Notes: a model not told the origin generated them from the letters alone. 63,574 nt of DNA from a virus (IMGVR_UViG_3300046777_002930:1-63574), one strand, 5' to 3'; positions 1 through 63,574 are shown, numbered from the stretch's first letter. Made by a program: numbers and translations.

Positions 1-8
1 ATCTTGGA

Positions 9-248
9 GTGATTAGTCATTTTCCTAGTCAAAATTATTTATATAAAATATTAAAAATAAACGACAATACTACAGAAAGTCAATTTTCAGCAATTTCTAC
101 TAATCATCAAGAATATCTAAACGAGTTATTTTCTAATTTAGTAGAAGATAATAAACCTTCTTATGAGGTACTTGAAATCTCAATAGAAGAGATTGAGACC
201 AGATTCAAAGAAATATCTGATTTTTTTTCTAGCCTTAAAAATATTTAA
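9..248 (+). CDS. hypothetical protein, probably the 3' end of a gene starting before the window
   Basis: ORF open at the window edge; no recognised motif. Confidence 0.4.
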   Translation: MISHFPSQNYLYKILKINDNTTESQFSAISTNHQEYLNELFSNLVEDNKPSYEVLEISIEEIETRFKEISDFFSSLKNI

Positions 249-336
249 ATTATTTAATTTAAATGAATATATATTCTTTTTTTGAGCCAGTCGAGTTAAG
301 CTTGACAGGCGAATAAAATTTTGGCATTATGGTTTT

Positions 337-582
337 ATGCCAACCAAAAGCCAATACCAAGTCAAACAACTCCGCAAAAAAGCGGACGCGCAGCTTATCG
401 CGAAAGCATCTCGCCGCCTAAGCTCTACTCCCATTAAGCAATGGAGTCTCACCTATATCAATAATACAAAGGCGCAAGTCGGCTCCTCTACAACTATCGA
501 AGCAAAGGACTATATTCAAGCCCTTGAACACGCACTGTACGCCGCTGGTTTTTTCCTTGAAAAGGAATCAAAAAAGGCATAG
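337..582 (+). CDS. small hypothetical protein (family shared with 3154-3384 and 22849-23019)
   Basis: TTGACA-N17-CATTAT promoter just upstream; motif IEAKDYIQALEHALYAAGF. Confidence 0.7.
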   Translation: MPTKSQYQVKQLRKKADAQLIAKASRRLSSTPIKQWSLTYINNTKAQVGSSTTIEAKDYIQALEHALYAAGFFLEKESKKA

Positions 583-603
583 ACTTTCTTAAACGCGATT
601 TAA

Positions 604-675
604 GTCTCAATCGTTCAACGGATAGGACAGATCTCTTCTAAAGATCTAATGCAGGTTCGATTCCTGCTTGAGACA
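604..675 (+). tRNA. tRNA-Arg(TCT)
   Basis: GTCTCAA/TTGAGAC acceptor, GATCT-CTTCTAA-AGATC anticodon arm, TTCGATT T-loop; no encoded CCA. Confidence 0.9.
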
Positions 676-1030
676 TTTTTTTATGTCTTAACCGATGACA
701 ATTAGAACAAAGTAGATCACACTTATCTAATTCATTAATAATTTTATTCCAAGCTTTTATTCTTAGTTTTTTCCAATTCGATTCTTTTATAGCTGGATCT
801 ACATGGTGAAAATCAAAAATACATGAATCACTATCAGGGTAAGTTAAATCACAATCTTTACATTTAGAGCCTTTATATTCTATTGCTTTTTTCTTAGTTT
901 TAGCCCATCTTTCGCAACAATACAAATTAAAACATTTTTTACATTGAGATGAACCATTTTTTCTGTCTTTTTTTTGATAAAAATCATCTATTTCTTTTTC
1001 CTTATAACAATTCGAACAAATTTTTTTCAT
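638..1030 (-). CDS. HNH homing endonuclease with Zn-finger N-terminus
   Basis: likely start MKKICSNC; CxxC pairs, FDFHHVDP and LLCSNCHRLRH motifs. Confidence 0.85.
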   Translation of the reverse strand: MKKICSNCYKEKEIDDFYQKKDRKNGSSQCKKCFNLYCCERWAKTKKKAIEYKGSKCKDCDLTYPDSDSCIFDFHHVDPAIKESNWKKLRIKAWNKIINELDKCDLLCSNCHRLRHKKMSQAGIEPALDL

Positions 1031-1124
1031 ATAAAATCTTAAGGATAGATACACTTTTTCTATCCAATTTGGTTGACAAATTAGTAAATATTTGGTAGTA
1101 TAATTTAAGTCAGAAGTAAAATAA

Positions 1125-1210
1125 GCCCTCATGATGAAACTTGGTAAACATTTTCGACTTAAAATCGAATGCCTTCGGGCTTCCCGGTTCGAGTCCGGGT
1201 GGGGGTACCA
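1125..1210 (+). tRNA. tRNA-Leu(TAA)
   Basis: TTCGA-CTTAAAA-TCGAA anticodon arm, long variable arm, CCA end. Confidence 0.9.
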
Positions 1211-1218
1211 ATTTAAAA

Positions 1219-1312
1219 GCAAGGTTAGTATAACTGGAAGTACCGACAGACTTATAATCTGTGTGCCCTAGATGTGGGCCGAGCGTGGGTTCGATTCCCA
1301 CACCTTGCACCA
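1219..1312 (+). tRNA. tRNA with TAT (Ile) anticodon and atypical long variable arm
   Basis: GCAAGGT/ACCTTGC acceptor, ACAGA-CTTATAA-TCTGT arm, GCCC/GGGC V-arm, CCA end. Confidence 0.8.
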
Positions 1313-1317
1313 ATTTC

Positions 1318-1390
<73 letters not shown>

Positions 1391-1394
1391 CGTT

Positions 1395-2393
1395 TTAATC
1401 TAAACTATTTATTTTAACCATTACTTGCTTTACAGCCATCCACATGTCTAAATATTTATAACTAGCAAGTCTTCCTAAAAACAAAACATCGCTTTCCGCT
1501 TGTATTAATTTTTTATAATTTGAATAAATAGACATGCCTTCACCAAAATCTTTTGGATATATTGGATCATTGGTATTATCATGTTCTTCTGGATAATCTC
1601 TTGTTAGTATAGTATAAGGTAAATTTTCATTCAAATATACCGAGTTATCCATTGTTCTATTAAATAGCAATTCGTTGCATTCATTTATAACGGATCCTTT
1701 TTCCCAAGAAAAGTTTTCGTCTTTCTTAACTTTGTAATGCTCAAAGCGTAAAGACCTATAAGGTAACTTTCCGAACTGGAAGCTGTAAAATTCATCAGGC
1801 TTTCCGGTATAAATCATTTTGTCGCATTTTATTTTTTTATATTCTTCCTTACTAACGCCAACATTAACTTTTATGCCATCTAGCATATTTTTAAACATCT
1901 CAGTATAGCCATTGGCAGGTATCCCTTGATATTTATCAGTAAAATATCTTTCATCCCAGTTGTCTCTTTTCGTCGGCACTCTTCCAGATATAGAAGCAGG
2001 TAAATCTTCCCATTTAATGCCCCAATGTCTTTCTGAATATTTTCTAAATATTAATTCTTTAATTTCTTCTGGCGAAAGATCTCTACCTATCTGTTCTCTA
2101 GTTTTATAATTGTATGGAATAGAAATTAAACCAATGTTGGTATTAGCTCTTACTTTGTGTTCATAGTTATTAAAAGACGTATATCTATTGAGAAATTCCC
2201 AAACGTCTTCGTCATTTGTGTGGAATATATGAGACCCATATTTATGGACAGTTATGCCATCTTGTTTTTCGTCGTAACAATTTCCACCAATATGGCTTCT
2301 TGTTTCAAAAATTTCGACATCATGCCCTTTATCTTTCAATAGCACGGCAGCTGTTATTCCAGAAAGTCCGCATCCTATTATATTTACTTTCAT
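1395..2393 (-). CDS. glf: UDP-galactopyranose mutase
   Basis: GCGLSG FAD motif, HIGGNCYD, HKYGSHIFHT, GRLASYKYLDM. Confidence 0.93.
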   Translation of the reverse strand: MKVNIIGCGLSGITAAVLLKDKGHDVEIFETRSHIGGNCYDEKQDGITVHKYGSHIFHTNDEDVWEFLNRYTSFNNYEHKVRANTNIGLISIPYNYKTREQIGRDLSPEEIKELIFRKYSERHWGIKWEDLPASISGRVPTKRDNWDERYFTDKYQGIPANGYTEMFKNMLDGIKVNVGVSKEEYKKIKCDKMIYTGKPDEFYSFQFGKLPYRSLRFEHYKVKKDENFSWEKGSVINECNELLFNRTMDNSVYLNENLPYTILTRDYPEEHDNTNDPIYPKDFGEGMSIYSNYKKLIQAESDVLFLGRLASYKYLDMWMAVKQVMVKINSLD

Positions 2394-2403
2394 TAGTTTA
2401 ATA

Positions 2404-3108
2404 TCATTTTCTAATTAAAAGACCAATTCCTAAATACGTACCGTGTACTGAATCATATTGATCTATAAATTCAAGATAATCAAACTTAGGATTATTTTTT
2501 ATCTCTTTCCAGAAATTAACTACGCCCGGACAAATATCATTTGAAATATCATGTAGTACTATATACTTAGTAAGTAGCATATTTTCAAATATACTAAAGT
2601 CGCTCTTAACTGCTTCATATCCATGATCTCCATCTATAAAAACCATATTAGGATTGATTATTCCGAAGTATCTCTTTATTGCCAAATCCTGTGATGATCC
2701 TTGTATATATTCGAAATTATGAACATCTGAATAAATTTGAAGTAATTCTGATTTATCAATAAGGTCACATGCGTAAGATTTTAAATTAGGATTTTTTTTT
2801 CTTAATATTTCATTATTAAATATGAATGTTCCTCCCCATCTACAACCGATTTCCAAGTAACTTTCTATTGATAAATTATATATATAGGAACCAAATTTTG
2901 ATAACTGATTAGGGTACTGCCAGATCTTTAACCCTTTGCCAAAAAAATCTGCCATTTCTATCGGCTGCTCATTAAGAGCTTCATTATTAAGGCCCAATTG
3001 AGGAATTAGTTTTTCTAAACCTACAGGCGAATAATCATTATTATTTTTTATTTTATCTATAGTGTTTACTATTTCTTTACTATTTATTTCTTTGTTTGAA
3101 ATACTCAT
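2404..3108 (-). CDS. class I SAM-dependent methyltransferase (Methyltransf_24-like)
   Basis: YLEIGCRWGG, FIDGDHGYE, IVLHDI. Confidence 0.85.
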   Translation of the reverse strand: MSISNKEINSKEIVNTIDKIKNNNDYSPVGLEKLIPQLGLNNEALNEQPIEMADFFGKGLKIWQYPNQLSKFGSYIYNLSIESYLEIGCRWGGTFIFNNEILRKKNPNLKSYACDLIDKSELLQIYSDVHNFEYIQGSSQDLAIKRYFGIINPNMVFIDGDHGYEAVKSDFSIFENMLLTKYIVLHDISNDICPGVVNFWKEIKNNPKFDYLEFIDQYDSVHGTYLGIGLLIRK

Positions 3109-3153
3109 ATATATAATATATTACACCATTACCATAATAGCTAAATATATATT

Positions 3154-3384
3154 TTATTTTTTATTCCAAAGGGACATCATGTGCTCATCTCGATAGATTT
3201 CAGAACACGTTGCAGGAGAAACATCTTGGAACATACTATTATAAGGCTCGTTCCATTCTGATTGCATAACCCAACCCAATTTATCCAAGGCTTCTTCTAA
3301 AGCTTGTTCGTAGCTCATAGCTTCTAAATTAATTTGTTTGTTTGGATATTCTTTAGAAGTTATTTTATGGAATTGTCTTGGCAT
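3154..3384 (-). CDS. small hypothetical protein
   Basis: LEAMSYEQALEEALDKLGW motif shared with two other ORFs. Confidence 0.65.
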   Translation of the reverse strand: MPRQFHKITSKEYPNKQINLEAMSYEQALEEALDKLGWVMQSEWNEPYNSMFQDVSPATCSEIYRDEHMMSLWNKK

Positions 3385-3436
3385 ATTATTATTTTTTTTG
3401 TTTTAGCGCAAACTTGCTTTTTGAAATGTTTTTCAT

Positions 3437-4156
3437 TCATAAAAGTAAAGTTTGTCCACCATAGTAGTTAATATAACTACCAATATATCTTTCTAGTCCG
3501 TGAGATAGTGTTCCGTTGTTAGCATAAATAAAATTCATTTCATTATATATTTCTAATTCTTTTCTTTTTAATAATAAATCTAAATATTTTTTAGAAACGG
3601 TAAAAATAGAACCAGCAATAAAAGTTAGCAATTCGCTCTCTGGTAAATCTAAAAGTGCGTTTAATTGTTTAAAAGTTTCAGAATTTTCTTTGGCGTATGG
3701 GTGATCAGGCGATTCCAATCTATAACTTTCACTAGAACCAACTAGATATAAATTGGAATTCTCTTCAAATAATTTTATTAGTTTTTGATAAGTTTGAACA
3801 TTTTTAATAAGGGGTAATAAAAGAGACAACATCCACTCAGAAGAATTTAGTCTATATCCATTTTTTTGATGAAAGGGTGCGCCGTGTCCCTTTTTCCCAT
3901 GTAGCTTCGTAACTGTTAGGTAATCTTTATTTTTTATTTTATCCAAAACATATAAAAATGGTCCAAAGTCCATCCCTTTGTTTTCTAATACAAATACTTC
4001 AGTTGCTTTAGATTTAATATCTTCGTAAAATTCGGTTTCTATATTGTTAACGGTAACATACAAATTTGCACTTTCATTCACAATATCTTTCAAATATTCC
4101 CAGAACATTGGCCAGTAATCTTGATAATATAAATGTAAAACAATACAATTCTTCAT
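3437..4156 (-). CDS. RgpF-like rhamnan synthesis protein/glycosyltransferase
   Basis: LHLYY, NKGMDFGPF, KLHGKK, FIAGSIF, HGLER. Confidence 0.8.
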   Translation of the reverse strand: MKNCIVLHLYYQDYWPMFWEYLKDIVNESANLYVTVNNIETEFYEDIKSKATEVFVLENKGMDFGPFLYVLDKIKNKDYLTVTKLHGKKGHGAPFHQKNGYRLNSSEWMLSLLLPLIKNVQTYQKLIKLFEENSNLYLVGSSESYRLESPDHPYAKENSETFKQLNALLDLPESELLTFIAGSIFTVSKKYLDLLLKRKELEIYNEMNFIYANNGTLSHGLERYIGSYINYYGGQTLLL

Positions 4157-4185
4157 AATTTTATAAAATAAACATATTATGTTAT

Positions 4186-4905
4186 TTATACGAGTTTTAT
4201 GGTACCACCTAAAGGTTCGACGGCCGCTGTAATTATTTGTTCAAGTAAATGAAATTCATTAAGAGGCGTACCTGTTTTATGAATGCTACTTTCGCTTAAA
4301 AATTCAAAAACTTCCATTTCTTTGCCTTTAAATAATAAATCTAAGTATTTTTTAGATAATACCATCATCGATCCAGAGATATGTTTATTGAGCGGGATAT
4401 GATGGGTAGATAGTAAATTTTCTATTAGCATTTTATTATCATTATCATGATTTTTTTTTCTAATAGGAAGGCTTAAATCCTGAGTCTTATAATACTCTCT
4501 AGCTCCGCATAAAAAAAGTTTTTCATCTTTTTCAAATAAAGAGCATATTTCTTGGTATTTATTCTTTGTTCCAATCAGAGGTAAATATAAACCCCTTCTC
4601 CATTGCTCTCCATACGTATGTGGCGTGTGTCGTAAGGATTTTTTTCCATGAAGTTTAGTAACCGTTAAATAATTTTTATTTTTAATTTTATCTAAAGTAT
4701 ATAAAAGCCCACCAAAAGACACCCCCTTCTCCTCTATAATATATACTTCTGTTGAATTATTTTTAATGTCTTTATACCACTCAGTCTCCATAGTATGAAC
4801 AGTTACATAAAGATCTGTATTTTCATCTTTGATGTCCTTTAAATACGACCAAAATTCCAGCCAAAGATCTTGATAGTATAGATGTAAAAAAATACAGTTT
4901 TTCAT
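4186..4905 (-). CDS. RgpF-like protein, tandem paralog of 3437-4156
   Basis: MKNCIFLHLYYQD, LTVTKLHGKK; same 239-aa length. Confidence 0.78.
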   Translation of the reverse strand: MKNCIFLHLYYQDLWLEFWSYLKDIKDENTDLYVTVHTMETEWYKDIKNNSTEVYIIEEKGVSFGGLLYTLDKIKNKNYLTVTKLHGKKSLRHTPHTYGEQWRRGLYLPLIGTKNKYQEICSLFEKDEKLFLCGAREYYKTQDLSLPIRKKNHDNDNKMLIENLLSTHHIPLNKHISGSMMVLSKKYLDLLFKGKEMEVFEFLSESSIHKTGTPLNEFHLLEQIITAAVEPLGGTIKLV

Positions 4906-5663
4906 AATTTTATAAAATGTTTTAAATTTTTGTATATATCTAAATCTATTTCATTCTCTGGATTATCAAGAAGATTTAAAAACTTGTCTTTTATAGGCTT
5001 GGGGTAAGCGCCATGAAAGCCAAATGTATAGTTAATCATAGAGAGAAACCCCCAAGCTGTAGCAAAAGTACTGGCAATATCTATAGGGGCAAATCGTATT
5101 CCTTTTTGTTCCAACTCTAATTTTTTGTAAATGCAAAGGAAAAAGTCTTCAGCAAGAGTATTATGTGTATAAATTTTATTAGGAGGATATTCTAATTTAG
5201 AACATTCTAATAGAAACTTTTTGCTTCTTAACGTGAAGCCACCGCATCCATTCATATAAGGAAGATTTTTGTGGTTTTCTCCGTTTTTTAATTGGTCATA
5301 AGCAAGTAGAGCATGTTCTGTTTCCCTTGGAACTAATGGAGCGCCAATATAATCCCAATCTAAAAAAGAATCACTCCAAGCAAATGGGTTTATTACAAAT
5401 CCATCAGGTTGGATTACAAGACAAAACTCCGTATCTATATATTTATATAATTCCTTAATACAAAAATAACTATAAGTATCTCTATTTTTTATATCGTACT
5501 CAATTAACTCTATGCCTTCATGTTCTTTAATTTTATTTTTTGTTGTTACGAGTATTTTTTTTGCAAAATTTATTCTTCTTGAACTATAATTTATAGCCTT
5601 AACGCTATTATCTGGATCTTTCCCATTAATTGATATTAATGTTACGTTATTTAAAGGTATCAT
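4902..5663 (-). CDS. DUF5672-like putative glycosyltransferase
   Basis: IQPDGF, WDYIGAP, GGFTLRSKKFL, AEDFF. Confidence 0.75.
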   Translation of the reverse strand: MIPLNNVTLISINGKDPDNSVKAINYSSRRINFAKKILVTTKNKIKEHEGIELIEYDIKNRDTYSYFCIKELYKYIDTEFCLVIQPDGFVINPFAWSDSFLDWDYIGAPLVPRETEHALLAYDQLKNGENHKNLPYMNGCGGFTLRSKKFLLECSKLEYPPNKIYTHNTLAEDFFLCIYKKLELEQKGIRFAPIDIASTFATAWGFLSMINYTFGFHGAYPKPIKDKFLNLLDNPENEIDLDIYKNLKHFIKL

Positions 5664-6709
5664 TTTCTAAATTCTTGTTTTCTTATTTCATTTCCTTTTA
5701 ATCTTTTACTTATAATATTTTTAGACCAATACGCATTTGATATACCATGACGACCTGTTGGATTTCCGGTAATATTAATGTCTAATTCACAATTTCTTGC
5801 TATAAATGGGACTAAACACATATTACTATCTAGATTTCCAATCAAAGCTTTAGACTCAAATAGAGCTTTATATATTTTAAAGCCATTTAAAAAATCTTTT
5901 ATAAAGTTTTCTTTAGATAGATCTTTGCTATGATTAGCCCATTTTTGAAAGATACATTCTCTCCAGTCATTCTTAGGAAGAACTTCTTCTTCATCATAAT
6001 ATATATTGAAGCTTAAATTGTTACTTAAGTTATAATCTTGCATTTTATTCAAAGCATCAATGTTGTCACAACAGATTACAATATTGTTTATGTTCGTTTT
6101 GTCTCTTAATTCTAAAGCATATTTAAAATAAACATCTACATCATAAAAGTCTGCCTCCGTAACCCAACCATCAACCTTATCCGTCCATCTAATATGGATT
6201 CCTATATAATTTCCGTTTAATTGCGATATTTTTTTAATGAACAAATTATTGTTTAAAAAGTTTTTAACGTATTCGGATGGAGTAGATATCTTTTTTATAA
6301 TTGAAGATTGGTATTCTTTAATCGATTTAAATTCAGACGGTAAAAATTTATCCCATCCACTATGACAGATATTTGGAAAAGATCTGTCTACTGAATTAAA
6401 ATCGTAAGTTACTAAAGAACTAGAAATTAATTTATAGTCTTCTGAAAATTCTAAAAGACAAGAATTGTTGTGATTAGCGTTTGAAAATTCTTTTTCAATA
6501 TATTTTATTAATTGTTCAGAAATTCCTTCATCGCTCATTGAAGAAAAATAATGAGATATTTTTGAGTCTACATCTGAATATATAGGAAATTTATTTTTAG
6601 TATATAAAAATTTGCAATTATTCATATCACAAAAAATTTTTCTGTACATACAGTGTGTTAGATGACTCCCAAATGGCCACCATAAATCTTTACAATATAA
6701 TATTTTCAT
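5660..6709 (-). CDS. fucosyltransferase-like (NodZ/FUT8-type GT-B) protein
   Basis: GIHIRWTDK motif, D-containing second motif, LDSNM. Confidence 0.65.
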   Translation of the reverse strand: MKILYCKDLWWPFGSHLTHCMYRKIFCDMNNCKFLYTKNKFPIYSDVDSKISHYFSSMSDEGISEQLIKYIEKEFSNANHNNSCLLEFSEDYKLISSSLVTYDFNSVDRSFPNICHSGWDKFLPSEFKSIKEYQSSIIKKISTPSEYVKNFLNNNLFIKKISQLNGNYIGIHIRWTDKVDGWVTEADFYDVDVYFKYALELRDKTNINNIVICCDNIDALNKMQDYNLSNNLSFNIYYDEEEVLPKNDWRECIFQKWANHSKDLSKENFIKDFLNGFKIYKALFESKALIGNLDSNMCLVPFIARNCELDINITGNPTGRHGISNAYWSKNIISKRLKGNEIRKQEFRK

Positions 6710-6779
6710 CGTTTTTCTTGTTTCAAGTAATTCTACCGTGTATCAAATTACACGTTTTCTAATGGTGACGTATCAATTT

Positions 6780-7775
6780 TTAATACCCTGATTTATTTCC
6801 TATTTTTTTTATTTGATCAAAAATCCAAGCATAAGTTTTTTCTAACCCTTCTTCTAAAGAAATTGATGGTGCCCATCCAAGAACTTGTTTTATCATTGTG
6901 TTATCACTATTTCTTCCCCTTACACCTTGCGGAGCAGAAAGATTATATTTTCTTTTTACTTTTATACCAGCAATATTTTCAACGATGTCAACTAATTGGT
7001 TAATTGAAACCATTCTATCACTTCCTAAATTTAAAGGACGGTTATCTCCTTTTTCCCACATTAAATCCATTCCAGTAAGACAATCATCTATAAACATAAA
7101 CGAACGAGTCTGCTCACCATCTCCCCAAATTTCAATTTCATGTTTTCCACTAATTTTAGCTTCAATAATCTTTCTGCAAATTGCAGCTGGCGCTTTTTCC
7201 CTACCGCCTCTCCAAGTTCCATGAGGACCATAAACATTGTGGTATCTACAAACTCTAGTGTCTATTCCAAAGTCTTTTCCATAGTAACGAGTAAGAAGTT
7301 CACTAAACAACTTTTCCCAACCGTAACCATCATCCGGATTTGCAGGGAAAACATCTGACTCTTTAAGAGACTGAGATTGTTCATCCTTAATTGAAGATTG
7401 TAAAGCTGCTGGATATACGCATGCTGTTGAACTGTATAACACTTCTTTAATTCCAAAATCTCTTGCTGCCATAAGTATGTGTGTTTGTATCAAAACATTT
7501 TCCATACATAAAGCTTGATTATTCTCAACAAACCCCATCCCTCCCATATTACAAGCTAAGTTGTACACTCTATCAACGCCTTTTGCGACTTTATAGCAAT
7601 TGTGTTTTTCTTGTAAATTACAATCTGGGTAATTCTCTGCCTTATTAAAAACTTGATACCATTGTTCTATTGGTTTTATGTCTGCAGCAACTACTTCGTA
7701 TCCTTTAGATAAAAGATCTCTTACTAGATATCCAGCTATAAAACCTCCCGCTCCTGTTACTAATATTTTTTTCAT
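6780..7775 (-). CDS. NAD-dependent epimerase, GDP-mannose 3,5-epimerase-like
   Basis: TGAGGFIA, NLACNMGGMGF, YGWEK, GGREKAPAAICRK, PQGVRGRNSDN. Confidence 0.92.
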   Translation of the reverse strand: MKKILVTGAGGFIAGYLVRDLLSKGYEVVAADIKPIEQWYQVFNKAENYPDCNLQEKHNCYKVAKGVDRVYNLACNMGGMGFVENNQALCMENVLIQTHILMAARDFGIKEVLYSSTACVYPAALQSSIKDEQSQSLKESDVFPANPDDGYGWEKLFSELLTRYYGKDFGIDTRVCRYHNVYGPHGTWRGGREKAPAAICRKIIEAKISGKHEIEIWGDGEQTRSFMFIDDCLTGMDLMWEKGDNRPLNLGSDRMVSINQLVDIVENIAGIKVKRKYNLSAPQGVRGRNSDNTMIKQVLGWAPSISLEEGLEKTYAWIFDQIKKIGNKSGY

Positions 7776-7787
7776 AAATTTTTTTTA

Positions 7788-8654
7788 TTATACAAAAGTT
7801 TCTATTTTGTCTGAAATATCTTTTTCCGTCAAATTCTGATACCAGATTACGTCTTTAGGTATTTCTATATTTTTGTAATATTCTTTGAAGTAATTCAGTT
7901 CGTTCACATTATATCCCCCCATAGGATATTCAAAATTTTCCATAGTTTCTATGTCAAATGGCTCGTTTAAAGCGAATAACAATCTTTTTATTAATTCTTC
8001 AAAATAAAAAATAGAAGGATGGTTATGAGAAATAAATAAGAGTTTATTTTTCCATTCTTTTTTTAAGAAATCGTTTATAGTTATACAGTTTTCGTATGTT
8101 TTAGAGTTCTCTAATTCTTTTCTTTCATTTTCGTTCACGTATGGATGTTTATGTGACCGAGAACTTTCTGGACATACCTCATTAATAAAATCAATAAATC
8201 TAGGATCATTAGAAATTTTTAAATATGAAATAATTTCAGTTTTGTTTTGTATGTTTCTTTCGGATTTTATATAGCTTATTAAACGTTGTATTGTAGTTGT
8301 ATCGTTTCTATAACAAAGAAGCCTAGAATTTGGAACACAAATTTTTATATTTTTTGAGACATTATCGTGTAAATATTTCGTGTTTAATTCTTTAACGTCT
8401 AGATTAGAGTGATCTTGAAATATAAAAACATCACTTTTTTCTATGTCTGAATGTATAGCGGCGCAAAGAGCGTTTTGTTTTTCTTTATTTAATGGTGACC
8501 ATACCGAATAAACTCCACTTTCTTTTTTCCAAAAAGGCACTAGCCCTATATTTTCACAATTACTTATTTCATATTTATCTGAAAAATGTTTTCTGAAATA
8601 TAATGCAATTGGACCGAGCTGACAATTTCCGTAAAATAAAATTTTCTTTTTCAT
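7788..8654 (-). CDS. WcbI-like polysaccharide biosynthesis protein (putative acetyltransferase)
   Basis: N-terminal YGNCQ and later LFISHNHP. Confidence 0.7.
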   Translation of the reverse strand: MKKKILFYGNCQLGPIALYFRKHFSDKYEISNCENIGLVPFWKKESGVYSVWSPLNKEKQNALCAAIHSDIEKSDVFIFQDHSNLDVKELNTKYLHDNVSKNIKICVPNSRLLCYRNDTTTIQRLISYIKSERNIQNKTEIISYLKISNDPRFIDFINEVCPESSRSHKHPYVNENERKELENSKTYENCITINDFLKKEWKNKLLFISHNHPSIFYFEELIKRLLFALNEPFDIETMENFEYPMGGYNVNELNYFKEYYKNIEIPKDVIWYQNLTEKDISDKIETFV

Positions 8655-8657
8655 GTT

Positions 8658-9503
8658 TTATACTATCATAATATTTTTTATTACTTCTTTAATTAATAAT
8701 ATTCTCAAATCATCACTTGACATCTCCTTTAATTCAGGAAAGTTGTCTTTAGATTCTTTTACAGACCTGTGAGCAAAATGAAATAAACTACAATCTTTCA
8801 TTTCAGGGTTTCCTCGTTCATATAATCTAACGTATTTTCTTGCTGGACAAATATTATAATTTAATTGTTCGTGGTTTAATACTAAAAATTCTTGATCGTG
8901 ATAATTAGTAAATTTTTCTGCTTGGTATGCGTCTTTAATAATTTCTTTGTTTGAAATGGTATATGAAATTATGTCTTTACAAAACGATAAAAAATTTTCT
9001 GACGTTCCGTATGCAAGACACGGACAATAACGATCCATAAAAGATAACTCGTTATATGGTTCATTTATTTGAACGATGCTAAAATTTCTATTTATAACGT
9101 CGTAATCAGATACGAGAAAGGGTTCGACGCCTGATTGATTTGAATAAGCAAGCCATCTTAGGTAACATGATAATCCATAGCGTTTTATATCATTACCTGT
9201 TATATCTAAATGTATTTGTTTAATTTTATTTACGAATTCATCATAATATGGATTTTTTTTAGAATCTTCTAAAGATAGCACAATTGCATCAAACCCATTT
9301 ACTTCCCAACTTTCCTTCCATAGTTTAATCAATTCATCTTGGTTTTTAAAATTTATATTTTCGTAATAAGTGTATATTTTCATTCTTGTTTTAACATACT
9401 TTGATTTTTCTCCATATACACGTTCAAACTCCTCTGGACAAAAGGTTTCCATTTCACTTTTTATACAGTCTTGTATATATTGTTCATGCTCTTCTTGTGT
9501 CAT
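8658..9503 (-). CDS. putative glycosyltransferase (start uncertain, 9503 or 9383)
   Basis: SDYD DxD motif, YHDQEFL; homologous to the C-terminus of 10383-12362. Confidence 0.6.
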   Translation of the reverse strand: MTQEEHEQYIQDCIKSEMETFCPEEFERVYGEKSKYVKTRMKIYTYYENINFKNQDELIKLWKESWEVNGFDAIVLSLEDSKKNPYYDEFVNKIKQIHLDITGNDIKRYGLSCYLRWLAYSNQSGVEPFLVSDYDVINRNFSIVQINEPYNELSFMDRYCPCLAYGTSENFLSFCKDIISYTISNKEIIKDAYQAEKFTNYHDQEFLVLNHEQLNYNICPARKYVRLYERGNPEMKDCSLFHFAHRSVKESKDNFPELKEMSSDDLRILLIKEVIKNIMIV

Positions 9504-9516
9504 AGAATTATTTGCT

Positions 9517-10386
9517 TTATATATTAAAAATATACTTTTTATAAAGTCTTCTATCAAGTTCAGTTCTTCTTAAAAAAGTCGTTTTTGTTTCTTCATTTAA
9601 TTTATTGTAATCAAATCTTTCTTTAACAGTAGAATTTTTATTAATATCAGTATCTTTACTTGGAACAATGCTCTGATCAATGCCGTAACATTCATTAAAT
9701 ATTTTGTTAAACAAATTATCTACGTTGGTGATATCGGATATTTGAAATTTATCTAACACTTGACACGCCTCATCAAATTTAAATTCATCAATACTCTCAT
9801 AGTCTGAGGTTTTTGTTAACGCTCTTATCAGCCAACTATCTTCCAATTGATAACTCTTTATATACTCCTCAAAAGTATTTGATTTAATAGAGTTGTGTGT
9901 TTGTTCGTGTTTAGAATTGTCACTGTTTATATAGTTATATAAAGATTCAGTTCTATCGTAAATATTTCTAAAAACGGTATAAAAGACAGGCGTACCACCT
10001 ATCGATTGCAACATGTCTTCCCAAAAATTTTCTTTTAATAAATATACACCACGACCTTCTACGATTAAAGAAAAAATTTGAATTTTTTTGTTTTTTAATT
10101 CAGTTAAAAACGACTTTACGTTAACATAATTACAATATTTATCTGTTTCATGTTGTCTAAAATTCTCGTTGCTGTTTGTTATTCCTTCTGGATCGTAAGC
10201 AAATACTGTGGCTATTTGTTGTTTATCCTCGTTTTGCAATAAAATTCTACGCAAGGCTAAATTCCAGTTTTTTTTATTGTTCCAACTATTACTAATTGCA
10301 TAATAACGAAACAGCTTCATCGTCCAGCTTAAAACGTAAGTCCCTGCATTTTTAGGAATATGAAGAAATACAGGAATTTTATTCAT
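9517..10386 (-). CDS. sulfotransferase-family protein
   Basis: FLHIPKNAGT PAPS-binding motif; FRNIYDRTESLYNY. Confidence 0.8.
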   Translation of the reverse strand: MNKIPVFLHIPKNAGTYVLSWTMKLFRYYAISNSWNNKKNWNLALRRILLQNEDKQQIATVFAYDPEGITNSNENFRQHETDKYCNYVNVKSFLTELKNKKIQIFSLIVEGRGVYLLKENFWEDMLQSIGGTPVFYTVFRNIYDRTESLYNYINSDNSKHEQTHNSIKSNTFEEYIKSYQLEDSWLIRALTKTSDYESIDEFKFDEACQVLDKFQISDITNVDNLFNKIFNECYGIDQSIVPSKDTDINKNSTVKERFDYNKLNEETKTTFLRRTELDRRLYKKYIFNI

Positions 10387-12362
10387 AAATCTAATTTTTC
10401 TTGGCAAATACGTTTAACTATTTCGATTTTTGACATATTGGGATTATATTTTTTACAAAAAGAATAGCTAAAATGGATTAATTCAAAAACTTTTATATTT
10501 TCATTAAATTTATCTGCAATTCTTGTTTTATCTCTCGTCATTTTAACATTATATTGCTCTATAAATCTATCCGATGCCGGAGACAGGTTTGGCATGAAAT
10601 TGTATGTTAAAAATTGTTGATCATGGTAATGTGGTTTTACATTTCCGCTTAACGCTTCTGCTCGTTGCTGAGTTACCTTAATAAAAGCATAACACAAATC
10701 TTTAAATTGCTTTGGTGTACCACTAGCAAGACGAGGACAATCAGCGTCCATAAAATGAAGCTTATCGATGGGTAGTGCTTTTTTAAATTTATTATTAATT
10801 AAATCATAATCACTAACATAAAACAGCTCTTCCTCCTGAATTGAAAAAGCAAGCCATCTCAAATAAGAATCTAAACCAGCATTAGAAATTGGTTTTTCCA
10901 TTATCTTTAAATGAAGTTTTTCTAAATTTTTTATGAATTCTTGATAATAAGGATGAGCTTCGGCGTGAGATTTATTCAACACTACAGCTTCAAAACCTTG
11001 ACGCTCCCAGCTTTTTTTCCACAAATCGATTATTTTACATTGATCTTTATCATTTATATTTTCTTGGTAAGTATAAATTTTGATTTTTGTTTTGTCTAGA
11101 ATTGCCAACTCTTCATTATCTGATTCGTTTTTATCTATTTTAACTTTGTTCAAAAGTAATCTAGCAAGCGATCCATCATTACAACCGTGAACTACTGCGG
11201 TTTCAGGTCGAATTACGTTATCAAATCTATCTCCATTTGGGCGAAAGTTTTTATCTATTCCTTTCATTCCCAGATTTGTACACCTATAATCTTCTGTTCT
11301 AAAATTATGTTGTATCAATTTTGATTCTGCGCATAAAGGCACCAATTCGGCACTGCACCACATATCAAACGCGATATCCGTTTCGATCACAGACTTCCAC
11401 GAATCGCAAATTAAATCAATATTAGGCGGGTAAATCGCTGTGCCAGCTAAATGAGTTAAGATATTGTCAGCCCTCTGTATCACTCCCAAACAGGGCTTTC
11501 CAAGGTTTTTATATTCTTCTTCTAAAGAATCAATCCAGCCTTCTTGTATTGGAGTTACGTCAAGTTCCATCCAAAACCAAGGCAAGGGATTATTGATGCT
11601 TTTCAAATAGACAATCGTCTGATACCAATAAAAATTAGGCCCATGCGGCCACCCATGCGGACCTTCATCAGCAAAAATATGAATCGAAGATTCTTTAAAG
11701 CAACTGTTTAATCTTTCAAAGACGATATCAGCATATCCTTTATCAGACGGTCTTGATACTACTAATAAATTATGTTTTTTATATGGAGAAAACAAACTTA
11801 CAATATCGCAAAAATCTTCTATTAGTTTTGAATCATGTCTTGAAACTGGAATTACTATTAACATTCCATCTTTTATTGATTTCCAGTATCCTTCTGGGCA
11901 TGACTCGTTAGCCAATCTAATTTTAGCTAACGTTGGGCATCCGCATTTTTTACATTTTCCATTTCCTTTTAAAGCTTGAGAGTCCCAATACTTGCAACCT
12001 TGGCATATTTTTTTCCTAAAATCAATTTCTTTTTCGGTAGCTATTCGTTCTCCAAATTCTACCCATTCGTCAACAATCTTTTTATGCGAAATTAGTCTTT
12101 CTAACTCTATTTCTGGCGTTAATGTTTCTCCAGGTGAAGCTTTTTTGTATTTATTATAGCGAGTTAAAACCTCATTATACATCTGAATATCTTTAGCATT
12201 ATTCTTGCTAAGTCTATTCTTCCAGTAATTTAATAGAGAATTAGGTCTTGAATTAATTTTTTCAAAACCTTTTAATAGCCACTTGTGTCTTTTTTTATGA
12301 CGATCTTGCAGCGTAAGCGCATAAATTATTTTCTCTAATTCTTTTTCACTATATACAAACAT
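10383..12362 (-). CDS. multidomain protein: Cys-rich Zn module plus two glycosyltransferase-like domains
   Basis: RKKICQGC..CKKCGC..CPEGYW; WMELD; C-terminal SDYD domain. Confidence 0.65.
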   Translation of the reverse strand: MFVYSEKELEKIIYALTLQDRHKKRHKWLLKGFEKINSRPNSLLNYWKNRLSKNNAKDIQMYNEVLTRYNKYKKASPGETLTPEIELERLISHKKIVDEWVEFGERIATEKEIDFRKKICQGCKYWDSQALKGNGKCKKCGCPTLAKIRLANESCPEGYWKSIKDGMLIVIPVSRHDSKLIEDFCDIVSLFSPYKKHNLLVVSRPSDKGYADIVFERLNSCFKESSIHIFADEGPHGWPHGPNFYWYQTIVYLKSINNPLPWFWMELDVTPIQEGWIDSLEEEYKNLGKPCLGVIQRADNILTHLAGTAIYPPNIDLICDSWKSVIETDIAFDMWCSAELVPLCAESKLIQHNFRTEDYRCTNLGMKGIDKNFRPNGDRFDNVIRPETAVVHGCNDGSLARLLLNKVKIDKNESDNEELAILDKTKIKIYTYQENINDKDQCKIIDLWKKSWERQGFEAVVLNKSHAEAHPYYQEFIKNLEKLHLKIMEKPISNAGLDSYLRWLAFSIQEEELFYVSDYDLINNKFKKALPIDKLHFMDADCPRLASGTPKQFKDLCYAFIKVTQQRAEALSGNVKPHYHDQQFLTYNFMPNLSPASDRFIEQYNVKMTRDKTRIADKFNENIKVFELIHFSYSFCKKYNPNMSKIEIVKRICQEKLDL

Positions 12363-12398
12363 GTATTTATTTTATGTAATAAATACAATATTTCTATT

Positions 12399-13649
12399 TT
12401 ACCCGATAAAAACCATTTCTTTGTTTAAACCAACTGGGGCTGCTGCCTCTGGATAATCGCAGTACCAACAAGTACTTCCGTCGCTATTTAGCGTTCCTTC
12501 GCAACCTGCTGGACAGATCTGATCACAGGAATTTACGTCAGGATAGCATTGTACATCTGGAACACATCCCCAAACACTATATCCAAGATCTTGACAGGCA
12601 GAACCCGCTGGACAAGAAGCAACTTCATTTACGAACCCAGCTAAAAGACCCCCTCCAGCTGGCGCATTACATTTTACAACACAACAGTTGTTTGCGCACG
12701 CATATCCATCAGGACAGTCATTCAAATAATTCGAGACTGTACAAGGCGTACAAGATGATCCTGGCGGCGTAGGTGTGGTAGAAGGTGTAAAAGTAGGCGT
12801 AGGCGTAGGTGTAGGCGTAGGTGTAGCCGAAGGACTTGGCGTAGAAGTAAAGCATAAAGGTGCTGCCAATTGCCCGCCCTGAGTAGATACATTATATCCA
12901 CAATTACTAATTATATCTAGAGTCCACAGAGTTCCTAGAGTTGGAGCATCAATACAAGTTGATACAGGACTATCGCATACGTTAACATCATTAAAATTAA
13001 GAACTAATGGATTTCCGTTGGTTGATATAAAACCTGTATCTAATACTTGTTGTCCACCAATGCTAACAGTTAGAGCATCTGGAACTTGATATGTTTCAAC
13101 TATTATTACTATATTGCAAGAGCTGCAAGGTGGTGTAGTTTCTGTTGGATTTTCGGTTTCCGTTGGATTTTCGGTTCCAGTTGGATTTTCGGTTTCCGTT
13201 GGATTTTCGGTTTCCGTTGGATTTTCGGTTCCAGTTGGATTTTCAGTCTCGGTTTCGGTTTCGGTTTCGGTTTCGGTTTCCGTAGGAGTTGGCGTCGCAG
13301 TTGGCGTCGCAGTTGGCGTCGCAGTTGGCGTCGCAGTTGGCGTCGCAGTTGGCGTCGCAGTTGGCGTCGCAGTTGGCGTCGCAGTTGGCGTCGGAGTAAA
13401 TGTTGGCGTCGGAGTTGGCGTTTCGTTGCCACCACAATTACTTACGATAGTAACTTCTGTGGAATTAGAACAAGTTCCGGTGGGTGTAACAGTAATTCTT
13501 GTTGCTAAATCATCAACCGTAACATTTACTCCATTTAGAAGTTGTGTTCGTGTTATAGAAGATGGAGACACGGAACCTACATTTGCTGTTAATATAAAGT
13601 TTGGACCTAAGTCTCCACCAAGCTGTAGCGATTTAATTAAAACAACCAT
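12399..13649 (-). CDS. Pro/Thr-repeat, Cys-rich putative virion surface protein
   Basis: PTAT and TENPTE repeats; Cys-rich C-terminus; N-terminal domain shared with 41466 and 63157 ORFs. Confidence 0.7.
13143..13421. repeat. coding tandem repeats (18-bp TENPTE, 6-bp TE and 12-bp PTAT units)
   Basis: GTTGGCGTCGCA and GTTGGATTTTCGGTTTCC arrays. Confidence 0.95.
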
Positions 13650-14453
13650 ATTATTTAACTATATACACACTTACAAAGAAAAATAACCAGTCTTTTATAT
13701 ATTTCTATATATTTTTTCTTTTTCTTTTATATATATAAAGCCTCATTTCTATATATATTAAAGGATCTATTTGTATAAATAAAAAAAATCCAGCGCGGCT
13801 TTAAGTTTTTTAAAAATTTTTTACATTTTGACGCACCTTAATTGCACAATTCAAGCACCTTCTTTTTACCCTATATTCTAATGGCTTTTTAATTAATTTT
13901 TAATGACCTTTTGAATAGATAAAATATACCCCCCTGTACGTAGGGAAAACAACAAAAAATGAATAGATAATAAATAATAGGAAATAACATCTATAAACAA
14001 CACTAAAATAAAGAAGAAAATACTATAAGGGATAATAAGGAATAAAGGAAATAAAGGATATAGAATAATGTATTGGTGTGAATAATAAAAAATGATTAAT
14101 AATATTTCGATTTATATAATTTTAAATAAAGTCAAGCAAAAAATAATTTTATACAAAATAAATATTATCTAATCCTATCTATTTTCTTCTTTCTACTATA
14201 GTAAAAACGTGATAAAGTAATGTGGGCGGGCTGTCATAGCCCAATAAATACGAATAAAAATGAATTAAAATTAAAAACCTGGCGCGGAAAATGAACTTTT
14301 TCACTAGGGCCGATACGGCCTGAGCCCGCAAACTCTATAAAAACATAATAAAAATTAATTAAATTGAATTAAAATTGTATTTTTTAAATTAAAATTAATT
14401 AAATATACTTTCCACTTGATTTGCGAATCAAAAAGCGCCAAATAATATTATGG

Positions 14454-14528
14454 GCCGGCATAGCTCAGTGGTAGAGCAACGGTTTTGTAAACCGTCGGTC
14501 CTCGGTTCGAACCCGAGTGTCGGCTCCA
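14454..14528 (+). tRNA. tRNA-Thr(TGT)
   Basis: ACGGT-TTTGTAA-ACCGT anticodon arm; CCA end. Confidence 0.93.
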
Positions 14529-14594
14529 TCTCGTATTTGCGAAAGCAAAACTGCCAAATAATGTGTAATAAAAAATAATTAAATTAAAATTAAT

Positions 14595-14774
14595 ATGTCA
14601 TCTATTCTTCTTGTCTATATGTATAGGGTGTTGGCTTATTTTTTCTATTACATTGGGGACATAGCATCCAGGATTCCAACTGAATGGTCGTACTATATCT
14701 ACCAGATCGCAATGAGGGAGTCAATCAAGTATGATGACATGAGTGGGCAGAATATCTGGAAAGAAGTAGAATAA
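14595..14774 (+). CDS. hypothetical protein (59 aa, below ORF-track cutoff)
   Basis: ATG..TAA, MSSILLVYMYRVLAYFFYYIGDIASR. Confidence 0.5.
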   Translation: MSSILLVYMYRVLAYFFYYIGDIASRIPTEWSYYIYQIAMRESIKYDDMSGQNIWKEVE

Positions 14775-14877
14775 AAAATCAAAAAATACCTTGCAATATA
14801 ATAAAAGATTTTGCATAATCTTATCTGAAGTCAGATAAACAAAAACAATAATAACCAACAATAACCAATATACCAAA

Positions 14878-15561
14878 ATGAAATACCATAATAAAATTGC
14901 AAAAAATATTGTAGTTACAGCGATTGCAGCAGTATCGCTTTTCGGATCTAGCCTGAGCGCTCAGTTTGCAGGCAGCGTAATGCCGACTGTAATCGTGCCG
15001 GGCGGAGCGTCGCAAGTCAAGCCTCCGATCCTGTTGCCCAACCCGAACGATCGGGTAATTATTAATATTAATCATCAGAGGCAAGAATCAATGCTGTGCT
15101 TGCCTACCTGCGCATCAATGATGCTGAATAAATTCGGATGGAATTATCCGCCGCGTCAAATCAAATTGGCAACAATGAAGTTGCCATACTATGGTCCAAA
15201 TACTCCATTTAAATACTGGACAAGTACCTCGTCTCAAGATATCATGTCTGCACTAAATTATCTTGGAATTAAATCTTGGCGAAGCTCTCATTATCTTAAC
15301 AATGATTCAGATTTCAATCGCGGCTTTGACCATATCAAAGCCTCCCTGAAAATGGGTTATCCAGTAATGGTTATTATTAGACCATCCGGAGGTTATTTGC
15401 ATGCCGTAGTAGTTAATGGTTTTGATGAATCTAAAAAAATTATTCACATAACAGATCCAGGCACCACTTTTAACAAAGGAGCAGCAACATATTCATATAG
15501 TCTTTTTAAAGCCATCTGGAGAAATACCTCTAACAATAGAACAGCAATCTTCATGTACTAA
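14878..15561 (+). CDS. secreted C39-like (papain-fold) peptidase
   Basis: signal peptide; Q..CLPTCASM, HAVVVNGFD, ITDPG. Confidence 0.8.
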   Translation: MKYHNKIAKNIVVTAIAAVSLFGSSLSAQFAGSVMPTVIVPGGASQVKPPILLPNPNDRVIININHQRQESMLCLPTCASMMLNKFGWNYPPRQIKLATMKLPYYGPNTPFKYWTSTSSQDIMSALNYLGIKSWRSSHYLNNDSDFNRGFDHIKASLKMGYPVMVIIRPSGGYLHAVVVNGFDESKKIIHITDPGTTFNKGAATYSYSLFKAIWRNTSNNRTAIFMY

Positions 15562-15607
15562 AGAATACATTATTGACAATAATAAAAAAATAACCTAATA
15601 TAATAAT

Positions 15608-15877
15608 ATGAAAAAGATTATCACTACTACAATTCTTACTACTGTATTGTTTTATTGTGGGTCTGCTTTCTCTAGGGATTATAGTTATACTACTACCAAA
15701 CTAGGTAATGGGTATAATAAAGGAGACGCGCTTGCTACAGCTCTTCTTCAAATGCCATATGGTGCACAGGTAAAAAAGGTTGACTTTAATGGATACTCAG
15801 TGCGCCAATGTGTCCCTGGCGCAGGGTATGTACAAGTATACGGAAGTTACAAGTGTAAGGTAACTTATACTAAATAA
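15608..15877 (+). CDS. small secreted hypothetical protein
   Basis: signal-peptide-like N-terminus; TTGACA promoter upstream. Confidence 0.65.
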   Translation: MKKIITTTILTTVLFYCGSAFSRDYSYTTTKLGNGYNKGDALATALLQMPYGAQVKKVDFNGYSVRQCVPGAGYVQVYGSYKCKVTYTK

Positions 15878-15882
15878 TTTTG

Positions 15883-15999
15883 ATGATCAGCGCCTTTATC
15901 TGCGGCGGTGGCGAGTTTGGTTGGTACAGCAGTGTGGTAGCTGTTGTATATGGTTACTCGCTACGTGGGGCGGGGTGGTAGCCGACCCCACCTGATCAT
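15883..15999 (+). ncRNA. putative structured RNA
   Basis: GC-rich island closed by ATGATCAG/CTGATCAT with two internal hairpins. Confidence 0.5.
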
Positions 16000-16011
16000 T
16001 CTTTTCTCTTT

Positions 16012-16254
16012 ATGAACAACAATGGCTCAGAAACCTCTAACTGGACAAACATTCATCCAGAGCTTACAAATAAAGAAGACAAATACAATCTTAAAAAAGA
16101 GTTAACTGAATTCTATAATAGCTTTAAAGATAGAGAAGGTATTTGTGATTTTGTAGATGATAAGAGTCCAGAAGAAGTAAAGTATTATTGGGATATAGTA
16201 GAACTCTGTAGGGATATTAAAAAGAGGATGGAGTCTATTTATGAAAAGCCTTAA
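16012..16254 (+). CDS. hypothetical protein
   Basis: ORF track. Confidence 0.55.
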   Translation: MNNNGSETSNWTNIHPELTNKEDKYNLKKELTEFYNSFKDREGICDFVDDKSPEEVKYYWDIVELCRDIKKRMESIYEKP

Positions 16255-16378
16255 TTTGTGAACGATTGAGTTCCAAATAATGCGAATTTAGGCCCTCGAT
16301 TTTTGCAAATAAGCGTATTTGCGAATGAACTGGCCCCAAATAATATGCGTATTTGCGAACGCGAAGTCGCCAAATAAT
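16254..16378 (+). promoter_or_regulatory. tandem 28-bp boxes ATTTGCGAA-N10-CCAAATAAT (also at 14419 and 14535)
   Basis: copies at 16254, 16286 (degenerate), 16317, 16351. Confidence 0.65.
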
Positions 16379-16646
16379 ATACGTATAAAAGAATACTATA
16401 CCGATGTTATCCGCCTCTCGTCCCCATGCCATGCCGATACTATGCGTATACCCTGCCTAGACTATACGTATATTATACATCACTCACTTACACAAATTCA
16501 ATTAGTTTAATTGCGGTGCGCGTCACAAGCACAACCCCCTGATCCCCACCCCAATAGAATAAGAATAAGAGTAGGTAGAAAAAGAAATGGTATGGTGTAA
16601 ATTAAATGAATTAAAAAAAATGATGTAATGCATTGATGTATTAAAT

Positions 16647-16715
16647 TTAAGTTGTTGATTTTCAATGACTTAGGGGGCCCTCCGGCCCGCAAGCGCCTGG
16701 AACGCAATGACTTAC
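16647..16715 (+). repeat. 69-bp dispersed element, copy 1
   Basis: 27-bp palindrome + GGGGCCCTCCGGCCC + 27-bp palindrome. Confidence 0.92.
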
Positions 16716-16805
16716 ATCACGAAACATTTTGAATAAAATTCCTTGACGCGAAGATAAAAAACCACGATATTAAAGACTCAACCAACCAACCAAACAACCA
16801 CTAAA

Positions 16806-18935
16806 ATGATTATTGCAGATAAAACCAACAAAGTTCACTTCGACGGAAATTTCGAGACTATCTCGGTAGGCATTGACGAAAAGAATATCGCGCATTTCTT
16901 TCGCATGATTGCCAATCTTTATCAAGACCCCACGATGGCAGTTCTTCGTGAGGTCGGCGCGAATTGCGTTGATTCATTGATTGAAGCAGGAACGCAGAAG
17001 GTCGGATGGGAATTGCATCTTCCCTCGCGTATGGATGCAAATGTTCGCTTCGTGGATCACGGAGTCGGCATCTCTCACGATCAAATGATTCGGATTTATT
17101 CAATCATTGGCGCGTCCAGCAAGCGCGGCAACAACGATCTTATCGGAGGGTTCGGAGTCGGCAAGTGGTCGCTTTGCTCTCTGGTCAATAACTTTCAAGC
17201 TATCTCTCGCTTCAACGGAACCAAGTCGCAATACTTTATTTCGTTGCAATCAAATGGCTTGCCGGACATTCGACTAATCAAGAGTGAGCAAACATCTGAA
17301 CGCAATGGTTTCGAGGTAAAGTTCCTTTGCCCTGATCGTTATGTAAATGAGTTCAATAATAAAGTCGCTAGGGCTTATCGCTTCTTTTCTATCAAGCCAA
17401 ATGTTTTTCTTGATGGTGTAAAGAAGGATATTGTTTTTAATTCTGATAGCGTTCTATTTGACGGAGGCACAGAGGGTTTCTCCATTTTCAATGGGCATGG
17501 TTCTCCCATCGTTGTCATGGGTGGAGTAGGGTATCGCCTTCCTTCTGAAACTCTTTTGGAGAATAAGAAGTTCACCAAGTTCAAGTCTTTGCTTGACTGC
17601 AACATGGCTATTCATGTTCCGATTGGTGAATTTAGTATCACTCCTTCCCGCGAAGCTATTCAGTTAGATGACCTTACATTGAATCGCTTATTCAATAAGC
17701 TGGAACAAATTGTCAACTCCTTTGTTCCCAAGATGCAAGCCGACATGGATAATTTCAAAGGCAATACTTGGCAAGCTAAACTCAAGCTCAAAGAATTGCG
17801 CGAGACATTTAGTTTTCTGCCGGATACTCTCAAGCTCAACTGGCAGGGTAAATCACTTACTGCTTCCGCTTTAAGCGTTAAAGATGCAAAAGTTTCCCTG
17901 TATTCGACACAATCTTGGAATAAGAAAATCTCTGTTGATGAGAAGGTAAAGAATATCGAAGTCAACAAAAGAGCATTTCTGTTCTTGAATGATTTGAAGA
18001 TCGGCGGCATTGGTCGCGCAAAACAATTCCTTCTTGAGCAGAAAAAGAAGGACAACTACTCTGGATATGCTTTTTATATCTTCAATGAAGCTGAAAAGGC
18101 TACATTTATTAAAGAAACTGAATGGGTTGGAGATTTTGTTCTGACAAGTTCTCTGCCTAAAGTTCCTACAAAGGGTAAAACCTCGACTGCTTCTGGTTCT
18201 GTTGTATATGGTTCTTTCCGTATGCGTTCTGGTCGCTCTTGGGGAGTTCACGATTCGGTTTGTCACTATGACAGCAACGAGGCTAAAACTGCTGACGAGT
18301 TTATTCTATTCCCAACTCTTTCCAACAAAGTATATGGTGAAGCTATTGCAACAAATGTTGATCCTATTATCAAATTGCTTTCTGCTGAATACAAAAAGAA
18401 TCTGTTCGCTTTGTTCCTTCCAAAGTCGGAATATGACGCGAATAATGCTTCAACCTTCGATGGCAAGCCAATGGTTAAGTTTTGCAATCTGGTTAAGACC
18501 AATGATTTCAAAAAGATTATCAGCAAAGGCACGAACGCTATCTCTTGGAATGTATTCAAAAATAAATTCCGCGAAGTGAGCAACTGGAATTTCCGTGGAA
18601 TGCCAGATCAAATGATGGAACTTGCGAAAGTGCTTAACAAGTCGCACATTATCTCTGTGGCTTGCCAAAATCTCAAGTCGATTATTCAAGATGATTCAAA
18701 GTGCTTCGATAATAAAACACTTTCGATCCTTCGACTTGCTGGAAGTGCTGACCTCTCTGATGGAGATAAAGTTATTACAAAAGAAATAGAATCTTTTGCT
18801 AATGCCGTGAAAGAAGTTATTGCAAAATATCCATTGATTTTACCCGTTTCTGATGAATACAATTTCAAACAACACGCAACGCCTCTGGCAGAATACATTG
18901 GCTTTATCGACTCGAAAGATGCCAATAAAAAATAA
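16806..18935 (+). CDS. rIIA: RIIA-like protein (N-terminal GHKL ATPase)
   Basis: LREVGANCVDS, DHGVGIS, SSKR, GGFGVGK, ITPSREAI; followed by an rIIB-like gene. Confidence 0.85.
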   Translation: MIIADKTNKVHFDGNFETISVGIDEKNIAHFFRMIANLYQDPTMAVLREVGANCVDSLIEAGTQKVGWELHLPSRMDANVRFVDHGVGISHDQMIRIYSIIGASSKRGNNDLIGGFGVGKWSLCSLVNNFQAISRFNGTKSQYFISLQSNGLPDIRLIKSEQTSERNGFEVKFLCPDRYVNEFNNKVARAYRFFSIKPNVFLDGVKKDIVFNSDSVLFDGGTEGFSIFNGHGSPIVVMGGVGYRLPSETLLENKKFTKFKSLLDCNMAIHVPIGEFSITPSREAIQLDDLTLNRLFNKLEQIVNSFVPKMQADMDNFKGNTWQAKLKLKELRETFSFLPDTLKLNWQGKSLTASALSVKDAKVSLYSTQSWNKKISVDEKVKNIEVNKRAFLFLNDLKIGGIGRAKQFLLEQKKKDNYSGYAFYIFNEAEKATFIKETEWVGDFVLTSSLPKVPTKGKTSTASGSVVYGSFRMRSGRSWGVHDSVCHYDSNEAKTADEFILFPTLSNKVYGEAIATNVDPIIKLLSAEYKKNLFALFLPKSEYDANNASTFDGKPMVKFCNLVKTNDFKKIISKGTNAISWNVFKNKFREVSNWNFRGMPDQMMELAKVLNKSHIISVACQNLKSIIQDDSKCFDNKTLSILRLAGSADLSDGDKVITKEIESFANAVKEVIAKYPLILPVSDEYNFKQHATPLAEYIGFIDSKDANKK

Positions 18936-18956
18936 ATAAAATTGTGGTGGTTGAAC

Positions 18957-18986
18957 GAGGGGCGCGGAGTGGTTGCCGCGCCTCTC
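18957..18986 (+). terminator. GC-rich hairpin after rIIA
   Basis: GAGGGGCGCGG-AGTGGTTG-CCGCGCCTCTC. Confidence 0.6.
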
Positions 18987-19011
18987 ACCTTTTCCGTGTA
19001 TATTTCTGTAT

Positions 19012-19080
19012 ATAAAGCATTGAAACTCAACGACTTACGGGGCCCTCCGGCCCGCAAGTCACTGGGTATCAGCAACTTAC
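19012..19080 (+). repeat. 69-bp dispersed element, copy 2
   Basis: same architecture as copy 1. Confidence 0.92.
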
Positions 19081-19144
19081 AATTGAAAAAAACTTGAAAA
19101 AAAATTTGACACCGCTATAAAAAAAGTCCATAGTGGTATCTGTT

Positions 19145-20032
19145 ATGAATCCAACTAACAACCAAACCAACCAATACGCTAACCAAACTCTCATCGGACG
19201 CTTCGTGTCCAAAGAGCAAATCACGCTTATCTTCTCCGAGGATACTGCGGTAATCGACAACTCCAATCCCAAGTTCGCCGAAATCCTCCAACTCTGCAAA
19301 GACGGCAAGTATGCAGAAGCGGCGGCACTCGCAACGATCAAGGATCAAATCAATCAAACCTTCGACGGAGATATTCGCGTTGTAGGTGGCGAGGTTATTT
19401 ATGACGGCAAGCCTCTCCACAATGTTATGTGCGAACGCATCCTCGATATTATGCGCGAGGGTCTTGACGCAACTGGACTCGTAAAGTTCCTTGAGAACCT
19501 TATGCAAAACCCTTCCTATACTGCTGTTCAAGAACTCTATTTGTTTCTTGAGGCAAATCAAATTCCAATCACAGAGGATGGTCACTTCCTCGCATGGAAA
19601 AAGATTCGCAACAACTGGAAGGATATTCATTCCAACTCTGTCGATTATTCTGTTGGAGCTACACCTTCCATGAAGCGGAATCAAGTCGATCCAGATAGGG
19701 AAAAGACTTGCTCTTATGGATTGCATTGCGCGGGATGGGATTATCTTCCTCACTTTGGTTCCAATGGTGATTCTGACCGAATCGTTATTGTCAAGGTGAA
19801 TCCTGCTGATGTCATTGCGGTTCCAAATGATTACGGCAATGCAAAGATGCGTGTCTGCAAAATGGAGGTCTTGCGCGAATATACTGACCGCAAGGTAGAA
19901 GCAGAGGAATTTTCTCACTCTGTTGTTTCCTCTAATGGCGAGGCACTTTACACGGAAGATGATCTGGATGAGGCATACAAGAATGGGTATGACGATGCCT
20001 ACGATGAACTTCGGTGGGACGAAGAAGAATAA
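19145..20032 (+). CDS. rIIB: RIIB-like protein
   Basis: FLENLMQNPS, LYLFLE, ITEDGHFLAWK, CSYGLH, VKVNPADVIAVP..KMRVC. Confidence 0.88.
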   Translation: MNPTNNQTNQYANQTLIGRFVSKEQITLIFSEDTAVIDNSNPKFAEILQLCKDGKYAEAAALATIKDQINQTFDGDIRVVGGEVIYDGKPLHNVMCERILDIMREGLDATGLVKFLENLMQNPSYTAVQELYLFLEANQIPITEDGHFLAWKKIRNNWKDIHSNSVDYSVGATPSMKRNQVDPDREKTCSYGLHCAGWDYLPHFGSNGDSDRIVIVKVNPADVIAVPNDYGNAKMRVCKMEVLREYTDRKVEAEEFSHSVVSSNGEALYTEDDLDEAYKNGYDDAYDELRWDEEE

Positions 20033-20057
20033 TAAATCTTCATAGCAAAACAAGAGA

Positions 20058-20087
20058 GAGGGAGGCGAAAGCCTCCTTCTTTTTTTT
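20058..20087 (+). terminator. intrinsic terminator
   Basis: GGAGGC-GAAA-GCCTCC followed by a T run. Confidence 0.85.
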
Positions 20088-20122
20088 GTATTTTTATTTG
20101 GTATCGCAAAACGCGATACCTT

Positions 20123-20191
20123 GTAAGTTACTCATCATCAACGACTTACGGGGCCCCCGGGCCCGCAAGTGCCTGGTACTCAACGATTTAT
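20123..20191 (+). repeat. 69-bp dispersed element, copy 3
   Basis: same architecture. Confidence 0.92.
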
Positions 20192-20245
20192 AAAAACAAT
20201 TTTTTATACTTGCTTCGGAATTAAAATTCAATTATATTCGGACAT

Positions 20246-20581
20246 ATGAATAAAAAGCAAAGAGGCAGGAAGAAAGGGTCGGTCAGCTTCATGCAAGTTG
20301 AACTGGCAGAACTGAATAGAGTATTGAAACCAGATGCGAAGGTAATTCTGTCAATCAGATATGCCCAGCTTGTGGGCTTGAACGGAAAGCCAGTTAGTTC
20401 GAATCTCGATGTCTTGGGGCATTGCGTAGCAAGCGGCAAGGCAGAAATGGAACTAGTTGACTTTGGCGACGAAGAAGATATCCCTTCTCCGGCTGCTAAT
20501 AAAAAGAAAGAAGAGCCGAAAGACGACGATCACATTTCAACACAAGCAGAACTTGAGACCTTTGACGAAAACCCTTTTTAA
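20246..20581 (+). CDS. hypothetical protein
   Basis: RGRKKGS basic N-terminus, acidic tail; promoter directly upstream. Confidence 0.7.
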   Translation: MNKKQRGRKKGSVSFMQVELAELNRVLKPDAKVILSIRYAQLVGLNGKPVSSNLDVLGHCVASGKAEMELVDFGDEEDIPSPAANKKKEEPKDDDHISTQAELETFDENPF

Positions 20582-20592
20582 ATTAAAAAAAA

Positions 20593-20892
20593 ATGCAAAC
20601 ACAAAACATCCCAACCAAAGTATCAATCAAGAATCTCCGTCAAAGCGGATGGAAGGTTCGAGTTCTTCATGAGCGCAATTATTTTTTGAGGAATAGGCTT
20701 GATGGAAATTCAACAGAGGTTTCAGCAAGGGGAGGACGAACCGAGATTCAAATTACAAGTCCAGATAAAAAGATTAACGCTTCCGGTCAAGCGATCTGCT
20801 CCGAAGAAGATAACTTCAATAGGAAAACTGGAAATGCTATTGCTCTAGGCAGGGCGTGGAGTGTAGTGCTTAAATCTTTAGGTATTGTATAA
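20593..20892 (+). CDS. conserved phage hypothetical protein
   Basis: GQAICSEEDNFNRKTGNAIALGRA motif. Confidence 0.7.
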   Translation: MQTQNIPTKVSIKNLRQSGWKVRVLHERNYFLRNRLDGNSTEVSARGGRTEIQITSPDKKINASGQAICSEEDNFNRKTGNAIALGRAWSVVLKSLGIV

Positions 20893-20944
20893 AAAAATTT
20901 GACTATTGTATAAAAACCTACCATAATACAATACTAATACTAAT

Positions 20945-21943
20945 ATGAATCAAGACACAACCAACGACCACTTCTCACACTTGATTGGGCAAGAAAAGCT
21001 GAAAGCTCAACTGCGCTTTTATCTTAACTCTTTCCGCGAAACTCAAATTCTGCCTACTATTCTTTTGGTTGGCGGAAGGGGTTCGGGCAAAACAGAGTTT
21101 GCCGTATCATTGGCACGAAACTTGCGAATGGAAGCTATGGGCGGTCGCCCAAAGCCTTTATTGACAGTCAATTCCAGCACCGTGAAAAATGTTAGGCAGT
21201 TCGTGGAGGATATTGTTTTGAAGTATGTCAACGATCAGACACTTACTTTGTTCTTTGATGAATGTCATGCGCTTCCAGAAAGCGTTCAGACTGCGCTACT
21301 TACAATCCTTAACCCAAACAAAAAGAACTCAAACCTTTTCCGCTATGAGGATAGCGAGATTATGTTTGACTTCAAGAAGGTTAGTTTCGTATTTGCAACA
21401 ACCGATCCTCAAAAATTAGTAGGGCCTTTCAAGGATAGGTGTCGCGTGTTGCACATGGACGAATACGAATACAAAGACCTTGGTAAAATCGTTAGAGAGA
21501 ATCTTGATGAAGGGCTTGAGATTCCAGATGATGTCATGGATCATGTAGCGTCTGTGTGTCGTGGTAATGCTCGTAATGCTGTGCTTATGGCTAAAGACAA
21601 TATCGTTCAGTATATGAAGGGCAGTAAGGTTTCCAAGATGTGCCACAAGCATTGGGAGACTCTTTGCGATGTATTGGGCATCATGCCTATGGGATTGGAA
21701 AGCTCCGAGGTTCAAGTTCTTAAAGCACTAAATGATTTTCCTATGGGTTGCTCTCTGAATAACCTATCTGCAAAAACTGGATTCACAAGGCAAGCTATTA
21801 TGCTAGAGTTTGAGTCTTATCTAGTTAAGAAGGGTCTTATGCAGATTAAATCTGGCGGCAGAGAGATTACTAGCAAGGGCAAGGAATATCTTAACAAGTA
21901 TGTATTTAAGACAACTGGAGGATTTACAAATGCACTCTCGTAA
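20945..21943 (+). CDS. ruvB: RuvB-like AAA+ ATPase (Holliday junction branch-migration helicase)
   Basis: IGQE, Walker A GGRGSGKT, Walker B FFDECH, FATT, RGNAR, C-terminal ESYLVKKGLM..GGREIT. Confidence 0.85.
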   Translation: MNQDTTNDHFSHLIGQEKLKAQLRFYLNSFRETQILPTILLVGGRGSGKTEFAVSLARNLRMEAMGGRPKPLLTVNSSTVKNVRQFVEDIVLKYVNDQTLTLFFDECHALPESVQTALLTILNPNKKNSNLFRYEDSEIMFDFKKVSFVFATTDPQKLVGPFKDRCRVLHMDEYEYKDLGKIVRENLDEGLEIPDDVMDHVASVCRGNARNAVLMAKDNIVQYMKGSKVSKMCHKHWETLCDVLGIMPMGLESSEVQVLKALNDFPMGCSLNNLSAKTGFTRQAIMLEFESYLVKKGLMQIKSGGREITSKGKEYLNKYVFKTTGGFTNALS

Positions 21944-22511
21944 GAGCGTTAGACTTGACAATCTTGTAGATGGTAGTCCTTTTACCATACCATTTCTTGG
22001 AGACCAATACAAGCTATTGTATCTTGTTAGGGGAGGCGATTCAACTTGCAAAGTTCAAGGATATAAAAAGACAGAAGCCGGTGGGTATTCACCATTCTCT
22101 GATTTCTTTTCCCCTGGGACAGAAGTTGTTAGCGATAAAACAAGAAACATTCTATCAATCTCAAAAGATGGAGAGCTTTCTATTCCAAAGGAATATGTGT
22201 CTGAAATTTTAAGTGAAAAACAAGAAGAAAAAAAAGTAAAAAAAAGTAAAGGAGTAAAGAAAATGAGCGTAGAAACACAATCGCCAGTTGGCGTTAAAAA
22301 TGCAGTAGGTCGCCCTAAAAAGCATAGGATCGAGCTTCCTCATGGAGAGGAATTTACAGTCAGTAAGATTGCTGAAAAGCTCGGTGTAAAGAAGTTTGTA
22401 GTTAATAATGAAATCGCTAGGCTTCAACGAGAGACTCCAGAAAGTCTCCAAGTTGTTGGCTCTGTGCCACAAGGCAAAGGCAAGCCAGCTAGAGTTTTCA
22501 AACTAATTTGA
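21900..22511 (+). CDS. putative DNA-binding protein
   Basis: GRPKK and HTH-like FTVSKIAEKLGV. Confidence 0.6.
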   Translation: MYLRQLEDLQMHSRKSVRLDNLVDGSPFTIPFLGDQYKLLYLVRGGDSTCKVQGYKKTEAGGYSPFSDFFSPGTEVVSDKTRNILSISKDGELSIPKEYVSEILSEKQEEKKVKKSKGVKKMSVETQSPVGVKNAVGRPKKHRIELPHGEEFTVSKIAEKLGVKKFVVNNEIARLQRETPESLQVVGSVPQGKGKPARVFKLI

Positions 22512-22559
22512 AGAATGTGGGTTGGGGGTTATCCTGTAAAGCAAAACCCCAGATTTATT

Positions 22560-22775
22560 ATGTCTAATCCAAATAAAACATTGCAACAACATTTAATCAA
22601 TTCAAAAGTAAAGACTGCCATTCTCTTTCTGACATCAGATAGAATACCAGCAGAGGAAAACTTTGACTTTGTTCTGTCTGCTTTGGAAAATTGTTCTCTT
22701 AAAGAGGCTAGGACTCTTTTGTATGAGAATTATTATGATGAGATTTTGGATTGGTCGAACATGAACGAGTGGTAA
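22560..22775 (+). CDS. hypothetical protein
   Basis: likely start MSNPNK. Confidence 0.55.
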   Translation: MSNPNKTLQQHLINSKVKTAILFLTSDRIPAEENFDFVLSALENCSLKEARTLLYENYYDEILDWSNMNEW

Positions 22776-22776
22776 C

Positions 22777-22845
22777 ATAACACCCTGTAAGTCAGCGACT
22801 TACGGGGCCCTCGGGCCCGTAACCTATTGATTACGAGCGCTTTAT
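22777..22845 (+). repeat. 69-bp dispersed element, copy 4 (last plus-oriented copy)
   Basis: core GGGGCCCTCGGGCCC; begins 2 nt after a stop codon. Confidence 0.9.
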
Positions 22846-22848
22846 GTT

Positions 22849-23019
22849 TTAGAAGTTAAACTGGTATTGGTCTGGATCGTCTTGATGTTCTTGTTTGGGA
22901 AGCAATACAGCCCATCCAAGTGAGTTCAAAGCATTAAAGGCGGCATCATTTTCATTTTCAGCTTCTACCTCGAAAGAAAGATTGCCGTCACTATGGTTTG
23001 ATATAATATATTTTTTCAT
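22849..23019 (-). CDS. small hypothetical protein (56 aa)
   Basis: manual translation MKKYIISNHSDGNLSFEVEAENENDAAFNALNSLGWAV... Confidence 0.65.
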   Translation of the reverse strand: MKKYIISNHSDGNLSFEVEAENENDAAFNALNSLGWAVLLPKQEHQDDPDQYQFNF

Positions 23020-23036
23020 TTTATTTAATTTTTAAT

Positions 23037-23111
23037 TGGAGCATCCTGTCAGAATCGAACTGACGAATACAGCTTTTGCAGAGCCGTGCCTTACCACTTG
23101 GCTAAGGATGC
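23037..23111 (-). tRNA. tRNA-Cys(GCA)
   Basis: CGGCT-CTGCAAA-AGCTG anticodon arm, U73, CCA end. Confidence 0.9.
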
Positions 23112-23221
23112 TTTAACTCATTCATCACCATTTAATAAACATAGATAGAAAAACCCCCATTAGAATTAGAACTGCTACTGGCATATTGTTTGTTTCCATA
23201 TTATTTATTTTTTGTTTGTTT

Positions 23222-23938
23222 CTAGTATTGCGGAATACTATCCGCAAAGTCTCCTTCCTCAAGAACATAAGACCAGTATCGGGAATCCGTATATCCTTGC
23301 TTCCTATCCCAATAGATGCAACGCGCAACATAGCAGGGAACATTATATTCAAAGCACATTCTAACCCAATGAGCTTCTATGTCTTGATATAGTTTGGCGT
23401 TTTTAGTTTGATCCAATCCGTATAGCTGAAACAAATGAGTATCAAGGCAAGTAATCTCTGCTTCCGTTGGATAAAGCATTTCGATAAAGAAGCTACTCTT
23501 TGCCATACCAAGACCAAGAATAGATTTCTCAATCCTATTGCGGTATTGCGTCCAGCTTTCCTGTTCTGCTTTGTGATAAGAGCATGGATCAGACCAATAC
23601 TTTTTTGTAAAGTCTTTGATGAAGCGAACCCTGTTGTTGTAAAGTCCTGCTCCGCTCTGTCTCAATTTAGTGTCGAGAATGTCCCATTGGTTGATCCAAG
23701 TCCACCAATCCTTAATCAAGGAATAGGCGGCAATGTTCGACTTCCAGCTTGTGTGGACAGATGTATAAGCAAAAAGAGCGCGTTGAAACCTTTCTGTATC
23801 ATTCAGAGGTTTAAGTGCGCCCCAATAAGCAGTCTGGAATTTAATCTCTTTATTTGTCAAAGAAGCAAAGAATGCCTCTGCTTCTGAAGTTTGGATTTGT
23901 GCGGTTTGGTTTTTGGTTTTTGTGGTAGTGGTTGGCAT
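23222..23938 (-). CDS. HhH-type DNA glycosylase/AP-lyase-like protein
   Basis: HhH-like GLGMAKSSF and CLDTHL. Confidence 0.65.
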   Translation of the reverse strand: MPTTTTKTKNQTAQIQTSEAEAFFASLTNKEIKFQTAYWGALKPLNDTERFQRALFAYTSVHTSWKSNIAAYSLIKDWWTWINQWDILDTKLRQSGAGLYNNRVRFIKDFTKKYWSDPCSYHKAEQESWTQYRNRIEKSILGLGMAKSSFFIEMLYPTEAEITCLDTHLFQLYGLDQTKNAKLYQDIEAHWVRMCFEYNVPCYVARCIYWDRKQGYTDSRYWSYVLEEGDFADSIPQY

Positions 23939-23991
23939 ACATAATCAAGGTAGGTGTTTTTGTTGTGCTTGTCAAGGCATAATCTTCAGTT

Positions 23992-24060
23992 GTAAATTGT
24001 TGGCACGCAATCACTTACGGGCCGGAGGGCCCCGTAACCTGTTGGTTACGAGGAGTTTGC
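23992..24060 (-). repeat. 69-bp dispersed element, copy 5 (first minus-oriented copy)
   Basis: core GGGCCGGAGGGCCCC. Confidence 0.92.
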
Positions 24061-24226
24061 ATCTACTTTGAGTATCGCGCCTTGTATGAGTATTCGTATA
24101 GTCTGCCTTGGCGGAAAATTTGCTCAAGGTGAGTTTCGTTGGTGAATGCCTCGATAGAGAGCGCGAGCAGTGAAGTTTTCCGCTCCTTAAAGTTAAACAA
24201 TAGTTCAAGTATTTTTTTCATTTTTA

Positions 24227-24547
24227 TTAGGCTTCAATTTGAAGGTTAGAATAACTATTATCTCCCTCATAGATAGAGGTATGCCACTCGCTAGTTGAGA
24301 CTTTTCCTTTTACGAGATCGTATTCGATATTGTCTCCATAGTCAGAGCCATCACCAGCCCCAGAATATGAATAAACATCCCATGCCCAATCCTCTATATC
24401 ACTTGCAAGGTCTTGGTTCCAATCTGGCATCATATCCACATCGAGATTGCCTTCATCACTTCCGCCACTAAAGCGGAGGATGATTTTTTTAATACCAAGT
24501 TCTTTAGCTTTGTTATATATTTCTTTTTTAAGTGGTTCTGCTCTCAT
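24227..24547 (-). CDS. DUF6878-like protein
   Basis: FSGGSDEG motif. Confidence 0.6.
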   Translation of the reverse strand: MRAEPLKKEIYNKAKELGIKKIILRFSGGSDEGNLDVDMMPDWNQDLASDIEDWAWDVYSYSGAGDGSDYGDNIEYDLVKGKVSTSEWHTSIYEGDNSYSNLQIEA

Positions 24548-24906
24548 TATTTTATTTCTAGGTTTAGTGTTTTGGTTGTTTTTCCTACCATTAGCATCCA
24601 TCTGTCTGGATTCTTAACTAATGGAGAAAGGTATTGTTGAGGAGTAGGAATAAATCCACAATCTTCAACTAAATGTTGTTCAGCTAATACTTTAGTAGGA
24701 ATCTTTTGCCCCTTATTGTTTGTAATAGTATGTCCGAACTTTTCGATAGCCCATTGGACTCCTGCGCTATGATGACGCAACGCCCTGTGCGTCCAGTCGC
24801 CAGTATATTGCTTGGTTTCGTCGAACCAATCATGGAGAGCGACATAATCCTCTGGAATGCCACCCCATTTTTGGGCAGAGCTTTGAGCGTGTTTGTAAGG
24901 TGTCAT
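24547..24906 (-). CDS. DUF6915-like protein
   Basis: HAQSSAQKWGG, HDWFDETK, HRALRHHSAG, EQHLVEDCG. Confidence 0.65.
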   Translation of the reverse strand: MTPYKHAQSSAQKWGGIPEDYVALHDWFDETKQYTGDWTHRALRHHSAGVQWAIEKFGHTITNNKGQKIPTKVLAEQHLVEDCGFIPTPQQYLSPLVKNPDRWMLMVGKTTKTLNLEIK

Positions 24907-24907
24907 A

Positions 24908-25171
24908 TTATTCCTTTTCAAAGCACATAAAGGCAGGAGTGCTTTCGCCTACCCATGCTCCCTCTACATTAAACTGAAAGTATTCTTCTGCCTCGTCATA
25001 AGACATATCTTTTGCGAGGATTTCGATACACTTGGCGCGATCATATACGGCAAACCTGCGATTAAACTGACTTGCAATGCCAAGAAAGGCATCTTCAAAT
25101 CCGTCAGCAAGCAGGATTTCTTCATCTTCGCACCCGCAATAGTCAAGAGTATTTTCGATTTTGGTTGTCAT
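24908..25171 (-). CDS. conserved phage hypothetical protein
   Basis: LLADGFEDAFLG..EEYFQFNVEGAWVGESTP. Confidence 0.7.
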   Translation of the reverse strand: MTTKIENTLDYCGCEDEEILLADGFEDAFLGIASQFNRRFAVYDRAKCIEILAKDMSYDEAEEYFQFNVEGAWVGESTPAFMCFEKE

Positions 25172-25188
25172 GGTTGTTGAATTTTGAA

Positions 25189-25428
25189 TTAAATAATAAC
25201 TGCCGTTTCGTTTTCGACTTTAATACTGACTGCTTTCCCCGCCATAACGCAACGCGGTTGAACTTTTCTATTTCGCGTCTTGATAGGCACTCTACAATCC
25301 AATCCTTCAACAAAGTGGCAAGCTCCATCGAAGTGGATGGTTAATATGTTTTTCTTTCTCTGAAGAGATAGAGGCTTATTGTAGTGAAACCAGAAGGCTT
25401 TCTGTTTAACTTTTGAAGAGGTTGTCAT
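25189..25428 (-). CDS. hypothetical protein
   Basis: FWFHYNKP; promoter upstream. Confidence 0.65.
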   Translation of the reverse strand: MTTSSKVKQKAFWFHYNKPLSLQRKKNILTIHFDGACHFVEGLDCRVPIKTRNRKVQPRCVMAGKAVSIKVENETAVII

Positions 25429-25486
25429 GGTTGGTTGGTTGAGTATTAAATTTAGAATAATTTTATTCTATTGTCAAGGGTATTTT

Positions 25487-25555
25487 ATAAATAACTACAA
25501 CGCAACGACTTACGGGCCGGAGGGCCCTCTAACCTATTGGTTATGAGGGATTTGG
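25487..25555 (-). repeat. 69-bp dispersed element, copy 6
   Basis: same architecture. Confidence 0.88.
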
Positions 25556-25696
25556 ATTAGAAGTAAGCGTTCTTATAGACGGCTTCTCTATTTAAATTTA
25601 AATCTATTGTTTTACGGAAGTTGCTAAAGTCCGTTTGCGCCTGTTTCATTGTAGAGCAACCAGATAGTCCGATTGCCAATGTAATTAGAATATATT

Positions 25697-25879
25697 TCAT
25701 TTTGCCTCCTTCCATTGCCAGTATTGCTCTTTCTCATTAAACTCCTTGATAGAATTATAGTTTGTCCCCATTTCTGTATTCCATTCTTGGATTATTTCAA
25801 ATGCTTCCTGTTTAGTGGTTGGTTCACTCCACTCGTTAGAGGATTCATCTTCAACATCTATTAGAACATATTTTTTCAT
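25697..25879 (-). CDS. hypothetical protein
   Basis: ORF in minus-strand operon. Confidence 0.6.
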   Translation of the reverse strand: MKKYVLIDVEDESSNEWSEPTTKQEAFEIIQEWNTEMGTNYNSIKEFNEKEQYWQWKEAK

Positions 25880-26003
25880 TTTTTATCAATTAGTTTTTCT
25901 AGTTCAGTTTCAAGCCATTTGACATCATCCTCTGCTCCATAGCTTCGGAGTGTGTCGATTGCTTCCGATAGAAGCATTACATATTCTGTTTCTTTTTCTT
26001 TAT

Positions 26004-26192
26004 TCATTGGACTTCAATATACTCCCTTCCGTCTTCTACCGCATCAAATCCTTTGTTGGTGAATGTAGATACAAACATTTCAACAAGTCTTTTCAATTCG
26101 GTTTTGTTTTTTGGTTTTCTTCCAAAGTATTTTGAGACGCAAGTCTCTACCCATTTCATTTCACCTTCTCTAAAGTTAAGTGTGATTTTCAT
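26004..26192 (-). CDS. hypothetical protein
   Basis: ORF in minus-strand operon. Confidence 0.6.
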   Translation of the reverse strand: MKITLNFREGEMKWVETCVSKYFGRKPKNKTELKRLVEMFVSTFTNKGFDAVEDGREYIEVQ

Positions 26193-26322
26193 TGGTTGTC
26201 CTCAATCCATTTTGTTAGAATAGATTCAATAGTTTGTTGTATTTCTTTTGGGCTTTCTGGTATGTCATATCCATGACAAGCCGTTTTAATATCTGATATG
26301 AGTTTATCTGGTATTTCGATTT

Positions 26323-26538
26323 TCATTTTGGAAATCCTTTTGGATATGCTGCGATTACTTTATCTGAAATATCGTCTTCCTGTTCCCAATCAAGTCGTTC
26401 CCCATCAAGAGAAACATTGTGCGAAATCATTCTTTTGTCTGCATCGTTAAATATAAAGGTTACAATATATTCTTTACCATCTTCCTTTACTGCAAATGTG
26501 TATGTGGTTTGTGTGGTTTTTCTAATTAGTTCGATCAT
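26323..26538 (-). CDS. hypothetical protein
   Basis: ATGA overlap with upstream gene. Confidence 0.6.
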   Translation of the reverse strand: MIELIRKTTQTTYTFAVKEDGKEYIVTFIFNDADKRMISHNVSLDGERLDWEQEDDISDKVIAAYPKGFPK

Positions 26539-27011
26539 ATTACTTCCTCCATTTCTTCTTCGTATGGTTCATATCCAAGACTATCAAGGAGTTCTGTGGG
26601 AGCATTCTCAATGTTGTCGTAATACTCGGAATCATATTCTTCTGGACTCGCTGTATATTTTCCACAAAAGAACATACCATACTCAATATATTCTAATATG
26701 AATGTTTGTCCAGTCAATTCGGCGAGCTTCTTAATAATAGGAAGCGGCGGCGCCCATGCTGTCTCAAAGGAGAATGAGGAAAAGTCATCGGAGTTGAAAC
26801 GACCATCGTAGCCCTCCCATTTTGTCCCCCAATTTACCACCCTCCACTCATACCAATCCTCTCCTTCCAATAGTTTCTCGTCCATGGGAATTACTTTTTG
26901 GAAATCGAAATCGAAATCTCCTTCGCCTTTGTCGATTAGATATGGTGATAATATCCCGAAAAGGCTTTCGCCGCTTGCGAGCGTGAGTTGGTTGTTGCAA
27001 TGGTTTGGCAT
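26535..27011 (-). CDS. DUF1281/Api92-like ferredoxin-fold protein
   Basis: MPNHCNNQL, WYEWRVVNWGTKW, FETAWAPP. Confidence 0.75.
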   Translation of the reverse strand: MPNHCNNQLTLASGESLFGILSPYLIDKGEGDFDFDFQKVIPMDEKLLEGEDWYEWRVVNWGTKWEGYDGRFNSDDFSSFSFETAWAPPLPIIKKLAELTGQTFILEYIEYGMFFCGKYTASPEEYDSEYYDNIENAPTELLDSLGYEPYEEEMEEVI

Positions 27012-27046
27012 GGTAGTTTTGGTTTGTTGGTTGGTTGATTTTATAT

Positions 27047-27580
27047 TTAATCACATTTGGATAAAAATGTCAAGGTTTTTAGACATGAGGCGCAACGATA
27101 GGAAGATTTACCGCTTTTCATTTTATTATGTCTTACTGATCCGACAATATGCTTTTTGCAATTACAAATATATTTGAATTTTTTTGTTTTCCTGCCTATG
27201 CCTTGGGTGTCGAGTGAGTGACAACGGATTGGTTCAAGACCATAAACATTCCTCATTACAAATTTCCAAGTTCTTCCATGATGTCCCTCATCTATTGTTT
27301 GAATTTTTCTGGCAAACAGGTGGGCTACCTCATGTGGGATTGTGTCTTTCTCAAAATGGTCTGGATTCTTTTGAAGAAGATCAAGATTGAGATAAACAAG
27401 ATTATTCTCTGATGGAATGACATATCCAGCGGTTTTGCTTTTCTTGAAAAATCTTATTCCCTCAAACGCCAGCCGGACTTTGAGTTTTGTTGAAGCTGTG
27501 TCAAATGCTTTTTTTACATTTTTTTCTGCAAACTCTCTGATATGGGTTGGGACAGATTGTGGTGAAATAATGTTGCTCAT
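27047..27580 (-). CDS. SprT-like Zn metalloprotease
   Basis: HEVAH, HGRTWK, C-terminal YICNC..YRCASC. Confidence 0.85.
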   Translation of the reverse strand: MSNIISPQSVPTHIREFAEKNVKKAFDTASTKLKVRLAFEGIRFFKKSKTAGYVIPSENNLVYLNLDLLQKNPDHFEKDTIPHEVAHLFARKIQTIDEGHHGRTWKFVMRNVYGLEPIRCHSLDTQGIGRKTKKFKYICNCKKHIVGSVRHNKMKSGKSSYRCASCLKTLTFLSKCD

Positions 27581-27637
27581 AACAAAAATAAAGGTAGTGT
27601 AATTTTATACAATAGACAAGGACTATTTAAATAAAAA

Positions 27638-27711
<74 letters not shown>

Positions 27712-27717
27712 TAAATA

Positions 27718-27789
27718 TAGCGGGTGAGGGAATCGAACCCTCCTAAAAGTGCTTATGAGACACTTGAGTTCCCAGAACTCTAACCCGCA
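27718..27789 (-). tRNA. tRNA-Met(CAT), initiator-like 1:72 mismatch
   Basis: CTCATAA loop, T1:T72 mismatch, A11:U24; lacks the 3 G:C anticodon-stem pairs. Confidence 0.8.
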
Positions 27790-28036
27790 GAAATCTGTTG
27801 GCTGATCGCCGCGATAACAACCGAAACGCCGCACGATCCCGCTTTCGATGCACCGGAATAGGTATTGCTACTCTATTAGCCAAATAGTTTAGAATATGTA
27901 TTGTAGATCAACTCACACTTGAACTATTCTGCATTTTCTAATCAAATACTAGCCACGCTAGGGTAAGCCTTTAATGCGGTTTACAATTAAAGGACGGAGG
28001 CATGGAGCCTCCTATTCCCCTAGCAGGCTAAATCGG

Positions 28037-28109
28037 ATGACGCTACAGACCCTGCCTCTGTCCCCGCCCCCATACGAGAGCGATGCTTTCTATTCTACAC
28101 CAAGCGTCA
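28037..28109 (-). ncRNA. degenerate tRNA-like element
   Basis: TGACGCT/AGCGTCA acceptor-like stem, three arms, non-canonical T-loop. Confidence 0.45.
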
Positions 28110-28114
28110 CTTTT

Positions 28115-28187
28115 CTGCAATGGAGGGACTTTAACCCTCAACCTCCCGCCTACAAAGCAGGACTCTAGTCATTTGAGCTACATTGCA
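28115..28187 (-). tRNA. atypical tRNA, TGT anticodon (possibly pseudo)
   Basis: TGCAATG/CATTGCA acceptor; CCTGC-TTTGTAG-GCGGG; T-loop TTAAAGT; D-loop lacks GG. Confidence 0.6.
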
Positions 28188-28485
28188 TACTAAAATAGAA
28201 GTGGCCTTGTCATTACGATCCGACGCTTGCGTCACCTACTTTTTTCCGGCGATCAACCCTTCTCGAAGGTGAACCACTTCAAAATTAAAATGTAAAAGAT
28301 CAACCGATTTTGATTTCGTAGATGACTCATCTACCCATTGGCTCATCGGGAACCAACTCCCACTATCTATTTATACAATCATTTTAAATAAAAATCAAAT
28401 AAAAAATTCAATATTACGGCCCGTGATACTCTAAATAATGCAAATAATCAAAAATCTATTAAGGTTCCCATATGGCGCCTTAAAC

Positions 28486-28554
28486 ATAAACGATTGAATA
28501 TCAATGACTTACGGGCCGGAGGGCCCCGCAACTCAATGCGGGACAACAACTTAC
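28486..28554 (-). repeat. 69-bp dispersed element, copy 7
   Basis: same architecture; overlaps the stop codon of 28551-28850. Confidence 0.92.
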
Positions 28555-28850
28555 GAACACCAATATGTTTCAGAGGCGACCGAAGAAGTAAATGGGGTGC
28601 TTTTATCTTCCGCCATCCAAGTGCCATCAAATGCGGACGAAACAACTTTCATGTTCTCCATTTTCTTTTTGCAGGCTTGAGAAAGCGTTTCTTGATTAAC
28701 ATTTATCCCACAAAAGGTAGGAATAGATACAATTTCCTCTGTTGGAAAGTTATAGTCATAAACTTTTTCTCCATCAAAGAGAACACGATGAAAAGCTCCA
28801 GCAACATTAAGACCCATTAGCCATTTATCTTTTGAGGTTGGATTTTTCAT
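28551..28850 (-). CDS. hypothetical protein
   Basis: C-terminal SSVASETYWCS. Confidence 0.65.
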   Translation of the reverse strand: MKNPTSKDKWLMGLNVAGAFHRVLFDGEKVYDYNFPTEEIVSIPTFCGINVNQETLSQACKKKMENMKVVSSAFDGTWMAEDKSTPFTSSVASETYWCS

Positions 28851-29074
28851 ACTTCTTCCTCCTCTACTTCAACTTCCTCTGCGCCGCCAAAGAGTTGATC
28901 CCATTCTTCTCCCGTGATGCCCGTCTTTACGAACTCCCTGTCGTCCGCTGACAATTGCGGCATTGCGTTCTGGATTAGTTCTCCCTCCTCCCAAGCAAGG
29001 ATTTGGGCGATTGTGACATCAATCTCTTTCGTGCGAGTGATGCCTGTGAGTGGTGACTTGCGTGTTATTTTCAT
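28847..29074 (-). CDS. conserved phage hypothetical protein
   Basis: LIQNAMPQLSADDREFVKTGITGEEWD. Confidence 0.75.
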   Translation of the reverse strand: MKITRKSPLTGITRTKEIDVTIAQILAWEEGELIQNAMPQLSADDREFVKTGITGEEWDQLFGGAEEVEVEEEEV

Positions 29075-29144
29075 GTGGTTGGTTTTGTTGGTTTGGTTGA
29101 CTGACTCTATTACTTATATTGGAATTTTATACAATGGTCAAGGA

Positions 29145-29636
29145 TTAAATCCACCAAGAAGGGATATTGCCCATCTTCCATTTAGCAAATTCTCTTTTGT
29201 CATTGAGATAGTATGTTCTATATGCGGTGACGGCATCGGCATTCTTATACTCATCTGGCATAGCTTGTGCAAATGGTGTCAATCTATCTGATGGAATAAG
29301 ATTATCCATATTGCACAAATGCTCTATACCTTTTTGGCAAGAGTGAATTTTAGAATATCTTTTTGTATATTCATTGCAAAGCTCAAGAGCATGAACAGCC
29401 GCCCACATAAAGTTTTCTCTTGAATCTCCGCACCATCTTGTGCATGGGTGATTGTGATAGCCGCCTTTAAGTGGAGTGCCTTTAGATGTCAAGGGCATTT
29501 TTTCTGGTTTAGCACCATGACGAATGACTGCGCTTCCGAGTTGTTGGAATAGCTCAAGAACCATCTTGACAATATGCTTGTCGCAGTTGTATTGAGCCGC
29601 AATGCTTGGGTCTTGATCGAGGACGAAGATATTCAT
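29145..29636 (-). CDS. pyrimidine-dimer DNA glycosylase (DenV/endonuclease V)-like
   Basis: MNIFVLD, DKHIVKM, HNHPCTRW, FAQAMPDEYK, AYRTYY. Confidence 0.8.
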   Translation of the reverse strand: MNIFVLDQDPSIAAQYNCDKHIVKMVLELFQQLGSAVIRHGAKPEKMPLTSKGTPLKGGYHNHPCTRWCGDSRENFMWAAVHALELCNEYTKRYSKIHSCQKGIEHLCNMDNLIPSDRLTPFAQAMPDEYKNADAVTAYRTYYLNDKREFAKWKMGNIPSWWI

Positions 29637-29839
29637 TTGATAGAAACTCTAAAATAGTCTTTGCCTCGACGCAAGGAAATAATTTCACTAGGCTTTACTT
29701 TTCTAGTATAGCCCTCGCCATCGAACATATCTGTGACAATGCCAGCAATAGTTTTTAATGATACCCTTCCTTCTTTTTCATCAGAAAGAGTGATGTGATC
29801 TCCTATTTGGATTTGAGGGGTTCGAGTTATTTCTTTCAT
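29633..29839 (-). CDS. hypothetical protein
   Basis: promoter upstream, ATGA overlap downstream. Confidence 0.6.
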   Translation of the reverse strand: MKEITRTPQIQIGDHITLSDEKEGRVSLKTIAGIVTDMFDGEGYTRKVKPSEIISLRRGKDYFRVSIK

Positions 29840-29974
29840 AGCAGAGTCAGAATAATTTTATTTTGTATAAAAGTCAAGGAGGTTTTTGTAGATTACGGCC
29901 CGCGATGTATTAAATAAGGCAAATAAGCTAAACTACACAAAAGGTTGCAAAATGTGCAATGTCATGCGCACCCT

Positions 29975-30043
29975 CTAACTCATTGATATTCAAGCACTTG
30001 CGGGCCCGAGGGCCCCGTAAGTCGTTGATGTTGAACAACTTAT
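29975..30043 (-). repeat. 69-bp dispersed element, copy 8
   Basis: same architecture. Confidence 0.92.
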
Positions 30044-30057
30044 GCTTTCATCTGGGC

Positions 30058-30093
30058 AAAAAGAGAGCGCGTCCCACCACAAGACGCGCTCTC
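30058..30093 (-). terminator. intrinsic terminator
   Basis: GAGAGCGCGTC-TTGTGGTGG-GACGCGCTCTC plus T run on minus strand. Confidence 0.8.
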
Positions 30094-30108
30094 GACCCAT
30101 ACGAAAAA

Positions 30109-30414
30109 CTATCCAATCACAAAGTCTTGAACATCAGAGAGTTTGAACCGCTTAATTGACGCGCTCGTTTCATCGTTGTTCGGAATGCCTTGCAGGTAAA
30201 GGTTTTGCTTGTGCTCAACAAGCGAGCCGTTTGCATAACTATTTCCCCAGCTTGTGCCTCCGTGGGTTCGGTTGGCAAGGTTCGCGCCAATAGTAAGGTT
30301 TCGCCGCTTTCCGTTGTAAGTGAATCCAGCAAAGCAAGTTCCTTTGCTTGTCACGATTTGATTGATGAGTTCTGCAAGCCGTTGGGCTTTTTGATTTTGT
30401 GTTTGTGTGTTCAT
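30109..30414 (-). CDS. hypothetical protein, paralog of 37128-37454
   Basis: GGTSWGNS..YLQG..IKRF. Confidence 0.7.
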   Translation of the reverse strand: MNTQTQNQKAQRLAELINQIVTSKGTCFAGFTYNGKRRNLTIGANLANRTHGGTSWGNSYANGSLVEHKQNLYLQGIPNNDETSASIKRFKLSDVQDFVIG

Positions 30415-30515
30415 TTTTTTTGTTTTTTTATTTATTTTTTTTCCGAAAGTATCATATAAAGTCCGACTATAAAGCCTAGAATGATAAGTAGTTCCATATC
30501 AGACATTTTTGTTGC

Positions 30516-31187
30516 TTAATTTTTCACAACAAAGCCCGATGTGTCTTTTTTACCCTTGCCCTTGGCTTTCAAGCCGACGATCACTCCGCGAGGGTCAAGA
30601 AAGCGGAGATCAGTCGCGTCACCATCCACAACTTGCTTGCCGAGATAGGTTTGCGGGAGTTTATCAAAAACAACCGCCACATTGCCACCCATAGCCGCGA
30701 CAAGCTCAACTTTGCTTTGATTGTTTTCTTTACGGCTGAATGTAAGATGATAGTTTGCAGGCAGTTCCCCATTAAGGAATTGAATCATTCGCGCAAGGTT
30801 CGGCGTATAGTCATAGAAACGAAGGTTTTGGAAAGATTCCATGTCGATCATATTGTGCCAAGGCAGATCCGAAAGCACATTGAGACGCACGGCAATCTGT
30901 TTGCCCTTGCCAGCTTGCTTGTTGAGGTTGGCAAGTTCCTTGTTTAAGGCGGCGAGAAAATCGGCGCGGCGTTCGATCAAAAACTTTGCTTTGTTGATTC
31001 GCGCCTCTTGGACATTAGAGAAAACGCCCATGCCCGAAGTATTGAGGCAAGCCGCCTCACATCCTGGCGAACGATGTGGGCAAAGCTGCTTGCCGGATAG
31101 GTTAGCAGGAGCAAGGGAAAGCCCTTTTGTAGTCCAGTCGAGTTTGGTTCCCTTTTCAAGTTTGGTATTTGTGGCGAGTAGTGTCAT
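30516..31187 (-). CDS. Gp88-like phage protein
   Basis: LCP..C...CL, VRLNVLSDLPW, FYDYT, NYHLTFS, DGDATDLRFLD. Confidence 0.75.
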   Translation of the reverse strand: MTLLATNTKLEKGTKLDWTTKGLSLAPANLSGKQLCPHRSPGCEAACLNTSGMGVFSNVQEARINKAKFLIERRADFLAALNKELANLNKQAGKGKQIAVRLNVLSDLPWHNMIDMESFQNLRFYDYTPNLARMIQFLNGELPANYHLTFSRKENNQSKVELVAAMGGNVAVVFDKLPQTYLGKQVVDGDATDLRFLDPRGVIVGLKAKGKGKKDTSGFVVKN

Positions 31188-31286
31188 GGTGTTGGTGGTG
31201 TTGATTACGGAAAACAGAATAAGGCTATTGTATAAAATTGGCAAGGGATTTTTTCCAATTTTTTTCTTTTTATTTTTTTAATGCAA

Positions 31287-31346
31287 GCAATCCTCGTGCC
31301 AGGCCAGGTTGGCATGGTTTATGCTGGGGGGGCAGGAATCGTGCCA
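31287..31346 (-). promoter_or_regulatory. two sigma-54-like -24/-12 boxes
   Basis: TGGCACG-AGGA-TTGC and TGGCACG-ATTC-CTGC on minus strand. Confidence 0.7.
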
Positions 31347-31349
31347 GTT

Positions 31350-31418
31350 GTAAGTCGTTGCGTATCAAGGACTTGCGGGCCCGAGGGCCCCGTAAGTCGT
31401 TGGTATTCAACAACTTAC
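31350..31418 (-). repeat. 69-bp dispersed element, copy 9
   Basis: GTAAGTCGTTG-N5-CAAGGACTTGC GGGCCCGAGGGCCCC GTAAGTCGTTG-N5-CAACAACTTAC. Confidence 0.95.
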
Positions 31419-31427
31419 GGGTTTGAT

Positions 31428-31931
31428 TTACAGATAAGCGTGAGAGGAAAAGAAGTTGAGCGAGGACATATCTAATGAGGGTGCGCCGCCGTCAAGTTTC
31501 TTAAATGCAGCTTGTTCCGAAGTTTTGTAAAGCATGAAACCTTCTCTTTTAATTTCACTATATTCCTTTTCTGCAAGTGCTTGAAATTCAGCAAGAATGC
31601 CGCCTTTCTTACCTTTATGTTGTGGATTGCTTTGAGAATTAGCTTGCATCAATTTTTCAGTCACAAGACCTTTAATCATATCTTCTTCCGTAGATAGGAA
31701 GTAGGCAAAGGTATCGCAAGTGAAATGTAAGTATCCTTCGCCCGTGTTAGCGTCATCAGAGCAGAAGGCGGAAGTGCAGTTAGGAGCCGCCGCGCCCACA
31801 TTAAAGAAGCGGTTGAATTGCTGGTTGATTTGCTCTTTGGTTCCTTCTATGCCAACGGCAATTTCAGACCCATAGGATGAGATTAGGATGTTGGCGTTTT
31901 TGTTTTCGTTGTTGGTTTGTGTTGTTGTCAT
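31428..31931 (-). CDS. hypothetical protein
   Basis: likely start MTTTQTN. Confidence 0.65.
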   Translation of the reverse strand: MTTTQTNNENKNANILISSYGSEIAVGIEGTKEQINQQFNRFFNVGAAAPNCTSAFCSDDANTGEGYLHFTCDTFAYFLSTEEDMIKGLVTEKLMQANSQSNPQHKGKKGGILAEFQALAEKEYSEIKREGFMLYKTSEQAAFKKLDGGAPSLDMSSLNFFSSHAYL

Positions 31932-32065
31932 GGCTTTTAATTTATTTGGTTGAGTTAATAGTGTCAAGGAATTATTTTCCATTATGTTGGCAAGCATAAG
32001 CTGTTAAAGCAAGGATAGTTATGATCCAAACTATTACTATCCCATATACAAGGTCGTCGGTCATA

Positions 32066-32404
32066 TTACCAGTCTCCTCCGTCGAAGTAGTCGCCGCCGT
32101 AGTCCTCGTCAGTTCCCCATCCAGCAGACGCAAGCGCGTTCGCGTCAGCGTCCACATCGTCGCGGAAATTGTCCTCGCGTGGTTCGCGGTTGAATCCATG
32201 CTCGTCATCGTCGTCGTCCTGCTGGTCGTCGTCATATTCGGTCATGTCGTCGCCATCATCATGCTGGCGTTGCGCGTCATAATCTGCCAAGTCTTTGGCG
32301 TGCTGCTCGTCCAGCCAATCGGCATAGGAGGAGTCAAGTTCCTCGCAAGTCACGCGAGCGAGTTCGTTCATTTCGTTGTCGGGTTGGGTGGTGTTGTTGT
32401 TCAT
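32066..32404 (-). CDS. highly acidic small protein
   Basis: D/E-rich; ALASAGWGTDEDYG. Confidence 0.75.
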   Translation of the reverse strand: MNNNTTQPDNEMNELARVTCEELDSSYADWLDEQHAKDLADYDAQRQHDDGDDMTEYDDDQQDDDDDEHGFNREPREDNFRDDVDADANALASAGWGTDEDYGGDYFDGGDW

Positions 32405-32478
32405 GGTTCTAATGTATAAAACGCCCGAAAAAACGCAAGGAATTTTTTTTATTTTTTTTAATTTTTATTTTCACCTAT

Positions 32479-32526
32479 TCAACTACCATGCCAGGCCCGG
32501 TATTCTGCCATTCAAGAAGCGTGCCA
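32479..32526 (-). promoter_or_regulatory. two sigma-54-like boxes 33 bp apart
   Basis: TGGCATG-GTAG-TTGA and TGGCACG-CTTC-TTGA. Confidence 0.55.
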
Positions 32527-32539
32527 AGTTTCTCGTGTT

Positions 32540-32608
32540 GTAAGTCGTTCATTGCCAATGACTTACGGGCCCGAGGGCCCTGTAACTCGTTGAGTCGCAG
32601 GGGTTTAT
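32540..32608 (-). repeat. 69-bp dispersed element, copy 10
   Basis: same architecture. Confidence 0.93.
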
Positions 32609-32609
32609 G

Positions 32610-32822
32610 TTACCAGCAGTTTACGGCGTCAGCTTGCCTCTCTGCATGAACCTCGGCAAGGCTCTTGAAGCTCTCAAGTGCTTCTTCTTTAGTTTCATCA
32701 TCTTCCAGAGAATCCATGATAGCTTGGATTGTCCAGCACTCTACAATTACATCCCATCCTCCATCATCATAATGTTCTTGGGCGTAGTTATATATATATT
32801 TAGCGATTTCTTCTTTATTCAT
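32610..32822 (-). CDS. hypothetical protein
   Basis: likely start MNKEE; YAQEHYDDGGWDVIVECW. Confidence 0.65.
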   Translation of the reverse strand: MNKEEIAKYIYNYAQEHYDDGGWDVIVECWTIQAIMDSLEDDETKEEALESFKSLAEVHAERQADAVNCW

Positions 32823-32835
32823 ATTATTGGTTAGT

Positions 32836-33111
32836 TTAGTGTTTGATGTAGGGTTTGATGATGTCCAGTTCCTCAAGGATTGTGCTGATGTGATCGACCC
32901 AGTTGAGTCCATAAACATCGCTCATATGGAGGTCGTAGTAGGCTTGAAGGATTGTCTCTTTGGACGCGCCTTCGTATAGACCATCTCCGTTCATTGTGGA
33001 CTCAATCTCGGCGTAAACCTTGTGCTTGTCCTCTGGGGTCAAGCCGATGAGGGTGTAAGCGGCAATGTTGAACAGGACGCTGTGATGTGGTGCTTGTTGT
33101 GTTGTTGTCAT
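32836..33111 (-). CDS. hypothetical protein
   Basis: ORF in operon. Confidence 0.65.
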   Translation of the reverse strand: MTTTQQAPHHSVLFNIAAYTLIGLTPEDKHKVYAEIESTMNGDGLYEGASKETILQAYYDLHMSDVYGLNWVDHISTILEELDIIKPYIKH

Positions 33112-33128
33112 GTGTGTTGGTGTTTAGG

Positions 33129-33395
33129 TTAAATTGCTCCAGCGCGTTTGGCGTAAGCTTTAAGCTTCTTGAATACAAGGTCTTGAGATACCTTGTCCGT
33201 AGGGAAGTTGGTCAATCCCCTCTGGCACATATCGAACTCGTGAGTCTCGGAGCCGTAACCCCCTGGGGCTTCATCATTAGCCAAGATTGTGCCTTTAGCT
33301 TCGTTGACTTGCGTGACTCGGAATGGAATGTCAGTTCGTGTTCCGTGGTATCTGTAGAGGACAAGATCCCCTACCTTCGGTGTTTGTATTAGCAT
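33129..33395 (-). CDS. hypothetical protein
   Basis: likely start MLIQTP. Confidence 0.6.
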   Translation of the reverse strand: MLIQTPKVGDLVLYRYHGTRTDIPFRVTQVNEAKGTILANDEAPGGYGSETHEFDMCQRGLTNFPTDKVSQDLVFKKLKAYAKRAGAI

Positions 33396-33414
33396 GGTGG
33401 CGTTGGTGTTTAGG

Positions 33415-33606
33415 TTAAAATGAGCGGTGGTTGGTCTGGTATGGAAGCTCCTGCGCGAGCAAGTCCATGACAGCTTTATTGTCTGGCTCGTCCATGATCT
33501 GCCCAAGAATCCAAAGGCAAACATCCTCCCATTGCTGGGTTGTCCGCTCGCCCCTCTGGAGGCTGGCGAGGTTATTCATGTAGCATTCAATCAATTCAAC
33601 TTTCAT
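33415..33606 (-). CDS. hypothetical protein, paralog of 34709-34864
   Basis: TTQQWEDVCLWILGQIMDE. Confidence 0.65.
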   Translation of the reverse strand: MKVELIECYMNNLASLQRGERTTQQWEDVCLWILGQIMDEPDNKAVMDLLAQELPYQTNHRSF

Positions 33607-33685
33607 GGTGTTTAAGGTAGCATGGATGTCTAAAAAGCACAAGGGATATTTTTATTTTTTTTGAATTTTTTTTACATGACTGCAA

Positions 33686-33733
33686 GCAGTAGCTATGCCA
33701 AGTATAGATTTCGCCTATTCAAGAATCGTGCCA
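33686..33733 (-). promoter_or_regulatory. two sigma-54-like boxes 33 bp apart
   Basis: TGGCATA-GCTA-CTGC and TGGCACG-ATTC-TTGA. Confidence 0.6.
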
Positions 33734-33783
33734 AGTTCTAATTTTGTAAGAAAAAGACCCCATTATTTCTTTCAATTCTCTTC

Positions 33784-33852
33784 TTAAGTCGTTGAATAGC
33801 AGGCACTTGCGGGCCCGAGGGCCCTGTAACTCGTTGAGTCACAGGGGTTTAG
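33784..33852 (-). repeat. 69-bp dispersed element, copy 11
   Basis: same architecture. Confidence 0.93.
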
Positions 33853-33922
33853 GTTTATTCTGAACTTTTAGCCAACAAGAAGAATCCGAGAAGGGTTCCA
33901 ATTAGAAAAGTCATATAAGTAA

Positions 33923-34426
33923 TTAGTCAGCAATGATTTCGAGAGTATATTTTTTGATAACATTGTCGGCTTCTTGCTTCCAACGGCGCAACTGCCTATC
34001 GTGGAACTCTTTGAGAAGGGTTTCCTCAAGGACGATTTCGCCGGTATCAACTTCGATCTCTTGAGCTTGCTCGTTAAGTGCATCATATTGAAGTCTTTCA
34101 GCAGACTTTTCTGATATTCTCCAAAGCTGGGAAAGGTTTTTCGCGTTTCCATCCTCCCATTTAGTAAAGCCAGCCCAATACTTTCCATTTTCAAAAGAGT
34201 GCATCGGCTTTCCATCCATGTCTGAAAGGTGCATTGCGGCGGCATCTTCAAGCTGTGGGAATGCCTCAAGAATTTCTTTGTGAATTGCTCCGAAGACAGA
34301 TTCGCGTCCATTCTCGACAACGCGACCAGTTAAGGAAAAGTGGGGTTTTTGATCGCCAATTTTGTGAAGGACAAAGTCCGCTTCGATGTAGTTTTTTGGG
34401 TCTTGGTTTTTTGTGGTTAGTTTCAT
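33923..34426 (-). CDS. hypothetical protein
   Basis: HFSLTG..GAIHKEIL..HLSDMDGKPMH. Confidence 0.7.
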   Translation of the reverse strand: MKLTTKNQDPKNYIEADFVLHKIGDQKPHFSLTGRVVENGRESVFGAIHKEILEAFPQLEDAAAMHLSDMDGKPMHSFENGKYWAGFTKWEDGNAKNLSQLWRISEKSAERLQYDALNEQAQEIEVDTGEIVLEETLLKEFHDRQLRRWKQEADNVIKKYTLEIIAD

Positions 34427-34473
34427 TTTGTGGTTGGTTTGGTTTTTTTATATTATAGGTTAATCGGAAAAGG

Positions 34474-34662
34474 TCAATTTTTATTTTTGAAAAAACTTGG
34501 AAGATTTATTTTGATTTGTGGCTTCCAATCATTAACGGTCTGATAGGCTTCAAGCTCTGCGTTGATGTTGCCAAAAACTGAAATTTCTGGATACTTGGCA
34601 AGTAATTTTTCAAAATCTTTTTTGAAATTTTGAAGGTTCTTTTCGGGAGTGATGATTTTCAT
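34474..34662 (-). CDS. hypothetical protein
   Basis: promoter upstream. Confidence 0.6.
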   Translation of the reverse strand: MKIITPEKNLQNFKKDFEKLLAKYPEISVFGNINAELEAYQTVNDWKPQIKINLPSFFKNKN

Positions 34663-34708
34663 AACAGTATTTAGATTATAGGGTGAATTTAAAAGGTCAA
34701 GGATTATT

Positions 34709-34864
34709 TCAGCGATTTTTCAAACGAACAAAAACATCTTTGTTTTCTTCCATCAGTTCGCCAAGAATTTCAAAACAGATTTTGAACCATTCTTCTTGAG
34801 TGATCCAGCCCATTTCAAACCTTGCTTTTGCCCATTCATAGCGGGAAACCATGTCTTGTTTCAT
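34709..34864 (-). CDS. hypothetical protein (51 aa)
   Basis: manual translation MKQDMVSRYEWAKARFEMGWITQEEWFKICFEILGELMEENK. Confidence 0.65.
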   Translation of the reverse strand: MKQDMVSRYEWAKARFEMGWITQEEWFKICFEILGELMEENKDVFVRLKNR

Positions 34865-34930
34865 GTTTTTAATGTATAAAATTATTCCGATTCTGTCCAG
34901 ATATTTTTTTTAATTTTTTATTTGGCATAA

Positions 34931-34945
34931 GCAAAAATCGTGCCA
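34931..34945 (-). promoter_or_regulatory. consensus sigma-54 -24/-12 box
   Basis: TGGCACG-ATTT-TTGC. Confidence 0.7.
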
Positions 34946-34956
34946 AGATTCGCGTT

Positions 34957-35025
34957 GTAAATCGTTGGGCGCCAACAAGTTACAGGCCCGAGGGGCCCGT
35001 AAGTCGTTGACCTACAAGGCTTTGC
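34957..35025 (-). repeat. 69-bp dispersed element, copy 12
   Basis: same architecture. Confidence 0.9.
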
Positions 35026-35027
35026 GC

Positions 35028-35222
35028 TTATTTCTCCATCAGCTTGACAATCACAAGCAGAGCAATCCCTAAGAAGAAACTAAACAAGGCAAGAAGAAAG
35101 CCAATCCAGAAAGGAGATAAGACCCATAACCAGCTCCATTGGATATGGTTAGTCAACTTAAGACCGATAAAGAGAACGCCGAGTAGTAACCAAAGTGATG
35201 GAATTTTCATTTGTATTTTCAT
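35028..35222 (-). CDS. small membrane protein
   Basis: LFIGLKLTNHIQWSWLWVLSPFW. Confidence 0.75.
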   Translation of the reverse strand: MKIQMKIPSLWLLLGVLFIGLKLTNHIQWSWLWVLSPFWIGFLLALFSFFLGIALLVIVKLMEK

Positions 35223-35230
35223 TATATTTT

Positions 35231-35413
35231 TTATTTAGTTATGCCGCAAGCCTTTTTGAATCGAGCAGAATCAAACAAGCTGTTGAGACTTTTGAAGGTA
35301 GAGCAAAGATCGTCAACAATGTTTTCGATCAGTTTAAGTTCTTTGGTTGTAGATGCTTGCCCGTAGTTGAATTTAATTGTATCAGCTACTTGTTGGAAGT
35401 GTTTTTTTGTCAT
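35231..35413 (-). CDS. hypothetical protein
   Basis: MTKKHF..NSLFDSARFKKACG. Confidence 0.7.
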   Translation of the reverse strand: MTKKHFQQVADTIKFNYGQASTTKELKLIENIVDDLCSTFKSLNSLFDSARFKKACGITK

Positions 35414-35642
35414 GGTTTTTGTTTGGTTGTTTGTGGTTGTTGTTTTGTTTGAAAATTAAAGCCCGTTGCGTCCTACATATTCGGCAAAGCTCATAAACAG
35501 GCTGAACATTGCATAAGAGAAAATGCAGACGATGATTGTTGGAACGATTTGCTCTAGTGTTTCGATTGCTTTCATGTTTTTGAATATATTCGATGAATCT
35601 AAAATGTCCAGATATTTTTTTATTTTTTTCATTTTTATTCAA

Positions 35643-35690
35643 GCATTATCTGTGCCAACTTTCCGATTTCGCCATACAGGAATCGTGCCA
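35643..35690 (-). promoter_or_regulatory. two sigma-54-like boxes 33 bp apart
   Basis: TGGCACA-GATA-ATGC and TGGCACG-ATTC-CTGT. Confidence 0.6.
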
Positions 35691-35694
35691 ACTT

Positions 35695-35763
35695 GTAAGT
35701 CCTTGATTGCCAATGAGTTACGGGCCCGAGGGCCCCGTAAGTCGTTGATATTCAGCAACTTAC
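35695..35763 (-). repeat. 69-bp dispersed element, copy 13
   Basis: same architecture. Confidence 0.95.
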
Positions 35764-35923
35764 GGATTAGATTAAATGCTAGGCTTGCCCATTGCCACCC
35801 ATCTATTGTAGAGCATCAGGAAACCCCTCTGCGCCTGCAACTTCTGCGCTTCTGTTAAGGGTTTTTTCTTTTTATTTGTTTTGTTTTTCATTGCGTTATT
35901 TTGATGAATTGTATGGTGTTATG

Positions 35924-36271
35924 TTAGTCGCTCCAGCAGTCATAGCTGCCGTTGTATATCCAAGACCCATCTTCCAGCTTGATGCCATCGTCACAAGTAA
36001 GCGATTGACCGCCAATGCCATACATAGAGCAGACAAAAGAAACCTTGTCGGATTTTTGCTTGGCGAGGCGAAGGCGAGTTTCCTCGTCGCCGTAGTAGTT
36101 GCCAATTACAGAGCCGTCGGGTTGCTTAACGGCGAACACATCAAACAGGCGTTTCGAGGAATGAATCTGGAATGTTCCCCAGTCGCGTGTTCCCGTGCTG
36201 TTGCTTTCATGCGTTGCGCTAAACTTGATGAAGTTTTGCGGATGGTTGATTGTGTCTAGTGGTGTTGTCAT
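35924..36271 (-). CDS. hypothetical protein
   Basis: ORF in operon. Confidence 0.65.
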   Translation of the reverse strand: MTTPLDTINHPQNFIKFSATHESNSTGTRDWGTFQIHSSKRLFDVFAVKQPDGSVIGNYYGDEETRLRLAKQKSDKVSFVCSMYGIGGQSLTCDDGIKLEDGSWIYNGSYDCWSD

Positions 36272-36279
36272 AGTCTCTA

Positions 36280-36483
36280 TCAGTTGAAGCGTTCCGTTTC
36301 GCGTTGTTCCCTAGCTTGCTCACGGGCGATCCTCTTTAGAATCGCATCCTCTTGTGCGAGGCTTTGAGCGAGCCAGTCATTGCCGCAAGCATCTTCCATG
36401 AAGCGGTATTTATTGTAAAGGTTCTCGCCAGCGTAGTCAGAGAGGCGGTCAATCAGTTCGTCTTGGTTCAAGTATTTCTTCAT
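36280..36483 (-). CDS. hypothetical protein
   Basis: TTGACA promoter directly upstream. Confidence 0.65.
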   Translation of the reverse strand: MKKYLNQDELIDRLSDYAGENLYNKYRFMEDACGNDWLAQSLAQEDAILKRIAREQAREQRETERFN

Positions 36484-36528
36484 GGTGTGAATCTATTCTA
36501 AAAGCGTTAGTGTGTCAAAGGATTTTTT

Positions 36529-36693
36529 TCAATTTTCGTATTGTCCGAAAAGCTCGTATCGTCCATCAAAGGATTGTTCTTCTTCGTAGTCGAGAACGAA
36601 GGGGATGTTGCCCGCGCTTACACACATGGCAAAGAAGCTGTCTGTGTCTTGGATGTCTGCGGTGTTTGTGGTAGTGTTGTTTTCGTTGTTCAT
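36529..36693 (-). CDS. hypothetical protein
   Basis: likely start MNNENN directly after a -10 box. Confidence 0.55.
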   Translation of the reverse strand: MNNENNTTTNTADIQDTDSFFAMCVSAGNIPFVLDYEEEQSFDGRYELFGQYEN

Positions 36694-36770
36694 GTTTTTA
36701 AGGTATTCGATAATGCCTAAAAGGTCAAGGGGAGATTTTATTTTTTTTGAATTTTTTATTTTTGATGCAA

Positions 36771-36818
36771 GCAGGGAGCGTGCCAAGTCTCGATATTCGC
36801 CATTCAGGAATCGTGCCA
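36771..36818 (-). promoter_or_regulatory. two sigma-54-like boxes 33 bp apart
   Basis: TGGCACG-CTCC-CTGC and TGGCACG-ATTC-CTGA. Confidence 0.65.
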
Positions 36819-36829
36819 AGTTCCATGTC

Positions 36830-36898
36830 GTAAATCGTTGATTATCAAGGACTTGCGGGCCCGAGGGCCCCGTAAGTCGTTGATATTCAGCAACTTAC
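36830..36898 (-). repeat. 69-bp dispersed element, copy 14
   Basis: same architecture; three exact IHF-consensus matches. Confidence 0.95.
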
Positions 36899-36906
36899 GC
36901 GATTGA

Positions 36907-37107
36907 CTATCCGAATAGCGGTTGGATTACATACTTTGTGCCGCGAGGCATCTTCTTAAGTGGTTGCAACCCTTCGCGTTCCCTTGCTTTGTTATAGTCC
37001 CACAGGATGTTTTGCTTTGCAGTATAGAAGAAACCTTCTGTTGCCGCAAGCGTATAAGAACCAATGTGTTCTGTTGGTGGTATTAGGGCTTTTAGTATTT
37101 TTTTCAT
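36907..37107 (-). CDS. hypothetical protein
   Basis: LWDYNKAREREGL. Confidence 0.65.
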   Translation of the reverse strand: MKKILKALIPPTEHIGSYTLAATEGFFYTAKQNILWDYNKAREREGLQPLKKMPRGTKYVIQPLFG

Positions 37108-37127
37108 AGGTCGTTATTAGGTTGAGA

Positions 37128-37454
37128 TTATCCAACTACTTGGAGATCAGACACATAGGCGAAGTCAAAACGCTTAATCTGAAGGCGTCCATCCTCTTGC
37201 TCCTCAACGCCTTGGAGGTATTCGCGGCGTTGCTCTGTGTCCTTTTTATAGAGGGCAACAAAGCGGTTGCCGTTGTTGCTCTTGCCCCATGAGCGACCAC
37301 CAGCAAGGAGAGGCAGGATGACCTCGCGCCCCATGCGGATGATGCGTTGAGTGACCGAAACGCCGCCACCCTTGAGGGGCTTGGCATAGGTGAACTTCAC
37401 GAGGGTCGTGGAAGCAGGGATTTCGTTCGGGTTTGTGGTGTTTGTGTTGTTCAT
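37128..37454 (-). CDS. hypothetical protein, paralog of 30109-30414
   Basis: GGRSWGKS..YLQG..IKRF. Confidence 0.7.
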   Translation of the reverse strand: MNNTNTTNPNEIPASTTLVKFTYAKPLKGGGVSVTQRIIRMGREVILPLLAGGRSWGKSNNGNRFVALYKKDTEQRREYLQGVEEQEDGRLQIKRFDFAYVSDLQVVG

Positions 37455-37993
37455 ATTGTTAATGTATAAAAATCTTTTTAATGCGTCAAGGGTTTTTTTA
37501 TTGTTGTTCAAGGTGAATCTTCAAGAGGACTGCGATGGTCGAGAACCAGATGAAAACCACTACTGCGGCGATGTCGTTTGCTTCCATGTCTAAAAAGGTA
37601 TCACAGACCGACAGGAACGCAAGATATTTTTTGAATTAAAATTCAGAGAGAAAAAAGATTTTCCTTGACACCCCCCCAGTTTTTCGAATTTTGGGTAGCC
37701 ACGGGCCCAGAAAGCGTGTGGGGGTCTTAAAATTCAGTCTCCCCCAATAAAAATCCAATTATTTAATAATATATATACGTATACCTCTATTATTTATCTT
37801 TCTTATATTATCTTCTTATCTTGTCTTATTATGTATTATTGTTGTTATAGTCAATGCGTAGGGCAACCCCCCCCTATTTTTCGAATAAAAAAGAATTAAA
37901 TATCAAAAAATATTTCAAGGGTTTTCGGCCGGGCCGTATTAAATCTGGTAATACCAATTTTAGTGTATAAAAATATATAAAAAAATAAATTTT

Positions 37994-39337
37994 ATGTTTA
38001 GGTGGATTTATCTTAAGGCTTTGAGGGCTAAAAAAAGAATATTAAAAAAAGAAAAAAATAAAAATATGCCAATTATTACAAACGAAAATGAAAATACCAG
38101 CGGCGACGATCTTGAAGAAAAAGAACACCGCACTTTGTTTGGATTTTCAACAAAAAATGTCTTTGCGTCCAAGTCGCTTAACTTTATTTATATAATAGTG
38201 ATGGTAGTGGCGACGGCTTTTGCCTTTCACGCTCTTTCTTTAATATTAACAGGGTGGAGCATGGGCTTAATATTTTTAGCTGCGCTTTCTGTGGTTGGAT
38301 TGCCTTACTGCATTAAGATAATAATGTACGGGCGCGAGACGTTTGAATATAAACACGCCGCCCTTTGCTTAATTATAAGCCTGCTTCCGACTATATTTGA
38401 CTTTGTTGGATTTTATTCAGAAACAAGTGTTAAGTCAGCACTTCAGACAACTAAGTTCGAAGTGTTAGAGAAAGTTAATTACTTTGATAAAGAAGTAAGA
38501 AAGTCAATTAGTAAACAACTTTTATTATTAGAAAACGAGACTAACTCTATAAAGACAAAAATAGAACAAGAACATACCACCAAGCTTAAGGAACTTAATA
38601 ATAAAACTAATGACGCCGCAAAAGACCTAGAGCAACAATTTAATTCTAAATATAAGCAGCTTAGCGATAAAGTTAATGACGCGGAGCAAGCATTTATAGA
38701 TGAAACAGAGGGGGTTAGAGGAAAAGTTACATCTGGCGTCGCTGGAGTCGGTCCAAGAGCTAAAGAATTAGAAGCCGATATTAGAAAAGCTAAAGCCGAG
38801 GTTGATTTAGCAAAAAAGGAATTAGAAAATAATAAAGAAAAAGAAATAGAGGCTTATAAGGCTAATATTTTACTTGAAGAAAGAGGGCTTGAATCTAATA
38901 AGAATAAAGAACTTGAAAAAATACAGAAAGAATATGAAACAAAAAAAGCTTCATTAGAACAAGGAGTATTAGCAATAGACGGATTGGTTTCTGTTAAGGA
39001 CGGAGAAGAGGGTTTGATTTTTAGTGTAAATAAAGCTAAAACTTTTGAAGAATTAGCCGATACTTCTATTAAGTTAAATAGCGCAATTAACGTGGTTAGC
39101 GCCAAATTAAATACCGAACCTCAGTTTATAAAATTTAAAACTGATAATGTAATTAATTTATCTTTTAGCGCCCTGCTTAGAGGAGATATTACGGCTTTAA
39201 TTTGTTTTTTGCTTGCTATACTATTAGAAATAGTTGACACTGTTATAGTTTATATGGTAAGAGGCGTTAAAACTCAGAAAAAAGCTAGTTATTCTAAAAT
39301 TAGAAATATAAGAGAAAGCGTAAAATATAATTTTTAA
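37994..39337 (+). CDS. multi-pass membrane protein with long coiled coil (DUF4407-like)
   Basis: 3 N-terminal TM segments, coiled coil with GVAGVGPRA, C-terminal TM. Confidence 0.7.
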   Translation: MFRWIYLKALRAKKRILKKEKNKNMPIITNENENTSGDDLEEKEHRTLFGFSTKNVFASKSLNFIYIIVMVVATAFAFHALSLILTGWSMGLIFLAALSVVGLPYCIKIIMYGRETFEYKHAALCLIISLLPTIFDFVGFYSETSVKSALQTTKFEVLEKVNYFDKEVRKSISKQLLLLENETNSIKTKIEQEHTTKLKELNNKTNDAAKDLEQQFNSKYKQLSDKVNDAEQAFIDETEGVRGKVTSGVAGVGPRAKELEADIRKAKAEVDLAKKELENNKEKEIEAYKANILLEERGLESNKNKELEKIQKEYETKKASLEQGVLAIDGLVSVKDGEEGLIFSVNKAKTFEELADTSIKLNSAINVVSAKLNTEPQFIKFKTDNVINLSFSALLRGDITALICFLLAILLEIVDTVIVYMVRGVKTQKKASYSKIRNIRESVKYNF

Positions 39338-39397
39338 TTTTTTTGAAAAATCAAGCTCTATGTAAATAATATATTTAAATATAGCCTATAAATTATT

Positions 39398-39814
39398 ATG
39401 AAAATAGAAAAAGATTATCCTCATCTTGGTAGAGTATTTTTAAACTTATTGTCTTCTAATAAAGACTTCAAGGTTAGATTTGAAGCATTCGCGCCTGAAG
39501 TTTATTCAGAAGTTCAATCATACGTAACTAATCCAAATTGTACTTGTAAGGCTAAAATTTCGGAATACGTGAAAAACAATAAAGAAAAATGCGCGGATTT
39601 CGTTAATTTATTTTTATTGGAATTTGATGTCGATGTAGATCTTGATAAAATTAATTCAGAGGTAAACGCGGAAATTGGTATGGGCAGAATTATAAGAATA
39701 AAAAAATCAGAATGGGTTAATTTTAACAAAAATATGATTGATCAAGGGATTAGATATAGAGGTTTTTCTGTTGTTCCAGTTGATGACGAGCATATTGATG
39801 TATACATATTGTAA
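39398..39814 (+). CDS. hypothetical protein
   Basis: NPNCTC motif. Confidence 0.7.
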   Translation: MKIEKDYPHLGRVFLNLLSSNKDFKVRFEAFAPEVYSEVQSYVTNPNCTCKAKISEYVKNNKEKCADFVNLFLLEFDVDVDLDKINSEVNAEIGMGRIIRIKKSEWVNFNKNMIDQGIRYRGFSVVPVDDEHIDVYIL

Positions 39815-39816
39815 TT

Positions 39817-40125
39817 ATGTTATTTTTTGATATTTTAGCTTATGTAGTATTATCTATAAGCGTAAGCTTCATGTGGAGCTTCTCTGAAATATTTTCACCT
39901 GTCAGAAACCTTGTGGCGCGAATTCCATATATTAGGCGCCCATTAATATGCCCAGAATGTAGTAGTTTTTGGATGGGTTTTTTAGTTAGTTTTTTATATA
40001 ATCCTTTATTTTTAGACCTTGGAATATTGTCTTATCCTTTTTGTGGATTAGTTACGCACTTATTTGCGTGTTTTTTATATAAAAAATATTTCTCCCTTAA
40101 AAAGGGGTTAGAGTCTTTCATTTAA
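39817..40125 (+). CDS. DUF1360-like membrane protein
   Basis: LICPECSSFWMG between TM segments. Confidence 0.65.
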   Translation: MLFFDILAYVVLSISVSFMWSFSEIFSPVRNLVARIPYIRRPLICPECSSFWMGFLVSFLYNPLFLDLGILSYPFCGLVTHLFACFLYKKYFSLKKGLESFI

Positions 40126-40309
40126 TAATTATATACATATTTTAGTGTATATATATACTATGAATAAACTTGATGGAGTGGCGGCGCTTGGGATTTAGGT
40201 TGCGTTCGACCAGTTTAATTGACGTTATTTATTTGTATTTATCTTATTATTGTAACAATAATTTATTGGAGGAAGTTAGTTAAATGAATTATTTAATTTT
40301 TATAATTAG

Positions 40310-40744
40310 TTATTCAATTTCTAAATAGGTCATATATCCTTTCACCGAGGCAGCAACAATATTACCAGCCGGGACAACTTCTATAATTAGAGCCTCCCCC
40401 TCTTGTAAGTAAAATCCGGAGCTTTTTGAAAAAATTTCATAATCTCCGTATATAGCGGTTCGAGTTGTTAGATCTATAGACCTGGCGGTACTATTAATAA
40501 TGAATAAATCTGTTGAATTTGGAAGTCTTTTGTATATTCTAACGCTAGCGCTGGAGTCGATGATGGTATAATTATCATTGGTAAACTGCCAAGATAAACC
40601 CGTAATAAATTGAGTTTTTCCAGCCGGAACAGCAGTTGCTATGTAACTTTTCACAGGGGCGGCTGTAACGGTTCCACTTAAAGTTTGAAAATGAACTGTT
40701 CTACCGTATATACTTGTTGGTGTTAATAAATTTATATTTGCCAT
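40310..40744 (-). CDS. hypothetical beta-rich (virion?) protein
   Basis: MANINLL..FYLQEGEAL..YLEI. Confidence 0.65.
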   Translation of the reverse strand: MANINLLTPTSIYGRTVHFQTLSGTVTAAPVKSYIATAVPAGKTQFITGLSWQFTNDNYTIIDSSASVRIYKRLPNSTDLFIINSTARSIDLTTRTAIYGDYEIFSKSSGFYLQEGEALIIEVVPAGNIVAASVKGYMTYLEIE

Positions 40745-40755
40745 AATTTTAATAA

Positions 40756-41469
40756 TTAGTTTATAATAATATCTTTATATGTCTGCATGTTTACCTTGAG
40801 AGAGCAAACTGCCTGACTTGGATAAGGAAATGGGTTACCTGAGCTACCAGCGCTAGCATATGGTCTAAGGTAACCATATATAGCATCTCCAGGATTAAGA
40901 TAGTAGGGTACGCTTTTTAATGAAAAACTAGTGGCAAGAACTATACTTTCTGACATATTAGCAGGAACTGTACTTGAAGGAGTTGATTGTATAGCTCCCA
41001 AGTATACTAGAGATCCGTCTATAATATAACTTTCAAGTTGTAACAGCATTTCCTGACTCGTTCTCGTTGGAGTGAAAGTTAAAGCTGAACCCTTTCTAAT
41101 GAATAAGTCAACAGACATTGCATATGCGTTCAGACCTGAGATACCAGCAATACCGCTCCGCCAATATGACTCCAATCCCATGTTAGAATTGTTATCAGCA
41201 TTCGTTACTACATCTACAACGTCCATCCATTTGTATGTTTTCGCTGTTATTTCGTTAATTTTTATTATTTCTCCTTCCGAAGATGTGTTTCTAATTATTT
41301 CAGTCGGCAAGGTCAATTTTCTTTCCCCGTTAGGGTCATAGGGGTCATATGGTACTTGTATCGTTGTCGATGTTGCATTACAATAGTTGCATGACCATGT
41401 TCCGGTTTTTGGTTCTCTGATTTGATGTAAATCAACAAATTTAGTTTCAATTTTTATTGGCGTTATCAT
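40756..41469 (-). CDS. hypothetical (virion?) protein
   Basis: YYLNPGDAI resembles the neighbour's FYLQEGEAL. Confidence 0.6.
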
Positions 41470-41990
41470 AAATAATAATTCTTAATCTCTGAATATTCAG
41501 AGTCTAATGTATCAAGGTTAAGTAAAGCTTTTACCCAAGCGTTTAAATTATTTGGAGTTATCGTAGGAGTTACGGTGGGCGTAGGAGTTACGGTGGGCGT
41601 AGGAGTTACGGTGGGCGTAGGAGTTACGGTGGGCGTAGGAGTTACGGTGGGCGTAGGAGTTACGGTGGGCGTAGGAGTTACGGTGGGCGTAGGAGTTGAT
41701 GGAGTAACTATTTTTCCCTGATAATCGGAAAGCTTTAGGGCTTGTACGCCAAGGTTTAAATCTATACAGTTTTCGGCTGTCTTATCTATAGATTTTGTTT
41801 CAAAAATATTATTTAGGAGCTGAGACGTGATAGTAATAGTAGAAGCTGATTCGTCTACCTCTGCTTGAATGCCATTAAGTAATTCGGCTCTTGTTGCGGA
41901 TGATGGAGAAATTATTCCAACATTAGAAGATAAATTAAAATTATCTCCTAGGTTATCTGCAATTGACGACAAGCTAATAAAAATCTTCAT
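41466..41990 (-). CDS. Pro/Thr-repeat protein, paralog of 12399 and 63157 ORFs
   Basis: [22 protein letters not shown] plus PTPTVT repeats. Confidence 0.72.
41563..41697. repeat. 18-bp perfect tandem repeat (about 7 copies)
   Basis: GTAGGAGTTACGGTGGGC. Confidence 0.95.
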
Positions 41991-42106
41991 ATAAATAATA
42001 TATATGTCTTAATACACTTTTTATTTAACTAGTCTAGTAAGTTTTTTTATTCTATAAATTAAATCGATAACAGTGTATTTTTATATATAATATATAAGCA
42101 ATAAAT

Positions 42107-42919
42107 ATGTCAAAAAATAAAAACAAAACAGCGCTAAATAAAAACCAAATTACAAAAAGTGAAAAAGACAAGTCTGAGCAAATTGAAAAAAAAGATTTAT
42201 CTATTCATGTAAGCCAGCGTCCAAAGATTAATTTTAATTTAAATATTAAAGAAAGATCAGATCTAACAGAAAAACAAAAGAAAATTTTTGAAATTGCCGC
42301 TGCGAAAAATACAAAATGCGTATTTATAGATGGATTATATGGCTCTTCTAAGTCGTATTTAGCCGTGATGTCTTCATTAAAGCTTTTGAATGCTAAAAAG
42401 GTAGATGAAATTATCTTCATAAGAAATCCAGTAGAATCGTCTACTACTGGAAAGATAGGTTTTATTCCTGGAACTAGCGAAGAGAAAATGGCTCCTTATA
42501 ATGCGATACTATTTGATAAGTTAGAAGAGATGCTTTCGGAGTCTGACATCGCAAGGTTAAAAAAAGACAATAGAATAAATTGTCATCCAGTTGGATTTGT
42601 AAGGGGTCGCTCTTGGAATTGCAAAGCCGTCATAGTAGATGAGGCTTCTTCCATGACTTGGGATGATCTTTTCCTTATATTGACTAGATGCGGAGAGTTT
42701 ACAAGGATATTTTTTATAGGAGATTCTGTTAATCAAAACGACATTGGAGCTAAGTCAGGATTTAGAAAAATGTTCGACCTTTTTAATGACGAAGAGAGTA
42801 GAAATTTTGGAATTCATTGTTTCGAACTTAGGGAATACGCAGACATTGTTAGGTCTGGATTATTAAGATTTGTTATGGAAAAAACTGGTTTAATAAAAAA
42901 TCCGAATAGCGATGTATAG
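42107..42919 (+). CDS. phoH: PhoH-like ATPase
   Basis: degenerate Walker A GLYGSSKS, IGFIPG, FVRGRS, IVDEAS, LTRCG, GDSVNQND, DIVRS. Confidence 0.9.
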   Translation: MSKNKNKTALNKNQITKSEKDKSEQIEKKDLSIHVSQRPKINFNLNIKERSDLTEKQKKIFEIAAAKNTKCVFIDGLYGSSKSYLAVMSSLKLLNAKKVDEIIFIRNPVESSTTGKIGFIPGTSEEKMAPYNAILFDKLEEMLSESDIARLKKDNRINCHPVGFVRGRSWNCKAVIVDEASSMTWDDLFLILTRCGEFTRIFFIGDSVNQNDIGAKSGFRKMFDLFNDEESRNFGIHCFELREYADIVRSGLLRFVMEKTGLIKNPNSDV

Positions 42920-42935
42920 TTATTTTTTAAAAAAA

Positions 42936-43598
42936 TCAACTTATATTAAATTTATTAGCATCGAATAAATAAATAATTCTATCTGGTATATCTTTTGTTG
43001 ATTTATATTTTTCTTCGTGCATTAATTTAGACACTTTCAATTTGCTATAATCTATTTCTTTTCCGGTTTTTCTATCTAGCAAGCTAGGCCAGATCCCGTA
43101 CTTCCCCCAGTAAAGATATTTGTATAATACTATATTAGCTTTTGACGAGTATTCTTTTTTATCAACAGGTAGTTTATATTTATTTATTAATTTTATAGCC
43201 GCCTTATCACAGTCTAGCTCCATTTTTATTATGGAGGAAGAAAGATTTAATCTTTTTTTATTATTTAATAACTCGGCGTTTTTTCCTCTTTTAAAGATAT
43301 TATCAAAATTATTTATATCTGCAACTTTTTTTTGAAAATCTGTCCAGTATTTATTTTCGCTAATACATTGAAGAAAATGAGCGTATTCATGAGCAAGTAC
43401 TCCTATCCAATAGGTTGAAGAGGTATTCAAAATACATTTTATTGTCATATCGTATTCTGAAAATTCGCCGTCAGATGAATTTGAATTTAACGTAGGGTTT
43501 TTAAATATTATCCTTCCCTTATATTCTCTTAGGTGCGAGGTTACGCGTTCTATAAATTTTTCTATTTTATATTTTTTTGAAATATATTCTATTTTCAT
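42936..43598 (-). CDS. HExxH metallopeptidase-like protein
   Basis: LAHEYAHFLQ, MELDCD; start uncertain. Confidence 0.6.
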   Translation of the reverse strand: MKIEYISKKYKIEKFIERVTSHLREYKGRIIFKNPTLNSNSSDGEFSEYDMTIKCILNTSSTYWIGVLAHEYAHFLQCISENKYWTDFQKKVADINNFDNIFKRGKNAELLNNKKRLNLSSSIIKMELDCDKAAIKLINKYKLPVDKKEYSSKANIVLYKYLYWGKYGIWPSLLDRKTGKEIDYSKLKVSKLMHEEKYKSTKDIPDRIIYLFDANKFNIS

Positions 43599-43697
43599 TT
43601 TATGTAATATATTACATACATTATAGAGTTTTTGGAGTAAAAAATAGATTATTTGCAATCATTTTGATATAATATTATTATATCAAATAATAAAACT

Positions 43698-44222
43698 ATG
43701 AATCTATACTGTAAAGAATGTTTTGCCAAAATAGAATACAAATTTTCTAAGCCTAAATTTTGTCCAGAATGCGGATTGGCAATAGGAAGCGTGATTTTAA
43801 ATAAACCAGTCATAAAAAAAACCGAAACCGACGTTTCAGATTCCGATAATCTAAAAAGAATAAAAGATTTAGAAAACCAGATTCAGGCTTTAAAAAAAAT
43901 AAATAAGGTCGTTGATGAAGAAGACGAGGAGATAGATGGCGCTGAAGAAATAGCTGAAGATGATTATATTGAAATACAAAGGCATATAAATAGCTTTAAA
44001 AAATTAAAAAATAAACCGGGGGTTATCATTGAGAAAGATAATTCTCAGCAAGGGATTACATTTGGTCAATTAATCGAATCTTCGTCTAATTCGACAGCTA
44101 ATGATTTAAATGATTTTAAATTTTCCGAAGACGACAGAAAGCCTAACAAAAGTAAAGAACAAATTCTTGAAGAGCTTAGGTTAGAGGCATCCAGTTCGCC
44201 TCGCCTAATTGAAATAGATTAA
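43698..44222 (+). CDS. Zn-ribbon protein
   Basis: YCKEC..KFCPECG. Confidence 0.7.
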   Translation: MNLYCKECFAKIEYKFSKPKFCPECGLAIGSVILNKPVIKKTETDVSDSDNLKRIKDLENQIQALKKINKVVDEEDEEIDGAEEIAEDDYIEIQRHINSFKKLKNKPGVIIEKDNSQQGITFGQLIESSSNSTANDLNDFKFSEDDRKPNKSKEQILEELRLEASSSPRLIEID

Positions 44223-44229
44223 TTGTCCT

Positions 44230-44949
44230 ATGACTTTAGAGGAAGATTTTCCAAATAAAAAACCCTCATTTGAGGAATGTTTATATATAATCGATGAAGA
44301 AATATTAAAAAGAAGAGGTAAGTGGAGATTAACCGCAATAGCGTGGATGGATTTTGATGACGTGTCGCAAAAAATTAGGCTACATATTTTTAATAAATGG
44401 GATCAGTGGGATAATACTAGACCAATTAGACCTTGGCTTAATACGATTATTACGAATCAAATAACAAATTTAATTAGAAATAATTATTCTTCTTTTTCAA
44501 AGCCATGTTCTCAATGTAAACATAACTTAGGTGGAAATTTATGTGAGCTATATGTTAATCAAAATAGCTCCTGTAATATTTACGCAAAGTGGGAATCTAG
44601 CAAAAAAAGCGCTTATGATATAAAGATGCCAGTAAGCATTCATGAATATGCCAGCGAATCTAAGGACGGCTCTGTTTCTCAGTTAGAAATTAATATTCCA
44701 GACACAAATAAATATATAGATTATAGTTTTAAAATAGATATTTTTCACAAAAAAATAAAAGAAAAACTATCAGTAGTTGAGTGGAAGGTATATTCTTATC
44801 TTTACATAGATAATAAAAATGAAATAGAAACAGCCCAAGCTATGGGGTATAAAACTAGCGAAAAAAATAGATCGCCGGGCTATAAGCAGATTAAAAAAAT
44901 TAAAAATAAAATATTTAAAATTGCAAAAACTTTAGTTTTTGAAATATAA
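44230..44949 (+). CDS. RNA polymerase sigma-70-family-like factor (candidate late sigma)
   Basis: region-2-like DFDDVSQKIRLHIF..PWLNTIITNQITNLIR; region-4-like C-terminus. Confidence 0.65.
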   Translation: MTLEEDFPNKKPSFEECLYIIDEEILKRRGKWRLTAIAWMDFDDVSQKIRLHIFNKWDQWDNTRPIRPWLNTIITNQITNLIRNNYSSFSKPCSQCKHNLGGNLCELYVNQNSSCNIYAKWESSKKSAYDIKMPVSIHEYASESKDGSVSQLEINIPDTNKYIDYSFKIDIFHKKIKEKLSVVEWKVYSYLYIDNKNEIETAQAMGYKTSEKNRSPGYKQIKKIKNKIFKIAKTLVFEI

Positions 44950-44951
44950 CA

Positions 44952-46115
44952 ATGCTTGAGGATAGTAATAATTTAAAATTGACTCCAGAGCAAGAGTTGA
45001 TTATACGTGAGGCTTTTCAGGGCGGGGCTGCTCCTAATCTTTCTGAATTAACTAGGAAAGTTTTTTTAAATGATTCTCTTGATGGTAGAAGCAAAGAGGG
45101 TCGAGCTATAAAAGAATATATTTCTGAATTTCAGATTGGATCTGTAAAAGTAAATGTTATAAAAAAAATGGAACCATTTATTCTTTCTGAAGATCAAAAG
45201 AATAAAATAAAAACAGAATATAAAAAGGATGGATTTTCAGTTCTTGCTTTTACTAGAGACTTACTAGATAATCAAAATATTTCGGCATTACATTTAGAAT
45301 GTAGGACAGTTAATGATTACATAAAATTTTTAGAAAACGAAGAAGATAGGAAAAGTCTTAGATTGAGTAACTCGGGAGAATTTGAGTCAATAAATTACGA
45401 GCCTTCGTCAAATTTTAGAAGAGGCGAAACTCCAACTGAGCAGTATAGACCTCCAGCCACAATAACGCAAGCTATAGCTAGAATAAATAAATATTTAAAT
45501 TATGGATGGAAAGAAGATACTCTAAAAAGAGCGCAACTAAAATGCGTAGAATCATTATTTTCTTACCTCAAAATATTTAGATTTCTTTATCAAATAAACA
45601 ATTATTCTAGACAGGAAGATAGGGAGCTTTTTGAAGATGCGTTTATTAGATATACCCATGATAAAGATGATTTAACTCAAGAAGAGCTGGATCAATTTAT
45701 TACCTTATCTAATGAAGTGGTTATTGCCGCTGATATTCAAAGAAGAATAGAATATTTGAGGATGTCTTTAGACGATATGGCTTCCGAATCTGACGGTAAA
45801 AAAATAAGCATGAGTCTAAACGAGGCTATTAATAATGCTCAAACAGAATATAATCAATGCATTTCTAGGCAAGATAAATTATATAAAAGCTTAACAGTTA
45901 ATCGTTCGAAAAGAATAGAAGAAAAAAGAAATGAGAATGCTTCTATTCTAAATTTAGTATACGCATGGAAGCAAGAGGAAAATAGAGAAAGAATGATCGC
46001 TTTAGCAGAAAGACAGAGAGAGGCTCTAAAAGAAGAAGTGCAAAAGCTTTCTTCTGTCGATGAATTTAAGGCTATTATTCGAGGAATTGACCCAAAAGAA
46101 ATATTTAATACTTAA
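44952..46115 (+). CDS. hypothetical coiled-coil protein
   Basis: long ORF in the packaging operon. Confidence 0.7.
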   Translation: MLEDSNNLKLTPEQELIIREAFQGGAAPNLSELTRKVFLNDSLDGRSKEGRAIKEYISEFQIGSVKVNVIKKMEPFILSEDQKNKIKTEYKKDGFSVLAFTRDLLDNQNISALHLECRTVNDYIKFLENEEDRKSLRLSNSGEFESINYEPSSNFRRGETPTEQYRPPATITQAIARINKYLNYGWKEDTLKRAQLKCVESLFSYLKIFRFLYQINNYSRQEDRELFEDAFIRYTHDKDDLTQEELDQFITLSNEVVIAADIQRRIEYLRMSLDDMASESDGKKISMSLNEAINNAQTEYNQCISRQDKLYKSLTVNRSKRIEEKRNENASILNLVYAWKQEENRERMIALAERQREALKEEVQKLSSVDEFKAIIRGIDPKEIFNT

Positions 46116-46120
46116 TTATT

Positions 46121-47053
46121 ATGAATTTCTCATGTAAAGAATCTGCGTGTGGGTATTCGTGCGACAATAAAGATGATTTTATTAGTCACGTAAAAAATGC
46201 GCATGGAATTAAAATAGATCAATACTTAAAATGGAATCTAAATAAGAGAGATTTATTTACTAAAGAAATAATTGGATTCAAAAGTTTCGAGCAGTATTTA
46301 TTAACTGATTTCGTTAATAAAAAAAATATGCTATCTTGGCTTAAGTTAGAAAAAGACGGATTATCTAAAAAATTCTTATTGAATAAAATTATTGAACATT
46401 CAAAATTAAAAAGTGTATGCTATTTTCCCTCTTGTTCAGAACTTAGAACCATCTCTTATTTGCCATCAATAAAAACTTATGAATTCTTTTTTCCTGATTT
46501 AAATAGTTTTATCGAATCTACTGGACTTATAAGAAGGTTTAACTACAATAAAAATGAATTAAATTTTAATTTTATTCATAAGAAAAATATAACCATCGAT
46601 ACTAGAGAACAAAAGCCTATTAACCTTATTGATTGTGAGGTGAGTATAGAAAAACTTGAATTTGGAGATTATTCTTCAGATAGACTTTTATCAGTCGAGA
46701 GAAAGTCGTTGAGCGACCTAGTATCGACTTTGTCTTCTGGATTTGATAGATTTAATAGAGAGATTTTAAGAGCAAAAGAAGCTGGTGGATATTTAGTTGT
46801 CGTGACGGAGTGCGATATTAATAAATTTTTATCTTTTTCTTATTCTAGAACTGGAAAATTTGCAAAAGCTTCGTCAGACTTTATTTTTCATAGATTTAGA
46901 GAAGTATGTAAAAATTATCCAGATAATGTACAATTCTGTTTTTCTGGAGGTAGAAAAGAATCATCAAATTTAATTCCGAAAATACTTTCACTTGATGTTA
47001 ATGCTGCTAAATCTTTAGATTTTCAATACTTAATTGAGCAAAATCTTATTTGA
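46121..47053 (+). CDS. ERCC4-domain nuclease with N-terminal Zn finger
   Basis: IDTREQ, GDY, VERKS. Confidence 0.85.
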   Translation: MNFSCKESACGYSCDNKDDFISHVKNAHGIKIDQYLKWNLNKRDLFTKEIIGFKSFEQYLLTDFVNKKNMLSWLKLEKDGLSKKFLLNKIIEHSKLKSVCYFPSCSELRTISYLPSIKTYEFFFPDLNSFIESTGLIRRFNYNKNELNFNFIHKKNITIDTREQKPINLIDCEVSIEKLEFGDYSSDRLLSVERKSLSDLVSTLSSGFDRFNREILRAKEAGGYLVVVTECDINKFLSFSYSRTGKFAKASSDFIFHRFREVCKNYPDNVQFCFSGGRKESSNLIPKILSLDVNAAKSLDFQYLIEQNLI

Positions 47054-47055
47054 AT

Positions 47056-48987
47056 ATGTGGGAAGTTGGAAATCAAGACATAATAATTCCTGAAAGGCAC
47101 TTTAATGAAGAGCTAATAGAAATAAAAGGAGAAATGGATGATGCCACCGCAAGAATAACATTAGCAAAATTTTTAAAATCAAATATTGGACTTACTACGG
47201 AGTTGTTTTTAGGGATTAAGCTAGAAAAGTATCAAGAATTAAATATTAAGGCGATGTTTAATAGAAATTTTTCTATGCTTACATGGGGTAGAGGTGCTTC
47301 TAAGAGTTTTTGCGCAGCTGTTTTTTGTATTTTGCAATGCATATTCGAGCCAGGAACTAAGATACTGATTGCGTCTGCTAATTTTAGAACATCTAGAAGA
47401 CTATTCATGGAAATAGATAAGATGCTGAACGCAAAAGATGCAGGTTTAGCGAAGCAATGTTTTAAAGATCCAGTAAAAAGAAACGATGAGTATGTTTATC
47501 CGGTAGAGTTGCCCCACGGAGGTTCTATTACGGCGATACCACTTGGCGGAGAAAATACTAGAGGCTATCGCGCTTCTGTTCTTATTATTGACGAGTTTTT
47601 ATTAATGCCGAAAGATATCGTTGAGAGAGTTTTAATGCCGTTTATGAGTTCTCCATTAGATGTTGCTGAAAGAATTAGAGTTAGAGAAGTAGAGGATCAG
47701 ATGATTAAAGCTGGAAGAATGCAAGAAAAAGATAGGACTGTTTTTAAAAACGTCAATAAAATGATAACGTTAAGTTCTGCTAGTTATACTTTTGAATATC
47801 TTTTTGAACTTTATTCTATATGGTCTGATATTATCAGGGATCCTAATCTTCTTAATGATTCTGAAAAAGTTGGAGAAGATAGAATGGAAGCTATGAAAAA
47901 TTCTACCTACTTCGTTTCTCAAATGAGTTACGAATCTCTTCCGGAACACATGATTGACCAAGGTGTTATTCAATTAGCTAAAAGCGGTGGCATTAGCCAC
48001 TCTGCCTTCCTTAGAGAGTATTGTGCTAGATTTGTGGATGGTGGAGATGGTTATTTTTCTCCTAAAAAAATGACGCTTTGCACTGTTCCTAATGGTCAGT
48101 ATCCAACTACTAAAATAGTTGGAGATAAGGATAAAAAATATGTTTTAGCTATTGATCCAAGCTTTAGTGCGTCCAAAAGTTCTGACTATTTTGCAATGGC
48201 GGTTATGGAATTAAATGAGGAAGATGGAACTTCTATTTATGTTCACGGATATCAGAAAGCAGGAGCAAGCGTACAGGATCATATTAAGTATTTTTATTAC
48301 TTGCTAACTCATTTTAATATAAAAATGGTTATTATTGATAACGCAGGAGGCGATCAGTTCATAGAGGCAGCTAATGGGTCGGCTATTTTTAAATCAAAAA
48401 ATATGAAGGTCGGCTTTTTTGAATTTAATTCCGATAAAGAGGGGGATGAGTATATAGAGATGCTTAAGGAGGCAAAAACGCAATACAATTCGGATACCGG
48501 AACAATATGTGTCAAGCAGTATTTTACGTCTTCTTTTATTGGAAGAGCTAACAGCTATCTTCAAAGTTGTATAGATCATAAAAGGGTTTGGTTTGCAAGC
48601 GCTTCTTGCGCGCATCCAGATATTGTTAATCAAATGTTTAGCTTAAACATTCCAATAGACTATATTTATCCAAAAGGTATAGACGACGCTCCTGAAGACG
48701 CTATTGAAAGAGCAAAGCTTGGCGTTAGGGATTTTATGGAGCAACAGGATTTTATAATAAAAGATACAAAAGATCAATGCGCTTTGATTCAAGTTTCTTC
48801 AACGGCTCGTGGAACACAGAGCTTTGACCTGCCTGCTCATTTAAGAAGATTAACGACTGCTAATAAGCCAAGAAAAGATAACTATTCAGCATTAATGCTT
48901 GGAAACTGGGCGGTTAAAGTTTTTTTCGACTTAAACTCCGATAAGGCTGAAAAGCCTAAGTATAATTTTACACCCTTTTTTCTATAA
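47056..48987 (+). CDS. terminase large subunit
   Basis: GRGASKS Walker A, RGYRA, LIIDE Walker B, REYCARF, LAIDP RNase-H domain, KDNYSA. Confidence 0.9.
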   Translation: MWEVGNQDIIIPERHFNEELIEIKGEMDDATARITLAKFLKSNIGLTTELFLGIKLEKYQELNIKAMFNRNFSMLTWGRGASKSFCAAVFCILQCIFEPGTKILIASANFRTSRRLFMEIDKMLNAKDAGLAKQCFKDPVKRNDEYVYPVELPHGGSITAIPLGGENTRGYRASVLIIDEFLLMPKDIVERVLMPFMSSPLDVAERIRVREVEDQMIKAGRMQEKDRTVFKNVNKMITLSSASYTFEYLFELYSIWSDIIRDPNLLNDSEKVGEDRMEAMKNSTYFVSQMSYESLPEHMIDQGVIQLAKSGGISHSAFLREYCARFVDGGDGYFSPKKMTLCTVPNGQYPTTKIVGDKDKKYVLAIDPSFSASKSSDYFAMAVMELNEEDGTSIYVHGYQKAGASVQDHIKYFYYLLTHFNIKMVIIDNAGGDQFIEAANGSAIFKSKNMKVGFFEFNSDKEGDEYIEMLKEAKTQYNSDTGTICVKQYFTSSFIGRANSYLQSCIDHKRVWFASASCAHPDIVNQMFSLNIPIDYIYPKGIDDAPEDAIERAKLGVRDFMEQQDFIIKDTKDQCALIQVSSTARGTQSFDLPAHLRRLTTANKPRKDNYSALMLGNWAVKVFFDLNSDKAEKPKYNFTPFFL

Positions 48988-49097
48988 AACGTGTAGAATT
49001 ATACAATAATATAATTAAAAAAATATCTTATATTGTCCATAAAAATAATGTTTAATATTTAAACTTAAAAATAAAGACAAGCTGATCCTTTAATATC

Positions 49098-51056
49098 ATG
49101 ACTCAAAAAAATAAAAAAAATGAAATTCCTGAGGCTGTCATGGCTTCATTAGATGATAATTTGAGCATAGCGGTTGCGTCAACTTGTGAAAGAACAGGTG
49201 AAACATCAATGAGAAGAAATGTGGCTTCTTCTATTACAAAAACTGATAGGTTTTCTAATTTAGAAAAAGGGGTTGTCCCATTTGTTTACGGAACTGGAAA
49301 AGGTAATTATAATTCTAATATTTCAGCCAAAGATGCGATAGTGCTTTGTCAAAAAGCTTATTGGAATGTTCCAATTTTTAGAAATACAATAGATCTAATG
49401 ACGGAGTTTAGTCTCTCTGACATTTATTTAACGGGTGGAAACGAACAAAGTAGAAAATTTTTTAACCTTTGGCTTCAAAAGATAAATAGCTGGGATTTGC
49501 AAGATCAGTTTTACAGAGAGTTTTATAGAAGTGGAAATATTTTTATCTATAAATTCAGGGCAGACTTCAGTAGAGAAAACATGATGAAGATACAAGAAGC
49601 GTTTGGCGCTTCATCCTCTGATGATCAGCAAATTCCAGTTAAATATATAATTTTAAACCCATCTGATATAAATATTGTAACGTCATCTTCTTTTTTAGAC
49701 AATGTTTATGTTAAAATGCTGAATGATTATGAGCTTCAGTCTCTTATAAATCCAAGAACTGAATCAGATAAACAAATAGCTGAAAAGATACCAGAAATAA
49801 AAAATTTATTGGACAAAGCGTCAAATTCTCAAAAAAAGAATATTCCCTCTGGTCTTAATAATGTTGCTCTAGAATTAGATAAAGATAGATTGGTAGCTAT
49901 TTTTTATAAAAAGCAAAATTATGAACCATTATCTGTACCTATGGGATTTGCTGTTCTAGAAGATATAAATTCAAAACTTGAATTAAAAAAAATAGATCAA
50001 GCGATTGCTAGATCTGTTCAGCAAGCCGTGTTAATGATAACGATGGGCGACGAAAAAGTTGGAATGCCAAGCGCTCAAAATTTAGCCTCTATGAGAAAGC
50101 TTTTTGAGAATCAAAGCGTTGGAAAAGTTTTAGTTGCAGATTACACAACAAATGCAAAGTTTGTTATTCCAGATATCGGCAATCTTCTTGATCCTAAGAA
50201 ATATGAAATCTTAGATAACGATATAAGAATGGGCTTAAATAGCATTTTATTTGGAGAAGAAAAGTTTTCAAATACTTCTATAAAAGTAAAAGTATTTTTT
50301 GCTAGATTAAAATATGGTCGTGAAAAATTCTTAAGAGATTTTTTAATTCCAGAAATGAAGGAGGTTGGAAGAGCGCTGGGTTTCAAACAAATTCCTACTC
50401 CAAAATTAGAAGATATTGACTTTGAAGACAATGTATTGATGAGTAGAGTTTATTCTAGGCTTATAGAACTTGGAGTTTTAACTCCAGAGGAGGGATTTGA
50501 CGTATTTCAAAGCGGTAGACTTCCAACGTCTGAAGAAAGTATTGAGTCTCAAAAAAAATATAAAGTATTAAAAGAAAAAGGTTATTACCAGCCATTGATA
50601 GGTGGAGCTAAGGATCCTAACTCACCAGCTGGAACAGTAGGAAATAAAAATCCAGCCGGAAATTCTGGTAGACCGACAGGAAGCGGAGGAAAGCAGCTCG
50701 TAACACGCAAGCAAGCATCGGCGTCAGTTGAGTCAGATAATATAGAAACATTTAGTTGCGAAAAAATGAAGACAGTTTTGGCGTCTATAACATCTCTTGA
50801 AAAAAATATAGAAACAGTTCTTAAGGCTAAATTTAAAATAAAAAAATTAAATAAACAACAAACTGAGATCGTTTCTGATATTGCGATTTTAATTGCTCAG
50901 AATGAAAAATTAGAAAACTGGAATAAAACTTTTGATTTATATATACAGGATATGTCAAGATCAAATCCAGAAATCTATAGCCAAATAGATGAACTTGCTT
51001 CAAATCATGGTATAGATATAAGATCCGCAAGTATTTTATACCATAGTAAAAAATAA
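49098..51056 (+). CDS. portal protein
   Basis: follows terminase; FRNTIDLMTEF, FYRSGNIFIY; suitable size. Confidence 0.8.
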   Translation: MTQKNKKNEIPEAVMASLDDNLSIAVASTCERTGETSMRRNVASSITKTDRFSNLEKGVVPFVYGTGKGNYNSNISAKDAIVLCQKAYWNVPIFRNTIDLMTEFSLSDIYLTGGNEQSRKFFNLWLQKINSWDLQDQFYREFYRSGNIFIYKFRADFSRENMMKIQEAFGASSSDDQQIPVKYIILNPSDINIVTSSSFLDNVYVKMLNDYELQSLINPRTESDKQIAEKIPEIKNLLDKASNSQKKNIPSGLNNVALELDKDRLVAIFYKKQNYEPLSVPMGFAVLEDINSKLELKKIDQAIARSVQQAVLMITMGDEKVGMPSAQNLASMRKLFENQSVGKVLVADYTTNAKFVIPDIGNLLDPKKYEILDNDIRMGLNSILFGEEKFSNTSIKVKVFFARLKYGREKFLRDFLIPEMKEVGRALGFKQIPTPKLEDIDFEDNVLMSRVYSRLIELGVLTPEEGFDVFQSGRLPTSEESIESQKKYKVLKEKGYYQPLIGGAKDPNSPAGTVGNKNPAGNSGRPTGSGGKQLVTRKQASASVESDNIETFSCEKMKTVLASITSLEKNIETVLKAKFKIKKLNKQQTEIVSDIAILIAQNEKLENWNKTFDLYIQDMSRSNPEIYSQIDELASNHGIDIRSASILYHSKK

Positions 51057-51060
51057 TTTT

Positions 51061-52551
51061 ATGGGTATTAATAAAGTAAAATTAAAACAAATAGATGCAG
51101 ATTTTTCTGGTCTTGTTGGTCAATATGGTTCGGGATACTTTGCTTCAACTGGACAACTTAATTCTTTATCTGGATCATCTTTTAAATATAGCGATTTGGT
51201 AACAAATCAATTTGTTTATCAAACTGGTAATCAAAATATATCAGGAGTAAAAAATTTTTTTTCTAGACCAGAGTTAAGTGGAAAAGGCTTGGCGAAATTG
51301 GAGGAAGTTGTAACTTTATCTACAAATCAATCTATACCTTCGCAAAAAACTTTCGCTGGAGATACGTTTTTTGATACAAATTATAATACATATCAATTTT
51401 GCGACGTTGAGTTTATAGAGACTAATTTTTCTCTTGATAGTAATTCTGCAAATAGTCTCGTAAGCAATTTAGGGGCTTTGCTTGTAAATACAAATGCAAA
51501 CCAAGCAATTGGTGGGGTCAAAAATTTTACATCTGGATTAAATGTTAAGGGAACTGGGGTTTTAGTAAGTGGGGCTGTGAATCCAATATATGTCAATTTA
51601 GGAAATAGTAGTATTGAAAGATATATTACTTTTGTAGAGCAAACTGGGTCGGGCTCAAAATTTCTTCAGCAGAATTCGGGTTTAAGTTATAATCCTATTA
51701 ATAAAACTTTAAAATGTGATAATTTTAATGGATTAGCAAGCTTTGCTAATAGGCTTTCTGGTAAAAATCCTATTGCAAAAATTAACGGATTAACGTTCGA
51801 TGGCTCTGCTGATATAGTAGTGTCTGGATATGGAACGCAAGATACTGCTAATGCTAATCGTTACTTATTATTTACTTCTAATAATACTGCCGGATATAAA
51901 GATTTGATGACTAATGGAATAACTGTTAATCCATCAAATAATTCAATTTCTGCTTCTAGTTTTGTAGGAGGATTTTCTGGAAATTTATTAAACGCAACTT
52001 CTTCTGCAAATTTATCGATTGGAGCATTTGCTGCTACTGATAATATTAATCTTCAGTTTCCTGCTGGAACAACAGCTTATCAATTTACCAATACATTTTT
52101 TGCTCCGAACTCTGATAATACGAGAGCGCTTGGTCAAACTACTAAAAGATGGACTCAGTTATTTGCTGGAACAAATATCATTAGCACTTCCGATGAAAAT
52201 ATAAAAACAGAAATCTCTGAAATACCAGATTCCTGGTTAGATGCATGGGAAGAAGTAAATTATGTAAGATATAAATTCAAAGATGCCGTTGCTCAAAAAG
52301 GTTTATCTGGAGCCAGATGGCACATTGGACACATAGCTCAAGATATTCATCAGAAGTTTCAAGTCCGTGGATTAGATGCGTTTGAAATAGGTATGCTTTG
52401 TTATGATAAGTGGGAAGAACATCTCGATGTAGACGGAAAAATAGTCCCCTCTGGAGAAATTTGGTCTATTAGACCTGATGAGTGCCAATTCATGGAAATG
52501 GCTCTAACTAGAAGAACTTTAAATAGATTAAAAAGCGGAATTTTATCTTAA
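51061..52551 (+). CDS. tail fibre/spike with C-terminal intramolecular chaperone (peptidase S74)
   Basis: TGNQNISGVKNF repeats; TSDENIK, RWHIGHIAQD, IRPDEC. Confidence 0.85.
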   Translation: MGINKVKLKQIDADFSGLVGQYGSGYFASTGQLNSLSGSSFKYSDLVTNQFVYQTGNQNISGVKNFFSRPELSGKGLAKLEEVVTLSTNQSIPSQKTFAGDTFFDTNYNTYQFCDVEFIETNFSLDSNSANSLVSNLGALLVNTNANQAIGGVKNFTSGLNVKGTGVLVSGAVNPIYVNLGNSSIERYITFVEQTGSGSKFLQQNSGLSYNPINKTLKCDNFNGLASFANRLSGKNPIAKINGLTFDGSADIVVSGYGTQDTANANRYLLFTSNNTAGYKDLMTNGITVNPSNNSISASSFVGGFSGNLLNATSSANLSIGAFAATDNINLQFPAGTTAYQFTNTFFAPNSDNTRALGQTTKRWTQLFAGTNIISTSDENIKTEISEIPDSWLDAWEEVNYVRYKFKDAVAQKGLSGARWHIGHIAQDIHQKFQVRGLDAFEIGMLCYDKWEEHLDVDGKIVPSGEIWSIRPDECQFMEMALTRRTLNRLKSGILS

Positions 52552-52574
52552 TAAAGTGTAACCCATATAAATAT

Positions 52575-52880
52575 ATGAATCATTTTTTTATACAAACAAA
52601 ACTATTGCTAACCGGTCAACAAGCGCCATTTACGGGTGAAGCAGTTAATATGGCTAGATCCAGAGACGCGGCATTTACCGCTTACGCAAGCGGAAGTGGA
52701 AGCGTTTTCCTTCAATATAAAAGTCCATTTTTTGAAAATGGATGGGTTGATTTTTATTCTTTTTCCGGATTAAATACGGGATACGCTCTTCCTGCTTATC
52801 TAACAACTCCAGTAACTGAAGTTAGAGCAATTTCAAGCGGAAATGGAAAGTTTTGGTGCGGATTTACCGCACAAAATTAA
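52575..52880 (+). CDS. hypothetical virion protein
   Basis: position and composition. Confidence 0.6.
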   Translation: MNHFFIQTKLLLTGQQAPFTGEAVNMARSRDAAFTAYASGSGSVFLQYKSPFFENGWVDFYSFSGLNTGYALPAYLTTPVTEVRAISSGNGKFWCGFTAQN

Positions 52881-52883
52881 AAT

Positions 52884-55418
52884 ATGATTAATGATGCTTC
52901 AATAGTTAAAATTGAGCGTCAGCCTACTGAGATACTTCCTACAGGTGGATTGGGCGTTCCAGCTGGTGGGTCGCAGGGTCAAGTCTTAGCTAAATCTACT
53001 AATAGTAATTATGATACTGCTTGGGTGGATCCAAGTATTGGAGTGCCAGCTGGTGGATCAATAGGTCAATTTTTAGTAAAAAAAACTAATACTAATTATG
53101 ATACTATTTGGCAAGATTTGCCATCAATTCAAAGTACAGAATACTTGCTTCAAACAGTTTATAATGGATCTGGTTCTACTATAAATAGAGGTAGTATAGT
53201 ATCTTTTGTTGGCGGAGACGGGTCTTATCCAATTGTAGAAAAAGCTGTTTCAAGTTCGATTCATGATTCAGATGTTATTGGCGTAGCATTAGATAATATC
53301 TTAAATGGGGAATACGGCTCAATAGTAGTAAATGGAATTTTGGACGGATTTAATACTAATGATTTTAACGTTGGTGACAAATTATATCTTTCTTCTGTTA
53401 TTGATGGAGCTATAACGAATATAGTTCCAACAGCTCCAAACCATGCTATTTTTATAGGTTTTTGTATTAAAAAAGACGCTGTAGATGGAGCAATATATAT
53501 AAATTTAAATACTGGAACGCATTTAGATTTACTTCATGATGTAAGTATCAACTTGCCGTCAAGTGGTGATGTTTTATTTTTTAATGAAAATAATACTTGG
53601 GTTAATAAAAAAATAGATGTTTACAACGTATCCGGAGCTGTGGGTTCTGGCGATTTTAAAAATATAGTTTTTCAAACGGGTAATCAAAATATATCAGGAG
53701 TAAAAACATTTTTCCATAGACCTATTTTATCTGGTTCGCAAATACAAAGTAACCAATCTGGGCTAGCAATGTTAGGTGAGGTTGTGACCATAAACGGATC
53801 TCAAACTATTACTGGACCAAAAACTTTTAGCGCAAATGTGGCATTTTCTAATTCTGCCATTGACTATAGTTCTTCAGAAATAAATTTTTATACTACCGAT
53901 TTCAATTTAGATACTTATTCTTCATCTGGATTAGCTTCAAATCTAAGGGGGTTTTTTGTTGATATTGATACAAATCAAATAGTAAATGGAAGAAAAACTT
54001 TTAAGTCTGGAATAAAATTAATATCTCAAAATTCATATGCGTTAGACGTTTCTGGTTCCGCCTTGTTTAGCGAAAGACCAACTGTTAACGGAACTGGCGT
54101 ATTATTAACCGGAGATATTGATACGTCAAATTTTTATCCTAATAATAATCCAAGCGGCTTTATTACAGGAGTTGATCTTTCGAATTACGCAGAAAATTCA
54201 GATATATTTAATTCAGCTGTAGAGTGGACAATAAATCATACTTTAGCTGATGGAACGCGTTATTTGGCTGGAGATTTAGTTTATTTTAACGGAAAAGTTT
54301 ATAAAGCTAATTATGACAATGAAAGTCTTCCTGTAACAAATACATTATATTGGACAGATTTGGGTCCTGGATATCGCTTAAATATTGACGGACGAGATAT
54401 TCCTAATATCCCGCAGGTTGATATTTCTAATTTATATCCAAACAATAATCCAAGCGGTTTCATTACCGGTATTGAAAACGTTGTTTATACGACTGGCGAT
54501 CAAGCCATATCTGGTAAAAAAACGTTTTTAGAAGGACTTGAAGCTGGAACCGGTAATATCTCGACTCTTTACGTTAAATCTGGCGCTGTAGGTATAAATA
54601 ACGAAAGTCCTCAAGGCGCGTTAGACGTTTCTGGTTCCGCCTTGTTTAGCGAAAGACCAACTGTTAACGGAACTGGCGTTCTGCTTCAAGGTGAAGTACA
54701 AAATAATACGATTATTAGCGGCGTTGTATACTCGGCTCAAGTAAATGTTAAAAATTATAACGGATCAACTATTTACAAAGGTCAACCCGTATATATTGCT
54801 GGAGCTGAAGGCGGAAATATTTTAGTTAAATTAGCATCTAATGTTTCTGAGCAATCATCTTCAAAAACATTAGGTTTAGTTGTTCAAGATAGTTTAGATA
54901 ATAATGCTTTTGGAACTGTAATTACAGATGGCTTATTAGAAAATTTCGATGTAAGCGTTGCTAGTGCTGGTGACCCTATTTGGCTTGGACCAACTGGTAG
55001 TTTATTGTATGGTTTAGCTAATAAGCCTCATGCTCCAAATCATATGGTTTATTTAGGCGTCGTAACTAGGGCTCAAAATAATGGAGAAGTTTTTGTAAAG
55101 GTGCAAAATGGATACGAATTAGATGAATTGCACGATCTCAATACTACAACATCTCAATCTGGTCAATTTTTATTTAAAAATAATAATTTGTGGTCCGGTA
55201 AATTTTTGGAAATTTCTGATATTAGTGGATTACAAACCTCTCTTAATGATAAGCAGTCATCAGGTAATTATTATCTATCTAGTAATCCTAGTGGATTTAT
55301 TACAAGTAATTCAACTTCAATAGCCGGAGCAGCTTCTATTTCAAATATTATTCAGATTGCTCAAACTGGTTATGATGCGATAGTTCCACAGGCGAATACT
55401 CTTTATATCATTATTTAA
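52884..55418 (+). CDS. long tail-fibre-like structural protein
   Basis: GGSQGQVLAK..NYDTAW repeats, Q.ISG.KTF and NNPSGFITG repeats. Confidence 0.8.
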   Translation: MINDASIVKIERQPTEILPTGGLGVPAGGSQGQVLAKSTNSNYDTAWVDPSIGVPAGGSIGQFLVKKTNTNYDTIWQDLPSIQSTEYLLQTVYNGSGSTINRGSIVSFVGGDGSYPIVEKAVSSSIHDSDVIGVALDNILNGEYGSIVVNGILDGFNTNDFNVGDKLYLSSVIDGAITNIVPTAPNHAIFIGFCIKKDAVDGAIYINLNTGTHLDLLHDVSINLPSSGDVLFFNENNTWVNKKIDVYNVSGAVGSGDFKNIVFQTGNQNISGVKTFFHRPILSGSQIQSNQSGLAMLGEVVTINGSQTITGPKTFSANVAFSNSAIDYSSSEINFYTTDFNLDTYSSSGLASNLRGFFVDIDTNQIVNGRKTFKSGIKLISQNSYALDVSGSALFSERPTVNGTGVLLTGDIDTSNFYPNNNPSGFITGVDLSNYAENSDIFNSAVEWTINHTLADGTRYLAGDLVYFNGKVYKANYDNESLPVTNTLYWTDLGPGYRLNIDGRDIPNIPQVDISNLYPNNNPSGFITGIENVVYTTGDQAISGKKTFLEGLEAGTGNISTLYVKSGAVGINNESPQGALDVSGSALFSERPTVNGTGVLLQGEVQNNTIISGVVYSAQVNVKNYNGSTIYKGQPVYIAGAEGGNILVKLASNVSEQSSSKTLGLVVQDSLDNNAFGTVITDGLLENFDVSVASAGDPIWLGPTGSLLYGLANKPHAPNHMVYLGVVTRAQNNGEVFVKVQNGYELDELHDLNTTTSQSGQFLFKNNNLWSGKFLEISDISGLQTSLNDKQSSGNYYLSSNPSGFITSNSTSIAGAASISNIIQIAQTGYDAIVPQANTLYIII

Positions 55419-56284
55419 TGAAATTAATAGACTCGACGTCGGCAAAAGTTCAGAATACGCAGGTTAGAGCGATTGCATCTTCTAATTCTTCATTTCGTCA
55501 ATTTATGTGTTACGCTGCCACGACAGTTGCTTCTGCAATTTCCGGAACAATTGGATTAGTAAAAAACGGAATTGGAGGACTCACTCTTTCTGGAAACTGC
55601 GATTACAGCGGCCCAACTCAAATAAATGCTGGATCACTTACACTAACAGGAGCATCAACTCTTAACGGAGTAATTAGCGGATCGGGATCATTAGCAAAAA
55701 GCGGATCATTAGCAGTAACGCTTGGCGGCAATAATACTTATTCTGGCGGAACAAGTTATAGTTCAAGCGTGGCGGGGGCAACGATAACATTTGCGTCAGG
55801 TAATGTGTTCGGAACCGGCTTGGTTACTTGCTCTGGAACAGCATGTCAAATTATCACTGGTAATAGCGTAACGATTCCAAATAATTTTCAATTAAATAGT
55901 GGAGTTGTATTGCAATATCGGGTGAATGCAGCAACAACAATACTGACTCTTTCTGGAAATATTGATGGAAGTGGAAGTTTAAACAAAACATCAACTGGAC
56001 AACTTCGCCTAAACGGAACTCTAAACTACACGGGATCAACAACGATTACTGCTGGGACACTTCGCGCTATAAAAACAGCCGGAGCATCAACGGCAACTGC
56101 AACATTTACGACTGGGCTTTCTGTTTCTTTTAATGTTTCTCCTCCGTCTGGAACCACAACCTTTAGATTCTTCCAGGGTTCAACAACAAATTCATATCCG
56201 ACTGTAACTTTGGTTGGTGTTCCTACTGGAACAACGGCAACTTATACTTCATCAACCTCAACTCTTTCAGTAACAGTACCATGA
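55418..56284 (+). CDS. protein with autotransporter-associated beta-strand (PATR-like) repeats
   Basis: LVKNGIGGLTLSGNCDYSGPTQINAGSL, LAKSGS..LGGNNTYSGGT, LNKTSTGQLRL..YTGSTTITAGTL. Confidence 0.8.
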   Translation: MKLIDSTSAKVQNTQVRAIASSNSSFRQFMCYAATTVASAISGTIGLVKNGIGGLTLSGNCDYSGPTQINAGSLTLTGASTLNGVISGSGSLAKSGSLAVTLGGNNTYSGGTSYSSSVAGATITFASGNVFGTGLVTCSGTACQIITGNSVTIPNNFQLNSGVVLQYRVNAATTILTLSGNIDGSGSLNKTSTGQLRLNGTLNYTGSTTITAGTLRAIKTAGASTATATFTTGLSVSFNVSPPSGTTTFRFFQGSTTNSYPTVTLVGVPTGTTATYTSSTSTLSVTVP

Positions 56285-56493
56285 TAATTCAACATAATGA
56301 AAATAGCTGGTCATACGATAATTCTGTAGGAAATTGGAAATTGGTTTATAAAGATAAAACGATTATATTTTATGAGCAAACAGACCAATCAATTGCAACT
56401 CAAGATACTATTTTTGTTGGAACGAAAGAAGAATGCGAAATAGAAATCAAGAGACTAAACCTAATTTGCGTATCTGGTTCTATAATAGAATAA
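56281..56493 (+). CDS. hypothetical protein
   Basis: ATGA overlap. Confidence 0.65.
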   Translation: MIIQHNENSWSYDNSVGNWKLVYKDKTIIFYEQTDQSIATQDTIFVGTKEECEIEIKRLNLICVSGSIIE

Positions 56494-56588
56494 ACTTTAT
56501 TATTTTAAATAAATTAATATATTAATAAAAGTTAGATATTTATGGTAAGTGGGATGTTGTTATTTTGAGTGTATAAATATATATAAAT

Positions 56589-57185
56589 ATGAAGTTTTTT
56601 TTATTAATTGTTTGCTGCTTGGTTGCTTCTTCTTGTACTGTATATACAGAAAAACAGTCAGAGGCTCTTTCTCGTACTGTTTATGCTACTAAGGATTCTT
56701 TAGAGCAGGCTAGAATAGATTTAGCCGATAAGTACTCTACAGAAACTACGAGGCTTGTTAAACCTCCTAAAAAGAGAATCGATATTCCTCCGGTTTATAA
56801 AAAAACTATAGATGTAATCACTTCGCAGAGTAAGCATTCTCCTACTTATATTGATAAGCAGCGAGTATTAATTATTCCTGAAAAATATAAAGCAGATACT
56901 GTTGTTGTAGTTAGCTCAAAAGAATATGAAGACCTGCTGAAAGACAAAGAAACTTATGAGCAGATAAGAAAAGATTTTGAGAATTTAAATGCGGCTAGGT
57001 CTCAGGTTGACGAAGAGCTTATTAGGCAAATGGAGTATAATGAAAAAATGATCAAAGATCTAAATGTAATGCAAAAAAAGTTAGTCGAAAAAGATTTAGC
57101 AATTTTGCAGAGAAATATTATTATAATTATACTTTTATTAATAATTGGCGGAGCCACTTATCTAAGAATAAAGGGGATACTTTAA
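56589..57185 (+). CDS. putative spanin (lipoprotein with C-terminal TM)
   Basis: signal ending ASSC, coiled coil, C-terminal IIIIILLLIIGG. Confidence 0.65.
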   Translation: MKFFLLIVCCLVASSCTVYTEKQSEALSRTVYATKDSLEQARIDLADKYSTETTRLVKPPKKRIDIPPVYKKTIDVITSQSKHSPTYIDKQRVLIIPEKYKADTVVVVSSKEYEDLLKDKETYEQIRKDFENLNAARSQVDEELIRQMEYNEKMIKDLNVMQKKLVEKDLAILQRNIIIIILLLIIGGATYLRIKGIL

Positions 57186-57188
57186 GTT

Positions 57189-57305
57189 ATGAAAACATTA
57201 GAAAAATTAATACAAAAATTTAATAACTGGCAAATGGAGAATCCGGCTAAATTTATTTTTATTCTTGGTTTTATTTCTGGACTAATTATAGGGTCTCTTT
57301 TTTAA
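57189..57305 (+). CDS. small membrane peptide (38 aa)
   Basis: MKTLEKLIQKFNNWQMENPAKFIFILGFISGLIIGSLF. Confidence 0.5.
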   Translation: MKTLEKLIQKFNNWQMENPAKFIFILGFISGLIIGSLF

Positions 57306-57355
57306 TTAAGAGATGTATTTAATATAAAATAAAAATATATTAATAATGGGTTTAT

Positions 57356-58006
57356 ATGGTCGGTTCTTCTCTTTTTTTTCATTCTGAATTTTTAACTGTA
57401 ATAGCTGCTTTTTTAACTGGAATAGTTGGACCAATTGCTCTGCTTTACGCTAAGCATCTTTTGGCTTTAAGAAAAGAAAAGGATAGAAATAAAAGGCGCA
57501 ATGATTTTAATATAACAATTGAAATGCAGCAAAAAATTAATTCTACTCTAAATATTTTGCAGAGCAAGTATGACTTAGATAGAGTTTGGATAGCTCAGTT
57601 TCATAATGGTGGTAATTTTTATCCAGGTAACAAAAGCATGAAAAAGCTTTCCGCGACATTTGAGGCTACTAAGCCTGGTGTTTCTACTGATTTAATGAAG
57701 CTACAAAATTTACCAATATCTTTTTTTAGCAAGGTGCTAACAGAAATGAATGAAAGCCAGTCTGGTGTGATTATAGAAACGGACGAAACTCATGAGAATG
57801 CTTTTAAAGATTTTTGGTTACATAGGGGCATTCATAGATCTTATATGTTTCCAATTATTTGCCTTGAGGGGGATTTTATTGCTATTCTTGGGGTTGATTT
57901 TAATGATACAGACGGAAGGCTGTCTGATGAGCTTTATAAGGAATTAGAAAGTGAAGCTAAATTGTTGTCTGGATACGTCGCGATAGTTTCTATTGAAAAG
58001 AAATAG
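57356..58006 (+). CDS. N-terminal TM plus GAF-like domain, holin-T-like
   Basis: TM helix, RVWIAQFHNGG, FIAILGVDF; in lysis cassette. Confidence 0.6.
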   Translation: MVGSSLFFHSEFLTVIAAFLTGIVGPIALLYAKHLLALRKEKDRNKRRNDFNITIEMQQKINSTLNILQSKYDLDRVWIAQFHNGGNFYPGNKSMKKLSATFEATKPGVSTDLMKLQNLPISFFSKVLTEMNESQSGVIIETDETHENAFKDFWLHRGIHRSYMFPIICLEGDFIAILGVDFNDTDGRLSDELYKELESEAKLLSGYVAIVSIEKK

Positions 58007-58014
58007 ATTTACAT

Positions 58015-58437
58015 ATGATCGAGGCAATTAAAAATACGGCAATTTCTCTAGTTTCGTATTTGAGTGGAAACTTAGTTCCACCAAATACTCCAATTCAAGA
58101 TGTAGAAAGAATGAAAGCCATAAATCATATGGCTTCTAGTAAATTTTATATTGTTTTTACTTCGGTTCTTATACTTGCTTTTTTTTATTTTGCAAGTCTT
58201 GGAATAATGTTTTTTATTCCAAAAAATCCAGAATTCGTTGCTGGATTTGTTACTATTTTTTCTAAAACAATTGAGATATTAGCTATCATAATAGCTTCTT
58301 ATGTTGGCGCTCAAGCCGTTGTAGATTTAAAATATGGAAGTAGTTCAGCGTCAACGATAGAAAGTGTTAACGAAAATATAAATAACGTAACAGTTATTGA
58401 AACAAATATAAAAGAAGATGATTATGAACTCAGATAA
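58015..58437 (+). CDS. putative holin
   Basis: two TM segments, directly upstream of the endolysin. Confidence 0.6.
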   Translation: MIEAIKNTAISLVSYLSGNLVPPNTPIQDVERMKAINHMASSKFYIVFTSVLILAFFYFASLGIMFFIPKNPEFVAGFVTIFSKTIEILAIIIASYVGAQAVVDLKYGSSSASTIESVNENINNVTVIETNIKEDDYELR

Positions 58438-59047
58438 GCCATCTAAAAAAGCGCTTGATTTATTATTAAAGTATGAAGTGGGCGGTGGTAGAGATTATTA
58501 TGAAAAATATTTATCTAAGTTCACATGGCCTGGAGGAGCTTCTGGTCCGACAATTGGAATAGGAATAGATTGCGCTTATTACTCTGAGGACGAATTATCT
58601 AATATATTTAGCTTTCTTAAAAAAGAAGAAATAGAATTAATCAAAAGTGCTTCTGGAAAAAGTTCCGAAAGAGGCAGAGAGTATACTAAGAAGCTTAGAG
58701 CTGCCGGAATAACTATTCAATGGGAAAAAGCTAAAGAGATTTTTGAGAATTTAACTTGGACAAAATTTACAAAATTAGCAGAAAAAACGTTTCCTGGGTT
58801 GTCTGATTTATGTCCAGATGCATATGGGGCTATTGTATCCCTAGTTTTTAATAGAGGGACAAGCTTGGTTGGAGAAAAAAGATTAGAAATGAGAAACATA
58901 AGAGTCTTGATTCCAAAGAAAGACTATAAAAAAATAGCTCATGAAATAAGGCAAATGAAAAGGATCTGGAGAGGTAAAAATCTTGATGGATTAATAGAAA
59001 GAAGAGAGTCGGAAGCTTTATTAGTTGAATCTTGTAGTAATATATAA
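58418..59047 (+). CDS. endolysin (lysozyme fold)
   Basis: YEVG, SGPTIGIGID, AIVSLVFNRG, GLIERRESEA. Confidence 0.85.
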   Translation: MIMNSDKPSKKALDLLLKYEVGGGRDYYEKYLSKFTWPGGASGPTIGIGIDCAYYSEDELSNIFSFLKKEEIELIKSASGKSSERGREYTKKLRAAGITIQWEKAKEIFENLTWTKFTKLAEKTFPGLSDLCPDAYGAIVSLVFNRGTSLVGEKRLEMRNIRVLIPKKDYKKIAHEIRQMKRIWRGKNLDGLIERRESEALLVESCSNI

Positions 59048-59117
59048 AATTATTGTGACATTTTTTATATAATTGTGTAAATTTAAAATACAATAAAAAT
59101 AAATTATTATTTATATC

Positions 59118-60800
59118 ATGCCAAAATTTGAAAATTCTTATATCTGGGTAAAAGATTTGGTAGCAGAAGAGTATAGACCTTCAGAAAAAATAAATTTTCC
59201 ATTTCAAACTATTTTTGCATCTGACCCTATAAGAGTTTTCTTGCCGCAAGAAACTGATATAAATATTGCTAAAGCTGGAATTGATTCTTTAAAACCTTTT
59301 CTGGATTCTTCAATTGATTTAGAAAAAAATTATGATTTAATTGGGGTTGCATTTAATGCTTTTGTTGTTAACAGAGCAAATAAAAATGGGCAAGTAATTT
59401 CTACAGATGTAGCTTTATCTTCCGTTGAGAATTTTAAATTCAAGCCGATGAATATAGAGCATAAGAGAAAAAATGTTGCCGGCTTGATAACTGGCTTTGG
59501 CTTTAGCGAATATGGAACGGATAAGCCTTTAACTTTGGATGAGGTTAAGGATAAAAAAGATCCATTCAATGTTGTCTTGAGCGGTTTTGTTTGGAGAATT
59601 GTAAATGAAGAATTTGCCGATAAGCTTGAAGCTTCCTCGGATCCGTCTTCCGAATCTTATCTTAGTATTTCTACTAGCTGGGAAATGGGATTTAGAAATT
59701 TCAATATAGCTAAGGGGTCATTAAATCTTTCTGAAGCCTCGATTCTTTCTGATGAGGCTGAAGTAGCAGAAATGAAAGATAAGTTAATGCATTTTGGCGG
59801 CAAGGGTTTTGATGATGATGGCGAGCCTTTATTTATTAATTTAATAGGTGAGGTTTTGCCTCTTGGAATAGGTTTTACAAATAATCCAGCAGCCGACGTT
59901 AAAGGCGTTAAGGTTTTTGGATCTAATGATTTAGAATCAAAAGAAGAAAATGAAGTTGAGGAAAAAGAGGAGTCTGACGTGAGTGACTTATCTATAAAAA
60001 GTTCCCAATTAGATGAAAAACTTGTAGAAACAAATATAATTTCAAATAAATTAGACGCGGATGATTTAGCTGCTGCTAATGTTGAAAAAGAAAAAACAAA
60101 AAAGGAAAATAAAAAAATGCTTATAAAATCTATTCAAGATTTAAATGACGATTCTTTAAAACAGATATGCGCTACTGATATTCGCGCTTTATTTGAAGAG
60201 GAAATTAAAAAGGCTAGCGAAAAATTTACCGAGGAGCAAGCTGCTAAAGACAGCGTTATTGCCGAAGCGGAAAAAACAAAGGCTGAACTTGAAGCTCAAT
60301 TAGAAGAGTTGAAACAAACCGGTGAACAATTAAAAGCCGAGCTTGAAAAAATTAAGCTAGAGGCAGAAGCTCGTGAAGCCGAAGAAGTTTTCCAAAATAG
60401 AATGTCTGGATTAGACGAGGATTTTTCTTTAGATGACGAAGAGCGTCAGATAATTGGTGAACAAATTAAAAATTTAGATCAGGAAGCTTTTGACAAATGG
60501 TATAAGGCTTTCAATGTTTTTGCTAAAGCTAAAAACAAAAAAATGATGATGGAGAAAAAAGAGGCTGAAGAAAAGATGAAAGAAAAAGAAGAAAGTAAAG
60601 CCTCCTCTATTGAAACAAAAGAATCTGCTGAAGTGATTGCTTCAGAGCAGGAAGAAAAAGAGCAAGAAGCTGCGGTCGTGCTTGAAAAGGCGCAGGCTGA
60701 AGAGGTTGCTCTTCCAAATGGAGCGATTGCTGAAGATAGCCTTAGGCAAAAATTTGCCAAAGCTTTCAATAGCAACACTATCAAAGTAGAAAATAAATAA
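59118..60800 (+). CDS. prohead protease fused to acidic coiled-coil scaffold
   Basis: NKNG, NIEH, SWEMG, GFTNNPAA; E/K-rich C-terminal half. Confidence 0.8.
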   Translation: MPKFENSYIWVKDLVAEEYRPSEKINFPFQTIFASDPIRVFLPQETDINIAKAGIDSLKPFLDSSIDLEKNYDLIGVAFNAFVVNRANKNGQVISTDVALSSVENFKFKPMNIEHKRKNVAGLITGFGFSEYGTDKPLTLDEVKDKKDPFNVVLSGFVWRIVNEEFADKLEASSDPSSESYLSISTSWEMGFRNFNIAKGSLNLSEASILSDEAEVAEMKDKLMHFGGKGFDDDGEPLFINLIGEVLPLGIGFTNNPAADVKGVKVFGSNDLESKEENEVEEKEESDVSDLSIKSSQLDEKLVETNIISNKLDADDLAAANVEKEKTKKENKKMLIKSIQDLNDDSLKQICATDIRALFEEEIKKASEKFTEEQAAKDSVIAEAEKTKAELEAQLEELKQTGEQLKAELEKIKLEAEAREAEEVFQNRMSGLDEDFSLDDEERQIIGEQIKNLDQEAFDKWYKAFNVFAKAKNKKMMMEKKEAEEKMKEKEESKASSIETKESAEVIASEQEEKEQEAAVVLEKAQAEEVALPNGAIAEDSLRQKFAKAFNSNTIKVENK

Positions 60801-60840
60801 TAAACAAATAAATAAACAAATTAACAAATAAATAAAAAAT

Positions 60841-61371
60841 ATGGCTACAATTAGACCTTTTAGAGATTATGATGAGCATGAGGTTGTTAACCTTTTTGCT
60901 TTTGACGGTGGCTTAGCAAATAAAGGAACTTTCGTTACCGCTGCTGGTAGTGGATTTGATCTTTCTGCTGAAGCTGCTTTTGGAAATGACAGTTTTATTG
61001 ATGGGACTGTCTCCGCTAGATTTAACGTCTTAAATAAAGTTACCGCCGCTCCTTCTGGAACTGTTCCAGCTAAGGTTCTTGGAATGATGCTTAAGGATGT
61101 TAGATCGGTTGATGAAAATGGATACCCATTAAAGTTTGAACCACGTAAGGCTGCTGAGCGCGATGTTATCATTAGCGGTGAAGCTGTCCCCGTTGTTAAG
61201 CGCGGATTATTCCTTTATAGCGGAGTTGCTGGAACACCAGCGTTTGGAAGCGGACTTGGTATTAATACCAATGGCGAGCTTATTACTACAAATGATCCAA
61301 CTTTAATGGTTGCTAAAGCGCTTGGTCCAAAAGACGCAAACAACTTTGTTTTAATTGACATTAAGCTTTAA
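60841..61371 (+). CDS. capsid decoration/minor head protein
   Basis: between scaffold and capsid genes. Confidence 0.65.
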   Translation: MATIRPFRDYDEHEVVNLFAFDGGLANKGTFVTAAGSGFDLSAEAAFGNDSFIDGTVSARFNVLNKVTAAPSGTVPAKVLGMMLKDVRSVDENGYPLKFEPRKAAERDVIISGEAVPVVKRGLFLYSGVAGTPAFGSGLGINTNGELITTNDPTLMVAKALGPKDANNFVLIDIKL

Positions 61372-61417
61372 TACAACGCTAAATAAAAAAATAAAATTTA
61401 GAAAATAAAATAAAAAT

Positions 61418-62542
61418 ATGAAAATTAAATTTGAAAAAACACCAGAGCAAGTTGAACTTGTGAAAGCTATGGGTTCAAGTAATAAGGTTCAGGCTCTTGA
61501 GGCTCAGGACGCTTTTGCTGCTTTTATTGCTCCAGTTATTCAGGAGGTTCTTTTACAGGCAGGTACCGCTGCCGCTATTTATGAAGACATGAGCTATGAT
61601 GAGGATGATTCTCCATCTATTCCCGTTGATCTTTATTATGGCGAGCCTGAGGGTACTTTTGCTGTTTGGCAGCAAACGGTTGCCGGTGGTCTTCCTACTC
61701 AACAGATTGGTAGCTTCCAAGAGATCAAGGTTTCTACCTATCCTCTTGATTCTGCTATTAGCTTTGATAAGCGTTATGTTCGCAAATGTCGTTTAGACGT
61801 TGTGGCTAGAGGTCTTGAAAGACTTTCTAATGATGTGCTTATCAAGCAAGAAAGAAACGCTTGGTATGTTGTTCTTAAAATGCTTGCTGATGCTCAAACA
61901 AAAAACGTTAATCATGTTTTTAGGGCTCAAGCTGCAAACGTTTTCCAGGTTGAAGATATCAACAAGGCAATTACTCTTCTCAAGAGATTGAATGCCGCTT
62001 ATAATGGCACTACTCCAGTTGGTAACGAAGGAAGAGGTTTAACAGATCTCTATGTTTCTCCTGAGATTATGGAGCAAATTCGTGGATTTGCTTATAATCC
62101 AGTTAATACAAAATTAGGTCCAGTTGGTGCAACTACTGGCGTTCCTCTTACCGATTCTGTCCGCGAGCGCATTTTCAATGCCGCTGGTATGACTGATATT
62201 TGGGGAGTTACGCTTCATGAGCTTCTTGAGCTTGGCGTTGGCGGCAAATACAATGTTCTTTTCGATCAAATCGCTGGAACAAAGAAATTTGCTAAACCAG
62301 GTGAGGATGTGAATACTCTAGGCTCTGCGTTTGCTGCTGATGATGAAATCCTCATTGGTATCGATCGTTCACGTAGATCATTTATTCGCACATTAGCTGT
62401 TAATGCTGAAACAGGTGGAAGCTTTAATCTTCGTCCAGATGACCAATTTTTGGCTCGCTCTGGCAAGGTTGGTTTTTATGGCGGCTTGGAAGAGGGTCGC
62501 GTCGCCCTTGATGCTAAAGCTGTTGCTGGCATTATTGTTTAA
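61418..62542 (+). CDS. major capsid protein
   Basis: 374 aa after protease/decoration genes, biased codon usage, followed by terminator. Confidence 0.82.
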   Translation: MKIKFEKTPEQVELVKAMGSSNKVQALEAQDAFAAFIAPVIQEVLLQAGTAAAIYEDMSYDEDDSPSIPVDLYYGEPEGTFAVWQQTVAGGLPTQQIGSFQEIKVSTYPLDSAISFDKRYVRKCRLDVVARGLERLSNDVLIKQERNAWYVVLKMLADAQTKNVNHVFRAQAANVFQVEDINKAITLLKRLNAAYNGTTPVGNEGRGLTDLYVSPEIMEQIRGFAYNPVNTKLGPVGATTGVPLTDSVRERIFNAAGMTDIWGVTLHELLELGVGGKYNVLFDQIAGTKKFAKPGEDVNTLGSAFAADDEILIGIDRSRRSFIRTLAVNAETGGSFNLRPDDQFLARSGKVGFYGGLEEGRVALDAKAVAGIIV

Positions 62543-62563
62543 TAAAAATAAACAAGTAAAATT

Positions 62564-62599
62564 AAAGAAAGCCCCGACTCGTTCGGGGCTTTCTTTTTT
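62564..62599 (+). terminator. intrinsic terminator
   Basis: AAAGAAAGCCCCGA-CTCGT-TCGGGGCTTTCTTT plus T run. Confidence 0.9.
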
Positions 62600-62682
62600 A
62601 TTAAATAATCTTTTTTTTTAGTGATATTTATTATCACTAAACGTGTAAACTAATTTATATAGTTATATTTTTTTGATTAATT

Positions 62683-63126
62683 ATGATTCCAGCTATTTAT
62701 AATTTACCAGATGCTTATAGAGGCGATGCTTACGGTCCAATTTCTTTAAAAATAAAAGACTCTTCTGGAGGTTATTTAAGTGTTGCCGGAACTGAAATAA
62801 ATCTACATGTAAAAAATAAAAAAAATTGCGCAATAGTTTTAAGCTGGTCCACTCTTGATAATTCTGTGCAGACTCCGGATGATTATACTATAATTTTAAA
62901 AGAAAAAATTGGGTGTAAAATGGGGATGCCTCCTGGGGTTTATGATTATGATTTACAAATATTAAATCAAAAAAAAATGACAACCTATTTAAGGGGCACT
63001 CTTTCTGTGGCTGGTGATGTAACAAGAATAGATTTTTGTGATTGCGAGTTTAATGGCGGGTCTGCTACAGGTGTTGGAAATTCTTTTTGCTCTATTGAAT
63101 CTATTTTTTCTTTATCTCGAATCTAA
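62683..63126 (+). CDS. hypothetical structural protein (BppU-N-like)
   Basis: YRGD, GVYDYDLQI, TYLRG. Confidence 0.6.
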   Translation: MIPAIYNLPDAYRGDAYGPISLKIKDSSGGYLSVAGTEINLHVKNKKNCAIVLSWSTLDNSVQTPDDYTIILKEKIGCKMGMPPGVYDYDLQILNQKKMTTYLRGTLSVAGDVTRIDFCDCEFNGGSATGVGNSFCSIESIFSLSRI

Positions 63127-63156
63127 GAAAAACTGTGTATATACTCAAATAATATA

Positions 63157-63574
63157 ATGGATATTTTATTAACATTGAATGCTGGAATGGGTGAAGGGCT
63201 TGGTCCAGATTTTTCTATTACTGCTGATGTGGGATTGGCTAATCCGGCAATACTTTCGAAAGCTGAATTACTAAATGGAAAAGTTGTTTCGGTAAGCGAT
63301 TGCGCTACAAGCATTACTATAACTTCTCTTGGTAAGTGCAATAATTCTATTAGCTTTTTTATAGCGCAAGCTACTCCTACGCCTACATCAACCATTACCC
63401 CTACGCCAACTGAAACCGCGACGCCTACGCCAACTGAAACCGCGACGCCTACGCCAACTGAAACCGCGACGCCTACGCCAACTGAAACCGCGACGCCTAC
63501 GCCAACTGAAACCGCGACGCCTACGCCAACTGAAACCGCGACGCCTACGCCAACTGAAACCGCGACGCCTACGC
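63157..63574 (+). CDS. Pro/Thr-repeat protein, truncated by window end
   Basis: manual translation MDILLTLNAGMGEGLGPDFSITADVG..SKAELLNG, then PTPTETAT repeats. Confidence 0.75.
   Translation, partial: MDILLTLNAGMGEGLGPDFSITADVGLANPAILSKAELLNGKVVSVSDCATSITITSLGKCNNSISFFIAQATPTPTSTITPTPTETATPTPTETATPTPTETATPTPTETATPTPTETATPTPTETATPTPTETATPT
63400..63574. repeat. 24-bp perfect tandem repeat
   Basis: CCTACGCCAACTGAAACCGCGACG, about 7 copies to the window edge. Confidence 0.95.

Follow-up and report, generated by a model that had tools for sequence, protein, structure and literature searches.

A 69-bp palindromic element of fixed geometry at the 3' ends of early transcription units in an uncultured freshwater phage: a candidate DNA boundary

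Large lytic phages carry dozens of strong early promoters side by side, and both the separation of the resulting transcription units and the free swapping of early "host-takeover" genes are poorly understood outside T4. The window, that is, the whole 63,574-bp stretch of DNA analyzed here, is a virus record from an uncultured freshwater phage and contains exactly 14 copies of an element of 69 bp each, all located within 16.6-36.9 kb. Do these elements act as double-stranded DNA, as RNA, as single-stranded DNA or as substrates of recombination? With 69 bp, about 20 invariant columns and 14-16 copies per genome, they make a sharply defined test object, and the family could help to answer two questions, namely, whether phages recruit a DNA-bending protein of the host to mark where transcription units end, and whether palindromic boundaries are the cause of gene-module inversion.

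All 14 start coordinates given in the original prediction proved correct. A repeat search assigned 13 copies to one family and the copy at 19012 to another (D7), the core pattern matched 14 times in the window against 0.04 matches expected by chance, and a covariance model trained on the 14 window copies and run over all 63,574 bp recovered the same 14 places, each over model positions 1-69 with zero indels. The claim that no copies lie beyond 16.6-36.9 kb held as well: the best further match of the model is a possible decayed copy. The features of the region are as follows.

16647..16715, + strand: element 1, upstream of the rIIA promoter (covariance model, 73.5 bits)
19012..19080, + strand: element 2, between rIIA and rIIB (repeat family D7; covariance model)
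Between the rIIA stop codon and element 2: terminator-like hairpin (manual reading of the sequence)
20052..20085, + strand: canonical terminator (hairpin followed by a T-run) separating the rIIB stop codon from element 3 (terminator scan)
20123..20191, + strand: element 3, 3' of rIIB and of the canonical terminator (repeat search, covariance model)
22777..22845, + strand: element 4, where the two arms converge, 1 nt past the stop codon at 22775 and not followed by a promoter
23992..24060, - strand: element 5 (repeat search, covariance model)
25487..25555, - strand: element 6, the most degenerate copy (covariance model)
28486..28554, - strand: element 7, containing the stop codon of the upstream ORF (gap -4; covariance model)
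29975..30043, - strand: element 8, preceded by a canonical terminator (covariance model)
30063..30093, - strand: canonical terminator, 20 nt upstream of element 8 (terminator scan)
31286..31346, - strand: pair of TGGCAC-N5-TTGC-like boxes resembling sigma-54 promoters, immediately downstream of element 9
31350..31418, - strand: element 9 (covariance model)
32540..32608, - strand: element 10 (covariance model)
33784..33852, - strand: element 11 (covariance model)
34957..35025, - strand: element 12 (covariance model)
35695..35763, - strand: element 13 (covariance model)
36830..36898, - strand: element 14, the top-scoring copy (88.4 bits), with three exact IHF-consensus matches
Starts 32526/32493, 33733/33700, 34945, 35690/35657 and 36818/36785: similar sigma-54-promoter-like boxes after elements 10-14
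37906..37964, - strand: possibly a decayed copy, located before the minus arm's first promoter (13.5 bits, E 0.15)

Each element consists of a 27-bp palindrome, a 15-bp G+C-rich mini-palindrome and a second 27-bp palindrome, with the palindrome centres exactly 42 bp (~4 helical turns) apart, a layout that had been predicted and holds in all 14 copies. The original description needs two corrections. The palindromes are imperfect; just 78% of the stem cells pair in these copies. The 15-bp core does not have a single orientation, being reversed in copies 1-4 (the reverse complement of copies 5-14), and the orientation of the element therefore tracks the gene strand, coinciding with the direction of transcription in 4/4 copies on the + strand and 10/10 on the - strand.

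The same element was found in four related virus contigs and in 80 fetched metagenome loci. Its length is exactly 69 nt in all 48 copies from four genomes, and in all 48 the columns A3, A4, T10, A18, T24, T25, A45, A46, T52, A60, T66 and T67 are invariant, with columns 2 and 44 restricted to Y and columns 26 and 68 to R. Across 185 unique metagenome copies, columns that the search pattern left free stay in register (A3 0.97, A4 0.99, T10 0.98, A60 0.99, T66 and T67 0.99), so that both spacers and the core keep their lengths. In the same set, columns 20-23 are conserved at 77-86% and the right arms are more conserved than the left. The core comprises a stem of 5-6 G+C base pairs and a loop of 3-5 nt; on the coding strand, 145 of the 185 copies have pyrimidines only in this loop, and 171 have a pyrimidine in at least two of three positions.

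A palindrome at a gene end invites an explanation at the RNA level, namely, a structured 3' UTR that ends, processes or stabilizes each early transcript, whether as an imperfect hairpin that is cut by a double-strand RNase or blocks exonucleases, or as the target of an RNA-binding protein reading the repeated UCAACGACUUAC. The best copies indeed fold as a single long hairpin (z -6 to -9), but pairing is not what has been conserved. Stem pairing in the 14 window copies amounts to 78.3% of cells against a shuffled mean of 78.0%; across the 185 copies, Watson-Crick pairs fill 2535 of 4070 stem cells (62%), and mismatches prevail between columns 8-9 and columns 19-20. No compensatory stem changes were detected in 14, 48 or 185 copies, the observed values being equal to or below those of shuffles, and none of the 40 highest mutual-information pairs in the 185 copies joins stem partners. 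The sense strand carries more A.C mismatches than G.U pairs (538 and 234, respectively, in the 185 copies), and the antisense RNA would fold better than the sense RNA, with mean energies of -27.3 and -25.0 kcal/mol and the more stable fold in 128/185 copies. The degenerate element 6 folds weakly (z -2.9), yet retains all invariant columns. The fixed lengths of loop and spacers are not a hairpin requirement, and an Rfam scan of the whole window yielded 9 tRNAs only, with no family at gathering score for the element. The missing compensatory changes in the stems rule against a conserved RNA secondary structure and, more generally, warn that an intergenic palindrome should not be taken for a terminator or RNA hairpin as a matter of course.

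The position of the elements is more congenial to an RNA role. Ten of the 14 start -4 to +15 nt from the upstream stop codon, and the remaining four at gaps of 65-104 nt. Judged by the AT skew of their flanks, the junctions that hold elements are convergent in 11 cases and divergent in 3, an excess that would suit a transcript end, as would the agreement with transcription in 14/14 copies and the pyrimidine-rich loop of the coding strand (171/185). Against this stands the terminator evidence. Manual reading revealed no T-run after any of the 14 copies, and a terminator scan of 15000-34900, a range covering 11 of the 14 elements, lists none of the 11 but does pick up the genuine terminators shortly before elements 3 and 8; we accordingly rejected the identity of the element as an intrinsic (Rho-independent) terminator. 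By manual reading, terminator-like hairpins lie in the wider gaps before elements 2, 3 and 8 (the scan lists those before 3 and 8 only), and the element is thus not the main terminator there; with canonical terminators upstream of at least two elements, little transcript should reach these copies. Taken together, we consider a main role in RNA unlikely.

According to the original prediction, the elements usually precede the next promoter and mark promoter+gene cassettes. Manual reading agrees with the first claim, with a sigma-70-like promoter downstream of 13 of the 14 elements; a consensus scan lists such a site for just 6, and its total of 48 sites is not above the 43.2 found in shuffles. 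The second claim has to be modified, because it is with the 3' end of the preceding unit that the element is associated, as indicated by the copies at convergent junctions, by the mere 13.5-bit match before the first promoter of the minus arm and by the distance from element to -35 box, which in the manual reading varies from 9 to about 130 nt and is unphased.

These observations also bear on the possibility that the G+C-rich core is a hairpin signal in single-stranded DNA, either a hairpin promoter for a phage RNA polymerase of the N4 kind or a priming signal on the lagging-strand template. The short G+C stem and small loop, the strand specificity of the loop (purine-rich on the template strand in most copies), the confinement to the early region and the lineage-specific core variants, which would follow from co-evolution of the core with a reader encoded by the phage, are all compatible with such a signal. 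However, inspection of the large ORFs of a 134-kb relative and of the window revealed no RNA polymerase, each unit appears by manual reading to have its own sigma-70-like promoter downstream, and one element, at a convergent junction, is not followed by any gene; priming, for its part, would leave unexplained the restriction of the elements to 20 kb in a genome of roughly 160-190 kb. We regard this explanation as highly improbable.

A more specific clue comes from the conserved columns themselves. Each 27-bp palindrome can be read as a pair of IHF-type consensus sites placed back to back, YAANNNNTTGATW joined to WATCAANNNNTTR: columns 14-26 and 56-68 fit the IHF consensus WATCAANNNNTTR, a string that occurs in 24 papers, and columns 2-14 and 44-56 fit its reverse, Craig-Nash form. 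The conserved columns are the specified positions of the consensus, including the Y and R degeneracies, and its N positions are variable. The window holds 14 exact consensus matches, of which 10 fall inside the 966 bp of elements; the total is not above chance (10.2 expected), which counts against the interpretation as IHF sites; the three exact WATCAANNNNTTR matches previously noted in copy 14 are present. The original interpretation as sites for a DNA-bending protein is therefore supported at the sequence level by the consensus columns, the fixed spacing, the lack of stem covariation and the 10/14 exact matches in elements, although the match is a resemblance because the IHF motif is degenerate. 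The 77-86% conservation of columns 20-23, which are N in the IHF consensus, argues against this interpretation in that the motif leaves it unexplained. No gene of the HU/IHF family was found in the window or in genomes G001-G004, and no DNA-binding Pfam domain in the 30 scanned ORFs of the element region.

We tentatively favor, and consider quite plausible, the view that the element acts as double-stranded DNA, as a boundary or insulator that is located at the 3' end of each early unit and would be occupied by an architectural DNA-bending protein. Besides the sequence features, the placement speaks for this view: 10 of 14 copies near a stop codon, 11 convergent against 3 divergent junctions, and an unphased distance to the -35 box. 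A host IHF/HU-type protein or a phage protein would bind both palindromes and bend the DNA in phase around the stiff G+C core, and the resulting compact complex could separate neighbouring strong early units as a polar roadblock, a supercoiling barrier or both. The strand-specific all-pyrimidine core loop and the better-conserved right arms are explained at least as naturally by an RNA or single-strand role, and the close juxtaposition with stop codons is compatible with a 3' UTR as well. Being dispersed, alike and palindromic, the copies of such a boundary would also recombine with each other; this recombination, presumably a by-product, would explain concerted evolution and the inversion of modules in place.

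Both phenomena are apparent among the relatives. Column 31 is G in 16 of the 17 copies of the window and G001 and C in all 31 copies of G002 and G004, and genome-specific core variants occur across 23 contigs as well, which indicates concerted evolution; elements at matching positions in different genomes are not mutual best matches. The modules are permuted among relatives, and two of them, f10 (8-oxoguanine-glycosylase-like) and f11-f13, keep their order and are each inverted in place, with elements at every boundary (window, L059, L067 and L110 versus G002, G004, L033, L068, L075, L081 and L087). Furthermore, the neighbouring gene is kept across an element in only 24% of contig pairs (890/3672) compared to 60% (2482/4139) without an element. 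All this would also be expected if the main role of the elements were that of a recombination substrate shuffling promoter+gene modules in the manner of PeSL, with direct copies yielding deletions or circles and adjacent copies able to invert the module between them because each copy is palindromic.

The breakpoints themselves are less accommodating. As had been proposed, we examined whether they fall at elements in related genomes; homology breakpoints occur in 21% of element encounters (494/2343) versus 16% of control gene junctions (397/2438), a slight excess that vanishes in the 80-90% identity class (10% at elements versus 12% at controls). Neighbour diversity is similar, with more than one distinct neighbour at 35/45 gene ends beside elements and 72/91 others. 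The best-supported joints in population contigs lie at gene starts (34426, 34854-34859, 37507 and 37587), and the joints at element edges (32607 and 35693) have a shorter side of only 21-25 nt. No resolvase, tyrosine recombinase (Phage_integrase) or Y1 transposase (Y1_Tnp) was found in the five records. Finally, the strict conservation of length and motif exceeds what homology alone needs. The cassette-shuffling idea accordingly draws weak support, from the permuted modules and the two in-place inversions, and shuffling as the main role seems to us improbable.

We found no described counterpart of the same build; the element is related to PeSL cassettes and to IHF-binding BIMEs. PeSLs (promoter-early stem-loops) of T4-like myoviruses are composite intergenic cassettes in which a stem-loop is coupled directly to a sigma-70-like early promoter, its A/T-rich upstream tract and the start of the following gene; they belong to genomes with hyperplastic regions, and indels and replacements between close relatives are located at them (PMC4122927; PMC2839356). 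Both kinds are repeated composite intergenic cassettes between a gene end and a sigma-70-like early promoter with an A/T-rich upstream tract (in the phage, by manual reading, for 13 of the 14 elements), both are present in many copies in a region of small early ORFs, and in both neighbouring genes differ among relatives and the copies recombine, as proposed here for the phage. In contrast to the short and variable stem of PeSL, the phage element is a three-part 69-bp palindrome of fixed length in which motif columns are conserved rather than pairing. It stays with the 3' end of its unit, is promoterless at the convergent junction, has no fixed distance to the promoter, can, being palindromic, also invert modules, unlike PeSL, and is associated with only slightly enriched breakpoints. 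Nor is the genome that carries it that of a T4-like myovirus: genes for a 2730-aa tape measure protein, Pol III alpha and DnaB are present in the 134-kb relative, and no cultured phage exceeds 28% identity in the large terminase or rIIA.

REP/BIME elements lie at the 3' ends of transcription units, and REP elements are linked to a Y1 (RAYT) transposase; the 'RIB/RIP' papers reportedly concern IHF-binding REP elements of E. coli. Terminator, mRNA-stabilizing and topological-insulator roles have been ascribed to REP and BIME elements, as has the binding of IHF and gyrase (PMC3333891). BIME-1, which occurs in high copy in a bacterial chromosome, and the phage element are both repeated extragenic palindromic composites of G+C-rich hairpin-forming units and an IHF site (predicted in the phage), but the layout is reversed, BIME-1 consisting of two inverted REPs around an IHF linker and the phage element of two IHF-like palindromes around a G+C mini-palindrome. 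The element is, moreover, phage-borne, strictly fixed in length and locked in orientation to transcription, and no Y1 transposase was found; 185,579 cellular species genomes gave just 4 single pattern matches and no arrays. Identity with BIME-1/REP was rejected on these grounds.

Integron attC sites vary widely in length and belong to promoterless cassettes served by an integron integrase. Like them, the phage elements are imperfect palindromes at the 3' end of a module, in one orientation relative to the genes and with a strand-specific feature; unlike them, they are invariant in length and adjoin modules with their own promoters (manual reading). The constant 69 nt in 48/48 copies and the lack of a Phage_integrase match in five records led us to reject this identity. 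The stoperators of Cluster A mycobacteriophages are asymmetric repressor sites of 13-14 bp spread through a temperate phage genome; they differ in build and size, and no repressor or lysogeny gene was seen in the phage, but both are numerous protein-binding sites (predicted in the phage) that occupy short intergenic gaps, share the orientation of transcription and have a proposed action on RNA polymerase as it passes.

It is conceivable, if rather doubtful, that these elements form a new class of phage boundary, in which orientation-locked nucleoprotein complexes of fixed geometry, with IHF-type sites paired back to back on either side of a G+C clamp, would terminate and insulate every early unit, either replacing intrinsic terminators or adding to them, and, being palindromic, would also let promoter-gene modules flip between convergent arms with the terminator and promoter logic kept. 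Cultured phages gave no match to the element. All 17 runs of freshwater or lake-water DNA that are listed as holding the stretch contain it, although two of them may be the source of the window itself.

The original prediction of a 69-bp element present in 14 copies (E1-E14) was borne out by repeat finding, by a core pattern and by a covariance model. Repeat finding placed 13 copies in one family and the copy at 19012 in a second, the core pattern matched 14 times in the window against 0.04 matches expected by chance, and the covariance model, derived from all 14 copies, recovered exactly those places, each over model positions 1-69. The best other match in this profile scan, at 13.5 bits (E 0.15), lies at 37906-37964 and is possibly a decayed copy. 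Each element is laid out as 11+5+11, 15 and 11+5+11 bp, that is, two 27-bp palindromes around a core. The better-scoring model strand is plus for copies 1-4 and minus for copies 5-14, and the 14 cores are alike once each is oriented along transcription (GGGGCCCTC[C/G]GGCCC). The window, an IMG/VR virus record of 63,574 bp, is estimated to be about 40% complete.

Profile scanning of relatives recovered the same element at matching places in four virus contigs (G001-G004), whose rIIA proteins are 70-75% identical to that of the window. G003 was left out as a separate genome because its element spacing and scores match those of G004; in the window, G001, G002 and G004, all 48 copies are exactly 69 nt long. 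The 134-kb G004 carries 16 copies, all within 3.9-23.7 kb. A pattern scan detected 94 metagenome stretches with the element, typically as arrays, of which 80 were fetched, whereas 185,579 species genomes yielded four single matches only, and the IMG/VR matches were confined to G002-G004. Cultured phages gave no match to the element, and no close cultured relative of the phage was found. The DNA runs listed as containing the stretch number 17, two of them possibly the window's own source, and all are labeled as freshwater or lake-water metagenomes.

The region between 16.6 and 36.9 kb, which holds all 14 copies, is almost the sole part common to the window and G004: apart from one, the window ORFs that match G004 and are 100 aa or longer all lie inside it. 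Its G+C content is 38-46% against 27-37% in the flanks, and in both phages the element-bearing part is 8-15 points above the rest (window 16000-38000 versus flanks; G004 1-24000 versus remainder). The large ORFs encode a tape measure protein, Pol III alpha and DnaB, all three found in G004, as well as glycosyltransferases and a subtilase. No phage RNA polymerase is among them; a Pfam RNA_pol search also came back empty, as did its control, which makes that search uninformative. The 2730-aa tape measure protein (minus strand 112-8304 of the fetched locus L131, corresponding to G004 121911-130106) implies a very long non-contractile or flexible tail.

Within the region, genes run on the plus strand from rIIA (16806-18935) and rIIB (19133-20032) to 22775, and on the minus strand they start at about 37.5 kb and reach 23 kb, so that the plus arm (E1-E4) and the minus arm (E5-E14) converge near 22.9 kb. 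Ten of the 14 elements start at -4 to +15 nt relative to the stop codon before them, and the other four follow gaps of 65-104 nt. Terminator-like hairpins were seen by inspection in three of these long gaps, before E2, E3 and E8, and a terminator scan lists those before E3 and E8. The element itself was rejected as an intrinsic terminator: by inspection, no T-run follows any of the 14 copies, and none of the elements that the scan covered is among its hits. Also by inspection, an A-rich tract and a sigma-70-like promoter lie downstream of 13 of the 14 elements; six of those 13 are also listed by a promoter scan, in which sites are no more numerous overall than expected by chance. Because the distance from element to -35 box varies (9 to about 130 nt), because E4 (22777), at the convergent junction, has no promoter after it, and because the 13.5-bit match alone stands ahead of the first minus-arm promoter, the element goes with the 3' end of the unit and not with the promoter. 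One RNA-library contig spans E6 (24990-25664) and another ends at 22774, 3 nt before E4, with DNA carry-over a possible source of either, so that neither is informative; these data are assembled contigs, in which stretches lacking cover carry no meaning.

Such placement raises the question of whether the element acts as RNA at the transcript 3' end, which we consider improbable. What speaks most for a role as RNA or as a single strand is a strand-specific pyrimidine core: among 185 unique copies (309 positions, 58 of them ambiguous, with duplicates removed), oriented by the AT skew of their flanks, core columns 34-36 of the coding strand carry three pyrimidines in 145 and two or more in 171. 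This opposes the A>T skew of the coding strand, so base composition does not explain it. Judged by flank skew, 11 elements fall at convergent and three at divergent junctions. Conserved RNA structure was nevertheless rejected. Neither a three-hairpin fold nor a single long hairpin showed covariation in the 14 copies; the former pairs 78.3% of cells compared with 78.0% in shuffles, and the latter pairs below its shuffles. In the larger set, Watson-Crick pairs make up just 2535 of 4070 flank-stem cells; on the sense strand there are more A.C mismatches (538) than G.U pairs (234), and in 128 of the 185 copies the antisense RNA has the greater stability. The 40 strongest mutual-information column pairs are mostly adjacent or nearby and include no stem partners. 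An Rfam scan of the window returned tRNAs only.

What is conserved in the element is position. Columns A3, A4, T10, A18, T24, T25, A45, A46, T52, A60, T66 and T67 are invariant in 48/48 copies and 97-100% conserved in the 185-copy set wherever the search pattern left them free; E6 (25487), which folds weakly (z -2.9), keeps all of them. Both 5-nt spacers vary in sequence and never in length, and conservation is higher in the right arms (TCAACGACTTAC) than in the left. Columns 14-26 and 56-68 fit the IHF consensus WATCAANNNNTTR, down to the R at columns 26 and 68, and columns 2-14 and 44-56 fit it in reverse, down to the Y at columns 2 and 44. Each 27-bp palindrome thus amounts to a pair of consensus sites set back to back with a common central W. 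The likeness to IHF sites is one of sequence resemblance only. Ten of the 14 exact consensus matches in the window fall within the 966 bp of elements, the window-wide count being not above chance, and columns 20-23 are more conserved than the IHF motif demands.

The elements are thus real and conserved; their geometry is fixed, and they are oriented and go with the 3' ends of units. On balance, the evidence favors recognition of double-stranded DNA by a bending protein, of which recombination would be a side effect; the strand-specific core is left unaccounted for by this reading. The proposed search for a DNA-binding protein or recombinase gave no HU/IHF gene in the phage records, no DNA-binding domain in the region (Pfam, 30 ORFs) and, in the window and G001-G004, no Resolvase, Phage_integrase or Y1_Tnp match that would speak for site-specific recombination, the records being 16-70% complete. 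A 111-aa ORF of the region matches only unnamed viral clusters in the ESM Atlas.

Several observations bear on recombination. The variants of the core are specific to the genome, and elements that occupy matching positions in different genomes are not each other's best match; hence, the copies show concerted evolution. The window, G002 and G004 differ in module order. An 8-oxoguanine-glycosylase-like module and the three-gene module next to it keep their order, each being inverted in place in the window and three contigs (L059, L067 and L110) relative to seven other contigs, with an element at every boundary. Such inversions, together with the observed core orientations, are exactly what would result if neighboring palindromic elements underwent two exchanges in succession. 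A dedicated shuffling site for modules is nonetheless unlikely. The adjacency test favors it, with the same neighbor retained across elements in 24% of cases versus 60% elsewhere, but the per-end test does not, and no recombinase was found. The suggestion that breakpoints fall at elements held only as a slight excess: homology breaks at 21% of element encounters versus 16% of control gene junctions, and the best-supported joints in population contigs lie at gene starts.

The nearest known kinds are PeSL cassettes (PMC4122927) and IHF-binding BIMEs (PMC3333891); the element shows the full set of defining features of neither. The literature searches turned up no description of such a build.

The window contains several further features:

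31286-31346, 32478-32526, 33685-33733, 34930-34945, 35642-35690, 36770-36818, minus strand: tandem boxes, also in loci L013-L016
20945-21943, plus strand: full-length RuvB-like AAA+ protein
34864-34900, 35632-35660, 36693-36720, 37454-37480, minus strand: -10-like hexamer 6-8 nt before ATG, in several minus-arm modules
28381-28453, 29860-29932, after E7 and E8: second conserved intergenic motif, ATTATTTGC.TTATTTA ... CGGGCCGTAAT (repeat family D12)
12750-13420, 41544-41715, 63346-63561: long in-frame tandem repeats, period 12-24 nt, in ORFs outside the region
23037-23111, 27638-27789, 28115-28187, minus strand: four tRNA genes (Cys, Pro, Met, Thr) inside element-bounded modules
604-1391 and 14454-14528: five further tRNA genes

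One to three tandem boxes (TGGCACG-N4-TTGAAT or CTGCTT), usually spaced 33 bp, stand between element and sigma-70-like promoter in the distal minus-arm modules. There are 11 after E9-E14, and the arrangement recurs in G002 and G004. The boxes are close to the sigma-54 -24/-12 consensus and may be promoters, decoys or regulator sites. A search for a sigma-54 activator gave generic AAA+ matches only, at the RuvB-like gene and one other ORF. Residues 11-317 of the RuvB-like protein align with solved RuvB structures (E 8e-15), and the protein is 91-99% identical among related phages; of 816 homologues at E <= 1e-10, the best 120 listed come from contigs as long as 223 kb. The end of the RuvB-like gene is overlapped by a 203-aa ORF that matches no family.

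The minus-arm starts with the -10-like hexamer have no Shine-Dalgarno sequence, so that these early mRNAs may have no leader or almost none; plus-arm genes have CA-rich leaders (caaccaacc) instead. The D12 motif also follows elements at matching positions in G002 and G004, and the tandem-repeat ORFs are, by inspection, Thr/Pro-rich.
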